Source of the DNA: Antedon mediterranea | Taxonomy: Eukaryota > Animalia > Echinodermata | Length of the DNA: 64,000 nucleotides | Assembly (NCBI RefSeq): GCF_964355755.1 | Contig: NC_092673.1 | Coordinates: forward strand, 28,951,648 to 29,015,647 | Direction of reading: 5' to 3' | Notes under the pieces: generated by a model | What the model was told of the DNA's origin: nothing | The model's database searches: none | The model's input: the letters and a program-made list of their open reading frames with translations, nothing else | Shown here: positions 1-64,000 of the stretch, in pieces | Position numbering within the stretch: position 1 is the first letter of the stretch | Layout: each line of letters opens with the position of its first letter | Made by a program: the position numbers and the translations under genes

Positions 1-253
1 AACGCAGGTAAAAAACATAAGAGCAGTGCTCGTTTGTGTGGCTACCATATACATATAAAAAGAACAATAACAATGAAAACCATAAAAAACATAAACAAAT
101 AAGACAAATTACTTACACAAAACAAACCATAGGAATTTTATAAACAGATTTTTGCATATAAATCATAAAAACACAGCATTAGTAATTTAAGTTATAAAAA
201 TGAAATATTATCCCAACCTAAGAATTATCTGAATTTGTCTTTATTTTCTACAG

Positions 254-3200
254 GAACTGTTGCCAGATTTGTACACCCACTTTATCACGCAAGGTTTTCA
301 CACGTCTATGTATGCATCACATTGGTTCCTCACGCTATTCTCAGTGTGTTTCTCTATACCACTATCATGCAGGGTTATGGATTTATTTATTCAAGATGTA
401 AGTACTAATTATATTTAAATCCCTGTCTACACTATCAAACATTATTGGATGTGCTCACATGATGATGTCATATCACTACCATATTTGGGCATACCACTAC
501 CATATTTGAGCACATCACACCTTTTTTGTCAAACTAGTTTGTTTGCTTTAGTCTTTTTTTTAGCTTGGTTCCCATAAGTGAGTTGACCAATCACAATCGT
601 CAGTTCAGATGATCCATCGTATTACAATTGGTCAAATTAAATGGCAATTATGTATATCAATAAATAATAAATATATAAAATACATAGTAGTATTAATAGT
701 AAATACAAGTTAATTTTATGAATTTTTATATTTTCAGGGCATGGAAACTATATTTCGCATTGGAATGGCGATACTTCAGATGCATCATGATGAGCTTCTT
801 GCCATGGATATGGAAGAGATGTTAAAGGTAACCAAATTGGTCTCTAATCTTATACTCATTAATGGTAACCAAATTGGTGTCTAATCTTATACTCATTTCT
901 AATCTTATACTCATTAATGGTAACCAAATTGGTCTCTAATCTTATACTCATTAATGGTAACCAAATCGGTCTCTAATCTTATACTCATTGAAGATAACCA
1001 AATCGGTCTCTAATCTTATATAAAGTTAAGTTAATTGGCCTCAAATCTTGTATTGATTGAAGGTAACCAAATTGGTCTGTAATCCTATACTTATAATAGT
1101 TAACCAAATTGGTCTCAAATCTTGTACTCATTTTAGGTAACCAAATTGGTCTCTAATCTTATACTCATAAACGGTAACCAAATTGGTCTCTAGACTACAA
1201 ACGCCACTCAAACTTTTTGATTAACAATTCTGATTACATATTTATTTTTTTGTTTCAGTTTCTTCAAAAAACAGTGCCTTTAAAACATAGTCAAGATCAT
1301 GATATATTAATTAATAGTGCCTCTCTAGTCAAGTATAATGCCAAAAAAATGAAAAGGTTAGTAAGAATATTATTTGAATATTTCAGTAGATAGACAGTTG
1401 CCTCTTTAAACCATCATCTCGTGAAACAAACAAAATGGATTGGAGATGTTTTTATTGATTTGTTGTCTTAAGCTCTGTCTACACTATCAAACTTTATGTG
1501 AAAAAAAATAATGTGATGTGCATATCACTACCATATTTGGGCACATCATACTTTTTAGGTCAAACTAGTTTGATAGCATAGACAGAGCCATATATTAACC
1601 TATTTCTTTGTATTTGACAGGTTAGAAAAGGATTACTTAGCATTTAAGAGCAAAGAGACGGAAGAACAGGTTGAAATGAGGGTAGGAGCCATTTTCCCTT
1701 TCATTTCATCAATTATACAAAGCTAAAAGTTAAATTTCATTTTTGTATGTCATATAGCAAATATACATAAAGCTAAATCAAAATTATGATATAAAACAGT
1801 AAAGAAGAAGTAAGAATCTAACAAAGCTTTTGGAAAGCACAATTCCTTCATCATTTTACAAATTAGTATAGAGTAAATGAGTATTAGTATGAAGCTTGGT
1901 GGTTAACATGCTTGTTCGGGGTTCAATCTTGACCTAGTGCCAGGGTTGTAACTCGACTCTTTCAACTCCACTCCCTAAGCCTCCAATAAGACTTACGCCC
2001 GTATTCTTAAACCGGACTTTAGTCGTAGTTCGAAGTTCGACTTGAAAAAGTCGTAGTTCGAGCTATTACTTCAAATTCGATTCAAAAACGAAGTAGTCGA
2101 AGTTTGCAGTTCGACTTAATGAAGTCGAGTTGCACACGTCTGGGTAACAAAGGCTATGCATTGGCCAATGACAAGAGAGTATTTGAGGAGCAGACGAAAT
2201 TTTGCGCATTGATATCACTTTCCATTTTCTTACAACACTTTTTACGCATCAGGACTATACATGAAAAATAATTTTAATCGTTAATTATTAGAACAAGATC
2301 AGTATTAATTTAACAGTGAAGTACTTTTGATTAACAACAAACAAAATCTTCAAAATATATTTAGGAACCATGGCGGTACGCTAACTTTTATATTTTCTAG
2401 ACCCCCAACAAAGTATGATCGCGACGAACCACGCACTTCATAGCGTGACAAGAAAGCGCTAGGCCCCCTAAACATTCCATCGCGTGGTGAATTTCCGCAT
2501 CTGCCATTGTCGCTATGGCGTGACGTAGTTCAAGTCGGACTTGCACGAAGAAAATTATGTAATTTGTATACAGTTGTAAATAAAGATGATTTTCATTATT
2601 ATAACATATACCAATGTATATTTAATTAAGCTAATATAAAAATAGATATTTCATTCTTCAATATCTGGCCAATATAACAACTCAATGACTTGTTACGTTT
2701 TTCATAAACATCGTTTAAAAACCATTTAGTCGACCATTTAGCCTGCCCCCTCCAGGACTAAAAAAATCGATCAAAATTCGTCTCGATTTAGTCGAGGTTG
2801 GCCTGAATTAGTCGGCGATTTAGTTGAAGTTCGGTTTATGAATTAAAATGACGTCATTTTTAAAGTTTTAGTTCGAACTACGACTAAAGTCCGGTTTAAG
2901 AATACGGGCGTTAGTTTATAAGCCCGATAAATTATAAAATAGTTTATCCATCCTGTAATTGACGAGTTAGGATGCGTATGAAATAACAAAAATAAAAAAA
3001 GATTATCAAATTTGTTTTAAAAAATGAAAGATAACTGCTGAATGTTTAAATATAATTCAATAATTTTTTTGTTTTAATTAAATTCCAATAAATGAAATAT
3101 AAATAAACTATAACTACATCTTTCCACAGAGGTTACGCACAGAAACTAGACTTCTTCGGCAGCGTATCGACATCCTCGAAAAAGAGAATATTACCCTGGC

Positions 3201-6200
3201 AGATAAGCTAATCCAGGACCAACTAACACGAGCACAGGAGGCGGAAGACTCGTACCAAGTAAAGCAAGAATTGCATTATACTAAGCAACAAGAACAAGAG
3301 ACGTTGGACAAGCTGGATAGCGCACAGATTGTTATTAAAGACCTTAAAGAGAAGGTAAGATTCCTGCATGTTTTAGTATTCTGAATTTGAATGACTTCTT
3401 CTTGGGTTGACTCGTCTTTGGACTTTTTCAAAGTCATGCATATCAATGCAGTAACTGAGCGATTAAGACAGTGGAACCGTAATTATGTAGCCATAACATC
3501 AGCAAGTGTTCAAGGCTCACTTGCTCCATGGTTCTGGTGGTAGAATGAATCTTCTCGGATAAAGACACATCTAGCTCATGTGTACTTTAATGACTCTAGT
3601 ACATCTTTCGAGATGAGTAGGGAGTTACCCCGGTATACTAGTACACTCACAGCCACTGTCACTCACAGCCACTGATCATAACTGGGCCCTCTGGCTGACT
3701 GAAGAGGTCGCCCAGTATAAATAAATAATAACAAACTCAAAATCAACCACCAACTAGTCCAGGTTTTAATTACTACGTTCTCAGATATAAGCCCATATCC
3801 TTAAAATTCATAAGTGTGCTTATACAGTATGGTAAAAACAATTGCCAACATTCTTTCTATTCAAACATTTTTATAATGAAGCTATATTATTCAAGAAGTA
3901 AATAGAGGAATGATAATACTATTTTTTTCGTGTGATAAAATTTTCTTTATTGGTAAAAACAATTTAATAATTTCATTAACCGTTCATTTGCAAGCAGCCT
4001 AAAGGACGTCTCAGCTTCAGGTTCAAAAAGAATAAAGTAGGTACCATTTGTTGTGGAGCTGTTTTTCTTTTAACATCACTTTGTTTTGGTTCCAACACAT
4101 TTTTTTGCTTATATTTTGAAAATAGGAATTAGATCTTTTAGTCTATAAAGTGCGTATTAAACAAAGTAAAAATTTTGGATAAAATAGTAAAAAAGCTAAG
4201 CGCAATAGGTAGAAAATACAAATTAAATGTACTATTTCACCCAAGTTTTAGATATTGACAGATCGCCAAAAAAAAACCGGTAAATTGCATTCATATAGGT
4301 TCTCAGCCAAGAAACTAATTATCTCTCTAAATTTTGCATAATTATCTAAAAACTGATATTTACTTGACCGACAAGTAATTCAGTTAAATTGTTAGTTAAT
4401 TTTCATGTGTTTACTATATCTCTATTGTTTGCTTTTCTATCATTTTGTTATTAAAAACAAAATATTTTGTTGTTTTAGACTAGAAATTTGGTGTTAAAAT
4501 GTTGTGTGTTCATTGGTGGTATGAGTACAAATGCTAATGATTGTGGTGTAAATGTGTTTTTGTTTTGATGTAAAAATGGCTTTTGTAAATTCTTCAAATA
4601 AAATGTAACATTTAGAGTTGAAGTTTCATCATCATGATGCTCTGTCTACACTATACAACATTATGTGACAAAAAAAAATGTGATGTGCTCATATATGGAC
4701 TTGATGATGTCATATCACTACCATATTTGAGTATATTACTACCATATTTGGGCACATCACACTTTGTAAAACTAGTATGATAGTGTAGACAGAGCTTTAG
4801 AGATTAATGTGAAGATAGGGTATGTATCTAGTTCAGGATTTGAACTCACAACCATGTGGTAAATTGACTGGAGTACAATTGATTCTTTCTGAATAGAAAG
4901 TGTAAAGTAACAGCAGGGGGTATTACTATTACAATTCCAATCTACTGCTATGTGTGTTGAAATGATTAGTTCACACACAGTAAACCTATTCACCTGTATT
5001 ACCTGGTTTATTTATTTCATATTAACATATTAAACCACTCCATCGTTCAACACACCTTTATTCTGAATGCATTGTATGCTTACACTTCTACCAATATGTT
5101 GGTTCCAGGGAGTTCTGTTGATTCTAATTTAAGAACCATTTAAATTCTTGATGTTGTGGACTTTAGCAAGCAATTTTCTGAACATTAGTATGTGTTGTAT
5201 ATATTAAGCTGGAAAACGCACAGTAAGTGCGATTGTATGTGTAGTTCATATTCGCTGGCTTCATTCTTAATTCTTCAAGTTTGTACGTAAACATCAGTGT
5301 ATCTCTCCATGTTGCATTTGTTGGTTTCCTCTTTTTGGTCCATCTATTAAATGTGGCTTTTCAACACTTGTTGTTCTTAATCATCACGCTGTCACTTATT
5401 CCAAATAGACCATGGACAAACTGCTCAAGGCCCAAGGGTTCATGAAAGATATGGTTCAAAAGGTAATGTAGTGGCTGGTACAGAGTCTATTAATGCTTTT
5501 TTTAGTAACCCCAATTTGGTGCTGGTGTTTTGTCGGATCAATGTCTGAATAATGTTCACATTAGAATTGAATTAATTCATATTTAACTTCTTGACTTTTT
5601 AAAAAAATACTCAAGTTGAAAGAGACATGTCGATTACTTGTACAGTTTTTTAATTTTTGGGTATTTTTTCATTATTTATAAACAATTTGCATTAGTTTTT
5701 CAACAATTTTTTACCTTTGAGTTGATGGTTCATTTTGCTGGTGATTATTTTTGTGTGGCTGATTATTCACTGTGTTAATGATTCTTATGGCATGTAAATA
5801 TCATAATCAATCATATCATAATTTGCATATATTTGCATTATATAAGCTGCATGACTAAAAAGTATTTGCATAATTATTTCATTTACATATTTTATTAGTT
5901 TTATTTCATCATAATTTTGCAAATGCATCAAAATAAAACAATATTAAAATTATTATTTTTATCTCCTAAGATACAAATCATTGCATGTATAAACTGGGTT
6001 TATATGTTATAAAATAAAGCATTTAATTTTTTTTACAAAAATCACATATTAACATTTTACAGGTGGTCACCATGTTTTGGTTTTTATTATTTATTATACA
6101 GTAGTAGTTTAAAAAAAAAGTCATGTGGACAATTTTTATTACAGAAGAATTTGTTGCATAACATTTATATTGTTGCAATAAAAATGCTTGTCGCACATCA

Positions 6201-9200
6201 TCCGTCATCATTGGATTCTATTTTTATTGTTCGACATCAACTCCGAAAGATCACATTATAAGAAAATGATAATCAGTTCATACCGAAGATAAATATCTAA
6301 AGTTTTGCTTTCAATTATTTTTTTTACAGAGTTATAGAAAATGTTTTATAAAAGGAATTTAACCTGTTATAGATACATGTAGAAATACAGAAACTGACAT
6401 CATAGAATAACTATAAAATAATAATAATATAGAGAAGTTATAGGAAAGGAAAGAATTAGATTCAGTTGTCTAAATGTTGCTTATTTTTCAGGGCGGAACT
6501 TGCTATATTATATTGATGATATTGATTGATATTGATTATCCTCGGTTTTTGTATTTGCAGTGTCCAGTCCTGTCTTCAAAGAAAATTGAAATTATCATCA
6601 CCCCAGTTGCATTTAACCTTGGCAGAGAAATAAATAATCACAATCCCCTTCAGTTGAAATCTACTCTCTGGCAACCTTAACACTAGGAAAACTATCCTCC
6701 CTCTACACACACCTACCTCCCCCTCTACACACACCTACCTCCCCCTCTACACACACCTACCTCCCCCTCTACACACACCTACCTCCCCCTCTACACACAC
6801 CTACCTGCCCCTCTACACACACCTACCTCCCCCTCTACACACACCTACCTCCCCCTCTACACACACCTACCTCCCCCTCTACACACACCTACCTCCCCCT
6901 CTACACACACCTACCTCCCCCTCTACACACACCTACCTCCCCCTCTACACACACCTACCTCCCCCTCTACACACACCTACCTCCCCCTCTACACACACCT
7001 ACCTCCCCCTCTACACACACCTACCTCCCCCTCTACACACACCTACCTCCCCCTCTACACACACCTACCTCCCCCTCTACACACACCTACCTCCCCCTCT
7101 ACACACACCTACCTCCCCCTCTACACACACCTACCTCCCCCTCTACACACACCTACCTCCCCCTCTACACACACCTACCTCCCCCTCTACACACACCTAC
7201 CTCCCCTCTACACACACCTACCTCCCCCTCTACACACACCTACCTCCCCCTCTACACACACCTACCTTCCCCTCTACACACACCTACCTTCCCCTACACA
7301 CACCTACCTCCCCCTCTACACACACCTACCTCCCCCTCTACACACACCTACCTCCCCCTCTACACACACCTACCTCCCCCTCTACACACACCTACCTCCC
7401 CCCTACACACACCTACCTCCCCCTCTACACACACCTACCTTCCCCTCTACACACACCTACCTCCCCCTCTACACACACCTACCTCCCCCTCTACACACAC
7501 CTACCTCCCCCTCTACACACACCTACCTCCCCCTCTACACACACCTACCTCCCCCTCTCAAGGTTTATAGTATTACATTATTACAGTTATTGGGTACTAA
7601 GGTTGTGCTGTATCACCTCTCCCCCTTTTATGAGACATTCTTGTTAAAAAGGGAAAACTTTTCTTGGAAATAAACAATGGGGTGATAAATATTTTGATAC
7701 TAAGGCCAACCGCTATTGAGGGGATTCCCCTATTAAGGCCAATTTACACAGACGAGCGGTAACGGTAAGCGGTAAAGTTGAGCGGAAAACGCAAAAATAG
7801 AATCTATGTTATTTCTTATGACCATTTACACAGAACGCGGAGCGGACGAGCGGTTGAGCGGAAATCCGCTCAGGATCGAAACAGATTTGATTTTGTGAAA
7901 TTACCGCGCGGTAATTATGAATTCTGGCCAACCAACGATATGATTGAAATGACGTCATCTATCAACAACTTTCTTTTTGCGTCCGTCGAGTCAAAGACGA
8001 CAATAAATACGAGTGCCGTAGTAGGCCTAGCCTATTTTGCAACTTCTTTTTATTCAGAAATACAAACACCTACGACGTGAATAATTGTTTGTATAAGGAT
8101 AGTGTAAAGGAAATATACATTTTAGTACGTTATTAGGCAACAAGTCCCTCTAAAACTTCGGCCTGTGTGTGCTAGGCCTACTGACAGTCAGTCACATCCA
8201 GGCCAGCAGTGACTGTAACATGCATTAGCCTCGAGGCCTACACGCACCTACTTTCCCACCACTACGTTCGCGAACTCCGCGCGCTGTGTAAATGGGAAAG
8301 GCCACGCGGTTTTTCGCTTACAATTACCGCTTACCGTTACCGCTCGTCTGTGTAAATTGGCCTTTAAAGGGACACTTTAGTTAGATCATAAAATTGTCCA
8401 GTCTTGTGTTCTATTGTATTTGTGGTTGTATAGTCAGGTCCTTGTGAGAAAATGATGGTTACAATAGTGAATCTCTAGCATGTTGATATATTTATATGTT
8501 GTGGCTATGTAAATGTATTTTCAGGCTCGAGAAGGAACATCAAATGTTTACATAGACTCAGAAGCTGAGGCTATCATTCTAGCACTACAAGAAGAGTTAA
8601 TCGCAGTCAGGCTACGAGAAGCAGAGACGTCGGAATCACTCAGGGAAATGGAACAGAAAATTATTGAACTTGAAAAGGTAAATTTTATCATTTTCAAGAT
8701 TCAAGATTCAATTTTATTTTGCCAATTAAAATGGAAATAATATGAGTACATTTACAAAATTTTAAAATGTATATTAATAAAATTATTACTATATACAATA
8801 TTTATATTATTTAAAACAATCCATATATAAAAAACAAACATGAATACTATAGGGATAATATAAACATTACTTTATACTGGTTCCAATAATTAGTTAAAAT
8901 ATGCAATAAAAACTGGCTACAAAAAAAAATTTATTCTGTTCTTTATTTTTAATTTTTACTAACTTTAATGAGCTCAATTTTAAAATAATATGAAAAGTTC
9001 TTGCAAGCTATAAATTGATGATAACCATTAAAAAGCTACCAACAAATATATTTATGTTCTAGTTTTCTTAAGCAAAGTACCACATGACCAAGAATCCCTT
9101 GCTTGAGCATAATCCTACTCTCTTAAACTCTGTCTACACTATCAAACTAGTTTGACCCATTAAAGTGTGCCTAAATATGGTAGTGATAGTAATTGCTTCT

Positions 9201-12200
9201 AAAAGAAATATGCACAGCCAAACATTACTAAACATTAATACATTTATAATAATTAATATTATTGCCTACAAAATAGATCAATAAAAACATTAGTATTTAT
9301 GAAATATAATAATGTAATTTTTGTATGTAGTTCATTGATTGTAAACGTTTTGCGTTTCAAGACAGTTTCGTATAGGTGTCAGCCACACTTCATCAATATA
9401 CTAATCAAAACCAGAGGAAAATGTTTTCATTATGTTATTAAATTTTTTTTTTTTTTAAATTTTAGACTACTGTACACCTGTTGTTGGTTATATTATTTAA
9501 TGTTCATGTATAGGAATTATATTTATTTATTATTACTGTTTATTATTATTATTATTATTATTGTCCATTATATAAATAGAACCGTTATGATAAATGATTT
9601 AAGAAGCATTCGCATTGATAAATTGTGTTTTTCAAATTTATAATAGGAAAGGATAAAGTCAGAATTTCTCAATATAACTGCTCTACTAATAATAGTACAT
9701 TTTAATTGAAATAGTATAGTGTACATTAGCATACAGGTTTTTGTCGTAAATCTTCGTAATAGCATGCATATTACAGTTGAAACCATTAATATACACTTTC
9801 GTTTTTTTATTTTTTCATTTGCCTAATGGACATGCTCCCTCTAGTCTTGTACCATGGCTCTTGATGCAAACGATACTCATTCAAGCATAAGTCACGCTTG
9901 AACGACTCTATGATAATTAAATTTATTAGTCACGTTATGAAAGACTTTGCTCGTACAGATGTAAAACATAATTACACCGTGTCTGAAAGTGTACATCTTT
10001 GCTGCTAGTCTTCCTCTGAGCATTCTATTGTTTTGTAAATTTTAAATAAATAATCAATTCTATGGAATTTAGAATTCATTGGAGATATTATTTATGCAGA
10101 GCAGTAATCCGCTCTGAGTAGTACTAACTGTTGTATTGGATTTTCACTATCTGGCGCAACGAGAGTAAATATTACCTCAATCGTCTATGTGCGACATAAA
10201 AACCATTGAACTAAAACACCTTAATAAAGAAAAGCAGATTTATGTTATCATATAATTTGCTGGCTCTACATCAACATGTTAACATCAACAATGGTAAGAG
10301 ATACGTTTTATTTTATATTGTTGTGTTTAATTAATTTATTTAGACAAATAAAAAGATAAGACAAGCTGAAGCAGGAATGACGGTTGACACAATGCAGGAG
10401 GAGCTAATAGCAGTCAAACTGAGAGAGGCTGAGGCTAACCTCTCACTTAAGGAATTGAAACATAAAGTATTGGAGTTAGAAGACCATTGGCAGGTAATGC
10501 ACGGGTCAAAGTTCATTAATGGACAAGTCCAAATTCAATTACAAAACTGGAGAGTATAATAACACCCAAGTAATTTGTTCACCCAAACCAATGTATAGGA
10601 ATTTATTAGTTATAGATTTTTAATTACATTTCAATATATACACAATCATTTTTTATGATAATACAATATACGGATAATATTAATCATACTAATATGGGAG
10701 AAATAATTAATTTTGTGAAATCACCAGTGCAGGGTAATCTTCAGATCTGCCATTCTCTGTTTTCTTTTAATCTTGATGGTTTTGGTGCTTGGCTACCAAT
10801 CCAAGTGTCCTGGCATCAAGTCCTGTATGTTAGGATTTTTTCTAATGACAATTTACAACTCCACTCCCAAAGACTTGTAATAAGACTTTGTTTATGTAGA
10901 GCATCTTGTGTATATGTTTGTATTGTGAACAGGATTGCCACCTTTAAGAAGGATAGTGAATGATTCCGGTTATGGTTATCTTTGGCAATTTGCCTAAATA
11001 TATATAAAAAAAAAAAAACACAAAGCACATAAGATTCCTGGACTGGGGACCAGATTTGTTACTGAATTGTTATTTTTGTTTAGAAACACTTGCAAAGGTC
11101 ATCGTCGGGGTCAAGACGTAAGGATCCTAATAGTAAATTAACAGTCAACGGTTTACAGGATGAATTGATAGGTGTGCGTTTACGAGAAGCCGAAGCTGTA
11201 GCAGATCTTAAAGAATCGCGTCAACGAGTTTTGGAGCTTGAGACTCAGGTAGGTCATCATATTGTGTCAATATTCTCAATTCTGCTTTTATCATTACCAG
11301 GTTTCTTGTCTAACTCTCAAGTAATTTGATCCGATACTCGATTTTGCGTTTGAACATGAATAAATAATATATAAAATGCATATGAAAATACTTATGTTCT
11401 GTGGTGGTACTCGAACCCACGACCTGCGGATCATTAGCCTGGCATTTATGCTCTAGACCACCCAGTTTGCGCTGATGGCTTCGGGTTAGGTTCAAGCTCT
11501 ATTTCATGTACAGCACAATGTTGTAACAATGCAGGCTCTATTCAATTAAAATCCCTGTCATAATTAGAAAAATTAAATTATCTGATCTATCTGTTATTAT
11601 TTGATATATAGTATTTGTATATTTTTATTAATTGTGATATTAGAGTCATATCTATTTCGATATAATACTGCTTATATAATGGCCCACACTGTATATACTA
11701 ATAGTGCACAGTAGTTAACAGATAAACCGATATAAATATTGATTAAAGTATTTTATGTTATGTTCTTATATTGAGATCTATGCTTACAGCAACATATATA
11801 TATTGCATCCATTATTATGCATTACTAATACTCTATGCATCTCAGCTATAATATTAATATACTTAATATTCTTCTTGCTTGGTGGATATGACTTGCTATG
11901 TTCTTGAATGTATGTGTGTGTGGAGATAAGGGAAAGTAACCTGTTATTTAAAAGATAAAATATAGCTTCTATTTGATAGATTTAACTACTAGATTTCACC
12001 TGATTCACTGAGCCAACCAACACTAGGTCACTCCCAGTAATAAGCTCATCTGTTCTAGCCATTAACCCAAATTACTTTCTGTTGGCATTTCATCACAATG
12101 AATGTTTCCTCTTTACTGACTATTTTTTTAATTTTTACATAGGGTTATTTTCTTGAAATATAGTGAAATAAATAATAACCAAGCATAAATGAGGTGTTTA

Positions 12201-15200
12201 AATGTACATTAATAGGGAAATTGCTAACATTTGGTTTAAAAAAACTTAGTTTTGTCTATTAGATCAGCAGGGTTTATCCTATAAGCTGAATATTGCATAG
12301 TTAGGGACATAATATAAATCGGTAAAGCTATTAGTTGATCCTATGGTGAAATATGTCATTGTTTATTACTGACATAATACTACACTACAAACCTTTTCCC
12401 GATGAACCATGTTTTCTTATTATAATTATTACATAAATTATTGTAAATTATGAAAAATTACTTTAATTTACAGAAATATTCTGCAATGGTAAACAATGAT
12501 AAACTCATGAATATTAATTAAATTATGCATATTTGTTTAGTGACAAAGTAAATGAACATATGATTATGAATAATATTAGAATAATCTATATTTAGACTGA
12601 GTTGAATAATTGAATTATAATTAGATTTCATATCAAAAGGGCAATGAAGTTATTAATATTATTAAATTAAACAATATAAACAAGCAAGATTGAAGTTTAT
12701 TATAATACATTGTGTTTGTGAATTAAATGGATTATTTATTTATTTTGTTTTTCAAAAATGAAATTTATTTATTTAAGAAAATAAACTTTAAATACGCAAA
12801 CAAAATAAATTTATTCAAAATATTCACTCCTTGCCCTCATTGCACATACAGTACTGTATTTTGAATAAGACGCTGATGACATATTTACAACAAAATATCA
12901 ATATAGAAATATGTCCAAACTTCAGTTCAATTTTTTAATTTGTTTTTTTTTATATTTTAATTTATTTATTATGATATAAAAATGGCAATCAGCAGTTAAT
13001 GCTAAATTTGGTTGCTTTACATTAAACAGAAATTGGAAAATGTAGAACGCAACGAATGTGTCGCGCACGAAAAATGTAAATAAACATAGTACAAAAGCAT
13101 GTACACATTAAGAAGAGGGGGAATTTGAAAATTGCATTACTAAATACATCATAAATTACAACATTTAAAAGTTCTGTTATACAATTTCCACCATTAATAA
13201 TTAACTCTAATGCATAGTACAATAGATTGATTTCCAAATTTACAGCGACGGCTATACGGTGAGAGTGTGCGGGAAAATCGTAAATCTTGCAATTGTTCTG
13301 AAATCATATGTACATCCCTAATGCGTTGTCAAAATATAGTTCTTGATAAAGTTGTTCTTTTAACATTTTTATTCTGTTTATGCAAATTAATGATTCCACA
13401 ACAGTAAATAGTAAATCATCACTCACACAGTGAGTGGATTACGAAATATATCAGCGTGGTATTTATCATAGATTTTATTTTGTTGCTGTTGGTAATTCAA
13501 CAACTGTATTATGCTTGATTATTATAATAACCTGACAGATGAGAGTGTATATAATCCCAGCTTTCACCGCATTGCCTCGGCATCTAAGACAAACCACGGT
13601 CTTTCTATCCTATTGTTTGATAAATTTGATTATTTTAATTACAATTATGTTAATTAGTGATGAGTCATCTTAAGATATTTAAATACTCTGCGTCACTTTG
13701 AATAGTATATCAATTTCATATATGTGTAGAAAGACAAGGACATACACTTTTGTACATATTATAGTGTGGTAATTCCAGGTGGGGATGGGGAAAAACGTAT
13801 AGTAATATAGTTACTGTAGTATTAATAAGAATTTTGTACTTGTACAAGGTTATTCCATAATATATCAACTGAATATAACTTGTATAGTGATTTTGTAAAT
13901 TTTTATATAAAAATCATAATTATGAATTAAACTGGATTTGAACTCGTCATTGTTTATCTGCAAAATGTAATCGTAGACGACGTACAGTAGGTGAATCTTT
14001 CTAACACAACGTAGAAATTGAAAGTATTTGTTGTTTGTATGTGAAAAGAAAGTTTTGTATAGTGTGTTCTGTCGACGGAAAATATTTTTTCCATTTAATC
14101 TTTCTTGGAACAAATAAAGTTTATTTCATTAGAATGGTACAAAGGAAAATGGTCACCAAACATTACTTTTTCTTAAGTTACAATTGAGTTCTGGTCTTTT
14201 GTAGTCTTTCATATAGTTTCTTATTCAACATCCTTTTTTAGGCTCTGTCTACAGTATCAAACTAGTTTGATGTGCCCAAATATGGTAGTGATGTGCCCAA
14301 ATAGGGTAGTGATATGACATCATCATATCCATATATGGGCATCACACTTGTTTTGTCATATGAAGTTTGATAATGTAGACCAAGCATACTGTAAGTGCTA
14401 CAGTATTCTTTATAGGTTTCATAGTGTCATACTATTTATATAGCATAATTTTCACTTTTTAGATAATAGTTCATTTCTTCTTCAAAAATTGTTTAAAATT
14501 GATGTGTAGGAAGATGAGCATACAACTGCATATAAACATTCATTTTGTACATTTATCTATATTTTATATTGATTTAAAAAGCACTCTACAATGTTTCTAT
14601 CTAATCAACATATATATGGCACGTTGTCTTATGTATGAATTCATCGTGTTTGCTGGCTTATCTTAGCCACAGGCATGTCTTCATCTTTCCCTGGTTTGTA
14701 TGGTGGTGTAGCTAGTGTTTCACGGTTAAGGTTTAATAACTCAAATTGTTATAGTGTTCAGAATTGTTCACAGTGATCGTTGGTTGCCATTTTTAGCTGC
14801 GGCTTTTTAAGCTGAAAGAGAAATTTAAGTTGCGCTCAAGTAGTGTAGACGAAGAGCCTGATGAAAACACGACAGAAAGTTCATTCAACTATAAGGCAAG
14901 TTGTCTGAGGTTTTTAAGTTAAGTTGGTTGTTGTAGCCTATAGGTCAATATTGTTAGTAATAATAGATCTTGATTAATTAACACATAGCTGCCGTTATGT
15001 CCTGCTTTCTTCCTTTTGAGTATGTTTACAAAAACCACCATGTTAGAGATCGTCTTCTTCTTTATATCTTTAACAACAGTTAAACATAAAGCTTGGTTCC
15101 CATTAGGATGTAACACATTGTAAGTGATTTGACCAATCACAAGCGATGGATTATTCGAACAGTGGCTTGTCATTGGTGAACTCGCTTGTGTTGCGAGTAC

Positions 15201-18200
15201 ACCCTTGCGTTGTTGTTGTGTCTCTAGGGGAACCATGTACATTAAAAGTAAAGAAGAGAGTTGCAGAATCACAAATTAGAAGTCAAGGCCTTGCCTCTTA
15301 AGGATCTTTTACCAGTTGAAAAAATATTAAATGAATAAGAATATGTAGCTATTTTGAAGGAATGTCACAATTTCTTTAGAAATAGCTTCTGTCTACAATC
15401 CAATTTGTGATAAGTGGTCATTTTCATACAGTATATTATTTGTTATCCAATTTTTTATAGCCTCCAGGAATTTAAATTTATTTTCATATTCTAACAACAT
15501 ATATAAATCCCCATATCTGTCATATCAAATAGATAAAAAGAAAATTGAGCTTAAATTAATATGAGCATTAAAATACTGATACACTAATACTGCGCATTAA
15601 TAGTTAAAGTAAAACTCTGTCTACACTATCAAAATTTAGGTGACAAAAAAAGTGATGATGTACCCAAATATGGACATAGTGATGTCATATCACTACCATA
15701 TTTGGGCATATCATTACCACATTTGGTCAATTGTTTGAGTGAGAGTATGTTACTATTCTGTAAACAGCCATACAGCCATAACACATTTTTAACTTAAGGC
15801 TTTCAATGATTTAGTTTTTAGTTTAAGCTGTTTTAAATTATGTTTTAAATGTGTTGTAGGGTCCTTCAGAAGAGCAGTTTTCATTAATATTACTGAGAGG
15901 GCTACCCTACTGAAGAAAACAAAATAAATAATATGTTGCACCATGATATTTAGAAGAACAATACGGTACTGCTGTTTAATGAAGGGAAAAGTATTGTAAA
16001 ATTTGTAGTATGGAGTCAATAAGCATTGTTCATTTGTTTATTTTCAATGCAAGATAATCAATCTCCTCTTTGATATATTTTGAGGCTGGTCAATTTTCTC
16101 TATGTGTTCTTAACATTTTTTATATGAATGATAATAATTGTCGAGAATTTATCGTCTGAAATATAAATGAATGTAATCATAGTTTTAAATTAAATTTTAA
16201 ACAATTTGTCTACATTTGTCTTCTAATCGTTTAGAATCAAATGACAAGTAACCAGATGAGACGAATTGAGGAGGAACGGTTGATGTTAAAATCTGAGTTA
16301 GACACGGCGTTAGAACGAGAGCAAAGTCTACGACTGGAACTAAACACAGTTAAGAAAGAGTTGTGTCAAATGGAGGCTAAGGTGAGAAATCGTTTATTAT
16401 TATTTTAATCAAATCGGATTCTTCCCTCATAAAGAGTTGCCACCTGTATTTTCTGAATTTTTGCATACACAAATTGTCATTTTAAATTTGTATTATTTGT
16501 TTTTGTGCGTTTCTTATGGACAGAACAAAGAAGAGTTAATGTCGATACGTTTACGAGAAACAGAAACACGAGCAACATTAGCAGAATTTACCCAACGCAT
16601 AGCAGATCTACACGTAGAGGTAATTTATGTCTTCATATACAATATAGGCATGATTGGTTTTATGCAGTATATTTATTGGTGTTTTTCTCTTTGTGCTAAC
16701 AAAACAAATCTATCTTTCAAAAAGCATGTATAAGTTACGTATTTTACTATATGGGAAATGTCTTTAAATTTGTTTTCAATTTTATTTATATATGAATCTT
16801 TAATAAAATTTAAAAATGTAATTTATTTACTTTGCATGCATTTTTCCATGTATTTATTTTCAAGCCGGAAGTTCAACAGTTTCTTTGTGAAATGATAGAG
16901 GTAATGTTCTTAAAGGTCATAAGGTCGTCTGCTTCATTTCATTAAAGGTCATGCATCCCATAATGCTTAGCAACACTAAGAAGTGATTGGTTGAACTATA
17001 TCTTATAAATCTATCCTTTGCTTTTTATATTTTTCTCAAACCTACATTCATTTATAATAATAACAGTGACATTATGCTATTGGTGAATTGGATTTGAATT
17101 CTTCACATTAGTCCGATGCACACAGAGACCTAGAGAAGTGTTTTATATATTAAAATGGGAGTATAATAATATTAAATGGTGGTCTGGTGGCTATAACAAG
17201 CATTTGTATTTTCACAGCACTGCTTACATATACATACACATGATATAGTGCATATATCATACAATTTTTTTTTCATTTACAGATTATATAATTTCTGATA
17301 TTTATTATTTAAAAACACACAAAATGTACATATAAGAAGGCAGCCAGGTTCACTCACCTAGAATTAAGTTCCAATTGTTATTACCCCTGATTTGTTTTTT
17401 TTTTCAATTATTTCGTTGAATGTGCCATTTTAATGTCACATATTAGTAATCCACCTTTACCATGGGTGGGAAGAAAAAGTAAAATAAAGTTAATAACCTT
17501 AACTACAGAATTATTATTCAAAGTTTGATTTTATTCATCTCTTTCTTTTTCATGTTCTTCATCTTTTAAAATGACAAAGGCAGCAACATTTTTTAAATAT
17601 CTGGTCTACAACACAGACCTAGATAAAGTTTCCAATTTTGAGTGAAGTTAAAACAAACTACACTTTCACTCCGAACACACACTTAATTACTAATTGTTTT
17701 TACCTTTTTTCAGAAACAAGAACTATTAGCTAAAGAGCAGTTGAGCAACACAGAATCATTTCAGAATGTTCATGAACTCTACAATATAATTAAAGGATTA
17801 CAAGCTGAGGTAATTAGCATTCATTGGTTCTGTCCCATAATTTAGTTGCGGAAATTGCTCTCACATAATGAAAAGTTAGACTATAGTTATATCATCACAC
17901 TGATTAAGTGCCTGAGCGGTTAAGACAGTGCAACTATAATTACATAGCCATAACATTGGCAAGGGTTCAATGCTCCGTGTCTGGTGGTAGAACGAGTCTT
18001 CTTAGATAAGACTATAATGTGCACTTCAAAGAACCTAGTACATCTTTCGAGACGAGTAGGAGGTTACCCGGTATACTGGTACACCCACCGCCGCTGATCA
18101 TATCTGGGCCCTCTGGGAGACCACTCTTTGACTGAAGATGTCACCCAGTATAAATATATAATAATAATTACTTATAATCTGTAGGAATAGTGTATATGTG

Positions 18201-18559
18201 AACATGTACAGCATGTTTATTTTAAGGTTACTATATAGCTGTTATATTTATTCCCAGAGCCTTTAAATTTCTTGAATACTGTTGCCTTTGTACCACCATT
18301 GTACAAACAAATATTGAATTTTATTTTCTAGGTAAGACGATTAAAAATGGCGCAGAAAGTGAAAAAAACATCAGTTAAAGAAGACGCAGCCGCTTTCTTA
18401 AACGAATACGAAGATCTAGATGACGACAACGCATCGATCAACCTTCCTGACATCGACTCGTCAATATTTGAGGACGCGGACGGCATCGAGGGCGTGGAAT
18501 CAGTTGCTAAACAATCGCGGGAACGATTAGGGTCCAAATCTAGCGAGACTACTGTATAG
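254..18559 (+). CDS. EVI5: EVI5-family Rab GTPase-activating protein, 3' part (5' end lies upstream of the window); spliced
   Basis: Exons with GT/AG ends and continuous frame: 254-397, 738-827, 1259-1356, 1621-1681, 3130-3354, 8525-8677, 10344-10493, 11084-11248, 16235-16381, 16524-16619, 17714-17809, 18332-18559 (TAG). Translation includes the TBC C-terminus ELLPDLYTHF..FHTSMYASHWFLTLF, the EVI5 signature EEQVEMRRLRTETRLLRQRIDILEKE..LADKLIQDQLTRAQEAE, and repeated LQEELIAV[RK]LREAE coiled-coil motifs. Confidence 0.93.
827..1192 (+). repeat. 37-bp intronic minisatellite, about 10 copies
   Basis: Unit GGTAACCAAATTGGTCTCTAATCTTATACTCATTAAT; the first copy overlaps the EVI5 splice donor at 828. 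Confidence 0.9.
1470..1590. mobile_element. Copy of the most abundant Harbinger-type MITE family (about 14 copies or fragments in the window)
   Basis: TIR AGCTCTGTCTACACTATCAAAC...GTTTGATAGTGTAGACAGAGCT, often next to TTA/TAA. Other copies at about 421-541, 4638-4798, 9125-9190, 14240-14385, 15612-15730, 20167-20307, 41970-42135, 43893-44052, 53460-53560, 53624-53730, 54720-54815, 56238-56370, 56610-56695. Confidence 0.8.
1894..2990 (+). mobile_element. tRNA-derived SINE-like repeat, split by the MITE at 1996-2910
   Basis: Halves 1894-1992 and 2914-2990 join into a sequence matching uninterrupted copies at about 44980-45170 and 60465-60590 (GGTGGTTAACATGC..GGTTCAATC..CAGGGTTGTAAC..ATAGTTTATCCATCCTGTAATTG). 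Confidence 0.65.
1996..2910. mobile_element. PIF/Harbinger-type non-autonomous DNA transposon, copy 1
   Basis: About 38-bp TIR CGCCCGTATTCTTAAACCGGACTTTAGTCGTAGTTCGA; TTA target duplication at 1993-1995 and 2911-2913; near-identical inverted copy at 27458-28383. Confidence 0.9.
3455..3730 (+). mobile_element. tRNA-headed SINE with Deu-domain-like core
   Basis: Second copy at 17911-18170. Head TGAGCG(A/G)TTAAGAC...GTTCAA, core TTCGAGA.GAGTAGG.(A/G)GTTACCC(C)GGT similar to the Deu domain, (AAT)n tail. Family assignment is from recalled consensus. Confidence 0.6.
5409..5462 (+). CDS. EVI5: Candidate 54-nt EVI5 cassette exon (TMDKLLKAQGFMKDMVQK)
   Basis: TAG acceptor, AAG|GTAATG donor, phase 0-0 matching the host intron, no stop. 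Confidence 0.55.
6697..7558. repeat. 22-bp minisatellite, about 39 copies
   Basis: Unit CTACACACACCTACCTCCCCCT, very homogeneous. Confidence 0.97.
7736..8363. mobile_element. Harbinger-type MITE
   Basis: About 40-bp TIR AGGCCAATTTACACAGACGAGCGGTAACGGTAAGCGGTAA; TTA on both sides (7733-7735, 8364-8366). Confidence 0.88.
11335..11500 (-). mobile_element. tRNA-derived SINE fragment
   Basis: Minus strand reads GGGTGGTCTAGAGC...GTCGTGGGTTCGAGTACCACC (A and B boxes) but does not form a proper cloverleaf. Confidence 0.5.
14797..14895 (+). CDS. EVI5: Candidate 99-nt EVI5 cassette exon with GC donor (LRLFKLKEKFKLRSSSVDEEPDENTTESSFNYK)
   Basis: TTTTTAG acceptor, AAG|GCAAGT donor, 33 open codons, phase 0-0. 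Confidence 0.5.
16865..16900 (+). CDS. EVI5: Candidate 36-nt EVI5 mini-exon (PEVQQFLCEMIE)
   Basis: Pyrimidine tract plus CAAG acceptor, GAG|GTAATG donor, phase 0-0, TGCATG upstream. Confidence 0.45.
17911..18170 (+). mobile_element. tRNA-headed SINE with Deu-like core, copy 2
   Basis: Colinear with 3455-3730. Confidence 0.6.
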
Positions 18560-19664
18560 ATACTGAATGTAGGTTAAAATCTGGTGCTCTTTGTTTTAAA
18601 GGGTGATTAATATTTCTTGAATTAAGCGAACCATGTACTAATTTGATATTGACCCACTGACATTAATATTTTAGACATCGTTGTCAAGATTTTATTTGTG
18701 GATTTGATGGAATAAAATATGGTTGATTTAAGACCTAGGTCACATATGTTGCCCTTTGTGGAGGAATAAATTAGGGTTAACTGGCCTAGTTGAATGCATA
18801 TATGTTCAGGACCACATCTGTTTCATTTCACAGGTCAATTTGTACCAATATCTTATTGCATTACTGTTTGAAAATTGAGAATTATGTTAACTGGACATAG
18901 AGGAAATTATAGGTACAATGTTAACTGGACATATAGGAAATCATATGTACAATGTTAACTGGACATATAGGAATTCAGATGTACAATTAATGTTTTTTGT
19001 ATAATATTGTACATATAAATAATGTTGTTAATCTTTATATCACATATATATTTATTCTTATGCTAAGTGAGAATCAGAATAATAATAATATTAATAACTT
19101 GTTTTTATCTAGGTAGCCTTTGCATTACATCACAACTCCAAAATAGTACATTATTGAATTTCAATTATAGACAAAAAACAATTTGTATTTTGAAAATTAT
19201 GGAGGCACAAAGTGTAATAATTAAAAGAAATGTAACACTTTTCTTTTAATTATTTATTTAAACAAATGTGCAAGGAGGTGTTTTATCAATAGGTAGTGTA
19301 TAATTTTCTCTTGTTTTATATAGCTATAATTTGCTTTTTTTATTTCTTGCCATACTGTAGACCACATTTTTGTTTTTAAAACTCTAGGTTATAATTTATA
19401 TTGTGAATTAGTTTCATCATATCTCTATGCTATTCAAACAATGATAATTATATATAGATATATATTTTATATGTTTATAAAAATATTTAGTTGGATATTT
19501 AACATCTTTGAATTTAAATGAGAAGAGGGAAGCACATTTCTCTACCATTTTCTACCAATTCTCAGAGCTGTATCTCCACATACAACAATATTTGCCCAGT
19601 ATCATAGGAATATTTGGCAATGCAGTATTCTCATTTATGTTTATCACATGTGGTGCCTGTATCA

Positions 19665-20008
19665 TAGGTAATGCCATACTGCGTTGAAACACCGGTTCTC
19701 GTCAGATCACCGAAGTTAAGCAACGTTGGGCCCGGTTGCGTTCTGGATGGGAGACCGTCTAGAAATCGTGGCGGGTGCTGTATCTGGAGAGTGATGGTGT
19801 AATGGTAATATCGGACTAGCATGTGATAGGCATGGGTTCGAGGTTATCTGTACCATACTAATTGCATCCTTAGGCAAGATGCTTTACTCTCATTGCCTAA
19901 TCTGGTAGGCGCTGCACTGCTGGCTGCCGTGGGTCCGTGGAGGGCCTAATCCGAATTTCCTCACTGAGGACAAATATTAATACAAAATACAAAAATACAA
20001 AAAAAAAA
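19665..20008 (+). mobile_element. Chimeric SINE: 5S rRNA-derived head + tRNA-derived segment + core + A-rich tail
   Basis: About 19673-19783 matches metazoan 5S rRNA (GCCATAC..CGTTGAAACACCGGTTCTCGTCAGATCACCGAAGTTAAGCAACGT..GGATGGGAGACCG). It is followed by A box TGGTGTAATGG, B box GGTTCGA, core CCTTAGGCAAGATGCTTTACTCTCATTGCC and a (TACAAAA)n tail. Confidence 0.8.
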
Positions 20009-20909
20009 TGTTAGGTTACGAGTTACGGTATGATACTAGATAATACTTTGTGATGCATGCTGTCTTATGGCATTTTCCTACGATACTGGAGAAGTATAGA
20101 TACAGTACCGAGAATGACAATATTGGAATGCTACTGGTTTGTATGTTAGACCAACGCTGTCGGGAGTTTGATAGTTTACACTATCAAAGTTTATGTGAAA
20201 AAAATGTGATGTGCCTATATATGGACATGATGATGTCATATTACTATGATATTTGGGCACATCACACTTTTTTTGTCAAACTAGTTTGAAAGTGTAGACA
20301 GAGCTTTATACTGTGATCATCCAATTCTTTCTTCTTTTTTCAAATAAGCATATCCAAATGGTGCTGTTACTTTTGCAATTCATATAATAAATCTAAAAAT
20401 TTATATTTATATCAAATTCACTGACAAGAAAGAGTTAAAATGTGGTGATCTATAACATAGGGTGAATAGTAGCAATAAGTTTAACAGTATCAAACATACC
20501 AGTGTGTAGGTCGTTTAGGAATGTCAATTTGTTCATAAAACATCTGAAAATATATGTTTTGTGTCGATTTACAAAGGTATTGCTTTTAAGCTTGGTAGTA
20601 GGCGCAATGCTTGCGAGTTGACCAATTACAAGCTACTAATTGGATGATCTGTCCGGTCATGATTGGTCAAATCACTTATGGTACGGTTGTGTCATTGCGT
20701 TGCGGCCAAGTGGGAACCAAGCTTTTTAGAAAATAAACCCCATTTAACAATTTATAATCAGAAGAAATTTAAGATGGATAGTAGGTTGTGTTTTAATTTT
20801 ATTTTGCTTATTATTCAGTTTTTAAATCGGACCTTGTAACTACATTAATGGCGTAGCTTTTGAGCCTGTGTTTATTTTGGGTTATGATTTAGTTTCTTGC
20901 CATTGAAAA

Positions 20910-21186
20910 AGCTTGGTTAAACGCAAGGACGTAAAAAGCGCGCACAAAGTAATTGTCGCTTGTGATTCATTAGTCAACTTACTTGCGTTAAGCTTGGTTC
21001 CCACTACAGACGCAACGCAAGGGCGTAACGCAACGTCATCGATTTGACCAATAACAAGCGATAGATTATTGGAACTGTCGCTTGTCATTAGCTAACTCGC
21101 TTTCGTTGCGTCTACGTCCTCGCGTTGCGTCTGTAGTGGGAACCACGCTGAAAGCGCGTCTACGTCACTGCGTAAGAACCAAGCTT
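20910..21186. mobile_element. Nested pair of AGCTTGGTTCCCAC-family MITEs
   Basis: Inner copy at about 20990-21150 lies within an outer degenerate copy of the same family. Confidence 0.6.
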
Positions 21187-22553
21187 AATGTTCATGGTCG
21201 ACATACACGCACACGTGATCAAAACTCTGTGCATTGTGGGAAAACAGATATAGCAATTTACCTTACTATAGAGTTTTGTTTTGAAAAGCCAAAATGTGTA
21301 TATAAAATGAGTTGGCATGTTATTTATTGTTAGTTTGTAGCTGGGAACAGTTTTGCTGAGCAAATACTATAAATTATATATCTATGGTACATTAGTCTAT
21401 AAAAAACAATTGTGTAAAAATTGTTTTCAAAACGACATAATTTTGCCAATTCTAAATCAATCAGTCAAATTTCATTGTATCTAACTTTTGTTTTCAGATA
21501 TTATCGCAATAATTGAAAGAAAATAAATGTTTTAATTTAGTATTATGTGATTCAAGTTTTGCTTATATATCGATAGGAAATAGCACTACTGATTTTGAAA
21601 TTGTGTTTATTATACAATTGAATTATCGTGTAAATCAATTTAGTGTTAGTTTGCCTGAGAGGCCGAGGGTCGTGTGAATGCAACCTTGTCTTCTTATTGG
21701 AAGAAAAAACCCATGCATTATTTATAGATAGATTAAACTGATTTACTGTATTTATACAACAAGTATTAGACACTCCTGAAAACGGCAATAACAATTACGA
21801 GCATTTGTTATTGGTTTTCACTCTAAGGGTGCAACGCAGTTACTACGTTTGCGCAGCGCAAATACTTAGACCAATCACAAGCGCGAGTTCGGATTATCCG
21901 TCGTTTGTGATTTTATAACGCAATCTATGTGTGTCGTCGTCGTGTTTACGTCCTACAGTAGTGTGAAGTGAACCAATCGTATATAGAGGATTGTAAATGT
22001 CAATTCATTCAAAGTCCCTCCCCCTTTTAAGTTTTTTTGCGGTCCAAAAAAGACTAAATTTACTGCAACAATATAATATAACTTCCGTTTACAGAATGCT
22101 TTTGATTAAAGCAAATGTATTATCTTATAAATCACACCATGACCACCGATATCAGTGGTATCAAAATCTGGACGTCATGATCAATCATCAAACATATGTT
22201 TAAAAAGTTCAGCAAAGGTCAAAATTAGGTTTTGTTGTCATTTTGTACTATTATTGTGAAATTATTGTATTGACCTTGGCGCCTAGGGCTATTGGTAATG
22301 GAAATGTAGAAACTTCAGGAACAAGTATCCGTTGAGCGGATAACGATCAAGGGTAATATGTGTAATATAAATCGAAATCCTTTAAACTTCTACCGTCAAC
22401 AATAGCTTATTGTGTTATAAATTCACAGGTTTATAGTTTAACGCAAGTTACACACGATTATACTTTCTTAAATTGGTTTAGATAATGGAGTTTGACGCGC
22501 AATCAATCGCCTAGCAACGATTTCAAAATGGTTTCTTCACAAGACTGTTCTAA

Positions 22554-22732
22554 AGCTTGGTTCCCACTAGAACGTAACGCAAGGACGTAAACGCAACGCA
22601 AGCGTTTTAACCAAAGACAAGCGAAGTTATAGACAGTTAGCAATCACAAGCGAATAAGCCATCGCTTGTGATTGGTCAATTCACTTGCGTTGCGTCACGT
22701 CCTTGCGTTGCGTCGCTAGTGGGAACCACGCT
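22554..22732. mobile_element. Harbinger-type MITE (AGCTTGGTTCCCACTAG family)
   Basis: TIR AGCTTGGTTCCCACTAG/CTAGTGGGAACCACGCT with TAA duplication on both sides. Relatives at about 562-640, 15088-15236, 20588-20725, 21830-21975. Confidence 0.85.
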
Positions 22733-23647
22733 TAAGTTAAGCCAGCAACATCCATCTATAGCCTATGTTACGCAGCTATGTCCCCCCGTTAGCTAGTATA
22801 TTTGTTGTTGTCTTTTGTGAGATGCACTCACCTTTATTTTCTTTCAGTACATATACAGAGAAAAAACAAATGTTTTAACATTGTAGACATACTGTAATAC
22901 TAGGGAGAGTTAACCTTGCAACCGAAATTGCTGGTTTTGTTTAATTTCTTATGCTTGTTTAAATATATATTAGTTTCATTAAAATATAATAAAATAAGTA
23001 TGTACATAGTCAATAGTAGTAATACATTATACAAAAAGATAAACATCACGTGGTAAACCTATGTTAATGTTAGTGAATACAGACAGACATAATATAATAT
23101 TATTTGATCTTATTCGGTGTGGTTCTCGGTGATACTTTTAGGCCTATATCAACAATTTTAGATTCACGTTAATACATTTTAAATTTAAGAACTTGTTGTG
23201 ACCCGTTGAGCTTTTATGTTAGGTTTGTTTAGTCAATGATGAGCGGATTATATACTGTATGTCGTTTGTAAAATATTGACAGTGTTACTAGGCCTAATCG
23301 ATATTGAAGCACTAAACCTACCTACGTGTACGTTCTTAGTATAGCAACAAGATATTCAAACTATGTTTCGTTTGTCCATTTCGAAGTTCTTTTTATACGC
23401 ATTGAAGGATATTTGTACCATATGGGAAGAATAGAATTACACGATTACAATTTTAGAAAAACAAATTTAAGAAACTAAAAAATAAGATAATAAAAGAAAC
23501 TGCTGATGTGATTAATTTCATATCATATCATAGATTACATTAATCTAAATGTTAAATTTAATTTAGTTACGTTGCAATGCTGTTATGCTTCAATGGCGAT
23601 TGCATTTTACAGTAACATATTTTCTTTCTACACCTCTTCCCTGTCTG

Positions 23648-24090
23648 CAAATAAACAGTTTATCGGAATCCATGGTTGTACTGTAGCCTCAAATAAAGGA
23701 ACGGTTTATCGGAATCCATGGTTGTACTGTAGCCTCAAATAAAGGAACGGTTTATCGGAATCCATGGTTGTATTGTAACCTAAAATAAAGGAACGGTTTA
23801 TCGGAATCCATGGTTGTATTGTAATAAAATAAAGGAACGGTTTATCGGAATCCATGGTTGTATTGTAACCTAAAATAAAGGAACGGTTTATCGGAATCCA
23901 TGGTTGTATTGTAACCTAAAATAAAGGAACAGTTATCGGAATCCATGGTTGTATTGTAACCTCAAATACAGGAACGGTTTATCGGAATCCATGGTTGTAT
24001 TGTAACCTAAAATAAAGGAACAGTTATCGGAATCCATGGTTGTATTGTAACCTCAAATAAAAGGAACGGTTTATCGGAATCCACGGTTGT
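23648..24090. repeat. 46-bp minisatellite, about 9.5 copies, upstream of the MYP promoter
   Basis: Unit GGAACGGTTTATCGGAATCCATGGTTGTATTGTAACCTAAAATAAA. Confidence 0.95.
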
Positions 24091-24313
24091 GTTAGAGTCT
24101 GTGTCCCGACGCGATGACTCCAATATTTTACTTTGGCCTGCAATATAATGATCGACCGATTTTGTATAGGTCAATGGTTAACAGTAATCATCAATGGAAA
24201 CAATGTTGGTTTGTGTTTCGGTATAATGTTCCCTTCTAATTTTTGACAGTGATGGAATACATCACTATTGGTTCCGGATCCAGGGTAGTTATCTATATTT
24301 CAGTCATCAAAAT

Positions 24314-24345
24314 GGGCGGTTCCTGGCAGCGTAGATGCTATATAA
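24314..24345 (+). promoter_or_regulatory. Putative MYP core promoter: GC box and TATA box
   Basis: GGGCGG at 24314-24319 and TATATAA at 24339-24345, about 90 nt upstream of the signal-peptide ATG at 24433. Confidence 0.6.
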
Positions 24346-24432
24346 GAAACAGGCAAACAGATAATGACAATTGTCTTGTCTTTGTGCCCATCATCAAACC
24401 TTTCATACGAAAAGTGTGGAGGCACACACAGC

Positions 24433-24493
24433 ATGAAGTCGTTTATAGTGTTTAGCTTATTGGCGGCCGCTTTTGCTGTCCCAACTCCTAGCG
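24433..24493 (+). CDS. MYP: Signal peptide exon MKSFIVFSLLAAAFAVPTPS
   Basis: Basic N-terminus, hydrophobic core, AFA cleavage motif, G|GTAAGT phase-1 donor. Confidence 0.85.
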
Positions 24494-27400
24494 GTAAGTG
24501 TACATTTTATATTTTGTTGATGTGTGCAGTAGTAGCAGATGCAGGATTTGAAATGAGGAGGACCCAGCCATATATTATGTATTTTTCAATATATACGCCT
24601 GGGACCCGTCACAAAATAACATGAAAATTGATTAGCCATATCCATATATGGTGTGACGTAAGAGCCGCCTGTGTATGAGTCGAATGGATTAAACTATTGA
24701 CTTTCTATATCATGTCGATATATGGGGTTCAATTCCCATTAGCTGAGCTTCTTTAATGAAAGAGAGATTATTTAGAAGGTTAGATAAAGTTATATTTAGG
24801 AAGTAGTTTTTTTCAAAATGAGTCCCCAACTTATATACAAAAACAAAATCGCGACTCACTTCCGTCAGTCGCAGATCATCGTCAAAAGTTTGTTGGTGCA
24901 TCAATACCAGTTAAAAAAAAACAAATTAAAAATGTTCTCTACAGGATTCGGATAAACTTTTAGTAAACAAACGTTGTAGACTACGAAATTAGATCAAAAT
25001 GTTATGTCGGGTTAATGTAATAAGTTCTGACGACGATTCGACTTAATTTTTTTGTAAAAAGTTTAAAATTGTGGCACATATTGCGTTTCATACGTATGAT
25101 ACTGCACCACCGCCGGCGGCGGCCATAGTTGCCATTTCTGGCATTATTATGCTTTTTGGCATTATTTGGAGGCCCACGGCATCTGGCATAATGCCGCGGC
25201 ATTATTTAGCCGTTTTTAGCATAATCTGGCATAATTTTGTGTTTTTTGAACAACCAAAAAAATAATATACCACAGAACAAAAATAAAATATTTTGTTTAA
25301 TCTTGCAATTTTTAAAATACATATCACCTTACACAATATCATATTGTACAAAACAGATCTGTTCGGGTTTTCCGTACAATAGTTCTTCCATCCTTTTGTT
25401 TCGGACTTAAATAGACTCTTCGGATAGGAAGGCTGCTCGAAAACTACCGTGTGTGCGATATAGGCAGCACAACAAATCCGAAGAGGCTAGCTATTGGCCA
25501 ATTATGTTGCTCTATTTCAGAGACCATGCAGGTTATTGGATCCCCAGATATAGAGACAATTGAACGAAAACATTATGAAAGGGGTTTTGTTGTTTCAGTT
25601 CATAATTATAAGTGGCCGCACCTCTACCCCAACCCTTGAAATGGCAATTTCCAGTAACTAATTAGAAGCTCTAATTTTAAAAAGAATTTCTTCTAGGAGA
25701 ATTTGTTTTCCATATTTCAAATTATGTTCCATTTGCATCGTCGTAGCAACCCTATTTTTCCAAATGTTCTTCACCTCTCAGCCCCAGTAGTGACCATGTG
25801 GGCGAGGTAATTTTTATATTAAGTGCCATTTCCGCTCATCGAGCAGCTCTATTTTTCTATTTTTTTTACCTCACCCCAACCATGGTGGGGCTGAGGTCAT
25901 GGAGACACTTAATATATTTTTATTTCCTATTTTAAATTATAATTGCCATTTTCAAAACTATGATGGGCTAAGATCCTGGAGGTACTAATAAATATATTTT
26001 TATTTCATATTTGAAATTAAGTGCCATTTCCGCCCATTGAGCAGCTCTATTTTTCCAAATTTTCTTACCTCAGCACCAGCCATGGTGGAGCTGAGGTCCT
26101 GGAGACACTTAATATATATTTTTATTTCCTATTTTAAATTATAATTGCCATTTTCGAACTATGGTGGGCTAAGATCCTGGAGGTACTAATAAATATATTT
26201 TTATTTCATATCTGAAATTAAGTGCCATTTCCGGCCATTGAGCAGCTCTATTTTTTCCAAATGTTTGTACCTCCAGTCCCAACCATGGTGGGGCTGAGTC
26301 CTGGAGACACTTAATATATATTTTGATTTCCTATTTTCAATTATAATTGCCATTTTCGAACTATGGTGGGCTAAGATCCCGGAGACACTAATAAATATAT
26401 TTTTATTTCATATTTTAAATTAAGTGACATTTAAATCAGCATTTTTCAAAATTTTCTTATCAACCATGGTGGGGCTGAGGTCCTGGAGACACTTAATATA
26501 TATTTTTATTTCCTATTTTAAATTATAATTGCCATTTTCTAATTATTGTGGGCTAAGATCCTTTCATATTTGAAATTAAGTGCAAAGATCGAGCAGCTCT
26601 CATATTTCAGCTCAAAAATTCTAATTTCCATGGCTGTAACAGGTTTTTTTTTTGGGGGGCGGGGGGGTGGGGGGGGGAGAAGGGTTCGTGGGTTGGTGTT
26701 TGTTTCATATGCAATTACCATTTTCGCACCCCAGATATTTTTAGAATTATTAGTTATTACTCACAAAACTAAAAATACAATTTTTGAACGACATAGGGAT
26801 ACAATTTAGGCCCTATTTTGTGTCAGTTGGGGTTTTACAAATGTTTATTAGACATACAACCGTTGGTGGCGCTGTTTAGGGCCAAATTTTGGGGATCTGG
26901 CATTATTTTTCCCAATCTGGCATTATTTGAGACAGGATACGGCATAATTTAAATTTTATCGCTGGCAACGCTGGCGGCGGCGGCCAGAGCAGCAGCAGCG
27001 ACCACCACGTGCTAAAATGTCGACCGAGAAGGACAACAAAAGGGTTGGGGAAAACTAGACAAAAACAAGGGCTAAACTAGTCAAAAACATTTGATTGTAG
27101 AGATTTATGCTCAGTTACAAACTTATTGAGAGAGTGCTATGTGTAGCCTCCTCTAGGCCGACCATGGGCCGACCAGGGAGTTGTAAAATATTTTACAACT
27201 CCCTGGGCCGACTATGCCAGGCTTTATATCTATTCTGTACTCCGCCCTCTCTCGCTCGGATCCACGTTGTTGTTGTATACTTATGAAATCCGCGCCTTTC
27301 CATTTTTTTCTTTTATAAGGCCAGGCTAGGCCTATTTAATATTATTCTACATATCACAAAAACGTATGTGGCGCTCTTACTAAATGATACAGTATTAAAG

Positions 27401-30400
27401 CGGTGGCTGACTATAAAGATCCCCTTCCCTTCCTGCTGTAGGCCTACCTCTCTCTTACGCCCGTATTCTTAAACCGGACTTTAGTCGTAGTTCGAGCTAA
27501 AACTTAAAAAATGACGTCATTTTAATTCATAAACCGAACTTCAACTAAATCACCGACTAAATCAGGCCAACCTCGACTAAATCGAGACGGATTTTGATCG
27601 ATTTTTTTAGTCCTGGAGGGGGCAGACTAAATGGTCGACTAAATGGTTTTTAAACGATGTTTATAAAAAACGTAACAATCATTGAGTTGTTATATTGGCC
27701 AGATATTGATGAATGAAATATCTATATTTATATTAGCTTAATTAAATATACATTGGTATAAATTATAATAATGAAAATCATCTTTATTTACAACTGTATA
27801 CAAATTACATTATTTTCTTCGCGCAAGTCCGACTTGAGCTACGTCACGCCATAGCGACAATGGGAGATGCGGCAATTCACCACGCGATGGAATGTTTAGG
27901 GGGCCTAGCGCTTTCTTGTCACGCTATGAAGTGCGTGGTTCGTGGCGATCATACTTTGTTGGGGCCTAAAAAATATAAAAGTTACCGTACCGCCATGGTT
28001 CCTAAATATATTTTTAAGATTTTATTTGTTGTTAATCAAATATACTTCACTGTTAAATTAATACTGATATTGTTCTAATAATTAACGATTAAAATTATTT
28101 TTCATGTATATAGTCCTGATGCGTAAAAAGTGTTGTAAGAAATGGAAAGTGATATCAATGCGCAAAATTTCGTCTGCTCCTCAAATACTCTCTTGTCATT
28201 GGCCAATGTATAGCCTTTGTTACCCAGACGTGTGCAACTCGACTAAAAGCTCGACTTCATTAAGTCGAACTGCAAACTTCGACTACTTCGTTTTTGAATC
28301 GAATTTGAAGTAATAGCTCGAACTACGACTTTTCCAAGTCGAACTTCGAACTACGACTAAAGTCCGGTTTAAGAATACGGGCGTTAGTCTTCCCTTTAAT
28401 GGCCTGTCACGATAAATATGGTCCGGGGCCAAAATCGGTCCGGCCGGACCAGTTTTGGCTCTAAAATTGTAGCCAAAAGCAGTCCGCCACTGCCAAAATC
28501 GGTCCGGGCTTTTCTTCTGTCGATTTTAATTGAATTACTAGGCCTATGATGCTGTTTTAAGTTGTTTATGGCTAGAAAAATATCCCATGATATATATTAG
28601 TAAGTTATCTTGTCGGATAAATACTATAAATAAATGTATTTTATCTAAAAACATGACTTAGGTGTTCACTCATATTTCGGCCTGCCACACACTCACACGA
28701 ACGGGTATGAGACGCTGATATTGCCAGCTAGATTTTATTTATGATTGAGGCATTTTTCCTTCCTCAGCCTAATCAATATTGGATAATTGTTTTATAATAA
28801 TTGTATTGAATTGATATATTGATTGATTAACCATAAATAATTAATAAATTAAATTGTTTTTAACATCATGGGGAAACGAAGATGTTAAAAAAGAACAATA
28901 TGGATTAAAAACAGGCAGAGATACATATTGTATACAAAAAGCCTAACAATTAGTACTTATTATTGATGAGTTACTACTAATAATGATAACTAGAAAAACA
29001 GGCTTAATTTATAATATTAAAATAACAAATAAAACCCATAGTTTTCAATATAATGACTAATACATTTTTTTTTTATGATATAATACATTATGACTCATTT
29101 TGCGCACCATATATTTGTAAGACCGGACCATATTTGGTGGCCAAAAACAGTCCTACTGCCCGGACCGATTTTATCCAGGCCGGACCAGTTTTGGCGGCCA
29201 AAATTGGTCCGGCCGGACAGGTTTTGGCAGCCATAAATGGTCCCCCGGACTGATTTTGGCAGCCAAAACTGGTCCGCCGGACCGATTTTGGCCCGGACTG
29301 ATTTTGGTGTGACAGGCCAATGTCCACTACATAATCCATTGCCAACTTGAATTTTTTTAAACAATAATATTGGTTCAAATGTTTCAAATTTGATGCACTT
29401 GATTGTATGACCCACTATATTAAAGTTTAAAAGAGGTAAAAAAAATATAGTTACTGCAGTAACTTCAGTGGAATAATTTTGACACACCTTGTAGTTGTTA
29501 ATTCAGAGTGGAGTAACTGGAGCGAATGTAGCGCTACTTGTGGTACAGCTACAAAGACACGTAGCAGACCGTGTGTAACCACCGACTGTGTTGGTGAAAC
29601 TACGGAAATAGTAGCATGTGATCTCGATGAATGTGAGAATGGTAAGAAACACAAAAACATTAATGTCTTCAATGATTTTGATTAAGAATAATAATTATTA
29701 AAGATGTATTGTCCCTTTGCCTAATTCTAAAAAAATAAAAGATTTCGAAAAAAGGTGGCTAATTTTGAAGTATCATAATAATTATTAACTTTCACCAAAA
29801 ATTTTTCGAAAAAAAAAATCATTTAACTGAAATACAGACGTTTTTTTGTTAAAAAAATAACTTTGACTTCCAGTCAAAGTTTTCGATCAAAACATATCCC
29901 ATAATGAAACGCGCTTGTTTGGCTACTCTGTATGCAATCATAAAACTGTGTGAAAATACCTTAATCTCAACCGTGACGAGTTGTAAACAATCCTAATTAG
30001 CATATGCATAATGCGTACTCATGGTTTGAAATCTTTGTTTACTTTCGCTCGCGACGATTTTCCAGATAAAATGTAATCAAACTAATTTACCTGTTAATTA
30101 CGTAAACTTCGAATTTTCGACTTAAAGTGAATAACTTTAATATTACTTTGATATGGCCACTTTAAATTTAGAATATTTTGACCTTCATTTTTTTGTGTTT
30201 AAAGGGACAATACATCTTTAAAGATGTAAAAAACATGAACAAATTAGATTTTGAATAGGCCATTTTGTAGGTTTAATAAAGTTGATCACTTCTCCAGAAA
30301 AAAAAATTAATGTTTTCACTTATAAAAAGACAAATAAAATTGGCTAGCAGCCAATTTGATAATTTTTTGCTTTAAATTATTTGTTCAGATTTGTCCTAAA

Positions 30401-33400
30401 TTATTAGGCATATAGAACATCAAAATGGCATATTCAACAAAATTTGGAACAATTATTTTTTCAGCAGGGACAATACATCTTTTATCTTAATTAGTATTAA
30501 GCTTTGATCTAACTGGCACAGACAACTTGCCTTCTATTCTTGACGCATACTGTACTTCTAATTTACAATATGCTGATACTCCCAATTATTGATTTGGAGC
30601 ACCAGAAGCAGCAGTAACACCTCTATAAAAGATGCTAAATAGAGCTCACCCTCTCATACACCCACTAATTACTTTTGTTTGTGTTTGGAACTTCTGTGTT
30701 CAAACAACTTGACTTAGTTCAATGTATCACTCTCTTCTGTTTATTTAGTGCATGATGGAAAAGGTACATTTAATGAATTTATTTACTTTACAGCTGGTCA
30801 ACTTGGCCCTGTCTGTGTTTTTATATTGTGATCTTATATTTCTCGGTGGTTAATTACAAACATGAACCTGTTTTTACTCTATTTTTAAAATTTTTTATAT
30901 AAATAATTTAATTCATGTTTGAAATGTACCAATTATTCAAGATTGATTATCAAACGCTTTGTGACCAACAATCGTCCAATCAAATGAGAAGAATATATTA
31001 AGGTGTGTTATTTAAATAACAAAAATTTAAAGACAAAATAGATGGTTAATTTTAATCAAAAACCAAAGACAATTTAGGTATTTTTGCTTTAAATTACATT
31101 TTTTTTGTTTTGGAAAATAATTTTTTTTTTTCAGTTTTGGGTCAAAGTGAATAACTATATTATTTTTAAAATGGCATATTCAATAAAAAAAAATTAGGGT
31201 AGTTTTTAGGGGGGACAATATATCTTCAATATTTACTATAAATAAAAATCTGAATCAATTAATAGTCTTGTGAAGTCTACTGATTTATTTACATCTATTT
31301 TATAAATTCCTCAAATTTATACTGTACATAAATGGAATAGGCCTATATTAATTTTACAACTTTGTGTGATTTTTAGAACCACACAACGGTAAATGTCCTC
31401 TTTTGACAACTGAGGAGCTAATGGCACGTTGCCCAAACACTGAATGTGAGACGGACACAGAGTGTGCTGATATGCAGAAATGCTGCCGTCTTTCTTGTAA
31501 ACATGGTGCTCGCGGATGCGTTGACGTCCAACCCAGTAGAAGCTTACAACACGGAGTTTTCACAGAAGGTGCTGTATCTCTATTTGCTTATTTTTTTATA
31601 AATAAGAAATTAATCAAAAAATGAACTTTGTTGGTAATGTTTTTTTTTTTCAAATTGTAAATTGTTTTCTAATACAAGATTTGACACCTATAATTTTTTA
31701 TTTTTCCTAAAAAACACAAAAACCGGTAAAAAAGTAATGAAAGTATTAATATATAGGCAACAAAATATAGATTACACTGTTTTGACTTTTTTGATATTTA
31801 TTTTTTTTTAGCATCCTATTGCTAATTTTGTCTTCCTCAACCTTGCTTTACAAACAACGATTGTACGTCAATAAATCAAGAGTTTAAGTGTTGTACAACA
31901 ATTTGATGATTTTATATACACTATTTTTTATAAATGTAATATAAGTATATTTGGTATCTGAGTCTCAAATTATTAACGCAATATTATTAGTTCATTGTGC
32001 GCATGCTCCCCACCTTGAAACAGATCCAGACAATGACCGACGAAACATCGATTATCTCACCTAGGTTGGTTGGTGGTTGGCGCGAATCGAAAGATCCCTT
32101 TTTTGAATTGAATTAAAGCTTTAAACTTTCTTTTTGCGAGATAAAAACAGTAGACAAATATGTTTATGTTAATAGTTCTTTATGTATTTATATAAATTGT
32201 AATTATCCAATCTTATATTTTTTTAATATACTGATTGCAATACAGATTATTGAAGTTGAAAAATAATAAAAGTAACATTTTATTTTAGGTACACTTCCAA
32301 TTTGCTCTGATTGCTCAGAAACAAAGTGTACAACAGACGTTGATTGTGTGTGGCTAGGTGATTATGATACATGCTGTGTGAATATGTATCAAGGTGATCA
32401 AGTCTGTGGTGTTCCAATGAGAACTTTAAATTCTAGTAAGCTCCAACATTGTATATCATAAAACTTTGAATGAAGCCCATGGGCTTCTTTTTTTATTGCT
32501 CTGGAGTGGAGTTTCCTTTCAAGATGGGCTTCTTTTTCGAGGTTACTTTTGCAAACGGAAGAGGAGGCTTCTTTTTTTCTTTTCTTTTGTGAATTGCTAC
32601 TAAAATAATAAGATAAGAGACATCTGCCAAGTTTAAATATTTATGATCAAACGATTTTTAAACATATGTATGATATAAACTCGATCATACATTATATCTG
32701 GCATTAAATCGCCTTGTTTCTTTGATATTCAAATTGTCTATCTAAAAAAGAAGCTCATATTATCTTGAAAAGAAGCCCGATGGGCTTCTTTTCGAGATTA
32801 GATTTTTAGACCAAAGAGGGGGCTTCTTTTTGAGTTGGGCTTCTTTTCAAGGTTTTTATTTACAAGAAGTTTCATATTACAATAAGGATAAATAATAATA
32901 GTATTAACATTGTTAAATAATTAACAGGTAAATTAGTTTGATTACATTTCGCCTGGAAAATCGTCGCGAGCGAAAGTAAACAAAGATTTCAAACCACGAG
33001 TACACATTATGCATGATGCTAATTAGGATTGTTTACAACTTGTCACGGTTGAGAAGGTATTTTCACACAGATCGCGAGGAAGTTTTATGATTATGCATAC
33101 AGAGTAACCAAACAAACGCGTTTCATTATGGGATATGTTTTGATCGAAAACTTTGACTGGAAGTCAAAGTTATTTTTTTAGCAAAAAAACGTCTGTATTT
33201 CAGTTAAATGATTTTTTTTTCAACAAATTTTTGGTGATAGTTAATAACTATTATGATACTTCAAAATGACCCACCTTTTTTCGAAATCTGTTATTTTTTA
33301 TTTTTTTGGAATTAGTCAAAGGGACAATACATCTTTAATATTACTTTGATATGGCCACTTTAAATTTAGAATATTTTGACCTTCATTTTTTTGTGTTTCA

Positions 33401-36400
33401 AGGGACAATACATCTTTAAAGATGTAAAAAACATGAACAAATTAGATTTTGAATAGGCCATTTTGTAGGTTTAATAAAGTTGATCACTTCTCCAGAAAAA
33501 AAAATTAATGTTTTCACTTATAAAAAGTGTATTTGCTTATTTTTTTATAAATAAGAAATTAATCAAAAAATGAACTTTGTTGGTAATGTTTTTTTTTTCA
33601 AATTGTTTTCTAATACAAGATTTGACACCTATAATTTTTAATTTTTCCTAAAAAACACAAAAACCGGTAATAAAGTAATGAAAGTAGTAACATATAGGCA
33701 ACAAAATATAGATTACACTATTTTGACTTTTTTTATATTTATTTTTTTTTAGCATCCTATTGCTAATTTTGTCTTCCTCAACCTTGCTTTACAAACAACG
33801 ATTGTACGTCAATAAATCAAGAGTTTAAGTGTTGTACAACAATTTGATGATTTTATATACACTATTTTTTATAAATGTAATATAAGTATATTTGGTATCT
33901 GAGTCTCAAATTATTAACGCAATATTATTAGTTTATTGTGCGCATGCTCCCCACCTTGAAACAGATCCAGACAATGACCGACGAAACATCGATTATCTCA
34001 CCTAGGTTGGTTGGTGGTTGGCGCGAATCGAAAGATCCCTTTTTTGAATTGAATTAAAGCTTTAAACTTTCTTTTTGCGAGATAAAAACAGTAGACAAAT
34101 AGATATCCTTTTATATACAGTGTACGTTGTCTCCTTTTAAAAATATGTTTATGATAATAGTTCTTTATGTATTTATATAAATTGTAATTATCCAATCTTA
34201 TATTTTTTTAATATACTGATTGCAATAAAGATTATTGAAGTTGAAAAATAATAAAAATAACATTTTATTTTAGGTACACTTCCAATTTGCTCTGATTGCT
34301 CAGAAACAAAGTGTACAACAGACGTTGATTGTGTGTGGCTAGGTGATTATGATACATGCTGTGTGAATATGTATCAAGGTGATCAAGTCTGTGGTGTTCC
34401 AATGAGAACTTTAAATTCTGGTAAGCTCCAACATTGTATATCATAAAACTTTGAATGAAGCCCATGGGCTTCTTTTTTTATTGCTCTGGAGTGGAGTTTC
34501 CTTTCAAGATGGGCTTCTTTTTCGAGGTTACTTTTGCAAACGGAAGAGGAGGCTTCTTTTTTTCTTTTCTTTTGTGAATTGCTACTAAAATAATAAGATA
34601 AGAGACATCTGCCAAGTTTAAATATTTATGATCAAACGATTTTTAAACATATGTATGATATAAACTCGATCATACATTATATCTGGCATTAAATCGCCTT
34701 GTTTCTTTGATATTCAAATTGTCTATCTAATAAAGAAGCTCATATTATCTTCTTTTCGAGATTAGATTTTTAGACCAAAGAGGGGGCTTCTTTTTGAGTT
34801 GGGCTTCTTTTCAAGGTTTTTGTTTACAAGAAGTTTCATATTACAATAAGGATAAATAATAATAGTATTAACATTGTTAAATAATTAACAGGTAAATTAG
34901 TTTGATTACATTTCACCTGGAAAATCGTCGCGAGCGAAAGTAAACAAAGATTTCAAACCACGAGTACACATTATGCATGATGCTAATTAGGATTGTTTAC
35001 AACTTGTCACGGTTGAGAAGGTATTTTCACACAGATCGCGAGGAAGTTTTATGATTATGCATACAGAGTAACTAAACAAACGCGTTTCATTATGGGATAT
35101 GTTTTGATCGAAAACTTTGACTGGAAGTCAAAGTTATTTTTTTAGCAAAAAAACGTCTGTATTTCAGTTAAATGATTTTTTTTTCAACAAATTTTTGGTG
35201 ATAGTTAATAACTATTATGATACTTCAAAATGACCCACCTTTTTTCGAAATCTGTTATTTTTTATTTTTTTTGGAATTGGTCAAAGGGACAATATATCTT
35301 TAATATTACTTTGATATGGCCACTTTAAATTTAGATTATTTTGACCTTCATTTTTTTGTGTTTCAAGCGACAATACATCTTTAAAGATGTAAAAAACATG
35401 AACAAATTAGATTTTGAATAGGCCATTTTGTAGGTTTAATAAAGTTGATCACTTCTCCAGAAAAAAAAATTAATGTTTTCACTTATAAAAAGTGTATTTG
35501 CTTATTTTTTTATAAATAAGAAATTAATCAATAAATGAACTTTGTTGGTAATGTTTTTTTTTTCAAATTGTTTTCTAATACAAGATTTGACACCTATAAT
35601 TTTTAATTTTTCCTAAAAAGCACAAAAACCGGTAAAAAAGTAATGAAAGTAGTAACATATAGGCAACAAAATATAGATTACACTGTTTTGACTTTTTTTA
35701 TATTTATTTTTTTTTAGCATCCTATTGCAACGATTGTACGTCAATAAATCAAGAGTTTAAGTGTTGTACAACAATTTGATGATTTTATATACACTATTTT
35801 TTATAAATGTAATATAAGTATATTTGGTATCTGAGTCTCAAATTATTAACGCAATATTATTAGTTCATTGTGCGCATGCTCCCCACCTTGAAACAGATCC
35901 AGACAATGACCGACGAAACATCGATTATCTCACCTAGGTTGGTTGGTGGTTGGCGCGAATCGAAAGATCCCTTTTTTGAATTGAATTAAAGCTTTAAACT
36001 TTCTTTTTGCGAGATAAAAACAGTAGACAAATAGATATCCTTTTATATACAGTGTACGTTGTCTCCTTTTAAAAATATGTTTATGATAATAGTTCTTTAT
36101 GTATTTATATAAATTGTAATTATCCAATCTTATATTTTTTTAATATACTGATTGCAATAAAGATTATTGAAGTTGAAAAATAATAAAAGTAACATTTTAT
36201 TTTAGGTACACTTCCAATTTGCTCTGATTGCTCAGAAACAAAGTGTACAACAGACGTTGATTGTGTGTGGCTAGGTGATTATGATACATGCTGTGTGAAT
36301 ATGTATCAAGGTGATCAAGTCTGTGGTGTTCCAATGAGAACTTTAAATTCTAGTAAGCTCCAACATTGTATATCATAAAACTTTGAATGAAGCCCATGGG

Positions 36401-39400
36401 CTTCTTTTTTTATTGCTCTGGAGTGGAGTTTCCTTTCAAGATGGGCTTCTTTTTCGAGGTTACTTTTGCAAACGGAAGAGGAGGCTTCTTTTTTTCTTTT
36501 CTTTTGTGAATTGCTACTAAAATAATAAGATAAGAGACATCTGCCAAGTTTAAATATTTATGATCAAACGATTTTTAAACATATGTATGATATAAACTCG
36601 ATCATACATTATATCTGGCATTAAATCGCCTTGTTTCTTTGATATTCAAATTGTCTATCTAAAAAAGAAGCTCATATTATCTTGAAAAGAAGCCCGATGG
36701 GCTTCTTTTCGAGATTAGATTTTTAGACCAAAGAGGGGGCTTCTTTTTGAGTTGGGCTTCTTTTCAAGGTTTTTATTTACAAGAAGTTTCATATTACAAT
36801 AAGGATAAATAATAATAGTATTAACATTGTTAAATAATTAACAGGTAAATTAGTTTGATTACATTTCGCCTGGAAAATCGTCGCGAGCGAAAGTAAACAA
36901 AGATTTCAAACCACGAGTACACATTATGCATGATGCTAATTAGGATTGTTTACAACTTGTCACGGTTGAGAAGGTATTTTCACACAGATCGCGAGGAAGT
37001 TTTATGATTATGCATACAGAGTAACTAAACAAACGCGTTTCATTATGGGATATGTTTTGATCGAAAACTTTGACTGGAAGTCAAAGTTATTTTTTTAGCA
37101 AAAAAACGTCTGTATTTCAGTTAAATGATTTTTTTTTCAACAAATTTTTGGTGATAGTTAATAACTATTATGATACTTCAAAATGACCCACCTTTTTTCG
37201 AAATCTGTTATTTTTTATTTTTTTTGGAATTGGTCAAAGGGACAATATATCTTTAATATTACTTTGATATGGCCACTTTAAATTTAGATTATTTTGACCT
37301 TCATTTTTTTGTGTTTCAAGCGACAATACATCTTTAAAGATGTAAAAAACATGAACAAATTAGATTTTGAATAGGCCATTTTGTAGGTTTAATAAAGTTG
37401 ATCACTTCTCCAGAAAAAAAAATTAATGTTTTCACTTATAAAAAGTGTATTTGCTTATTTTTTTATAAATAAGAAATTAATCAAAAAATGAACTTTGTTG
37501 GTAATGTTTTTTTTTTCAAATTGTTTTCTAATACAAGATTTGACACCTATAATTTTTAATTTTTCCTAAAAAGCACAAAAACCGGTAAAAAAGTAATGAA
37601 AGTAGTAACATATAGGCAACAAAATATAGATTACACTGTTTTGACTTTTTTTATATTTATTTTTTTTTAGCATCCTATTGCAACGATTGTACGTCAATAA
37701 ATCAAGAGTTTAAGTGTTGTACAACAATTTGATGATTTTATATACACTATTTTTTATAAATGTAATATAAGTATATTTGGTATCTGAGTCTCAAATTATT
37801 AACGCAATATTATTAGTTCATTGTGCGCATGCTCCCCACCTTGAAACAGATCCAGACAATGACCGACGAAACATCGATTATCTCACCTAGGTTGGTTGGT
37901 GGTTGGCGCGAATCGAAAGATCCCTTTTTTGAATTGAATTAAAGCTTTAAACTTTCTTTTTGCGAGATAAAAACAGTAGACAAATAGATATCCTTTTATA
38001 TACAGTGTACGTTGTCTCCTTTTAAAAATATGTTTATGATAATAGTTCTTTATGTATTTATATAAATTGTAATTATCCAATCTTATATTTTTTTAATATA
38101 CTGATTGCAATAAAGATTATTGAAGTTGAAAAATAATAAAAGTAACATTTTATTTTAGGTACACTTCCAATTTGCTCTGATTGCTCAGAAACAAAGTGTA
38201 CAACAGACGTTGATTGTGTGTGGCTAGGTGATTATGATACATGCTGTGTGAATATGTATCAAGGTGATCAAGTCTGTGGTGTTCCAATGAGAACTTTAAA
38301 TTCTGGTAAGCTCCAACATTGTATATCATAAAACTTTGAATGAAGCCGATGGGCTTCTTTTTTTTATTACTCTGGAGTGGAGTTTCCTTTCAAGATGGGC
38401 TTCTTTTTCGAGGTTACTTTTGCAAACGGAAGAGGAGGCTTCTTTTTTTCTTTTCTTTTGTAAATTGCTACTAAAATGATAAGATAAGAGACATCTGCCA
38501 AGTTTAAATATTTATGATCAAACGATTTTTAAACGTATGTATGATATAAACTCGATCATACATTATATCTGGCATTAAATCGCCTTGTTTCTTTGATATT
38601 CAAATTGTCTATCTAAAAAAGAAGCTCATATTATCTTGATTCTTTTCGAGAGGGGGATTCTTTTTGAGGTGGGCTTCATTTCAAGGTTTTTATTTACAAG
38701 AAGTTTCATATTACAATAAGGATAAATAATAATAGTATTAACATTGTTAAATGTTACAGTTCTTTACGCTGCCAAATTCCATAGGTCACACATTATACTT
38801 TTTGATACCACCTGTATTTTTCAAATAGACTACAGGTATTTCAAGAGGTTTCCAAGCGACATGGGCCCATGGTTTCCTCTTGGGCTTTTTGCCAAATGTT
38901 TTATAAATAAATTAATATTTATTATATATTTTCATTGATAGGGTTGAATGACATATGTAGAACACCAGATAAATTCACCATCACATACTTACTATGTAAA
39001 ACTGATGCCAACTGTAAACAGGGTACGTTTTGCTGTTTCGGTGCTGGTATCCCGTATTGTGTTAAGCCAAAGAGTAAAGCGTTACTGTTCGGTAAGATCT
39101 TATGTTAAATTATTGTCATAATTGCTATTATTTTCCCATTTTTATCTTTTTGGTATTCTGTCTTTAGTTAAATTTCAATTTCTACTTTATTTTTTCTTAC
39201 TGTTTGTCTGTTGCACAAAAATAGATGTCTTATGAATTGAATATTGTTTGATTATAATCACATGCTCAAGTATGATGTGATTACTGCCATCTCAAAGGGT
39301 TTAGGCCTGGACCTGGCCTCTTGTTAAAAGAATAGTCATCACTGATTATGATATAGTGGAGCAAAACTTTTTACTTTTGTTATTTTTCAGATTCAAACCC

Positions 39401-42400
39401 TATGTGTCCTCCAAATTATTTCCCCAACTACTTTACCGAAATTCCATGTTCAGTCAACAATATTTGTCCCAATGGTATGATATGCTGTCTGGATTCTAAA
39501 GATAGTCGGATCTGTGCTTATCCAAAAACCAAGTCTTTAATATCTGGTAAGTTTTCAAATTATTTTATTATTGTTTTATATATTGTTTGAAGGTTTGCAT
39601 GGCGAAATCAAATGTTGATATAAAGTTTGCGGTACACCATGTATATTAGTTCTGAAAAGATCTGTTGAGTTTCTCGACGTTTCGATCAATGCTTTGACCG
39701 TCCTCAGGAGTGCAGTGGCGCGGTATGCAGTGGCGGCATTGCAGTGGCGGCATTGTAGTGGCGGCATTGCAGCATTGCAGTGGCGGCATTGCAGTGGCAG
39801 CATTGCAGTGGCGGCATTACAGTGGTGGCATTGTAGTGGCAGCATTGCAGTGGCGGCATCGCAGTGGCGGCATTGCAGTGGCGGCATCGCAGTGGTGACA
39901 TTGCAGTGGCGTCATTGCAGTTGTGTCATTGCAGTGGCGGCATCGAAGTGGCGGCATCGCAGTGGCCGCATCGCAGTGGCGCCATCGCAGTGGCGGCATT
40001 ACAGTGTGGTGTATTCATCCTTGCAAAATGAGAATAGGAAGCCTACCATCATTAAAATCTTTGTACAGAATTGTTATTGGGATTGTTAAATTAGTCAAAC
40101 TTTGACTCGCTTCTTTACTCGCACAAAATGGTTGTTACTGAAACTGTTATCATACGCCACGAATATATTACTTCCAGAGTGCTATAAAATGGGCGATGCT
40201 GTGGATTATCGAGGCTCAGTCAATACAACCATCTCCGGTAAAGCGTGCCAGTATTGGACCTCGCAGATACCTCATAAGCATGCACGGACAACGGTAAAAT
40301 ATCCTGACAAAGGTTTGGGAGATCACAACCTCTGCCGTAACCCTGATGGAGAGGTTTCTGCTTGGTGTTACACAACAGATCCGACTACGAGGTACGAAAT
40401 GTGTGACATTGGCAATCCGGGAGAAAACTGCGGAACACCAGGTAGGAGTTTTTAAGTGTGTTGTATAGTTATTAATTTTAAATTATTTATAAATAAATTA
40501 CTTAATTATGAAAATCAACATTGTTATGCTTCTTTAAATGATTTAAATTACTTGTATTGTGTTGTAGTTTTTAAACCCAGTTTGAGTAAAAATTAAAATA
40601 TCAAATACCGTAAGTAATATTTGTACCCACATGTATTCAATAATTTTTCATTTATTCCAGAACTTAATTCCATGTGTCCTGAGAGCAACAATCACGTGTT
40701 TTTCACAAATATTGCTTGCTCCTCTGACAATGAGTGTGAGGAAGATCTTTTATGCTGTTTTAGAGAATCTGTTGGCCAAGTCTGTGCTTTCTCAAAAACA
40801 AAGAACTTAGTTACAGGTAATTAAGTTTAGTGTACATATCCTGCTCTGAGTATGCTGTAAGGTCAATATAAAGAACACTTTCTCATGAAGAAAACCAGAA
40901 AAATATCTTTAACACTACAGCTAACCTCTATTAAAGGGACACGATGTTGGCCCTAAAGGTGTCCCCTGAATATGGGTTGATGCTGCAGAACTGCGCATAC
41001 ATTATTTAAATTTTTTAAGCATGACTAGAGATACCAAATTATTTTCTAGTATACATAATGACATATATTATGCAATCATTAGTTTCACAAAAATTGTTTA
41101 GGTTTTTTTGGATTTTTTTTCAGAGTTAAATTCTTTGTGTCCTTTAAGTTCATTTCCTGGTTATTTCACAAACATTGCCTGCGGAACGGATGATGATTGC
41201 CCCAGTGATCTGTTATGTTGTCATGGTGATAATGTAGGCCAGGCATGTGCATTTTCAAAGACCAAGTCTTTAATATCTGGTGAGTTTCTGTTGTCGGCCT
41301 AATTTCAAATCATTTATTATGACATAATGAATTTCATTTGTATATGTGAACAGCAAGGATGCGTGCTGTGCCACACTTAAAGAGTTCAGAGCCATCTCTG
41401 CTACACAAGGCATTATTCCCCACCTTCCCCCTCCCCCAACTTTTTCTGCATCTATCATCCCTTTATGATAATCAAAATCTACCGTTTTCAGAATCCCTTT
41501 GTGATATACTTTACCCAAAATCTACTTTTCAGAATCCCTTTGTGATATACTTTACCCAAAATCTACTTTTCAGAATCCCTTTGTGATATACTTTACCCAA
41601 AATCTACTTTTCAGAATGTTACAAAATAGAGAATGCCGTAGATTATCGAGGTGCAGCCAATACAACCATCTCTGGTAAAGCTTGTCAATCCTGGACCTCG
41701 CAGACACCTCATAAACATACAAGACGGCAAGACAGGTATCCAGACTCTGGTGTAGGAGATCACAACCTCTGCCGTAACCCTGATAAGGAGTCTTCTGCCT
41801 GGTGCTACACAACCGATCCAAAGACAAGATGGGAGGTGTGTGATATTGGAAGACCTGGACAAAATTGCGGATTAGGTAAGAACAATGAACACAGTTAGTT
41901 GTACTTTTTAACTTGTTTCGCACTCATTGCTTTGCGGACAATGAATGAGGAAGATCACCTATGTTGTTTAAAGCTCTGTCTACACAAACTTTATGTGACA
42001 AAACAATGTGATGTGCCCATATTGACACGATGATGTCATATCACTACTGTATTTGGGCATATCACTACCATATTTGGGCACATCACACTTTTTTTTGTCA
42101 AACTAGTTTGATGTGTATACAGAACGTAGACAGTCCATGTGGGTACCAAACTAAGGAACCTTCTGCATATCCAAGAAATGTTATTAAGCATGTTTTTGTT
42201 GTAAATGACCAAATAAATCTTGTACATTCGTGTAACAGGTTCGTACTACTAGCGTCGTAGCTTTATCGCGTAGTATTTTCCGGAGCTGCAGCACTGGCAC
42301 AAACACAATAAAATCATCCACAGAGACAGTTCTTGGTTTGGAAAAGTTAAATTCTTTTATTGAAGCTAGTAACCAGTCGGAAGGAGATATAACAAAAACA

Positions 42401-45400
42401 GTGTTACTATATTTAAAATAACATATCAGTGATCGATCGATCGTATCATTAACGACAGTATAGGCTACTTTTGCGTTGTGTCTAGTATATTCAATCAAAT
42501 AACTAATCAACTATATTAACTTAAAACAATTCTAAAATTAAGAGAGATAAAAATATAGATGCTTACCTAGTAACCAGTCAGAAGGAGATGAAAACCTTCA
42601 CTTTGGGCTAGGCACTAGTAAGTGTCATCCATTCCCAGTTGGGTACTATGACAATTTTTAACCGATGGTATATACATTTACCATAACGTTATTTCGTAGT
42701 TTACAGACCGATTGTATTGTAACTTGAGTCATACACATGTAATTATCAATTTAAATTCGGTTATACAAAAAAAGAAACTATTAAAAATGCAAATCAATTA
42801 ACAAAATCCCTTGTCCATTTATGAACTGACCCATACTGAAACATACACTAAATATTCATGACCATTTTCCCGCCACTTGGATGAGGTGACTCATCTATTT
42901 ATAGCATGGTCACTTATCATTCTAGCTTTTACTTTAATGGGTCCCACAAGGTTTCTCAGATTCAAGTCAGATTCAGCAGATAAATCATTCAAGTATTTGG
43001 GTATAAGCATACCTGTTACCCTGTTACATTCGTATATACAGGATGTATTAGAATTTGTTTTCTTCATTTCCAGAACTTAATTCCATGTGTCCTAAGAGCA
43101 ACAAACACATGTTTTTCACAAATATTCCTTGTTCCTCTGACAATGAATGTGAGGACGATCTTTTATGCTGTTTTAGAGAATCTGCTGGCCAAGTCTGTGC
43201 TTTCTCAAAAACAAAGGAAATAAAATCTGGTATGTGTTAAATTTAAATATATATGTTTTATTGTTCTTTATGAAAACTGAGAATGGACAAGGTTTATACA
43301 AATCTTACATGATAGTTAACAATAAATATATTTATTTTAAAAATTACTAATATTCTTGTTTCAATTTTAATTAACATCATTTTCATAAAAATCATCATTA
43401 CTTCTTTTAATACTTTTACTCAAATTTTAGCGGGTATTAGGAAGCTTTCACATTGCGATGACTGATGACTATCTCATGTTAGTTCATTGTGCACATGCAG
43501 ATATATTGGAATGTGTGTCCTTGCCCCCCAACCCCCACCACAGGCAACGACAAGACATAATTATTTATGATATTTTTGTATATATAGTTTGAATGTTTTG
43601 CTTACTTTTTATATTTTTATATTTACTGTATATGGAGAAATCTGAAATAAAATAATAATAATAATAATAGAGATATGTAGGTTGGTCGTTGGTTGTCACA
43701 AATTAAAAGCTTTGTATTTTTACCAATCATAATCTTCATTTTCATTGTTGATATAATCATAATCATTTTTATTACTACTTTATTATTTTTAAAATTCAGT
43801 ATCGTAATCTTAATTTATATAGTCACAATGAAAGCAAACGCTCTGAAAAAAATCCAACTAGAATTAGTTGTTTGCGATGCTCATTCAACCTTAAGCTCTG
43901 TCTACACTATCAAACAATGACCAAAAATGTGATGTGCCCATATACGGACATGATGATGTCATATATCACTATCATATTTGGACATATCACTACCATATTT
44001 GGGCACATAACACATTTTTGTCAAACTAGTTTGATAGTATAGACAGAGCTTTATTTAAAAAAATCAAGTTGTTTTTGTTTATGCAATTGCGGCGAAAATT
44101 CTTATTTTTATTTCAGAGCCTATAGTAATTGCTTGATGGCTTGATGAGTTTTCCTAAGTCATTTAATTGTCATACATTAAGCATGTCTCTTTTTTTTTTT
44201 CATTTTTCAATAAACATCTTTAATAAAAATTAACGCATGTTTTAGAGTGGCACTCTGAGAAATATCCAGAGTGCTTTAGAATGGCAGATGCTGTAGATTA
44301 CCGAGGCTCAGTCAATACAACTGAAACCGGTAAAGCGTGCCAACCTTGGACCTCACAGACACCTCATGGTCATACAAGAACGTCAGTAAACTACCCTGAT
44401 ATGGGTTTGGGAGATCACAACCTATGCCGTAACCCTGATAGAGAGCCGTTTGCTTGGTGTTACACGGCAGATCCAACGTCAAGGTGGGAAGTTTGTGATA
44501 TTGGAAAACCTGGAGAAAATTGTGGAGGGACAGGTATGATTGTGAGAAGTGCTTAATCATCTCATTATGCTTCTCTGTTTTCATTACATTTTTTTGTTAT
44601 TTTGTGAATGTCTAGAATTTGAAATTATTAATAACTTTTAATTAATTACAATTTATTGTCATAGTCATCACTATTGTATATTTTCACAAACATTTTCAAA
44701 AATTGTTATAGATTGTATTCTATTTTTGTCTTTATTTTTCACATTATTATTAAATCTTATCATTGTTTAATTATTTTTATCATTTAATTTTATCGTATTA
44801 TTTTTTTATTAATAAATTCAATTTGCTGTAGTTTTAATGGTTACTCAATGTGCACTTTTCCATTCCTACTTACATATGCTAAATCTTTAATATCTGGTAA
44901 GTTTCATTGATTTTGGATTATTTTGTGAAAAGCACAAGTGAAAGATAGAAATTGGAAAAATACACTCTTTTGAATAAATGTGCTTGCCCTCCAATCCCAA
45001 GGTATGGTGTTCAATCCTGACCTAGGGCCAGGGTTGTAACTCACCACTCTTTCAACTCCCCTCGCTAACTATCAAATGAGTTTATAAGCACAATAAATTT
45101 AATTATTCAAATAGTTTATCTATCCTGTAATTGGTGAGTTACTCGCTGTTGGATGCGTATGAAATAAGAAAAGTATACACGATTTTTTAAATAATTAAAT
45201 AAATAAATAAAGATCCTGACAGAATCAAGAGGTTATATGCATGATAATGCATATAACCTAATTATTCAGATAGTATATCAATCCTGTAATTGGTGAGTTA
45301 CTCGCTGTTGGATGCGTATGAAATAAGAAAAATATATATACGATTTAAAAAATAATTAAATAAATAAATGAAAAAAATGTTTTTTTCCCTCAGAGAATAA

Positions 45401-48400
45401 TCCTACTCTTCTACCTGGCTTTCACTTGTCAGGATATGAATGCAATACAGTGCATGACTGTATAAACATCTTTGGTCCCAATGCAATTTGCTGTAATTCC
45501 AATGGTCACCTAGTATGCGCTGAACCTACATATGCTAAATCTTTAATATCTGGTAAGTTTCATTGATTTTGGATTATTTTGTGAAAAGCACAAGAGTGGA
45601 GGGTGCAATGATGCTATATATGTAATCAAGCAGATCCAGGAAATTGCATATCGCTCAAATCGCAATTAACTCTATACATGCTTCATTGATTTAACAGCAG
45701 CATTCGACCATGTGAATCGTAATCTTCTTTTCCTAAGCGTTCGTAATACTAGGTTTCACTTAAACCAGAGTCTACTACTATGATTGACATAATACAATCA
45801 CTGTACAGCTCAACGAAAGCTGACGACGATCCGATAAGTTTGAAACATCTTCTGGTGTGCGACAGGGTGGTATTGAGAGTACCAGCATGTTTAACCAATA
45901 TTTTGATTACGTTATTAGAGTGTTCAAACAACGCTGTAAAGATGCTAGTTTGGATGGATGGCCTAATGATACAATACCTAATTCCTATTGAAGCTACAAA
46001 TCGTGCTCAAAGATGTAAAGCACCGTCAAGGGGCATCTGTATGACGACTTTGAAAGTGGCTATGCTGACGACTTTGCTGTAAGCTCCTGGTCACAAGAAG
46101 AACTGCAAACCATTGTGAACATCTTGAATGAAGTTGGTCGGGAATTTGGTCTAAGAATTAGTGCCCCAAAAACAGAAACCATTATATGGAACTGGAAAGA
46201 GGAAGTTGAAGAATACCTAAGATGCATCATACAAATTGGCGGCGTACACATTAACAAAGTAACACACTTTAGATACCTTGGTGTATGGGCTACCTACAAT
46301 GATGTTCATATTGGAGATCAAGAAGAAAAATACAGAATCAATTCAGCCAAAGGAGCATTTGCAGAGAATAGGGCATTGCTTACCAACAGAACAATCCACC
46401 AACAAACAAGAATGATGTTTCTTAATGGTCTAGTTAGGAGTAGACTCACCTATGGTTGCCATGCTTGGAGGGCAACAGGAAGTGAAATGTCCAAACTTAG
46501 CACAACATACAAAACCTTCCTAAGAAGAATGCTAGTGAATGGCTTTCAAAGGGTCTGCCCACCAAACCATGTTGACATATCCTCAGATGAAGCAACAGAT
46601 GAAAACTATATAGACTGGCGTTACATAATTGATAATGACTATCTCTACAAAATTACTGGCTGTCAACTGCTAGAAGAATATGTCTACAAGCAACAATTCA
46701 ACTGGATCGGACATGTAATTAGAAAAGAAAATGAAGATCCTACAAAAATTCTTACTTTTCACACAAAATAAACGAAGAGGTCGGAAGATACCATCAGTAC
46801 TTGATAGAGTTGTACAACAAAGTCAACTTACTAGATGCAACTTCATTGGAGCCTGCTTCAACAGAAATTTATAATTCCCAGCAATGTTTTAACTGTATAT
46901 ATGAACTGTTTTATAAGTTGTTTTGTGACTGTGCAATTTGGTAGTAGTCACTCTCGTACAGTACATTTAAAAGTAACACACCCAAATGCCAACTTTAAGT
47001 CAATGGCTACCAGATGTCTCTGTGAGACGGTTATTTGAACCAGTACCAGTACCAGTACAAGTAAAAGATAGAAATTGGAAAAATACACTCTTTTGAATAA
47101 ATGTGCTTGCGTTGCTTTTTTTTTTATATATTTAAGGACCCCATTGGAATTAAGTTGATTTTTCTCTCGACTTTATGGGCTACTAGTAGGCATGTTAAGG
47201 AGCATATCTTAGGCAAATCCTTCAAATTGTGATAACATTTTGAAACTTTGCACAGTTTATTCATTAGGGTGTCAAAAATATGAAATGGAAGGGTTGCACA
47301 AAATTTGGTCAGGGGAAAGCCGCCATTTTGGATTTCAAAATGGCGGACCTCAAATTTTCACTTGTCAGGTATATCTCTGCTAAAGAGGCACCTAGAGTTC
47401 TGATTTTACATGCAAAATATATGGTAGTGGGGTCACCAAACATATTGGTATAATTAACATTTGATTGCATGGCGGCCATGTTGGATTTCAAAATGGCGGA
47501 CTTCAAATGTTCACTTTTCAGGTATATCTCTGCTAAAAAGGCACCTAGAATTCTGATTTTATGTGCAAATTATAATTATGGTAATGGGGTCACCAAACAT
47601 ATTTGTATAACTAACATTTTGATTGCATGGTGGCCATGTTGGATTTCAAAATGGCGGACCCCAATAACTTTCCAGGTATATCTCTGCTAAAAAGGTACAC
47701 AGTGCTCTGATTTTAGGTGCAAATTATATGGTAATGGGTCACCAAATATATTGCTATTTAACTAACACTTTGATTACATGGCGGCCATTTTGAATTTCAA
47801 AATGGCAAGCTCAGAATATTTCAGTACGGCCGGTACCTACAGTTATAATTTTAGGTACAAAGTATAATATGGTATTGAGGTCAACAAACATATTGGTATA
47901 ACGTCTTTGATTGCATGGCGGCCATTTTGAATGTAGCTCAAACCTGGTAACCACACAGCTCTGTACATCATAAATCACTCTTTCTGCATTTACAGTGTCC
48001 AAGTCCAAGATCACAGTCGGTGTGTCACAGCGATTTGTGACATCTGAAAGTTCCGGCAATGAACTCCAAACTGGACTAAATTTGTTGCCGTCCTTCCTCC
48101 ATCCCCAGTTTGCTGGGTCCTGTTCAACCCTGAATGCATCTAGACAGTTGTACCACTTTCTGGCTTGTAGAAAAGACCGTTTCACATGTTCTCTTAATGC
48201 CGCAGATGTTGGGGGGATATTTTCAATAGTCTGTAGTAAAAAGATATCGTCTTGCATCATTTACCTTCTTTCTACATAGTTACAACAAACTGTTCTAGAT
48301 AATCTGTGTCACTAACATCCCCTACAGACAATGACATCGTCTCAAATTCCTTTCCTTGAACAGATGAAGTTGTATCAGAACTGCTAAAGGAATGAAAGAA

Positions 48401-51400
48401 CAAGTAAGCGGCTGATGCTTGTGATCCAAGAGAAGTAATCTTGTGTATTGAGATATACTTCAAGTGCTTCCCCACTCCAAACTCGATCCAAAGCTTGTGG
48501 ATGCCAGGTATTCTGTGGAAAGTTGACAATGAAATAACAACAACATCACTGTCTACAGTCTTGACAAGAATGCGCGGACAAATTTTAGCGACATGAACAA
48601 ACATACGTTCATCTGCCTCTTCTATGTTACATGGCATCAGCGGTTTTATATTTACAGACTGGTTTGTTACAGCTCTGTCTCGCTCTCAGAGACCCTACAA
48701 ACATTCCGTGATTTGTGTCAATGTTCTCTACTACTCTGATTTGTTGTCGTCATATCTCAAATATGTGGTCCAATTGTTGGGCATGCTCCTACTGGCTTTG
48801 ACGCCCCTCCTTAAACCAGAGCCGCGGTTTGAACGCGTACTAGCGCGTACTAGACTTTAAATCGTCGTTAAAGTATCTATCGAAAACCAAATCTGGTCAC
48901 GTCACTGATCGAAGTTGATGGTCTATATATGGTTGTACGACAAAATGAAGCACCATTAGTTGCTGCCAAGGTGTTAGATGGACCAGCAATAATCAATATG
49001 CTCAGGCCCAATGATTCGAAGACATTCATTGAGTATATATCAAGTGTCATACAACCATCAACTTCGATCAGTGACACGACTAGATTTGTTTTTCGATAGA
49101 TACTTTAACGACAGTTTAAAGGCTGGTACGCGTTCAAACCGCGTCTCTGGTGTAAGGAGGGTCGTTAAAGCCAGCAGGAGCTTGCCCAACAATTGGACCA
49201 CATTTTAGCTGTAACAAACCAGTAAATATACAATCGCTGATGCCATGTAACATAGAAGAGGCAGATGAACGTATGTTTGTTCACGTTAAACTTGCCGCTG
49301 AAATTTTCCACGCATTGTCAAGACTGTACACAGTGATGTTGTTGTCAGCTTTCCACAGAATACCTGGCATCCACGAGCTTCGGATCGAGTTTGGAGTGGG
49401 GAAGCACTTGAAGTACATCCCAATACACGAGATTGCTTCTTCTCTTGGATCACAAGCATCAGCCGCTTACTTGTTCTTTCATACCATTAGCGGTTGTGAT
49501 AGAACTTCATCTGTTTAAGGAAAAGGTAAAGCTACATTTAACGAGACTTTGAAAAAGATGCCATGTATGACTCCAGTTTTTGAGAGGATGTCATTGTCTG
49601 TAGGGCATGTTAGTGAAACAGACACAGATTATCTAGAACAGTTTGTTGTAACTATGTCTACTGCAGAACATTTAATGATGCAAGACGATATCTTTTTACA
49701 ACAAGAGAAAGACTATTGAAAATATCCCCCAACATCTGCAGCATTAAGAGAACTTGTGAAACGGAAGCCAGGAAGTGGTACGACTGTCTAGATGCATTCA
49801 GGGTTGAACAGGACCCAGCGAACTGGGGATAGAGGAAGGACGGCAACAAATTTAGTCCAGCTTGGAGTTCATTGCCGGAACTTTCAGATGTCACAAAGGT
49901 TTTAATTCGCTGTAGACACACCGACTGTGATCTTGGATGCTGTAAATGCAGAAAGAGTGATTTACGATGTACAGAGCTGTGTGGTTGCCAGGGAAAATGT
50001 GATCTACAATAAGTGTCCGTGTTAAATGCATGTAATTATGAACATAAACAAATAGTGTAAAGCCAGTACGGGTTGAGCTACATTCAAAATGGCCGCCATG
50101 CAATCAAAGACGTTATACCAATATGTTTGTTGACCTCAATACTATATTATACTTTGTACCTAAAATTATAACTGTAGGTACCGTACTGAAACATTTTGAG
50201 TTCGCCATTTTGAAATTCAAAATGGCCGCCATGCAATAAAAATGTCAGTTAAATACCAATATGTTTGGTTACCCATTACCATATAATTGGCACCTAAAAT
50301 CAGAACTCTGTGTACCTTTTTAGCAGAGATACCTGAAAAGTGAAAATTTGAAGTCCGCCATTTTGAAATCCAAAATGGCCGCCATGCAATCAAAATGTTA
50401 GTTATACCAATATGTTTGGTGACCCCATTTACATATAATTTGCACCTAAAATCAGAACTCTAGGTGCCTTTTTAGCAGAGATATGCCTGAAAAATGAAAA
50501 TTTGAAATCCGCCATTTTGAAATCCAACATGGCCGCCATGGAATCAAAATGTTAGTTATACCAGTATGTTTGGTGACCCCACTACCATATAATTTGCACC
50601 TAAAATCAGAACTCTAGGTGCCTCTTTAGCAGAAATATACCTAAAAAGTGAAAATTTGAAGTCCGCCATTTTGAAATCCAAAATGGCCGCCATGCAATTA
50701 AAATGTTAGTTATACCAATATGTTTGGTGACCCCATTACCATATAATTTGCACCTAAATTCAGAACTCTAGGTGCCTATTTAGCAGAGATATACCTGAAA
50801 AGTGAACAATTTGGGTCCGCCATTTTGAAATCCAAAATGGCGGCTTTCCCCTGACCAAATTTTGTGCAACCCTTCCATTTCATATTTTTGACACCCTAAT
50901 GAATAACTGTGCAAAGTTTCAGAATGTTATCACAATTTGAAGGATTGGGTCACTTAACAGGCCTACTATACCATTGGTTTATTATTTAATGTATTTTCTT
51001 GTAAATTATTTGTATTCATATTGTCTTGTAGTCTTATGTTGAAACCGAATAAAATCAGTTCAAATTTATAAATTAATGAAATATTAAATTGCAATCTATT
51101 TTCCCTCAGCGACTCGTGTTTGTCCAGTGTACCAGTGTAACTTTTTAAAGCATATTTTTACTTTTTAATTTTTGTAATCCTCATTGTTTTTCATGTTTTT
51201 GTTCTAATAATAGTAAACAAATAAAATAAAACATATAGTAGTATATGAAGTATAGCGTCTTCACCCATGTTCTGCTTTGATAGAGACTAACATTGACATT
51301 ATTTTATTTTTTTAAAGAAAAACCAAAATCAATAGTAGATAAAACATTGTCCGATTTACGACCTGATCAAATCATCCCAGAGGCGGAAGACAGAATACGA

Positions 51401-54400
51401 TTTTGTGTCCCTAGTGCCTGCGAATACAAGAAATGCCAACGTATGGTCAATGAGTTGATTTATAATCTAATTCCACGTCAAGATTGGAGATGTATACAGG
51501 CTGAGTCAAGAGAACACTGTGCATACTTGTAAGCCCCATTCAGTGATTTTATTGATTAATAGATAAATTGATTGATTGATAATTTATTTATTAATAGATA
51601 AATTGATTGATATATAATTTATTGATTAATAGATAAATTGAGTGATTGATAATTTATTGATTAATAGATAAATTGATTGATATACAATTTATTGATTAAT
51701 AGATAAATTGATTGATATACAATTTATTGATTAATAGATAAATTTAGTGATTGATAATTTACCTCATAATTGTTTTGGCTATTATTGAACTTTTTTTTTA
51801 GTTAAGTTATTTCAATTGATTTTTCAAATAAAGTCATTGATTGATAGATATATTGATTAAGACACTTTTGATTGTAGATAATTTACATTGATTGATAATA
51901 ATATTTCATTCTATTTATTTCATTAAAGTATGGAAGCCCGATCGGGCCACAAGTTAACTATATTTTAAAAGCTGTTATCTGGCGGCCGCCACTTAATTAT
52001 CTGGTGGCCGCCACTTAATTATCTGGCGGCCAGATAACAGCTTTTAAAATATAATTAACTTGTGGCCCGAACGGGCTTCCGTATCAAAGCATTAAAAAGA
52101 TACAACAAAACAATGAGTGATAGATACATTTATTTAAAGACATATGCAGTACAGTTGTACAATTATAAATACAATGTTGAATCAATTGATAATAATAATT
52201 ATTTATTTGTCTGTGTGTATTAGGGTTTCTAAAAGATTTGCTGATGTAGCTGTTGCCCGTGTAGATGGCATTTATACCGCTATCAAAAAGTACAAATTGA
52301 AACCAATTGCGTACGAGGCACCTGTCATCAAGGTATAGTCAGCTTATATTAAGTTTTGTTTTTTTTAGAAAATTCTGTTAGAGTATAGGTAGTGCCTAAT
52401 TTTAACCTAACCTTTTATTATTTAAATCACAGATCTCACCTTAAATATATATTGTCCCTCTAAACATAAAAAATAAATGTTTTTAACTTTTTTAATGTCA
52501 CATAATAGTTGTTTCTTGCTACTTTTAAATCTTCACTCTGGGAAACATATTATAAAACCAATTTTTTACCTTTACTATTGTAACTAAATAGTTTACATTT
52601 TTTTAAAGTATTGTATATATGTTATTATTATATTATGTTGTCACTGAACCATTGAAAGTGTTAAATAAAAAAGAAATAAATAAATATTGTACTCTTTTCA
52701 CATAATCATTAAACCATTTTTTCCAATCCTTTGCATCAAATACATGCAAATGTCAAAATCTTGAAAAAACGTCTAAACACAGAAGCATTTCCTGTTTTGT
52801 TTCTAAACAATATAGATGGATACCAGCGCTATTTAAGTTTGATTGATTGAGATGCATAGAGGCTTATCCATAATCTTGTGCTTCTTATATCTTGACAGGG
52901 TTCATCGGAATCTGAGGCATTGAATGTATGGGAAAGTATCACTCTTGCCATAACTAAAAGAGATAATTCAGACATCAGCAGATGGTCTGATCTTCGTGGA
53001 AAGAAGTCTTGCCATGCCGGCATCAAAGAGATATTCAGCTTCAAAGCACCAGTCTGCAGTCTGATCCAAAAGGACATCATTCCACGGAATGGAGATTATG
53101 TTGAAAGTGCTAGTCAGTATTTCTCAGGAAGCTGTGTTCCTGGTAAAACACTTTGTTTGCTATCTTTTTTGCAAATGGATATAAGATTTTTGTTTTAATT
53201 TAATCCGCATAGGATAGGACACACACACACCCATGCTTTCTACAGTATGAGATGTGGTACGATAAAGATGTGGCACTTTTTGACCAAAGAGAAAAGTTTA
53301 TGGGAATATATTCAAAAACTGACCTAAAAACCTAAGCACTTCTTTTAGCCTTTTCAACAATAGTCATGGATTTTTTCAAAATCACTAAAATTAGGAACTT
53401 TTTAAATTATTATTGTGCTCTAATATTTCTTGCAATGACATAATTTAGTCACTCTAAAACCCTGTCTACACTATTAAAATAATCTGATGAAGTGTGATGT
53501 GACATCATCATGTCCATGTATGAGCACATCACATTTTTATATTGTATAGACAGAACTTTAAACTTTTTTTTTATTTCAGTTAACTAATTCTATTTATTGA
53601 TTATCTGTACAGTATCCATGTAAAGCTCTGTCTATACTATATGTCAAACTTTATGTGACAAAATCATATATACAATATGGGCATATCACACTTTTTTATC
53701 AAAATAGTTTGATAGTGTAAACAGAGGTTAATTTGTATTAATAGGTATTCTTGATGAGAAATATAATGTTCAATCTACCTACCCACTGAAACTCTGTGAT
53801 GTTTGCGCTAAAAACAACGGACTTTGCGGCATTTCTGATAGATACGCAGGCATTGAGGGCTCTCTTCAATGTATCGATGAGTCAAAGGGACAGGTCACGT
53901 TCATTGACAACAAATCTTTGGAGAAGATTATTGCTGATGGCGGTAAGACATGTTCAGAAATAGTCAAAAGAAAGGGTTACTAAGAAGATTATTTCTCAAC
54001 AGAAAGTCTTTTAAATGTAAATTAAAGGCTTAAGATCATAATAATAAGATTCTGCACTCACTCTATACAATAAAAACAGTTAATATAGACCTTATGCAGG
54101 TAAATTAAACAATAGTGTAATACAAATAAAACTATAAATAACATGAAATAAAAGTTGTACTGTATCCCACACAGAATCTCCTTTTAAAACTTTCAAATAT
54201 ATGTCATAACACTAACATTGACGTCTACTCAAAAGTGTTACTAATGTTGCTCCTGTATTCGGGTCGCCATCTTTGTGAGAGTCACTTATAACAGCGTTGA
54301 TGATCATGCACAAACATTTCTTAAATTTACATGAGTCTATTGTTTCAATTCAACAATCTAATTTGCATACATTTTAATATACAGGTGCAAGCAAATACAA

Positions 54401-57400
54401 GGTGGTCTGTGAAGGAGAATCTATTGACCTTGAGAATGACGCCAACTCGTGGAAGACCAACAAAGCTTGTCACCTTGCTGTGACCCCTAGACCCACGGTG
54501 ATGGTCAGCCCTCACAAAACCGCGGACTATATTAGTACTGTTATGGACCTTTTGGCCAAGGCATCTAAAGTAAGTTTGTAGTGTGATTAAATTTACTGCA
54601 TGTATAGTAGTAAGGTTTGCTGTATACACAGATTTAGTAAACAGATGACAAAATGCTAAAACACATCTTGTGTTGAAACAGACAAAGTACTGTACAGATG
54701 TTTAGTTTACACTTCTTAATCTTAGTTTGACAAAAAAAAATGTGATGGGTGCCCATATATGGACACGATGATGTCATATCACTACTATATTTGGCACATC
54801 ACACTTTTTTTGTTAGACCGAACTTAAGACAAAATAATATGCAAAATAAAGATGGTTAAAATAACTATATCCAAATAAAAATATGTTATGTATTAGTAAT
54901 ATTTTTGGTGCCAACAGAATTATGGCAAGAAGTCTGTGAGCAGCTTTAAACTGTTTGAGTCTCTCAGCTACAAATGTCAAATCAGTGAAGGCGTCTACGA
55001 AAAAGATGTTATCTTCAGAGACGCTGAAGCGCAGGAGATACGTGAATTTGTGCCCATTGGTGATAAACCTTTTGCCGCAGATTACATCCAAGAGTATTCA
55101 AGCTGCATGAAAATGGTTCCTCAACCTAGGGCTAAGTTCTGTGTTGTTACTCGGGCCGCCTTTGACAAGTGCTTAAAGATTAAAGAAAACTTTGACAAAA
55201 CGGAATTGGTAAGAAAAAAAATTTTTTTTAAGATCACACAGACAAAATAGATAAGATAAAATGCTTGGATTGGACCAAATTCTGAATTTTTGTGGGGAAT
55301 TCTGTTTTTCAGAACACGCATACCCTTAGGGCCAAAGTATTTCTCCAATTAAAACGATTGGCCAGAGTTTTAAAACATATATTGCCCTTTGTTAGGTGTT
55401 TCCAAAAGGAGGGATTCTACTGTAACAATTCTTAATAATAATGTTGGGTTATGGATGATACAGTAAGGAGCGAACACTGCAGAGCACTGGCTATATATTT
55501 TTGGTATTGCTTTTTGTGTGTTTATAGGTTAATACAGTAGCATGGGGATGTGTGTTGAAGCCGTCCAAAATGGAGTGTATGCGAGCTGTACAGGAGGGAT
55601 CTGCAGATCTTCTATCAACCGACGCCACTGAAACATTCATTGCGGGTCGTGAGTTCAAACTTCAACCAATCCTCAGCCAGTATTTTGATACCCTTACTAC
55701 TGTAAGTTCAGTTTGTTGGTTTTATACAGATATGTGTTTACTATGGCAGAACACATATAATTTAGAAACGAAATTTGGCGTTGATAATAATTTGCTGTGC
55801 ATGCTTGGCATCCAATTAGGTGTAAAATAAAATAGAGGTTCAATTTGACTGGCACTGAACCTTCTTAGAGCTATTTGTCTTACTGACCATGCAACAACAT
55901 AAATCTTCAAAAGAGTACCTTTCATTACCATCATGCAATTGCTTTAATATAGTCATCTGGATAAATAATAGTAGTATTAATATTAATTGAAAATTTTATT
56001 TTAGGATATTTACCCAGGCATCACCAAGAATGCATTTAATGATACTACCTACACGTACACCATTGGTATCATGAAGAAAGATCGGTTTTACGATTTATAT
56101 GGTGCTGATACCCGTGAAATCACCAGTCTACGTGATTTGAACACTTGCCATGCTGGCATGAAAAAAGTGAGTTCGGTAAACTAATATAGTCGTTTCATAT
56201 TCTGAAGTATTAAATCAACATTTTTATTTGATGTGTAAAGCTCTGTCTACACTATCAAACTAATTTGACCAAAAAAAAGTGTGATGTGTGCAAATGGTAT
56301 TGATATATGTCATATATGGGCACATCACATTTTTTTGTCACATCAAGTTTGAGAGTGTAGATAGTGCCTAAGGCTTACAAATAGTCTTGTTTTTATATGG
56401 AGTTTTTGTTTTATATTTCAGTTGTCATCCTTCCACCATCCTATTGGCTGGCTCTTGGCCAATGGAACTGTTCCACGTATCGGTTCAATTTTTGAGTCCG
56501 TCAAAAGATACTTTGGCCGTTCTTGCCTTCCAGGTAAACAAAGAAAAAATATATTTGAAACTATTTATTTTTTTATATTTGTTTGTGATCTTTTCTAATT
56601 CATAGAGTTAAGCTCAGTCTACATTATCAAACTATTAACAAAAAGTGTGATGACATTTTTTTGTGACGTAAAGTTTATAGTGTAGACAGAGCTTTATTTG
56701 TCTCGCACAATACTAAACCATAACTTTGTATAGTCGGAACAGGCTTTAAGATCATTTTTTTTTTTTTTTACAAGGATCTGACCCGGCCATATGGAGAATG
56801 GATGCTGATTTGCTAATGGGCCATGAAATTAACTGGGGATTCAGGAGCCTAAACTTCTACAACTTTACTGGTTTTGATTGGTTCATTTGGAACTCACCAG
56901 CCACCTGGAATTATTACAACTGGAACAAATATACTCCAGCGTAAGAATAAGCATCTAAAATTCTCATCAATAGTAGAACATCATGTCTGTAGTCATGAGG
57001 GTTAGAGTATTTAAAAGGCCCCCCTCCCTCCCCACTTTAGCAGTGGAAGTAACGGTATATAAGGCTTGCCTAGCTTGTGATGATTAAATAGCCTTCTTCG
57101 GCAATGGCAATGAAATAGATATTGCTTGCCTACAAAATTTTAGAATAATGGGTGATTATATTTGTACTTGTTTTTGAGGTCACATGTCACTTGAAGAATG
57201 ATTCAGAATTGCTGGGGTTTGGAAACTAGTGAGCGTTTTAGCCTATAAATTGTAAAATAAAGTGTTGAACTTTATCTACTAAAGTTTTATATTCCATCCA
57301 GCAATGTATTTTTCTAAATTTAGAGGAGAGGAAAGGTTTGGTGTGTGGTTGTTGATATGTAGGTTAATATCCCGGTTAATATGCTGTGGACAGAGTTTTA

Positions 57401-60400
57401 AATGTGTTATTGGCTAATAATCATTTTTATAAACATTCTGCAGTTGTAGCTTTGTAAATGTATTTTCTGTTTTCTTATACAACAGCACTCTGAAATCATT
57501 GCTGGAGTTAGTTGATGAAGAAGTGGGAATTTCAAGAGTTGAACACGGTGAACATGAGGACATTGATTGGGATATGCTGGAAGATATCCTCAATTACCCA
57601 GATGGTCTCATGGTAGGTGCCTTTAGCTATTTCTGCTGGCGAAGTGCTCAATTAAAGCAAACTCATTTATGGTGTTCTAGTATTTTAAATACTGTATAAG
57701 TAATAATGCTCCACATCTATTTTCAACTGGAGATTGAATATTATTTGTATATAACCATTATAATGTTCTTGTTGTAGTCACCAGAATTGGACGATCCTCC
57801 TATCAACATGTTCAATTCCAAGAGAAAAGAGTGAGTAGAATCATATTATTCACTTACAGAATTTAGCGGTAATATTGGAATTCAAGATTCTGGATTCAAT
57901 TCCTGTCAGATGTCAAGATTTTTTTCTCATGATAAAAAGACTTTGTTTGTGTACAGGGTTCATGGCTATGGCTATCATTGACAATTTGCTAAATTAAGAA
58001 TAAACTCCTAAACCTAAAATTAATTAACAATTATTTCATTTTTGATTATACACTAATTATGAAATTACTTTATCATTTAATGATCAATTAGATATTATAT
58101 AAATAAATTGCCAACGTTTGTTGTTTGAGAAGAAAGTATTACCGTAAGATCAATTTGTTCTTTTCAGAAGCGACAAACAAATAAGGAGGAAGATATTGTC
58201 ATATGCGCTTCAAACACGCACAGAGAGAATGGAAAAATTAGGAGAGATCATGCAATTACTTCACAACATTCCAACTCTACAAGACATCCGCACGGACGAT
58301 GAGGATTGGCTCAGCCATCCAGCTGTTCAGGTAAAATGGTTTTCTGTCTTTTTTCTCTTTTTTTCTTTCCTCTTGTGTTCTACTCTCCTTTTTCCTTGCC
58401 TGTTTTTACTTACCTTCTTTCTGCTTTTTTTCTTCCCTTTACTGGTGCTCTATTTTCCTTCTTCCTTTGCTTGTGTTTCTGCTTCATTTTCCCCTAAGCT
58501 TGTGCTTATTTCTTTTTAATTTTTGATTAAGCTCGACGTGTGTAAATAACATGTCTATTTTAGCCTGTCACCTCAGGTTCTTTCAGCTTCTGTCGAAATT
58601 CAGCTCTATTCGTATTTTATTTCTAAATCATATTGTCATTTTGTCTATTCAATGTAATCCTAGCATAAAAATATATATATAAAATTAATTTATATTTATT
58701 TACTAGAGTTACCTCCAGATATACTTCCCAAGCATGGTCGGTTTTACCAGCGAAATATTTGAAGATGCAGAAATACGTAAACGTGAATTCAATCGATATA
58801 ATAACCCAATCTGGCTGTCTTCAGGCTATGCTGATTTTGTTAACACCATGCAGGTAACTGAAAAATATTGTAACATCTGTTTTTAATAAAAAAATAAACC
58901 ATATTATGATTATAATAATTGTAGCTACATAATATAATTATAATAAATAAAAGATGCTTGTTAGTTATTATATAATATTAAGTTATATATGGTGCCCTAA
59001 CCAAGAACAATACATACACTACTTAAGTCTTATATTAGGATGATGATATACTGTAAGATAGATTTGAGCAAAAGTAATACATTGTCTAAACGAACACTGT
59101 GAAACATAGTTACAATAATTCAGCATAGTCTAGCTCACAATCGATATATAATCCCATAAATTGATTGTGTAATAAAATGCCTCTGACGGGACAAGAACGT
59201 ATGTAAAAAAAAGTTTATGATACATTGTATCAGTGATCACCTACAATATGCTGTCAACTGGTTGTTTTGAGTAAAAACCCCTGAGATCTTAAAAGGTTGT
59301 GGCATCTGTTCTTTTACAGCATTTCCTCAATTTGGCTAATTAAACTATATACAACAACATTCATTTTATTTCCTTAGTCCTACCAGAAAGATATGTGCAG
59401 TAGCTGCATTGGATATGGAGACAAGAAATGCCAAGAGACAACTGCTGAACCATATTATGATTATGCTGGTGCTCTTGCTTGTCTGGAAGAGAAAGGTGGT
59501 GACATCTCTTTCTTTGAAGCTCAAGAATTCCAGAAGCTCCTGAACGCCGATAGTTCTAAACGACCAGAAGAATACATTCTTGTTTGCCCAACTGGTGCGA
59601 TTAGGTTGTACGAGAAGGATGTCAGCGTTGTTGAGCAATGTAACTTTGGCAGAGTTCCTTATCCTGCTGTTGTGACTGGTCAGGAAAGAACTGGTAGGTT
59701 CTTCTTGAATTCTTTGAACTCATCAGTCAATATAACTACAGGTATACAGTAAACTGTAGTTGCTTTGGTACAATCCTCTTCAAAGGACACTCCTGCTATA
59801 AGAACAAGGTCTAGTTTAACACAATGGTCAACCTCTATTTAAGGATTATTAAGGGAACACTTTAATTGGTCCCTAAGGTGTCCTGTTAGATTATATACTG
59901 TAATGCTATGTCCAGAAACCCACAGTGTTTTGTAGACCTTTGCCGTTTTCTTGCATTGTTGGTCCTGAAGTTGTCCCGTTAATAGGTGATCTACGTATTT
60001 GTATCATTCCCGTTCTTTAAGTGTTCAGGGCCTCATGCATGTCAGCCTCCGCTGTTTTGAGTCACCCTCATTAAACAAAGTTTAATCAAATAAAAAAATA
60101 ACATTTTTTTTTAAATATGCTCAGAAACCCAAAGAAACCTTTTATTAAGAAGAATGGTAAAATTAAAGGAGTATTTTATTTACAGGCACATGGAGATGGG
60201 AAGTAACCAAAGCTATACTGGAGGCTCAAAAGACCTTTGGCGTTGTCCAGCATCGTGAACAACAGCATGAAGCTCAATTTACCATATTTGGCGTGAACAG
60301 CGTGTTTGATGTAGCCACCACTGAAGTGAAACCAATCGATATCTTAGACCAGATCTATGAAGTGTACATCGGTCAGAACCTTCTCCGTTCCATGGAAGCC

Positions 60401-62121
60401 ATCATCAAGCCATCTAACTGTATGTGGAATCACTAATAATTGTTTTCAGTTATAAGAAAATTGTAGTTGGTGGTTAACATGCCTGCCTTCCCAAGATTCA
60501 GGGTTGTAACGCGCAACTCTACTGCAACGAGACTTTGTTTAGAAATACAGTAAATTATAAAATAGTTTATCCATCCTATAGTGAGTTCTTACTCAATTTA
60601 GCGTGAGCTGAGAAAACAGTAAAAACTGAGTTATAGATTCCTCAATGTTCTTTAATTGGAGTGTCAAGGTCTTATAAGTTTGACCACCTATTATCAGATC
60701 CTCCAGTAAAAAATTCTTAGAACAATATTGTGTTTTTCTTGTATTTAGTGGATTGGTGGAAAGAAGATGCACACAAGTGTTACGGTGAGACGTACTCCAG
60801 CGTCATCGTCGAGCGTCAAGGAGGCTGTAACGCTGTCATCAAAGATTTAATATGTATTGGTGCCCCACCAGCTAAAGTCCTCTCTGTAGGACGTTCTGGT
60901 GTTAAGAAAGCAGTAACCACAGAAATGTGCAGGTATATTTAATTTTTAAAATTTTTCCAAATTATTATTAACCTTTTGATCACCAATCGAAACTTTAGTC
61001 AAACTCCTAAATAGATAGATAATTGAAATGAATTTTGGAATAATGCTTGATTAATTAATTTTGAATGGTGCATATTTTTGTAGCTTTTCATTGAAATTGT
61101 TATTTTTCAACTAATTTTTCAAAATATATATAATAATATATACCCACAGCATTGTCATTTTTTCAGTAATTTGCCTTTGGATTTATATAATAATATATAT
61201 CTATATATAGTCTTTATTTTTTATCCCAATTGTATTTTTGTACGTTCAACGTTTTCAACTTATGGACTGCTTGTTTATACCGTAATAAACAAATTATAAA
61301 AAAACCTTGCTTGTCACAAATAACACTAAAACACAAAAAAATTAAAAAAATTGGAACAAAATATCAAAATGTTAAGAAGATAAGAATACAAATAAGCATG
61401 ATCAATAAAATATAAAAATAGTAAAACTACTGACAGTAGTGAAAATGGTTCCTCTGCATATTCTTCAATTTTTATATATAAAGCACTTAAAAACTATTGT
61501 ATAGGCACTATAAAAGACAATTAAATATCATACTTAAAATTCACTCCAGATTGTCTCGCTCTAAGTTCTTAGTATTTATATGATGTTTTTATTGTGTTGA
61601 CAGCCGTCCGACCAAACACATCAAGAAACCAGCAGAGTTCACCTGCGAAGATGGAGAGGGTTATACCAAGTATGTCGATGTGGCTGTCAACTGTGAATGT
61701 GTGCCGTGTGAAGATGTGACATACACGCTGGAATGGACAAAAGACAGTTATTGGAAGTCTGATGCCAAGACGTATCAGAGGAACAGAGGAACAACCAAAG
61801 AGACGGATTACAACCTCTGGGGTACGTGGTTCTTGTTGATTATGTCTGATTGGTCAATAGTGGCACTGTTGCTTGGTGATAATAATAAAATAGCAATAAA
61901 ATCTATGATAGGTTTTTATTGGGCATTTAAAAAAAAATAAAACATTCTCAATAACTGGCCTATGAGTCAATTTTTGCAAAGTAAAAATAAACTGGTTTAC
62001 TCACCTGCTGTTAAGACCAACTCCTGCCCTTTATAATCTTTTTGCTATTTTTTAACAATTAAATATTGATGATCTTTTTTTATTCTTTACAGGAAACAGA
62101 CTGGAGGGAAGATCAATTTAA
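24433..62121 (+). CDS. MYP: Major yolk protein/toposome-like secreted transferrin-family protein with N-terminal TSP1/WAP/kringle expansion; 35 exons, 6033 nt, about 2010 aa if all exons are included
   Basis: Signal exon 24433-24493; fifteen phase 1-1 module exons in 29495-45552; core exons 51318-51528, 52224-52332, 52899-53142, 53745-53942, 54385-54569, 54918-55208, 55528-55701, 56005-56166, 56422-56533, 56775-56940, 57486-57612, 57778-57830, 58168-58330, 58707-58853, 59378-59693, 60186-60419, 60749-60932, 61604-61821, 62093-62121 (TAA). All junction phases are compatible. Transferrin motifs: IRFCV, LRGKKSCHAG, YFSGSCVPG, PYYDYAGALACL, CNFGRVP. Confidence 0.82.
25124..26973. mobile_element. 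Non-autonomous hAT-type element with internal ~200-bp tandem repeats
   Basis: Imperfect TIR CATAGTTGCCA...TGGCAACGCTG; 8-bp duplication GCGGCGGC at 25116-25123 and 26974-26981; subterminal GGCATTAT/GGCATAAT motifs; about 4 internal repeats at 25760-26600. Confidence 0.8.
27174..27205. mobile_element. 32-bp perfect palindrome with 7-bp flanking duplication (TIR-only element)
   Basis: CAGGGAGTTGTAAAAT|ATTTTACAACTCCCTG flanked by GGCCGAC on both sides. Confidence 0.7.
27458..28383. mobile_element. PIF/Harbinger-type element, copy 2 (inverted relative to 1996-2910)
   Basis: Same TIRs; TTA duplication at 27455-27457 and 28384-28386. Confidence 0.9.
28401..29318. mobile_element. Non-autonomous DNA transposon with GGTCCGGCCGGACC subterminal repeats (superfamily unassigned)
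   Basis: TIR GGCCTGTCAC...GTGACAGGCC, AAT on both flanks, repeated CCGGACC/GCCAAAA motifs at both ends. Confidence 0.75.
29495..29641 (+). CDS. MYP: Thrombospondin type-1 repeat exon
   Basis: WSNWSECSATCG..TKTRSRPC..C..E...C...C; 147 nt, phase 1-1. Confidence 0.9.
29702..30217. mobile_element. Kolobok-like non-autonomous element
   Basis: TIR AGATGTATTGTCCCTTT...AAAGGGACAATACATCT flanked by TTAA on both sides; fragments recur in the tandem array. Confidence 0.7.
31377..31568 (+). CDS. MYP: WAP four-disulfide-core exon
   Basis: GKCP..RCPNTECETDTECADMQKCCRLSCKHGARGCV, 8 Cys; 192 nt, phase 1-1. Confidence 0.88.
31812..31909 (+). pseudogene. Decayed WAP-like pseudo-exon (repeated in each array unit)
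   Basis: After a strong T-tract/TAG acceptor it reads SYC*FCLPQPCFTNNDCTSINQEFKCCTTI*; no donor; internally deleted in units 3 and 4. Confidence 0.65.
32289..32435 (+). CDS. MYP: WAP-like 7-Cys module exon, copy 1
   Basis: TLPICSDCSETKCTTDVDCVWLGDYDTCCVNMYQGDQVCGVPMRTLNS; 147 nt, phase 1-1. Confidence 0.75.
34274..34420 (+). CDS. MYP: WAP-like 7-Cys module exon, copy 2
   Basis: Same as copy 1 except the last base; G|GTAAGC donor. Confidence 0.78.
36206..36352 (+). CDS. MYP: WAP-like 7-Cys module exon, copy 3
   Basis: Same as copy 1; A|GTAAGC donor. Confidence 0.75.
38159..38305 (+). CDS. MYP: WAP-like 7-Cys module exon, copy 4
   Basis: Same as copy 2; G|GTAAGC donor. Confidence 0.78.
38942..39091 (+). 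CDS. MYP: WAP-like 6-Cys module exon
   Basis: LNDICRTPDKFTITYLLCKTDANCKQGTFCCFGAGIPYCVKPK; 150 nt, phase 1-1. Confidence 0.82.
39391..39546 (+). CDS. MYP: WAP-like 6-Cys module exon (type B)
   Basis: MCPPNYFPNYFTEIPCSVNNICPNGMICCLDSKDSRICAYPK; 156 nt, phase 1-1. Confidence 0.85.
39673..39710 (-). ncRNA. Minimal type I hammerhead ribozyme (Penelope-like element remnant)
   Basis: Minus strand: CUC-CUGAGGA-C-GGUCAA(AGCA)UUGAUC-GAAA-CGUC-GAG. It has both core boxes, a 6-bp stem II, palindromic ACGU stem III, a GUC cleavage triplet and a CUC/GAG stem I. Confidence 0.7.
39711..40005. repeat. 14-bp GC-rich minisatellite, about 21 copies
   Basis: Unit GCAGTGGCGGCATT; it explains the cluster of overlapping spurious ORFs here. 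Confidence 0.95.
40178..40441 (+). CDS. MYP: Kringle domain exon 1
   Basis: CY..DYRG...TISGKACQYW..PHKH...[20 protein letters not shown]..RYEMC; 264 nt, phase 1-1. Confidence 0.93.
40661..40816 (+). CDS. MYP: WAP-like 6-Cys module exon (type A)
   Basis: LNSMCPESNNHVFFTNIACSSDNECEEDLLCCFRESVGQVCAFSK; 156 nt, phase 1-1. Confidence 0.85.
41124..41279 (+). CDS. MYP: WAP-like 6-Cys module exon (type B)
   Basis: LNSLCPLSSFPGYFTNIACGTDDDCPSDLLCCHGDNVGQACAFSK; 156 nt, phase 1-1. Confidence 0.85.
41477..41617 (+). repeat. 41-bp tandem repeat (about 3.4 copies) spanning the kringle-2 acceptor
   Basis: TTTTCAG|AAT recurs with CAG at 41489, 41530, 41571, 41612. Confidence 0.9.
41615..41875 (+). CDS. 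MYP: Kringle domain exon 2 (absent from the ORF track)
   Basis: CYKIENAVDYRGAANTTISGKACQSW...[27 protein letters not shown]; 261 nt, phase 1-1. Confidence 0.93.
43074..43229 (+). CDS. MYP: WAP-like 6-Cys module exon (type A)
   Basis: Close paralogue of 40661-40816; 156 nt, phase 1-1. Confidence 0.85.
44270..44533 (+). CDS. MYP: Kringle domain exon 3 (alternative in-frame acceptor would start at 44246)
   Basis: [43 protein letters not shown]; 264 nt, phase 1-1. Confidence 0.92.
45394..45552 (+). CDS. MYP: WAP-like 5-Cys module exon
   Basis: GYECNTVHDCINIFGPNAICCNSNGHLVCAEPTYAKSLIS; 159 nt, phase 1-1. Confidence 0.75.
45595..47056 (+). mobile_element. 5'-truncated, frameshifted non-LTR retrotransposon (RTE-like reverse transcriptase)
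   Basis: RT motifs CFIDLTAAFDHVNR, GVRQG, YADD, FRYLG, LTYGC..W, WIGHVIR; (CAGTAC)n tail; ACAAG duplication at 45590-45594 and 47057-47061. Confidence 0.88.
47184..50968. mobile_element. Academ-type DNA transposon derivative organised as a 3.8-kb fold-back
   Basis: Termini TAGTAGGC...GCCTACTA with TAC duplication. Decayed coding motifs EEADERMFVH, VDSDVVV, GCD.TSS, PPTSAAL.EH, P.NWGW and a Cys-rich tail occur on both arms in opposite orientation; ~125-bp subterminal repeats. Confidence 0.82.
51550..51760. repeat. AT-rich ~30-bp degenerate tandem repeat
   Basis: Recurrent ATTGATTAATAGATAAATTGATTGAT. Confidence 0.8.
51929..52083. mobile_element. Small palindromic MITE-like element
   Basis: About 55-bp inverted arms TATGGAAGCCCG..TGTTATCTGG / CCAGATAACA..CGGGCTTCCGTA around TTATCTGGCGGCCGCCACTTAA repeats; no clear TSD. 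Confidence 0.65.
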
Positions 62122-62620
62122 TTCAGTATCGCCAAGCTACTGCAAATTTGAATCATTCTTCAAATATATTTAGCACTTAAATATTGCTTATTAGTGTAAA
62201 TTGTTTCTTTTGCGCTTTATTTTGTTGCTTTTAATGAATTTAATGAAAGCCCATCTGAAATCGTCACAAACTACAAATCACTGTTTGAATTAAAAATGAT
62301 TAAAATTACATAAAAATACACTCCCCTGTTAAAGTAAGTTATTTTTTATATTTATTTTGCTGCATTTAAAAAATTTGTATTCCTATTATTTACTTATTTT
62401 TTTAAATAATGTGTTTACTGTAAAAACGAAACACTATATTATAATTACGGGAGATAAAACCCTAAAGCTTCTGTTTAAATAAATACATGTAATGTTATAG
62501 TTATGTTGCTGCATTTAATGAATGCTTATTTCTGTTTGTTAATTTATTATGCTTAGATTTTGTTTGCAAGCGATAATTTATTTTTTGCTTATTGAAATAT
62601 TTCATAGTATTTCTGAAATG

Positions 62621-62626
62621 AATAAA
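62621..62626 (+). terminator. Candidate MYP polyadenylation signal
   Basis: AATAAA 500 nt after the stop, followed by a U/GU-rich tract; another AATAAA at 62478-62483. Confidence 0.4.
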
Positions 62627-62949
62627 GGATTACTTTGCACTAATGATATTGATTATTGTTTATTTTCTTGTGTCAAATACTAAGTGAAACTAGAGATTAC
62701 TATGTTCATATATGAAGAAGAAAAGAAAGAAATGTATGAAAAACAGTATTAAAAGTTTAGGGTTTATATCATAGTAGATTTCATTTTTCCCACTATTAAA
62801 TAAAAGAAAACAAATCGATTTAAAAATCAAAGACCTATTTTTTTTTTAAAGATTGAGAAATGTAACTTAGTGTAGGTCAGTGACTCTAGTGACTAATAAC
62901 TTGACTTATTACATAATAGTTATTTTGAGTAGTACCTTCTTCAAACTAT

Positions 62950-64000
62950 AGAGGGCGTGTTTAGGATGATAAAAACAACAACCAGAGAAAAATAAAAAGG
63001 CAAGTCTTCAATATTCGTCGACAGAAGAAATCGTCTGGTAAATTTTAATGTTTTTTACAATCATTTGTGATCATAGATATAGTCGTCTGTATAATTAAGT
63101 CTAGCATAAACTATTTTTACGCCGACTTAATTCTAGGCCTTGCCTAATAATAATAGCTTAGGCCAAGCAAACCAAAAAAGAAGTCTAGGCCTAGGCCCTA
63201 GGCTATATGGCCTACTAGCTAGCTAGGGTACTAGGCTATGCTAGGCCTTCCTTCTAGTCTAGGCCCTTTAGGGCCCGATTGTGCCTGACAGTGACATGCT
63301 TCCCGTTGTTTGGTACGTGGTACTGGTAGGCATAATCTGCCTTAAAGAAAGATCAGACGTGATCCAAGTTTCAAAGATTTGATAATTACAATTTTTTTTG
63401 CGTGTTGTTTTTTGTGTTTGCTCTCAAACCGGTCATCATCCAGCAAAGTATATGTAGTACAGAGATGCATATGATTGTAAATTCTCTTTTTTATGAGTCA
63501 TGCATGCATGAGACCAACTTACTATCCATGGCATAGAAGTTTGCCCAAAATAGGAAAGTTCATTTTTATTCACAAGAGGTTTTAAGGACACATTTTTGTG
63601 AATAATTATGTTTTTATATTGAAGGTTTTTGTCAAAACAAGATTATTATGCCATTTTTAAGGAAAAAACAAAGCCATGAGGGAAAGAAGAAAATGGAACA
63701 TAAAATGTACTTGGTAAGATTCATTTGCTTCTGTTCATTTTTAGAGAAATTACATTCTTCCATGTTTTACAATATTTAATTATGATATTAATTGGATCTA
63801 CCTACCTACCTACCTACCTGTATTAATGCTTCTGTGCCCGTCTTGACAAGAACATATTCTTCTTTGATGGGCTATATTTTAACAGGTGATCAGACCAGAA
63901 CTTTTTTAGTGCAGTTATAAATTGGTTTAGAATTTAAAATATTGTAAATTGTAGTTCTGTTTTTTTTTTAGGCACGAGAGAGTCCTGAGCCAACCTTTGA
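62950..64000 (+). other. Possible promoter and 5' exons of a further, unidentified gene
   Basis: GGGCGTG box, donor-like CTG|GTAAAT near 63037, CTAGGCC-rich tract, donor TTG|GTAAGA near 63713 and a strong T-tract acceptor at about 63971. Too little coding sequence to identify. Confidence 0.3.

Follow-up and report, generated by a model that had tools for sequence, protein, structure and literature searches.

In the window (the whole stretch of Antedon mediterranea DNA analysed, 64,000 nucleotides), the transcripts of a crinoid orthologue of the major yolk protein (MYP)/toposome gene probably combine its transferrin-like core with differing sets of intact phase 1-1 module exons, which would yield a secreted carrier with a long N-terminal arm acting as a multivalent tether. 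Judged from sequence, the reading ranked first, as the likeliest of those considered, is an iron-less carrier that bears a multivalent binding arm.

Exon architecture and module content

By rebuilding the locus from AG/GT splice sites, 35 exons (a signal exon, 15 module exons, and 19 core exons) were joined into an open frame of 6057 nt encoding 2018 aa plus a stop, about 226 kDa, in which an arm of 891 aa leads from the signal peptide to the core (Table 1). The earlier note had described such an open join at 6033 nt; the frame is open as claimed and 24 nt longer here, as alternative in-phase splice sites allow either choice. Its inventory of 15 stop-free phase 1-1 exons (one TSP1, one WAP, ten WAP-like, and three kringle) between a signal exon with a phase-1 donor and a first core exon with a phase-1 acceptor was recovered intact. 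A frame broken by a missing exon was ruled out, the 53-nt exon at 57778 restoring the frame. As a chance control, we searched for phase 1-1 open AG..GT frames with at least five Cys under a pyrimidine filter; on the plus strand at 24.5-51.3 kb this gave 17 starts, namely 13 of the 15 module exons (K1 and K3 failed the pyrimidine filter) and four inner starts of a repeated exon, and there were no such frames on the minus strand or on the plus strand of the upstream 24 kb. In 14 of the 15 cassette exons the donor outscores 95% of the local GT sites; the WAP exon donor at 31568 is weak (score -0.3), with the alternative at 31535 scoring 4.5.

Table 1. Features of the rebuilt gene, in window coordinates
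Feature	Position	Strand	Evidence or remark
TATA-like box	24339..24345	+	~95 nt upstream of ATG; from sequence, function inferred
Exon 1, signal peptide 20 aa, phase-1 donor	24433..24493	+	Match to Anneissia MYP N-terminus
TSP1, 6 Cys	29495..29641	+	Pfam TSP_1 E 6e-11; alternative in-phase acceptor 29507
Canonical 8-Cys WAP	31377..31568	+	Pfam WAP E 1.7e-7; alternative donor 31535
W4a, 7-Cys WAP-like, copy 1 of 4 in ~1.95 kb tandem units	32289..32435	+	5 invariant Cys align with other modules
W4b, copy 2	34274..34420	+	Tandem-repeat and exon-copy comparison
W4c, copy 3	36206..36352	+	Tandem-repeat and exon-copy comparison
W4d, copy 4	38159..38305	+	Tandem-repeat and exon-copy comparison
W5, 6-Cys WAP-like	38942..39091	+	Pfam WAP E 0.001, below cut-off
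W6, 6-Cys WAP-like	39391..39546	+	Pfam WAP just below cut-off; RefSeq model begins at internal Met
Kringle 1 (K1)	40178..40441	+	Pfam E 6e-24; X1 contig ends 40441, 7 loose letters
W7, 6-Cys WAP-like	40661..40816	+	Pfam WAP E 2e-6
W8, 6-Cys WAP-like	41124..41279	+	Pfam WAP E 3e-5
Kringle 2 (K2)	41615..41875	+	Pfam E 1e-23; X1 contig 41614-41873, loose letters 29 before, 144 after
W9, 6-Cys WAP-like, recent W7 paralogue	43074..43229	+	Pfam WAP E 5e-6
Kringle 3 (K3)	44246..44533	+	Pfam E 2e-22; X1 contigs clip at 44245 and 44533
W10, degenerate 5-Cys WAP-like, last cassette exon	45394..45552	+	Cys pattern; without WAP match
5.8-kb phase-1 intron, cassette to core	45553..51317	+	LINE fragment ~45650-46850; fold-back element ~47190-50980
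MYP/toposome core, 19 exons	51318..62121	+	Open frame; Pfam Transferrin; Anneissia MYP-like identity
Core exon starts	51318, 52224, 52899, 53745, 54385, 54918, 55528, 56005, 56422, 56775	+	AG/GT rebuild
Core exon starts, continued	57486, 57778, 58168, 58707, 59378, 60186, 60749, 61604, 62093	+	AG/GT rebuild

The three kringles each carry six Cys and score 84.6, 83.6, and 80.0 bits on PF00051 (cut-off 34.3), and the TSP1 exon scores 42.8 bits on PF00090 (cut-off 21.6). The eight Cys and four disulfides of PF00095 belong solely to the exon at 31377; W5-W9 have six Cys, W4 seven, and W10 five, and W4-W10 are therefore named WAP-like. Pfam WAP matches pass the cut-off in the WAP exon and in W7, W8, and W9, fall slightly short of it in W5 and W6, and are absent from W10 and W4 (one of the four W4 copies tested, the module sequence being the same in all). 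AlphaFold models of W8 (pLDDT 75.7) and W4 (pLDDT 82.1) gave no Foldseek match at E 0.001; among the sub-threshold rows, WAP proteins make up six of the top nine for W8, and SLPI ranks fourth for W4. All three kringle pairs have low dN/dS (0.16, 0.24, and 0.21), which indicates at the sequence level that the kringles are under purifying selection; the W7/W9 value of 0.83 comes from few changes. The four W4 exon copies, lying within a 1.93-1.99 kb tandem repeat, show no differences over 48 codons, and their identity in units ~99% alike might point to an artefact of assembly or to a tandem duplication that is neutral and very recent. We consider this unlikely, as 5-15 substitutions and 21-55 gap columns separate the full units, more than is usual for a collapsed or duplicated read set, and the matter touches the module count and not the kringles.

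The core comprises two transferrin-like lobes, a large insert dividing the second of them, and a Cys-rich tail, which together with the signal peptide is the layout of the MYP family. Over 1114 aligned aa it shares 65% identity with Anneissia MYP-like, and in a core tree of 17 rows, with SH-aLRT support only, it is sister to Anneissia (100) within an echinoderm clade (100), apart from ordinary transferrins; by these comparisons the core is classed as an orthologue of MYP/toposome. When the Anneissia MYP N-terminus was compared with the window, exon 1 was the best and only strong match (E 7e-5; next E 0.18), with 11 of 20 signal-peptide residues identical. The earlier note's interpretation is borne out in part: its case for one gene grown by exon shuffling is supported by the orthology of the signal exon, the architecture of orthologues, purifying selection, and splice-site clipping in probable RNA, and it is very probable that the signal exon and the core form one gene. 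The iron-ligand positions were assigned from what we take to be the transferrin ligand sites. In the N-lobe, Asp is changed to Arg, the second Tyr to Ile, and His to Pro, the first-site Tyr is absent, and the anion site reads Ala/Glu for Thr/Arg; in the C-lobe, Asp and the second Tyr are kept, the first Tyr is ambiguous, His is changed to Pro, and the anion site reads Ala/Lys for Thr/Arg. Neither lobe carries the Asp, Tyr, Tyr, His, and Thr/Arg set of a classical iron-transferrin. The changed ligands in both lobes agree with the toposome being termed an 'iron-less Ca2+-binding transferrin' (PMC5854732), and with its being reported as a zinc carrier (PMC13666137).

Probable joining of the cassette to the core

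The RefSeq model XP_071948893.1 of the same species, an 'uncharacterized protein', is identical over 1602 aa to aa 409-2010 of the rebuilt model. It includes the three kringles and the core and runs from W6 into the core with identical exon boundaries; it differs in lacking the signal, TSP1, WAP, four W4 exons, and W5, in carrying no MYP name, and in reading through the last donor, by which a downstream LRR-SAM-RING gene is fused. The rebuilt gene corrects this truncated, fused model.

Transcript evidence comes from run X1, taken as RNA by guess, as none of the runs listed is recorded as RNA; it belongs to one study, has a depth of about 4-8, and holds 0.37 of the words in a stretch that is 38% exon. 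Among the six single-copy X1 contigs listed on exons, 7 of 12 ends fall at most 2 nt from predicted splice sites, and contigs of run X4 pass through the same introns at which X1 contigs stop. The RNA-like X1 contigs use the K3 acceptor at 44246; two of the 12 ends lie inside introns, that of the core exon 1 contig by 99 nt (51219) and that of the K1 contig by 60 nt. This read comparison began past the 24.4-38.8 kb region of the signal exon, TSP1, WAP, and the four W4 exons, and in an earlier X1 contig comparison repeats were so dominant that the joints listed were 15 among 535 and the loose ends 12 among 1669. The complete X1 joint table, which lists sides down to 21 letters, contains no K3-W10, W10-core, or K3-core joint, and X1 depth is 0 over the bin 45430-45675 across W10 at 98% likeness, an uncovered part that is not evidence. 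It is probable that some mRNA carries kringles and core together, and it is somewhat doubtful that the full 15-module isoform exists.

Two other arrangements of the same exons were weighed. The modules may be intact and yet mostly skipped or polyadenylated off, with a main mRNA of signal, few modules, and core, while the cassette alone would give a second secreted product driven by that promoter too. Every module is frame-neutral, the six Anneissia isoforms differ in their WAP exons, no X1 contig bridging cassette and core was found, and the X1 contig past K3 ends in 29 loose letters, which leaves the following exon unplaced; moreover, read-through of the W10 donor meets an in-frame stop after four codons, so a cassette-only product is possible. 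Nevertheless, the W10 donor is strong, the core acceptor is normal, RefSeq joins W10 to the core, and the relative P0009 (below) carries kringle and core in a single frame, and we find this arrangement quite unlikely. That there are two genes, a TSP1/WAP/kringle gene owning the signal exon at 24433 and an MYP gene with a first exon of its own in the 5.8-kb interval or absent from the assembly, could explain why the X1 contig on core exon 1 reaches 99 nt upstream, where 27 letters are unplaced and a good acceptor-like site, at 51214, lies close by. It is very improbable, however, given that the exon at 24433 is homologous to MYP signal peptides, that stops close the frame upstream of 51318, and that the interval is mostly transposon sequence in which two hydrophobic ATG candidates have neither strong donors nor family likeness. 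In that interval the LINE fragment matches RVT_1 (E 2e-7) and the fold-back element gives inverted self-matches; a second signal exon before the core was sought over 45553-51317 and rejected, there being no convincing candidate. A single gene with variably spliced modules remains our preferred reading.

Relatives and origin of the modules

The comparison with other echinoderm MYPs proposed in the earlier note altered part of its picture. Its baseline of a signal and one WAP does not hold, as Anneissia has 7-10 WAPs (RefSeq X1-X6) and the brittle star Amphiura two, and a WAP arm was already annotated by RefSeq in Anneissia. The closest orthologue, Anneissia japonica MYP-like X1-X6 (XP_033098842.1 and isoforms), shares the signal peptide type and consists of signal, a long variable WAP array, and core, the isoforms differing in WAP number and having 8-Cys units only; ten and seven WAP stretches were found in the two of six isoforms scanned, and kringle and TSP1 are absent from these two and, by eye, from the other four. 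The WAP arm is thus, by sequence comparison, a crinoid trait, and the kringles and TSP1 are the new part. Sea-urchin MYP/toposome (Paracentrotus toposome Q6WQT5; Diadema MYP-like) is likewise secreted with a bilobed transferrin-like core and shares with Antedon the split second lobe, the Cys-rich tail, the core-tree clade, and the changed iron ligands, but has about 1340-1350 aa, where Antedon reaches about 2018 aa and as many as 15 modules, and has at most one Pfam WAP match (Diadema; none at E 0.05 in five other urchin proteins). Hemichordate and amphioxus orthologues have no N-terminal module. No named sea-cucumber or sea-star MYP was among the relatives retrieved; P0060 may be asteroid. 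By Pfam, TSP1 was found neither in 14 MYP relatives, nor in two Anneissia isoforms, nor in the 25 transferrin-family representatives scanned out of 150.

The earlier note knew of no transferrin-family protein with a kringle; the unrecognised RefSeq model of this species and P0009 both combine the two. P0009 is an intronless Logan record of 1447 aa on a 4689-nt contig, with signal-WAP-kringle-WAP-core in one frame, and is sister to the brittle-star MYP in the tree (ophiuroid-like); its single frame implies that a kringle-MYP fusion is viable without introns. Like the Antedon protein, it is an MYP with a plasminogen-type kringle in the N-terminal arm; it differs in that the kringle is single, lies between two WAPs that Amphiura also has, is 49-54% identical to the Antedon kringles, and groups apart from them. 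In a kringle tree of 33 rows (four MYP kringles and kringles of eight named deuterostome proteins, 35 of 68 rows having been dropped because they were unnamed, came from outside the deuterostomes, or belonged to two near-duplicate proteins), the test did not reject a common origin for the Antedon and P0009 kringles (AU p=0.076); on sequence grounds a separate gain is probable for the P0009 kringle. Within the set of the 150 best transferrin-family representatives, a kringle occurs only in P0007, and the absence of P0009 from them shows that this representative set hides kringle cases. In the open literature searched, no paper paired MYP with a kringle and, by title and opening of the abstract, none dealt with a crinoid or kringle-bearing MYP.

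In the preferred reading, the phase-1 intron after the signal exon would be a landing zone. From the 1-2 WAP-type domains of sampled echinoderms, crinoids would have expanded the WAP exon, and the Antedon line would then have captured a TSP1 exon and a kringle exon, the latter from a crinoid kringle family, with the kringle triplicated together with flanking WAP-like exons. A broader proposal, that the first intron of echinoderm MYP is a recurrent exon-capture site at which kringles were recruited twice independently (Antedon and the brittle-star lineage) onto an iron-less transferrin, is speculative and rather unlikely. If true, it would be a convergence towards a plasminogen-like, lysine-targeted multivalent carrier for wounds, clots, or microbes; crinoids and brittle stars are classes noted for arm autotomy and regeneration.

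Possible function of the arm

Instead of carrying iron, the core would resemble sea-urchin MYP in being a coelomic-fluid protein that is oligomeric and binds Zn/Ca. The kringles, keeping an Asp/Glu, Trp, Arg, Trp(Tyr) pocket of the plasminogen-kringle-2 type, may bind exposed lysines, the TSP1 may bind glycosaminoglycans, the 3-disulfide WAP-like units may serve as spacers or bind surfaces, and units with an odd number of Cys could form cross-links between subunits; in an oligomer, weak sites would gain avidity, giving a carrier directed at cells, matrix, clots, or microbes. Throughout the pocket, K3 can be aligned with plasminogen kringle 2, and in sequence comparison the pocket residues match the plasminogen kringle 2 pattern (Asp-x-Glu), the pocket being formed by the residues which we take to form it in plasminogen. 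The 6-Cys kringles of plasminogen, apolipoprotein(a), and HGF are the best PDB matches of single Antedon kringles (E 1e-23); the Antedon arm differs from such proteins in having no protease domain and in alternating kringles with WAP-like units on a transferrin core.

Kringles and TSP1 are not typical protease inhibitors, which counts against the idea, also raised in the earlier note, of a protease-inhibitory arm. Under this idea, the arm of a single gene would mainly be an inhibitor array guarding the stored carrier from yolk or coelomic proteases, on the model of the thyroglobulin repeats of saxiphilin. Elafin and SLPI are among the WAP domains, and by sequence they match the 8-Cys exon best in the PDB (E 0.007-0.04), the toposome is proteolytically processed (PMC5854732), and saxiphilin is a transferrin scaffold without the classic Fe3+-binding function that bears an expandable array of small disulfide modules, namely Thy1 cysteine-protease-inhibitor repeats (PMC6584486); relatives with 3, 7, and 12 Thy1 stretches exist. 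Saxiphilin differs from the Antedon protein in being a vertebrate protein with modules of another kind, Thy1 repeats that lie within the N-lobe and have been shown to inhibit proteases. The 6/8 Cys spacing (C1-x6-C2-x8-C3) is tied to WFDC antiprotease activity (PMC11408880), however, and no WAP unit here has this elafin/SLPI-type spacing, which is 11/4 in the WAP exon, with C2 missing in the 6-Cys units. An inhibitor array is accordingly improbable, and that tethering rather than inhibition is the main role of the arm comes close to an even chance.

Abundance in yolk or coelomic fluid, an oligomeric state, and binding of Zn, Ca, or Fe are described in urchins. Yolk, zinc, and adhesion roles are reported for urchin MYP/toposome (PMC13666137, PMC5854732), one source treating the function as still debated between nutrient store, zinc carrier, adhesion, and immunity (PMC5854732), and in sea stars and brittle stars vitellogenin is the main yolk protein (PMC10799875). 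No report of crinoid MYP function was found in the literature searched, and 'yolk' is best taken as a family name, a yolk role in crinoids being putative. The phase-1 shuffling of mobile modules is an ordinary process in echinoderms; here it brings kringle and TSP1 modules into the transferrin superfamily and extends the range of the MYP/toposome N-terminus from no module (hemichordates and amphioxus) to 15 (Antedon). Since such natural variants carry binding modules that can be recognised, they open the non-nutritive roles of MYP to testing.

Gene model and surroundings of the MYP locus

Joining exon candidates delimited by AG/GT sites gave a model of 35 exons whose open frame of 6057 nt encodes 2018 aa (~226 kDa, 131 Cys), and this bears out the earlier note's claim of 15 intact phase 1-1 exons, which separate the signal exon from the first exon of the transferrin-like core without a stop. 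The cassette runs TSP1, WAP, four copies of the WAP-like exon W4 (a-d), W5, W6, the kringle K1, W7, W8, K2, W9, K3, and W10, and the W4 copies are identical exons within tandem units of 1.93-1.99 kb. Scanning for phase 1-1 frames rich in Cys recovered 13 of the 15 module exons and four inner starts on the + strand; the - strand and the upstream 24 kb gave no such frame. Pfam matched the TSP1 and all three kringles, WAP in four exons over the cut-off and two slightly under, and transferrin in four of the ten core exons scanned. In the 6-Cys WAP-like units, the second and seventh cysteines, which we take to be one disulfide pair, are missing together, suggesting folded three-disulfide units.

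Coordinates of the MYP locus, its repeats, and its neighbors (window positions)
Feature	Position	Remarks
MYP model	24433-62121	last donor 61821
Upstream gene, + strand	~3100-18600	coiled-coil exons 3103-3381, 11084-11326, 16386-16730; weak Pfam coiled-coil matches; presumably resembles C-terminal part of EVI5/EVI5L
~940-nt element, two inverted copies	1988-2914; 27454-28391	95% identical; one within MYP first intron
~160-nt palindromic MITE-like element	4639-4799; 41971-42123; 43893-44051	very high-copy; in introns of the cassette; contigs of huge depth in runs X1 and X4
Simple tandem arrays	6638-7670; 39705-40050; 51513-51790	C-rich, 14-nt, 35-nt units; long spurious open frames
LINE reverse-transcriptase fragment	~45650-46850	truncated; RVT_1 E 2e-7
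Fold-back element, 3.8 kb	~47190-50980	nearly all inverted self-match; ~154-nt tandem subunits in both arms; decayed transposase-like frames pointing inwards; X4 joint 47182 to 50974 may reflect an unoccupied site or a deleted copy at another place
MYP tail	61604-61821	weak cystine-knot match, E 0.006 (Glandiceps likewise, E 0.016)
Region of RefSeq fusion with downstream LRR-SAM-RING gene	61822-64000	presumably LRSAM1-like
Spurious RefSeq exons	~62965-63039; 63624-63719	in XP_071948893.1

The Antedon mediterranea RefSeq protein XP_071948893.1 is identical, letter for letter, to aa 409-2010 of our model, begins at a Met within W6, and has no signal peptide. It also misses the true last donor, and the MYP is thereby fused, via the spurious exons, to the downstream LRR-SAM-RING gene.

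One gene or two, and probable transcription

The exon at 24433 is the sole strong match to the N-terminus of the Anneissia MYP in 64 kb (E 7e-5; next 0.18), 11 of 20 signal-exon residues being common to both crinoids, and the exon is preceded by a TATA-like box. Most of the 5.8-kb interval 5' of the core is taken up by the LINE fragment and the fold-back element, and a search of it found no convincing signal exon. The six Anneissia RefSeq isoforms consist of signal, WAP array, and core (10 and 7 WAP stretches in the two scanned), so a crinoid orthologue is already annotated with a long, variable WAP arm; for the WAP portion, this goes part of the way toward the earlier note's refuting condition, an architecture already annotated widely in MYP orthologues. 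Against the joined model, no contig assembled from sequencing run X1 bridges cassette and core, the complete X1 joint table holds no joint from K3 or W10, and one X1 contig continues 29 letters past K3 without placement; the X1 contigs were compared with the part of the locus 3' of W4d. The locus with its cassette is probably one alternatively spliced gene.

Of the words in a stretch with 38% exon content, run X1 contains 0.37 and X2-X5 contain 0.94-0.98. Among the X1 contigs listed on exons, six are single-copy, and seven of their 12 ends fall no more than 2 nt from a predicted splice site (40441, 41614, 41873, 44245, 44533, 51529, 52897), with three inside exons and two running into introns (40118, 51219); the introns at which X1 contigs stop are crossed by X4 contigs. 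On the guess that X1 is RNA, we read these contigs as spliced transcripts using all three kringle exons. The kringle paralogue pairs gave dN/dS of 0.16, 0.24, and 0.21, and the WAP-like pairs 0.33 (W6/W8), 0.36 (W5/W6), and 0.83 (W7/W9), three further WAP-like pairs being saturated.

Orthology and origin of the kringles

The nearest named relatives of the core are crinoid, with 65% identity to the Anneissia japonica MYP-like protein. In a 17-row core tree, Antedon groups with Anneissia, the sister group of this pair being formed by echinoid and ophiuroid-like MYPs, and hemichordate and amphioxus orthologues fall outside the echinoderm MYPs. The gene is the crinoid orthologue of MYP/toposome.

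A kringle was found in two of the 15 MYP relatives returned, the Antedon RefSeq model and P0009. The latter, of 1447 aa, is encoded on a Logan contig of 4689 nt, which we infer to be a transcript from its intronless frame of that length. P0009 is laid out signal-WAP-kringle-WAP-core, its kringle placed between two WAPs that Amphiura also has, and its core is sister to that of Amphiura (100, same tree). Kringle presence needs two changes on the core tree. K1-K3 form one clade (100/91 in 68 rows, 100/97 in 33 rows). In the 33-row tree they join crinoid kringles from outside MYP, namely those of an SRCR protein of Antedon and of a plasminogen-like protein of Anneissia (95/91); the 68-row tree does not support this. 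The P0009 kringle grouped with K1-K3 in none of 200 bootstrap trees in either run; a single clade of the four was not rejected by the AU test (p 0.076, 33 rows). Two gains are more probable than a single one followed by several losses, though this is not proven. P0009 provides independent support, from a second lineage, for the kringle-MYP fusion.

Possible function and novelty of the architecture

Across the residues presumed to form the plasminogen kringle 2 pocket, K3 aligns with that kringle, in a pattern common to K1 and K2. None of the WAP-like units has the 6/8 Cys spacing that is linked to antiprotease activity (PMC11408880). Together, these observations favor the arm as a multivalent tether over an inhibitor array, in which the kringles would bind lysine-bearing proteins, the TSP1 would bind glycosaminoglycans, and the odd-Cys units W4 and W10 could form inter-chain disulfides. 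The cystine-knot-like tail is possibly a dimerisation module. A basic furin-like site lies between WAP arm and core in the Anneissia MYP (P0006, residues ~620-630) and none in the Antedon linker; the arm is thus perhaps shed in the former and retained in the latter.

Compared at the positions that we take to be the transferrin iron ligands, the motifs are altered fully in the first lobe and partly in the second. This agrees with descriptions of the toposome as a Ca2+-binding transferrin that lacks iron, forms oligomers, is processed, and has been implicated in adhesion (PMC5854732), and as a zinc carrier of coelomic fluid made in the gut (PMC13666137). Iron binding through other residues is possible, since a paper that reports induction of the gene by LPS in a sea cucumber also describes urchin MYP as binding iron and zinc and as making up half of the protein in coelomic fluid (PMC2702171). 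The main yolk protein of sea stars and brittle stars is vitellogenin (PMC10799875), so a yolk role cannot be assumed for crinoids.

Saxiphilin is the precedent for a non-iron transferrin carrying added disulfide modules (PMC6584486). Among the transferrin-family representatives, the unnamed P0101, P0105, and P0116, with 12, 7, and 3 thyroglobulin type-1 stretches, are saxiphilin-like with much expanded arrays. TSP1 had no match in any relative scanned. A full-text search, with most primary MYP papers outside its scope, returned no paper on MYP with kringle, and further literature searches listed nothing on crinoid MYP. One faulty RefSeq model already contained the kringles, which had gone unnoticed there. 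A known family here takes a new architecture, of which the WAP arm was known from annotation. Shuffling of modules is frequent among echinoderms, and annotation of an orthologue already covers half of this arrangement.

What the first reader, a model, noticed from the sequence alone, without database searches (positions are those of the whole stretch)
29495..45552. All 15 module exons are frame-neutral, giving a potential combinatorial isoform generator
Seen: every module exon is a multiple of 3 nt (147-264) with phase-1 introns on both sides, so any subset can be skipped. Signal + WAP + core alone would rebuild a classical MYP. Inference: tissue- or sex-specific splicing could yield short yolk forms and long decorated forms from a single locus.
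Basis: partly seen in the sequence, partly recalled or inferred. Interest (0 to 1): 0.7.

Follow-up and report, generated by a model that had tools for sequence, protein, structure and literature searches.

The report
Shuffled module exons in feather-star MYP
The front end of this feather-star major-yolk-protein gene is 15 small exons that all keep the reading frame, likely a by-product of exon copying and shuffling; the four spliced joins seen link neighbours in order, so a regulated mix-and-match isoform generator is possible but not shown.

Summary
Observation confirmed: 15 exons (29495-45552; TSP1, WAP and WAP-like, three kringles) are 3n with phase-1 introns on both sides, between a signal-peptide exon and a transferrin-type MYP core; ORF 2010 aa. 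25 of 35 exons match an Antedon mediterranea RefSeq protein letter for letter. The symmetry is what exon duplication and shuffling into a phase-1 intron must leave (Patthy's class 1-1 rule). The exons fall into 3-4 families, four are 1%-diverged tandem copies, and five dead module remnants lie among them. So it permits skipping but is no evidence for it. One probable RNA run shows four joins, all between neighbours. Donor sites are not weaker than the core's, except M2. Tissue- or sex-specific use and a signal+WAP+core form are untested. The better finding is the fast-changing N-terminus of crinoid MYP. Interest 0.3.

The parts
24433..24493 (+). Signal-peptide exon of the MYP gene, ends in phase 1
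   Evidence: resembles the N-terminus of Anneissia MYP; no read support tested
29495..29641 (+). M1, TSP1 module, 147 nt, phase 1-1 (in-frame alternative acceptor at 29507)
   Evidence: (PF00090 E 6e-11)
31377..31568 (+). M2, 8-Cys WAP module, 192 nt (or 159 nt with donor after 31535); weakest donor in the gene
   Evidence: (PF00095 E 1.7e-7)
31581..38752 (+). Recent tandem genomic array, period 1932-1985 nt, units 0.7-1.35% diverged, each with one dead and one intact module exon
31812..31910 (+). Dead module exon: strong acceptor, same Cys spacing as M3, in-frame stops; copy at 33753, copies with a 33-nt deletion at 35718 and 37671 (3' end approximate)
   Evidence: chance expectation of the Cys pattern about 3e-4
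32289..32435 (+). M3, 7-Cys WAP-like module, 147 nt
   Evidence: no Pfam hit; BLASTP to M2 E 9e-5
34274..34420 (+). M4, same peptide as M3
36206..36352 (+). M5, same peptide as M3
38159..38305 (+). M6, same peptide as M3
38942..39091 (+). M7, 6-Cys WAP-like module, 150 nt
   Evidence: below Pfam cut-off
39391..39546 (+). M8, 6-Cys WAP-like module, 156 nt
   Evidence: below Pfam cut-off
40178..40441 (+). M9, kringle, 264 nt
   Evidence: spliced to M10 in run X1
40661..40816 (+). M10, 6-Cys WAP-like module, 156 nt
   Evidence: spliced to M11 in X1
41124..41279 (+). M11, 6-Cys WAP-like module, 156 nt
   Evidence: spliced to M12 in X1
41615..41875 (+). M12, kringle, 261 nt
   Evidence: spliced to an M13-like exon in X1
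43074..43229 (+). M13, 6-Cys WAP-like module, 156 nt, 84% identical to M10
44270..44533 (+). M14, kringle, 264 nt (288 nt from acceptor 44246, as in the RefSeq model)
44815..44897 (+). Remnant: 3' half of an M15 paralogue with an intact donor, no open 5' half
   Evidence: tblastn E 2e-6
45394..45552 (+). M15, 5-Cys module, 159 nt
51318..62119 (+). MYP core, 19 exons of mixed phases: transferrin lobes, insertion, C-terminal cystine-knot-like part

Best explanation
The 15 exons form an in-frame module array at the front of a feather-star major yolk protein gene, and their shared 3n, phase 1-1 form is likely the footprint of stepwise exon duplication and shuffling into the phase-1 intron behind the signal peptide rather than a device for making isoforms. 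Shown: the exon structure, the module families, a recent fourfold tandem duplication, five dead copies, four in-order splices, and different arrays in relatives (10 WAPs in Anneissia, WAP-kringle-WAP in an ophiuroid-like protein, one WAP in sea stars and sea cucumbers, none in hemichordates). Inferred: a single exon gained in a phase-1 intron survives only if it is 1-1, so every survivor is skippable as a side effect; the main mRNA probably includes the intact modules in order; some low-level cassette skipping probably occurs, most likely of M2 and among the M3-M6 copies; the modules would be accessory binding or protease-related domains on a secreted transferrin-like protein.
For: Phase pattern 15 of 15 against 6 of 18 in the core. 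Only 3-4 module families; M3-M6 differ at 1 of 147 nt, units 0.7-1.35% diverged. Dead copies with stops show birth and death of modules. Relatives share the phase-1 slot: junction residues of the Acanthaster and Apostichopus WAP-less models change as a phase-1 split codon predicts (read from the protein alignment). Run X1: 4 joins, 4 consecutive, 0 skips among the 3 joints and 3 loose ends listed. Intronic donor match 2.92 vs 2.89 of 4 (P=0.89); acceptor scores P=0.79. Patthy 2021 (PMC8001218, passages): shuffled domain types are class 1-1, with excess phase-1 introns near signal-peptide cleavage sites. Patthy 2019 (PMC6335736, part 1 of 2): frame-preserving skipping reflects assembly from symmetrical modules.
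Against: RefSeq models in three classes skip module exons; the Acanthaster X2, Apostichopus X2 and Anneissia X3 junctions are unique sequence, so not repeat mis-mapping. Patthy 2019 also says such exons are particularly prone to skipping. The read evidence is thin: one run whose RNA status is a guess, depth 3-10, contigs that drop rare variants, 4 of 16 consecutive joins seen, two of them with 29-30 letters on the short side, under the tool's 31-letter bar. The splice-site scores rest on 12 against 18-19 sites from this gene alone.
Confidence: 0.75

Rival explanations
1. Regulated combinatorial splicing: the array yields many isoforms, short ones in gonad or egg and long ones in coelomic fluid or matrix.
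For: All 136 forward joins are open. WAP-in and WAP-out RefSeq models in Acanthaster (61 aa) and Apostichopus (57 aa), six Anneissia models of 1568-1746 aa that differ only in N-terminal repeats. M2 donor and M1, M14 acceptors are weak.
Against: Four of four joins in X1 are consecutive. Every Anneissia model keeps at least 7 of 10 WAPs, and 4 of 5 short ones have no 34-aa window absent from the longest. The known sea-urchin coelomic and egg forms arise by processing of the protein (PMC13666137, passages). No tissue data.
Confidence: 0.13
2. The 5' part of the array (M1-M6) is decaying or mostly left out: the working mRNA joins the signal exon to M7 or later, and M2-M6 are recent, largely skipped passengers.
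For: Weak M2 donor, weak M1 acceptor; dead exons inside each tandem unit; the RefSeq model starts inside M8; no database protein of 85-2000 aa shares three 5-residue words with M3.
Against: M1-M7 are all open, with canonical sites; the RefSeq model is unreliable at both ends, having no signal peptide and a fused LRR-SAM-RING gene; the blank is weak evidence by the tool's own note.
Confidence: 0.08
3. The four M3-M6 copies are an assembly artefact, so the true exon number is about 12.
For: Units are only about 1% apart, like alleles; no listed contig spans the array.
Against: Units carry their own substitutions and 2-6 indels per pair, with a structured junction repeated three times; summed contig depth at 38348 is about 3-5 times that of neighbouring single contigs in X2-X4 (one sample, and the tool says depth is no copy number).
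Confidence: 0.04

Closest known systems
Class 1-1 exon-shuffled modular proteins of Metazoa (Patthy; PMC8001218, PMC6335736)
   Same: One domain per exon, phase-1 introns on both sides, secreted protein, array behind the signal-peptide exon, skippable as a result.
   Different: Nothing in mechanism; the host is a transferrin-type MYP and the array is still turning over (1%-diverged copies, dead exons).
Echinoderm major yolk protein / toposome (Paracentrotus Q6WQT5, Apostichopus MYP1/2, sea star MYP-like)
   Same: Signal peptide, Cys-rich N-terminal module, transferrin lobes, C-terminal Cys-rich part; core 35-41% identical.
   Different: 883 aa of modules instead of one WAP-type domain, with TSP1 and three kringles; 2010 aa against about 1300-1370; yolk role in crinoids untested.
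Anneissia japonica MYP-like, XP_033098842 and five further RefSeq isoforms
   Same: Closest other core (65% over 1112 aa); expanded N-terminal array; isoform models differ by whole modules.
   Different: 10 WAPs only, no TSP1 or kringle; modules only 21-39% identical to those here, so the two arrays grew largely independently.
Antedon mediterranea XP_071948893.1 (uncharacterized protein)
   Same: Same locus: M9-M15 and C1-C18 match letter for letter.
   Different: The model lacks the signal exon and M1-M7, starts inside M8 and runs on into a downstream LRR-SAM-RING gene; no isoforms in its cluster.
Dscam-type combinatorial splicing (recalled, not from a call)
   Same: Tandem duplicated, frame-compatible exons of extracellular domains.
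   Different: Dscam uses mutually exclusive choices among diverged variants; here neighbours are spliced together and four copies are identical.

Membership tests
Class 1-1 shuffled module array | Each module exon is 3n and flanked by phase-1 introns | tested here: met
   15 of 15
Class 1-1 shuffled module array | Exon borders coincide with domain borders | tested here: met
   One Pfam TSP1, WAP or kringle match per exon in 8 of 12 distinct exons above cut-off, 2 more just below; M3 and M15 unmatched
Class 1-1 shuffled module array | Modules gained or lost relative to orthologues | tested here: met
   0, 1, 2, WAP-kringle-WAP, 10 and 15 modules across relatives
MYP / toposome | Transferrin-family core closest to known MYPs | tested here: met
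   PF00405; 65% to Anneissia, 35-41% to other echinoderm MYPs
MYP / toposome | Signal peptide plus N-terminal WAP-type domain | tested here: met
   splicing of the signal exon and M2 into the mRNA not shown
MYP / toposome | C-terminal cystine-knot-like domain (feature recalled) | tested here: inconclusive
   PF00007 E 0.0064, 17 bits, under the cut-off of 24
MYP / toposome | Loss of iron-binding residues | not tested
   feature from PMC5854732 passage; ligand positions not mapped here
MYP / toposome | Abundant in yolk or coelomic fluid | not testable with these tools
   needs proteomics of eggs and coelomic fluid
Regulated combinatorial splicing locus | Frame-compatible alternative exons | tested here: met
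   136 of 136 joins open
Regulated combinatorial splicing locus | Skip junctions seen in transcripts of this species | tested here: inconclusive
   0 skips, 4 consecutive joins, one shallow run of contigs, M9-M12 only
Regulated combinatorial splicing locus | Weak splice sites on the alternative exons | tested here: not met
   no group difference; exceptions M2 donor, M1 and M14 acceptors
Regulated combinatorial splicing locus | Inclusion changes with tissue, sex or stage | not testable with these tools
   no run on record as RNA, no tissue labels

The most novel reading that the evidence does not exclude
The phase-1 intron behind the MYP signal peptide is an echinoderm-wide switch: a WAP cassette that is spliced in or out in sea stars and sea cucumbers has grown in feather stars into a fast-evolving, copy-number-variable array of TSP1, WAP-like and kringle exons whose regulated skipping turns one yolk-protein gene into a family of decorated coelomic or immune proteins.
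Probability: 0.12. Interest if true: 0.65.

Novelty: new variant of a known kind. Interest (0 to 1): 0.3.

Why it matters
The frame symmetry itself is textbook. What is worth having is the corrected gene model (the public one is cut at the 5' end and fused at the 3' end) and the view of exon shuffling in progress on a gene whose core is conserved from cnidarians to sea urchins: recent copies, dead copies, and a kringle gained both here and in an ophiuroid-like MYP. If splicing were regulated it would add an RNA-level route to MYP forms that in sea urchins are made by protein processing, and RT-PCR across 16 joins would test it cheaply.

Tried and rejected
No whole genome was held, so paralogues elsewhere were not counted. 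No listed holder is on record as RNA; this says nothing on expression. Laying X1-X4 on 38000-47100: the joint table showed 15 of 733 rows, all in high-copy repeats, so M6-M8 and M13-M15 joins could not be read; X1 had no cover over 39216-39519 (M8), which is no evidence. Homologue search with M3: no candidate (weak). ESM Atlas did not answer. Representative search with the first core exon gave 12 proteins and no further crinoid array. Earlier findings: none. Literature: 0 papers with 'major yolk protein' and 'kringle'; 0 with 'major yolk protein', 'echinoderm', 'transferrin', 'alternative splicing'; 3 with 'major yolk protein' and 'crinoid', none about this by title, one read in passages; seen as listings only. 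Most older MYP papers are in subscription journals outside the library. Rejected: the 7e-8 chance figure (exons are not independent); the self-trained score that makes module donors look stronger (P=0.01), because it is inflated by the shared exonic G and vanishes on intronic letters. No structure or complex prediction was run; it would not bear on splicing.
Full report
What is there. The window holds a 35-exon gene on the + strand from 24433 to about 62119 with an open frame of 2010 aa. A 61-nt signal exon ends in phase 1. Fifteen module exons follow (29495-45552, 883 aa), then 19 core exons. Pfam gives TSP1 for M1, WAP above cut-off for M2, M10, M11 and M13, WAP just below it for M7 and M8, kringle for M9, M12 and M14, nothing for M3 (and so its copies M4-M6) or M15, and transferrin for the core. 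The peptides of 25 of the 35 exons (M9-M15, C1-C18) occur letter for letter in Antedon mediterranea XP_071948893.1. That model starts inside M8, has no signal peptide and continues into an LRR-SAM-RING protein. The closest other core is Anneissia japonica MYP-like, 65% identical. The gene is a crinoid major yolk protein homologue.

The observation. All 15 exons are 3n and phase 1-1, and none of 136 forward joins makes a stop. Only 6 of 18 internal core exons are symmetric. In-frame alternatives exist for M1 (135), M2 (159) and M14 (288, used by RefSeq).

Why this is expected. The exons are not independent. They form 4 groups by BLASTP. M3-M6 differ at 1 of 147 nt and sit in a tandem array of period 1932-1985 nt whose units differ by 0.7-1.35%. 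A single exon copied or inserted into a phase-1 intron keeps the frame only if it is 1-1 (inference from the reading frame). Patthy 2021 (PMC8001218, passages) states that the shuffled domain types were all class 1-1 and that phase-1 introns are in excess near signal-peptide cleavage sites. Patthy 2019 (PMC6335736, part 1 of 2) argues that frame-preserving skipping in animals follows from this assembly, and also that such exons are prone to skipping. The array shows death as well as birth. Each tandem unit carries a second, dead module with the cysteine spacing of M3 behind a strong acceptor (31812, 33753; with a 33-nt deletion at 35718, 37671; chance about 3e-4), and half a copy of M15 lies at 44815-44897. 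These five would have to be left out of a full-length mRNA.

Transcript evidence in this species. Five runs hold the core; none is on record as RNA. X1 holds 0.28 of the words, close to the exonic share of 0.26. On 40020-41960 it gave 11 contigs, 3 joints and 3 loose ends. Two joints are M10-M11 and M11-M12 with GT..AG ends at the predicted bases (short sides 30 and 29 letters, just under the tool's bar of 31). The third goes from M12 to a 144-nt piece that carries the M13 letter at 6 of the 8 places where M10 and M13 differ, with a third letter at one place and two extra differences. One loose end is the last 13 letters before the M9 donor, placed ahead of M10. The other two belong to a kringle not in the window. 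So 4 of 16 consecutive joins are seen and no skip. Limits: depth 3-10, intron-covering contigs at depth 2-6 in the same run, contigs that drop rare variants, and no test of signal-M8 or M13-core (one search was swamped by repeats).

Splice sites. Skipped exons tend to have weak sites (Grau-Bove et al. as summarised in PMC6335736). For 12 distinct module exons against the core, intronic donor match is 2.92 vs 2.89 of 4 (P=0.89) and acceptor scores do not differ (P=0.79). These are the likeliest cassettes.

Relatives, for and against. For: Acanthaster X2 lacks the 61-aa WAP block and Apostichopus X2 the 57-aa block, each joining signal to core by a unique junction. Six Anneissia models (1568-1746 aa) differ only by 53-178 aa of N-terminal WAP repeats. 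That such RefSeq models rest on RNA-seq is recalled; I could not see read counts. Against: each Anneissia model keeps at least 7 of 10 WAPs, and in 4 of the 5 short ones every 34-aa window also occurs in the longest, so short reads could be mis-assigned; silent DNA differences were not visible to me. Of the ten clusters listed, two name isoforms. In sea urchins the coelomic form is partly processed into the egg form (PMC13666137, passages), a protein-level route to short and long forms.

The architecture varies widely: no module in hemichordate and coral homologues, one WAP in sea stars and sea cucumbers, two in Amphiura, WAP-kringle-WAP in an unnamed ophiuroid-like protein (P0009; kringle 47-51% identical to M9, M12, M14), ten in Anneissia, fifteen mixed modules here. 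Searches found no paper with MYP and kringle or MYP and alternative splicing, within a library that lacks most subscription journals. No supplements were opened.

Verdict. Real feature, known cause. Best reading (0.75): a shuffled, still-changing class 1-1 array, mainly spliced in order, with incidental skipping. Regulated combinatorial splicing stays open at about 0.13. Novelty: new variant of a known kind. Interest 0.3.

Noticed in passing
   Followed up: yes
window 29696-30329 and 32918-33527 (repeated at 34882-35492, 36835-37445): Each tandem junction holds an inverted copy of 29696-30100 followed by a direct copy of 30131-30329, which suggests template switching when the array arose.
   Followed up: partly
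window 38348-38535: DNA runs X2-X4 read letters of units 1-3 where unit 4 differs, and summed depth is below what 4+4 copies would give; copy number may vary between haplotypes (weak).
   Followed up: partly
window 45595-50946: The intron between M15 and the core holds a reverse-transcriptase fragment (46019-46768, PF00078) and an element with 744-nt inverted ends, 47216-50946.
   Followed up: partly
P0009: An unnamed ophiuroid-like MYP has a kringle between two WAPs where the Amphiura model has none: a second gain, an old shared module, or a cassette.
   Followed up: partly
XP_071948893.1 (P0007): The public model lacks the signal exon and M1-M7 and is fused to a downstream LRR-SAM-RING gene (LRSAM1-like, name recalled).
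   Followed up: yes
window 40311-40351: An X1 contig matches 40 nt of M9 and continues as a different kringle not found in the window.
   Followed up: no
window about 3100-18560, + strand: Exons of a coiled-coil protein upstream (EVI5-like by recall; Pfam gave only a weak NET2A hit), with a long tandem repeat at about 6640-7670.
   Followed up: no
window 23654-24090: A 46-nt repeat, 9.6 copies, about 340 nt upstream of the start codon.
   Followed up: no
P0025, P0054, P0058, P0059: MYP-type cores without N-terminal modules occur in a coral and in unnamed relatives, so the core is older than echinoderms.
   Followed up: no

Follow-up and report, generated by a model that had tools for sequence, protein, structure and literature searches.

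A recent tandem exon array in the repeatedly remodelled head of a major yolk protein gene in a crinoid

Background

A stretch of 64,000 nucleotides from the crinoid Antedon mediterranea (assembly GCF_964355755.1, contig NC_092673.1; hereafter, the window) contains four successive copies of one short exon, each embedded in nearly the same intron sequence. This locus raises the questions of which gene the exons belong to, how the copies arose, and whether their number is a real and variable property of the encoded protein. Exons repeated in tandem are a familiar phenomenon, which keeps the surprise moderate.

The host gene and its modular head

By the likeness of its core, the host gene was assigned to the crinoid major yolk protein (MYP, or toposome), a transferrin-like protein. 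A downstream exon matched the Anneissia japonica major yolk protein-like (66%), and a search with the core gave 19 proteins, 18 of MYP type and one melanotransferrin. The core of the annotated A. mediterranea record (P0007) was 65% identical to that of Anneissia, as against 38-44% when Anneissia was compared with the MYPs of other echinoderms, and a tree of the core placed the two crinoids together as sisters (FastTree, 1.00). Orthologous transferrin lobes were found, with a signal peptide (predicted by likeness) and a WAP-type module before the core.

P0007 matches the window exons at or near 100%. It lacks its 5' part and continues into the following gene, an LRR-SAM-RING gene; it starts inside exon 39391, and 408 upstream residues, array included, are absent from it. 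Eighteen exons joined from 24433 onwards, across the array and as far as the core, gave a translation of 1,018 aa with 0 stops, equal to P0007 at 610/610 overlapping residues. With a last exon near 62093, the full predicted protein has about 2,018 aa, and the predicted head before the core has 937 aa. The public annotation of Antedon mediterranea misses this long modular MYP head.

The head reads, in order, signal peptide, TSP1, WAP, four repeats, two WAP-like modules and a kringle, followed by two WAP-like modules, a kringle, a WAP-like module, a kringle and a last WAP-like module before the core (Table 1); this last module (45394) had no WAP match in Pfam. The three kringle exons, which sit just downstream of the array, are real ones. 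The TSP1, WAP-like and kringle exons form one phase-1 cassette, and since every cassette exon is of phase 1-1, exon gain or loss would preserve the frame. Exon shuffling of several ages is visible within this one gene, with 99% identity in the array, 90% at the nucleotide level between exons 40661 and 43074, 74-79% among the kringles and a tier of about 30%, in addition to a relic, a dead half-exon at 44815-44938.

Table 1. Features of the window, with positions counted from its first nucleotide.
Feature	Position	Strand	Description	Basis
First coding exon	24433..24493	+	predicted signal peptide	likeness to Anneissia MYP N-terminus
TSP1 exon	29495..29641	+		PF00090, 42.8 bits; end used in X9 spliced contig
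Canonical 8-Cys WAP exon	31377..31568	+		PF00095, 32.7 bits; 3' end from X9 contig
Tandem array	31581..38752	+	3.67 units of ~1.95 kb	self-BLAST and unit alignment
Unit 1	31581-33529		1949 bp	
Unit 2	33530-35494		1965 bp	
Unit 3 (mosaic)	35495-37447		1953 bp	
Unit 4, partial	37448-38752		1305 bp	
Repeat exon, copy 1	32289..32435	+	147 nt coding for 49 aa with 7 Cys (WAP-like), phase 1-1; last base A	
Repeat exon, copy 2	34274..34420	+	last base G	
Repeat exon, copy 3	36206..36352	+	last base A; inside mosaic unit 3	
Repeat exon, copy 4	38159..38305	+	last base G	
Spacer between exon blocks	32918..33529	.	also in units 2 and 3, missing after copy 4	
Two 6-Cys WAP-like exons	38942-39091, 39391-39546	+		PF00095, 19.8 and 19.6 bits (cut-off 20.8)
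Kringle exons (n=3)	40178-40441, 41615-41875, 44246-44533	+		
WAP-like exons interleaved with kringles	40661-40816, 41124-41279, 43074-43229, 45394-45552	+		
MYP core	51318..62120	+	transferrin lobes and C-terminal cystine-knot-like part	

Structure and history of the array

Self-BLAST of the window returned 31581-36835 and 33530-38752 as a direct repeat with an offset of 1949 (E = 0.0). The array begins at 31581, 12 bp past the donor of the canonical WAP exon, and not at 31578 as first placed. The original observation of four copies stood as regards the exons, all of 147 nt and identical except for their final base (A, G, A and G in the alignment), and had to be reduced as regards the units, which number only 3.67, the fourth being partial. 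A full unit consists of an exon-bearing block of 1.3 kb and a spacer of 0.6 kb, the spacer being absent from unit 4. The units differ by 0.52-1.35% substitutions plus 2-6 indel events per pair, and such kilobase-scale repeats at 99% are far above chance expectation. At this divergence, and with the frame open throughout, the description as a very recent, in-frame exon-plus-intron tandem array is upheld. A count of exon conservation inside the array (1 exon event versus 3.6 expected, P = 0.13) gave no selection signal.

The spacer is composed of an inverted 90% copy of 29696-30100 and of a 194/195-identical copy of 30135-30329. Contigs of sequencing runs were used for comparison: 10 runs contained part of 36100-45600, and 4 of these 10 were compared over 29400-32900. 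The region at 29.7-30.3 kb had very high contig depth in all four runs examined. The spacer thus appears to be high-copy transposon-like DNA, for which terminal inverted motifs suggest the label of MITE; its inverted piece may originate elsewhere, being no closer than 90% to the local copy.

Four informative 2|2 events fall into two incompatible partitions of the units (12|34 twice and 13|24 twice), and identical tracts extend over 865 bp (units 1 and 3, beginning before the exon), 819 bp (units 3 and 4) and 616 bp across junctions. The numbers of private events in units 1 to 4 are 9, 7, 1 and 10, respectively. All nine of unit 1 precede the ten of unit 4 (runs test, p = 1e-5), and this placement in opposite halves is as expected for edge units. 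Unit 3 is a recombinant mosaic. Exchange between units is hence recorded in both the incompatible splits and the long identical tracts, crossing-over and gene conversion being indistinguishable from the array sequence.

What is established is the array itself, a frame that stays open from the signal peptide across its four copies as far as the MYP core, and the mosaic nature of unit 3; the following history is proposed for them. The 1.3-kb exon block would first have been duplicated, with transposon fragments left at the junction; long identical tracts would then have permitted misaligned recombination (unequal crossing-over or conversion), leading to four copies. The predicted 2,018-aa protein would gain 49 aa (5.3 kDa) in frame from every unit. 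The last base of the repeat exon shares its codon with the next exon, A giving an N-S-S glycosylation sequon and G none, so that the A/G difference would toggle this sequon on in copies 1 and 3 and off in copies 2 and 4. We give a probability of about 0.7 to this reading, namely a four-exon WAP-like array in the MYP head, produced by one transposon-associated duplication and then by unequal crossing-over or conversion.

The repeated module

The repeated unit looks like a degenerate WAP-like module, probably WAP-derived, rather than a member of the family, and not like a kringle. It has 7 Cys as against eight in the WAP four-disulfide core (PF00095), C7 being absent, and this odd count would leave one unpaired Cys per copy. 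Its C2-C3-C4 spacing, CC pair and last Cys align with those of the WAP domain, from which it differs by a short first loop and a longer C4-C5 loop. Five of its Cys align with those of seven sister modules in the gene, at 23-33% identity. Pfam gave no WAP match at E <= 1 and no kringle match either. Against a custom profile of other MYP modules, the module scored 8.6 bits, a score reached by 0/1000 full shuffles and 16/1000 Cys-fixed shuffles, and its top local scores were with Anneissia WAP modules.

The predicted structure of the module had a pLDDT of 80.7. Fold searches with this model gave no clear match (best Foldseek E 0.74), and the best structural comparison reached Z 2.9 with an rmsd of 3.2 over 34 aligned positions; a profile of the cassette gave weak matches to solved WAP proteins (best E 0.069). 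Thirteen matches to the repeat module were considered as relatives and rejected, 12 of them being bacterial Ig-like repeat proteins aligned without cysteines and the 13th being without Pfam family. An 11-residue match was also rejected. Another search for relatives of the module gave no candidate, and a further one gave one match at 0.75 among those listed.

Copy number

If the array is a true coding VNTR, alleles differing in unit number would segregate and produce MYP size isoforms, as KIV-2 does in apo(a), a reading to which we give about even odds. Units that are 0.5-1.35% apart, and identical over stretches as long as 865 bp, make a good substrate for unequal exchange. Unit number was approached through the contigs of run X1, using depth as a per-contig mean, which is not a copy number by itself and served as support only; X1 is probably the source sample of the assembly and thus not independent of it. 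The three array contigs listed for X1 had depths of 21.2, 26.7 and 25.3, that is 7.5, 7.5 and 7.3 per window copy (from 31-mer multiplicity), and unique contigs (n=4) had depths of 8.0, 7.6, 8.1 and 6.4, one flank contig (depth 2.9, 8 differences), which probably stems from a second haplotype or a paralogue, being set aside. The resulting ratio of array to unique depth is 0.94-0.99, for expectations of 1.0 (4+4 units on the two haplotypes), 0.88-0.94 (4+3) and 0.75-0.88 (4+2). The X1 depth is therefore best matched by about four units on each haplotype, which tells against segregating unit numbers, with 4+3 also allowed.

Run X5 represents a different sample with the same organism code, and its listed contigs account for 1078 of the 1320 array bases, at a depth of 2.6-4.3. 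Two of the four listed array contigs have no counterpart among the window's four units, with errors possible at that depth; these shallow contigs hint at turnover of unit sequence, in favour of a VNTR, but provide no unit count. Variable module number is also found in the Anneissia MYP, for which the annotation gives six isoforms, between 1568 and 1746 aa long, that differ in it; as all six come from one contig, they would be splice or mapping variants rather than alleles.

Head turnover in relatives and possible function

Anneissia japonica has an MYP-like protein (XP_033098842.1 and its isoforms) that shares with the window gene a tandem series of almost identical Cys modules, placed after the signal peptide and ahead of the core. 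In its isoform X1, 10 WAP modules were counted, 7 of them 84-100% alike. Unlike the repeat module of the window, these are canonical 8-Cys WAP modules, and none exceeds 40% likeness to that module; nor do they group with it, a weak result from a short alignment of ~50 residues. No kringle or TSP1 motif was found in the Anneissia MYP. Judged on these sequences, the Anneissia WAP repeats would be an array of their own, separate from the one in Antedon mediterranea. In P0009, a brittle-star-like protein that is sister to Amphiura in the core tree, one kringle lies between two WAP modules and is 49-55% like the window kringles, a likeness too general to separate shared origin from parallel gain.

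WAP domains are often protease inhibitors or defence factors, and kringle and TSP1 modules bind partners. By analogy, the MYP head is likely a string of small disulfide-bonded modules for binding or for moderating proteases, whose number would be weakly constrained, and the four-fold repeat count itself is likely near-neutral. Sea urchin MYP is described as a nutrient reserve and zinc carrier of gonad and coelomic fluid (PMC13666137), as plentiful in yolk or coelomic fluid with binding of Zn or Ca (PMC13666137, PMC5854732), as mediating cell adhesion (PMC5854732) and as being cut stepwise by a yolk proteinase (PMC2289500), and vitellogenin is given as the main yolk protein of sea stars and brittle stars (PMC10799875). 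In the literature searched, most subscription papers being outside it, nothing was found on a crinoid MYP head or array, nor on the role of crinoid MYP in yolk.

A bolder proposal, which we consider rather doubtful, is that of a hypervariable, length-polymorphic crinoid MYP head, with gain, multiplication and loss of WAP-like, kringle and TSP1 exons fast enough for close relatives to differ in module set, separate fresh arrays in two crinoid lineages, alleles and splice forms carrying a glycosylation switch at the last base, a varied binding or protease-control repertoire under diversifying selection, and a parallel kringle gain in P0009. Such a repertoire would belong to a protein whose main known role is to carry nutrients and zinc.

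Silent exons or assembly artefact

That the array exists in the genome but is largely silent, its exon decaying or usually skipped and the protein unchanged, seems unlikely to us. The observations in its favour come partly from a close relative (organism B, run X9), of which one contig ends its TSP1 part exactly at the donor, has 414 letters between the TSP1 and WAP exons without match placed on the window, and passes from the WAP exon to letters matching exon 38942 (28/30 by eye), the repeat exon being skipped. This spliced-looking contig may be read as a transcript that lacks the repeat exon and carries different modules further upstream. Moreover, a DNA run of the relative had zero depth on 32325-32441 at 85% likeness. 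The contig would also fit a rarely included exon. Omission of the four exons from P0007, the odd Cys number of the module and the dead half-exon in the same gene point in the same direction.

Against silence, AG/GT ends and phase 1-1 are kept in 4/4 predicted repeat exons, together with a pyrimidine-rich acceptor and an open frame in all copies. Their donors have 6-7 of 9 matches to the U1 consensus, for a range of 4-8 over 29 donors. By this crude match count, a final A may slightly weaken the donor; G at -1 is absent in 4/13 core donors too. As the repeat exon is intact despite its low identity to the sister modules, a coding constraint would have been kept for long.

An assembly artefact, in which both haplotypes of a shorter array were placed end to end or copies were multiplied too often, is very improbable, for although the A/G/A/G pattern and a 17-bp deletion common to units 2 and 4 resemble a doubled pair, the units carry private variants, other shared events group units 1+2 against 3+4, and the read-depth check, from the contigs of the single run X1, speaks against a false join, with a per-copy depth equal to the unique depth where a 2+2 join predicts a ratio of 0.50-0.77.

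Comparison with known systems

As in the echinoderm MYP/toposome, a WAP-type module precedes the transferrin lobes in the window gene, which differs from other echinoderm MYPs by the addition of TSP1 and three kringles. MYP heads elsewhere have 120-173 aa in the other 11 echinoderm records, named or star-like, 254 aa in P0009, 463 in Anneissia isoform X6 and 18-37 in hemichordates and amphioxus. Crinoids are the sister group of the other living echinoderms, and their MYP has a long modular head. The array of Antedon mediterranea is best described as a recent one in an MYP head that was repeatedly remodelled.

The comparison with LPA KIV-2 was made as an analogy and is retained as such, as a likeness of architecture only. 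KIV-2 is described as a kringle unit of 5.6 kb that holds two exons and is present in 1-40 copies per allele (PMC11462820), and an exon-terminal G>A change, 4925G>A (KIV-2.2 +0G>A), is given as a splicing modifier (PMC7613587). Homology to LPA/apo(a) was rejected: the repeat exon has no kringle match, the kringles lie in three other exons and the host is transferrin-like. Units of the two arrays are not homologous, the window having one 147-nt WAP-like exon per 1.95 kb, and allelic variation is established for LPA, whereas that of the window array is putative. Common to both are whole exon-plus-intron units, highly alike and head to tail, each carrying a whole in-frame module of a secreted modular protein.

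Array boundary and exon relic

The tandem array of WAP-like exons begins at position 31581, 12 bp past the donor of the canonical eight-cysteine WAP exon (31568), and this donor matches the U1 consensus at only 4 of 9 positions, the lowest score among the 29 donors scored. Further downstream, the dead half-copy of the WAP-like exon at 45394 is identical to it over the final 64 bases and the donor; the 5' half of the exon is missing, and no in-frame acceptor was seen for the relic. In the intron between cassette and core (45600-51000), besides a reverse-transcriptase fragment, a second element containing 153-bp tandem repeats is present as two decayed copies in inverted orientation. The copies of the 0.93-kb element are 95% identical and have terminal inverted repeats of about 44 bp.

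Features of the window outside the array
Feature	Position	Strand	Remarks
Coiled-coil exons, gene upstream of MYP	3103-18556	+	gene end ~18559
First exons, LRR-SAM-RING gene downstream of MYP	62965-63719		
5S rRNA match, single, full length	19666-19786		60.2 bits
0.93-kb element, two copies	1988-2914 and 27454-28391	opposite	window self-comparison
Dead half-copy of exon 45394	44815-44938		
Reverse-transcriptase fragment	46019-46768		PF00078; within intron 45600-51000

Neighbouring genes and public gene model

The upstream gene is tentatively labelled EVI5-like, a label for which a Pfam search of the coiled-coil gene returned no significant backing; the downstream gene is tentatively labelled LRSAM1-like. 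Compared with window positions 24433-62120, the public A. mediterranea model (P0007) is 5'-truncated, lacking the signal peptide, TSP1, WAP and array exons, and on its 3' side it is joined to the LRR-SAM-RING gene. The probable true end of MYP in the window resembles that of Anneissia MYP.

Kringle in another echinoderm MYP

The brittle-star-like record P0009 is an MYP that the core tree pairs with Amphiura as its sister, and its head is ordered WAP-kringle-WAP. Together with the crinoid, this makes two echinoderm lineages whose MYP contains a kringle.
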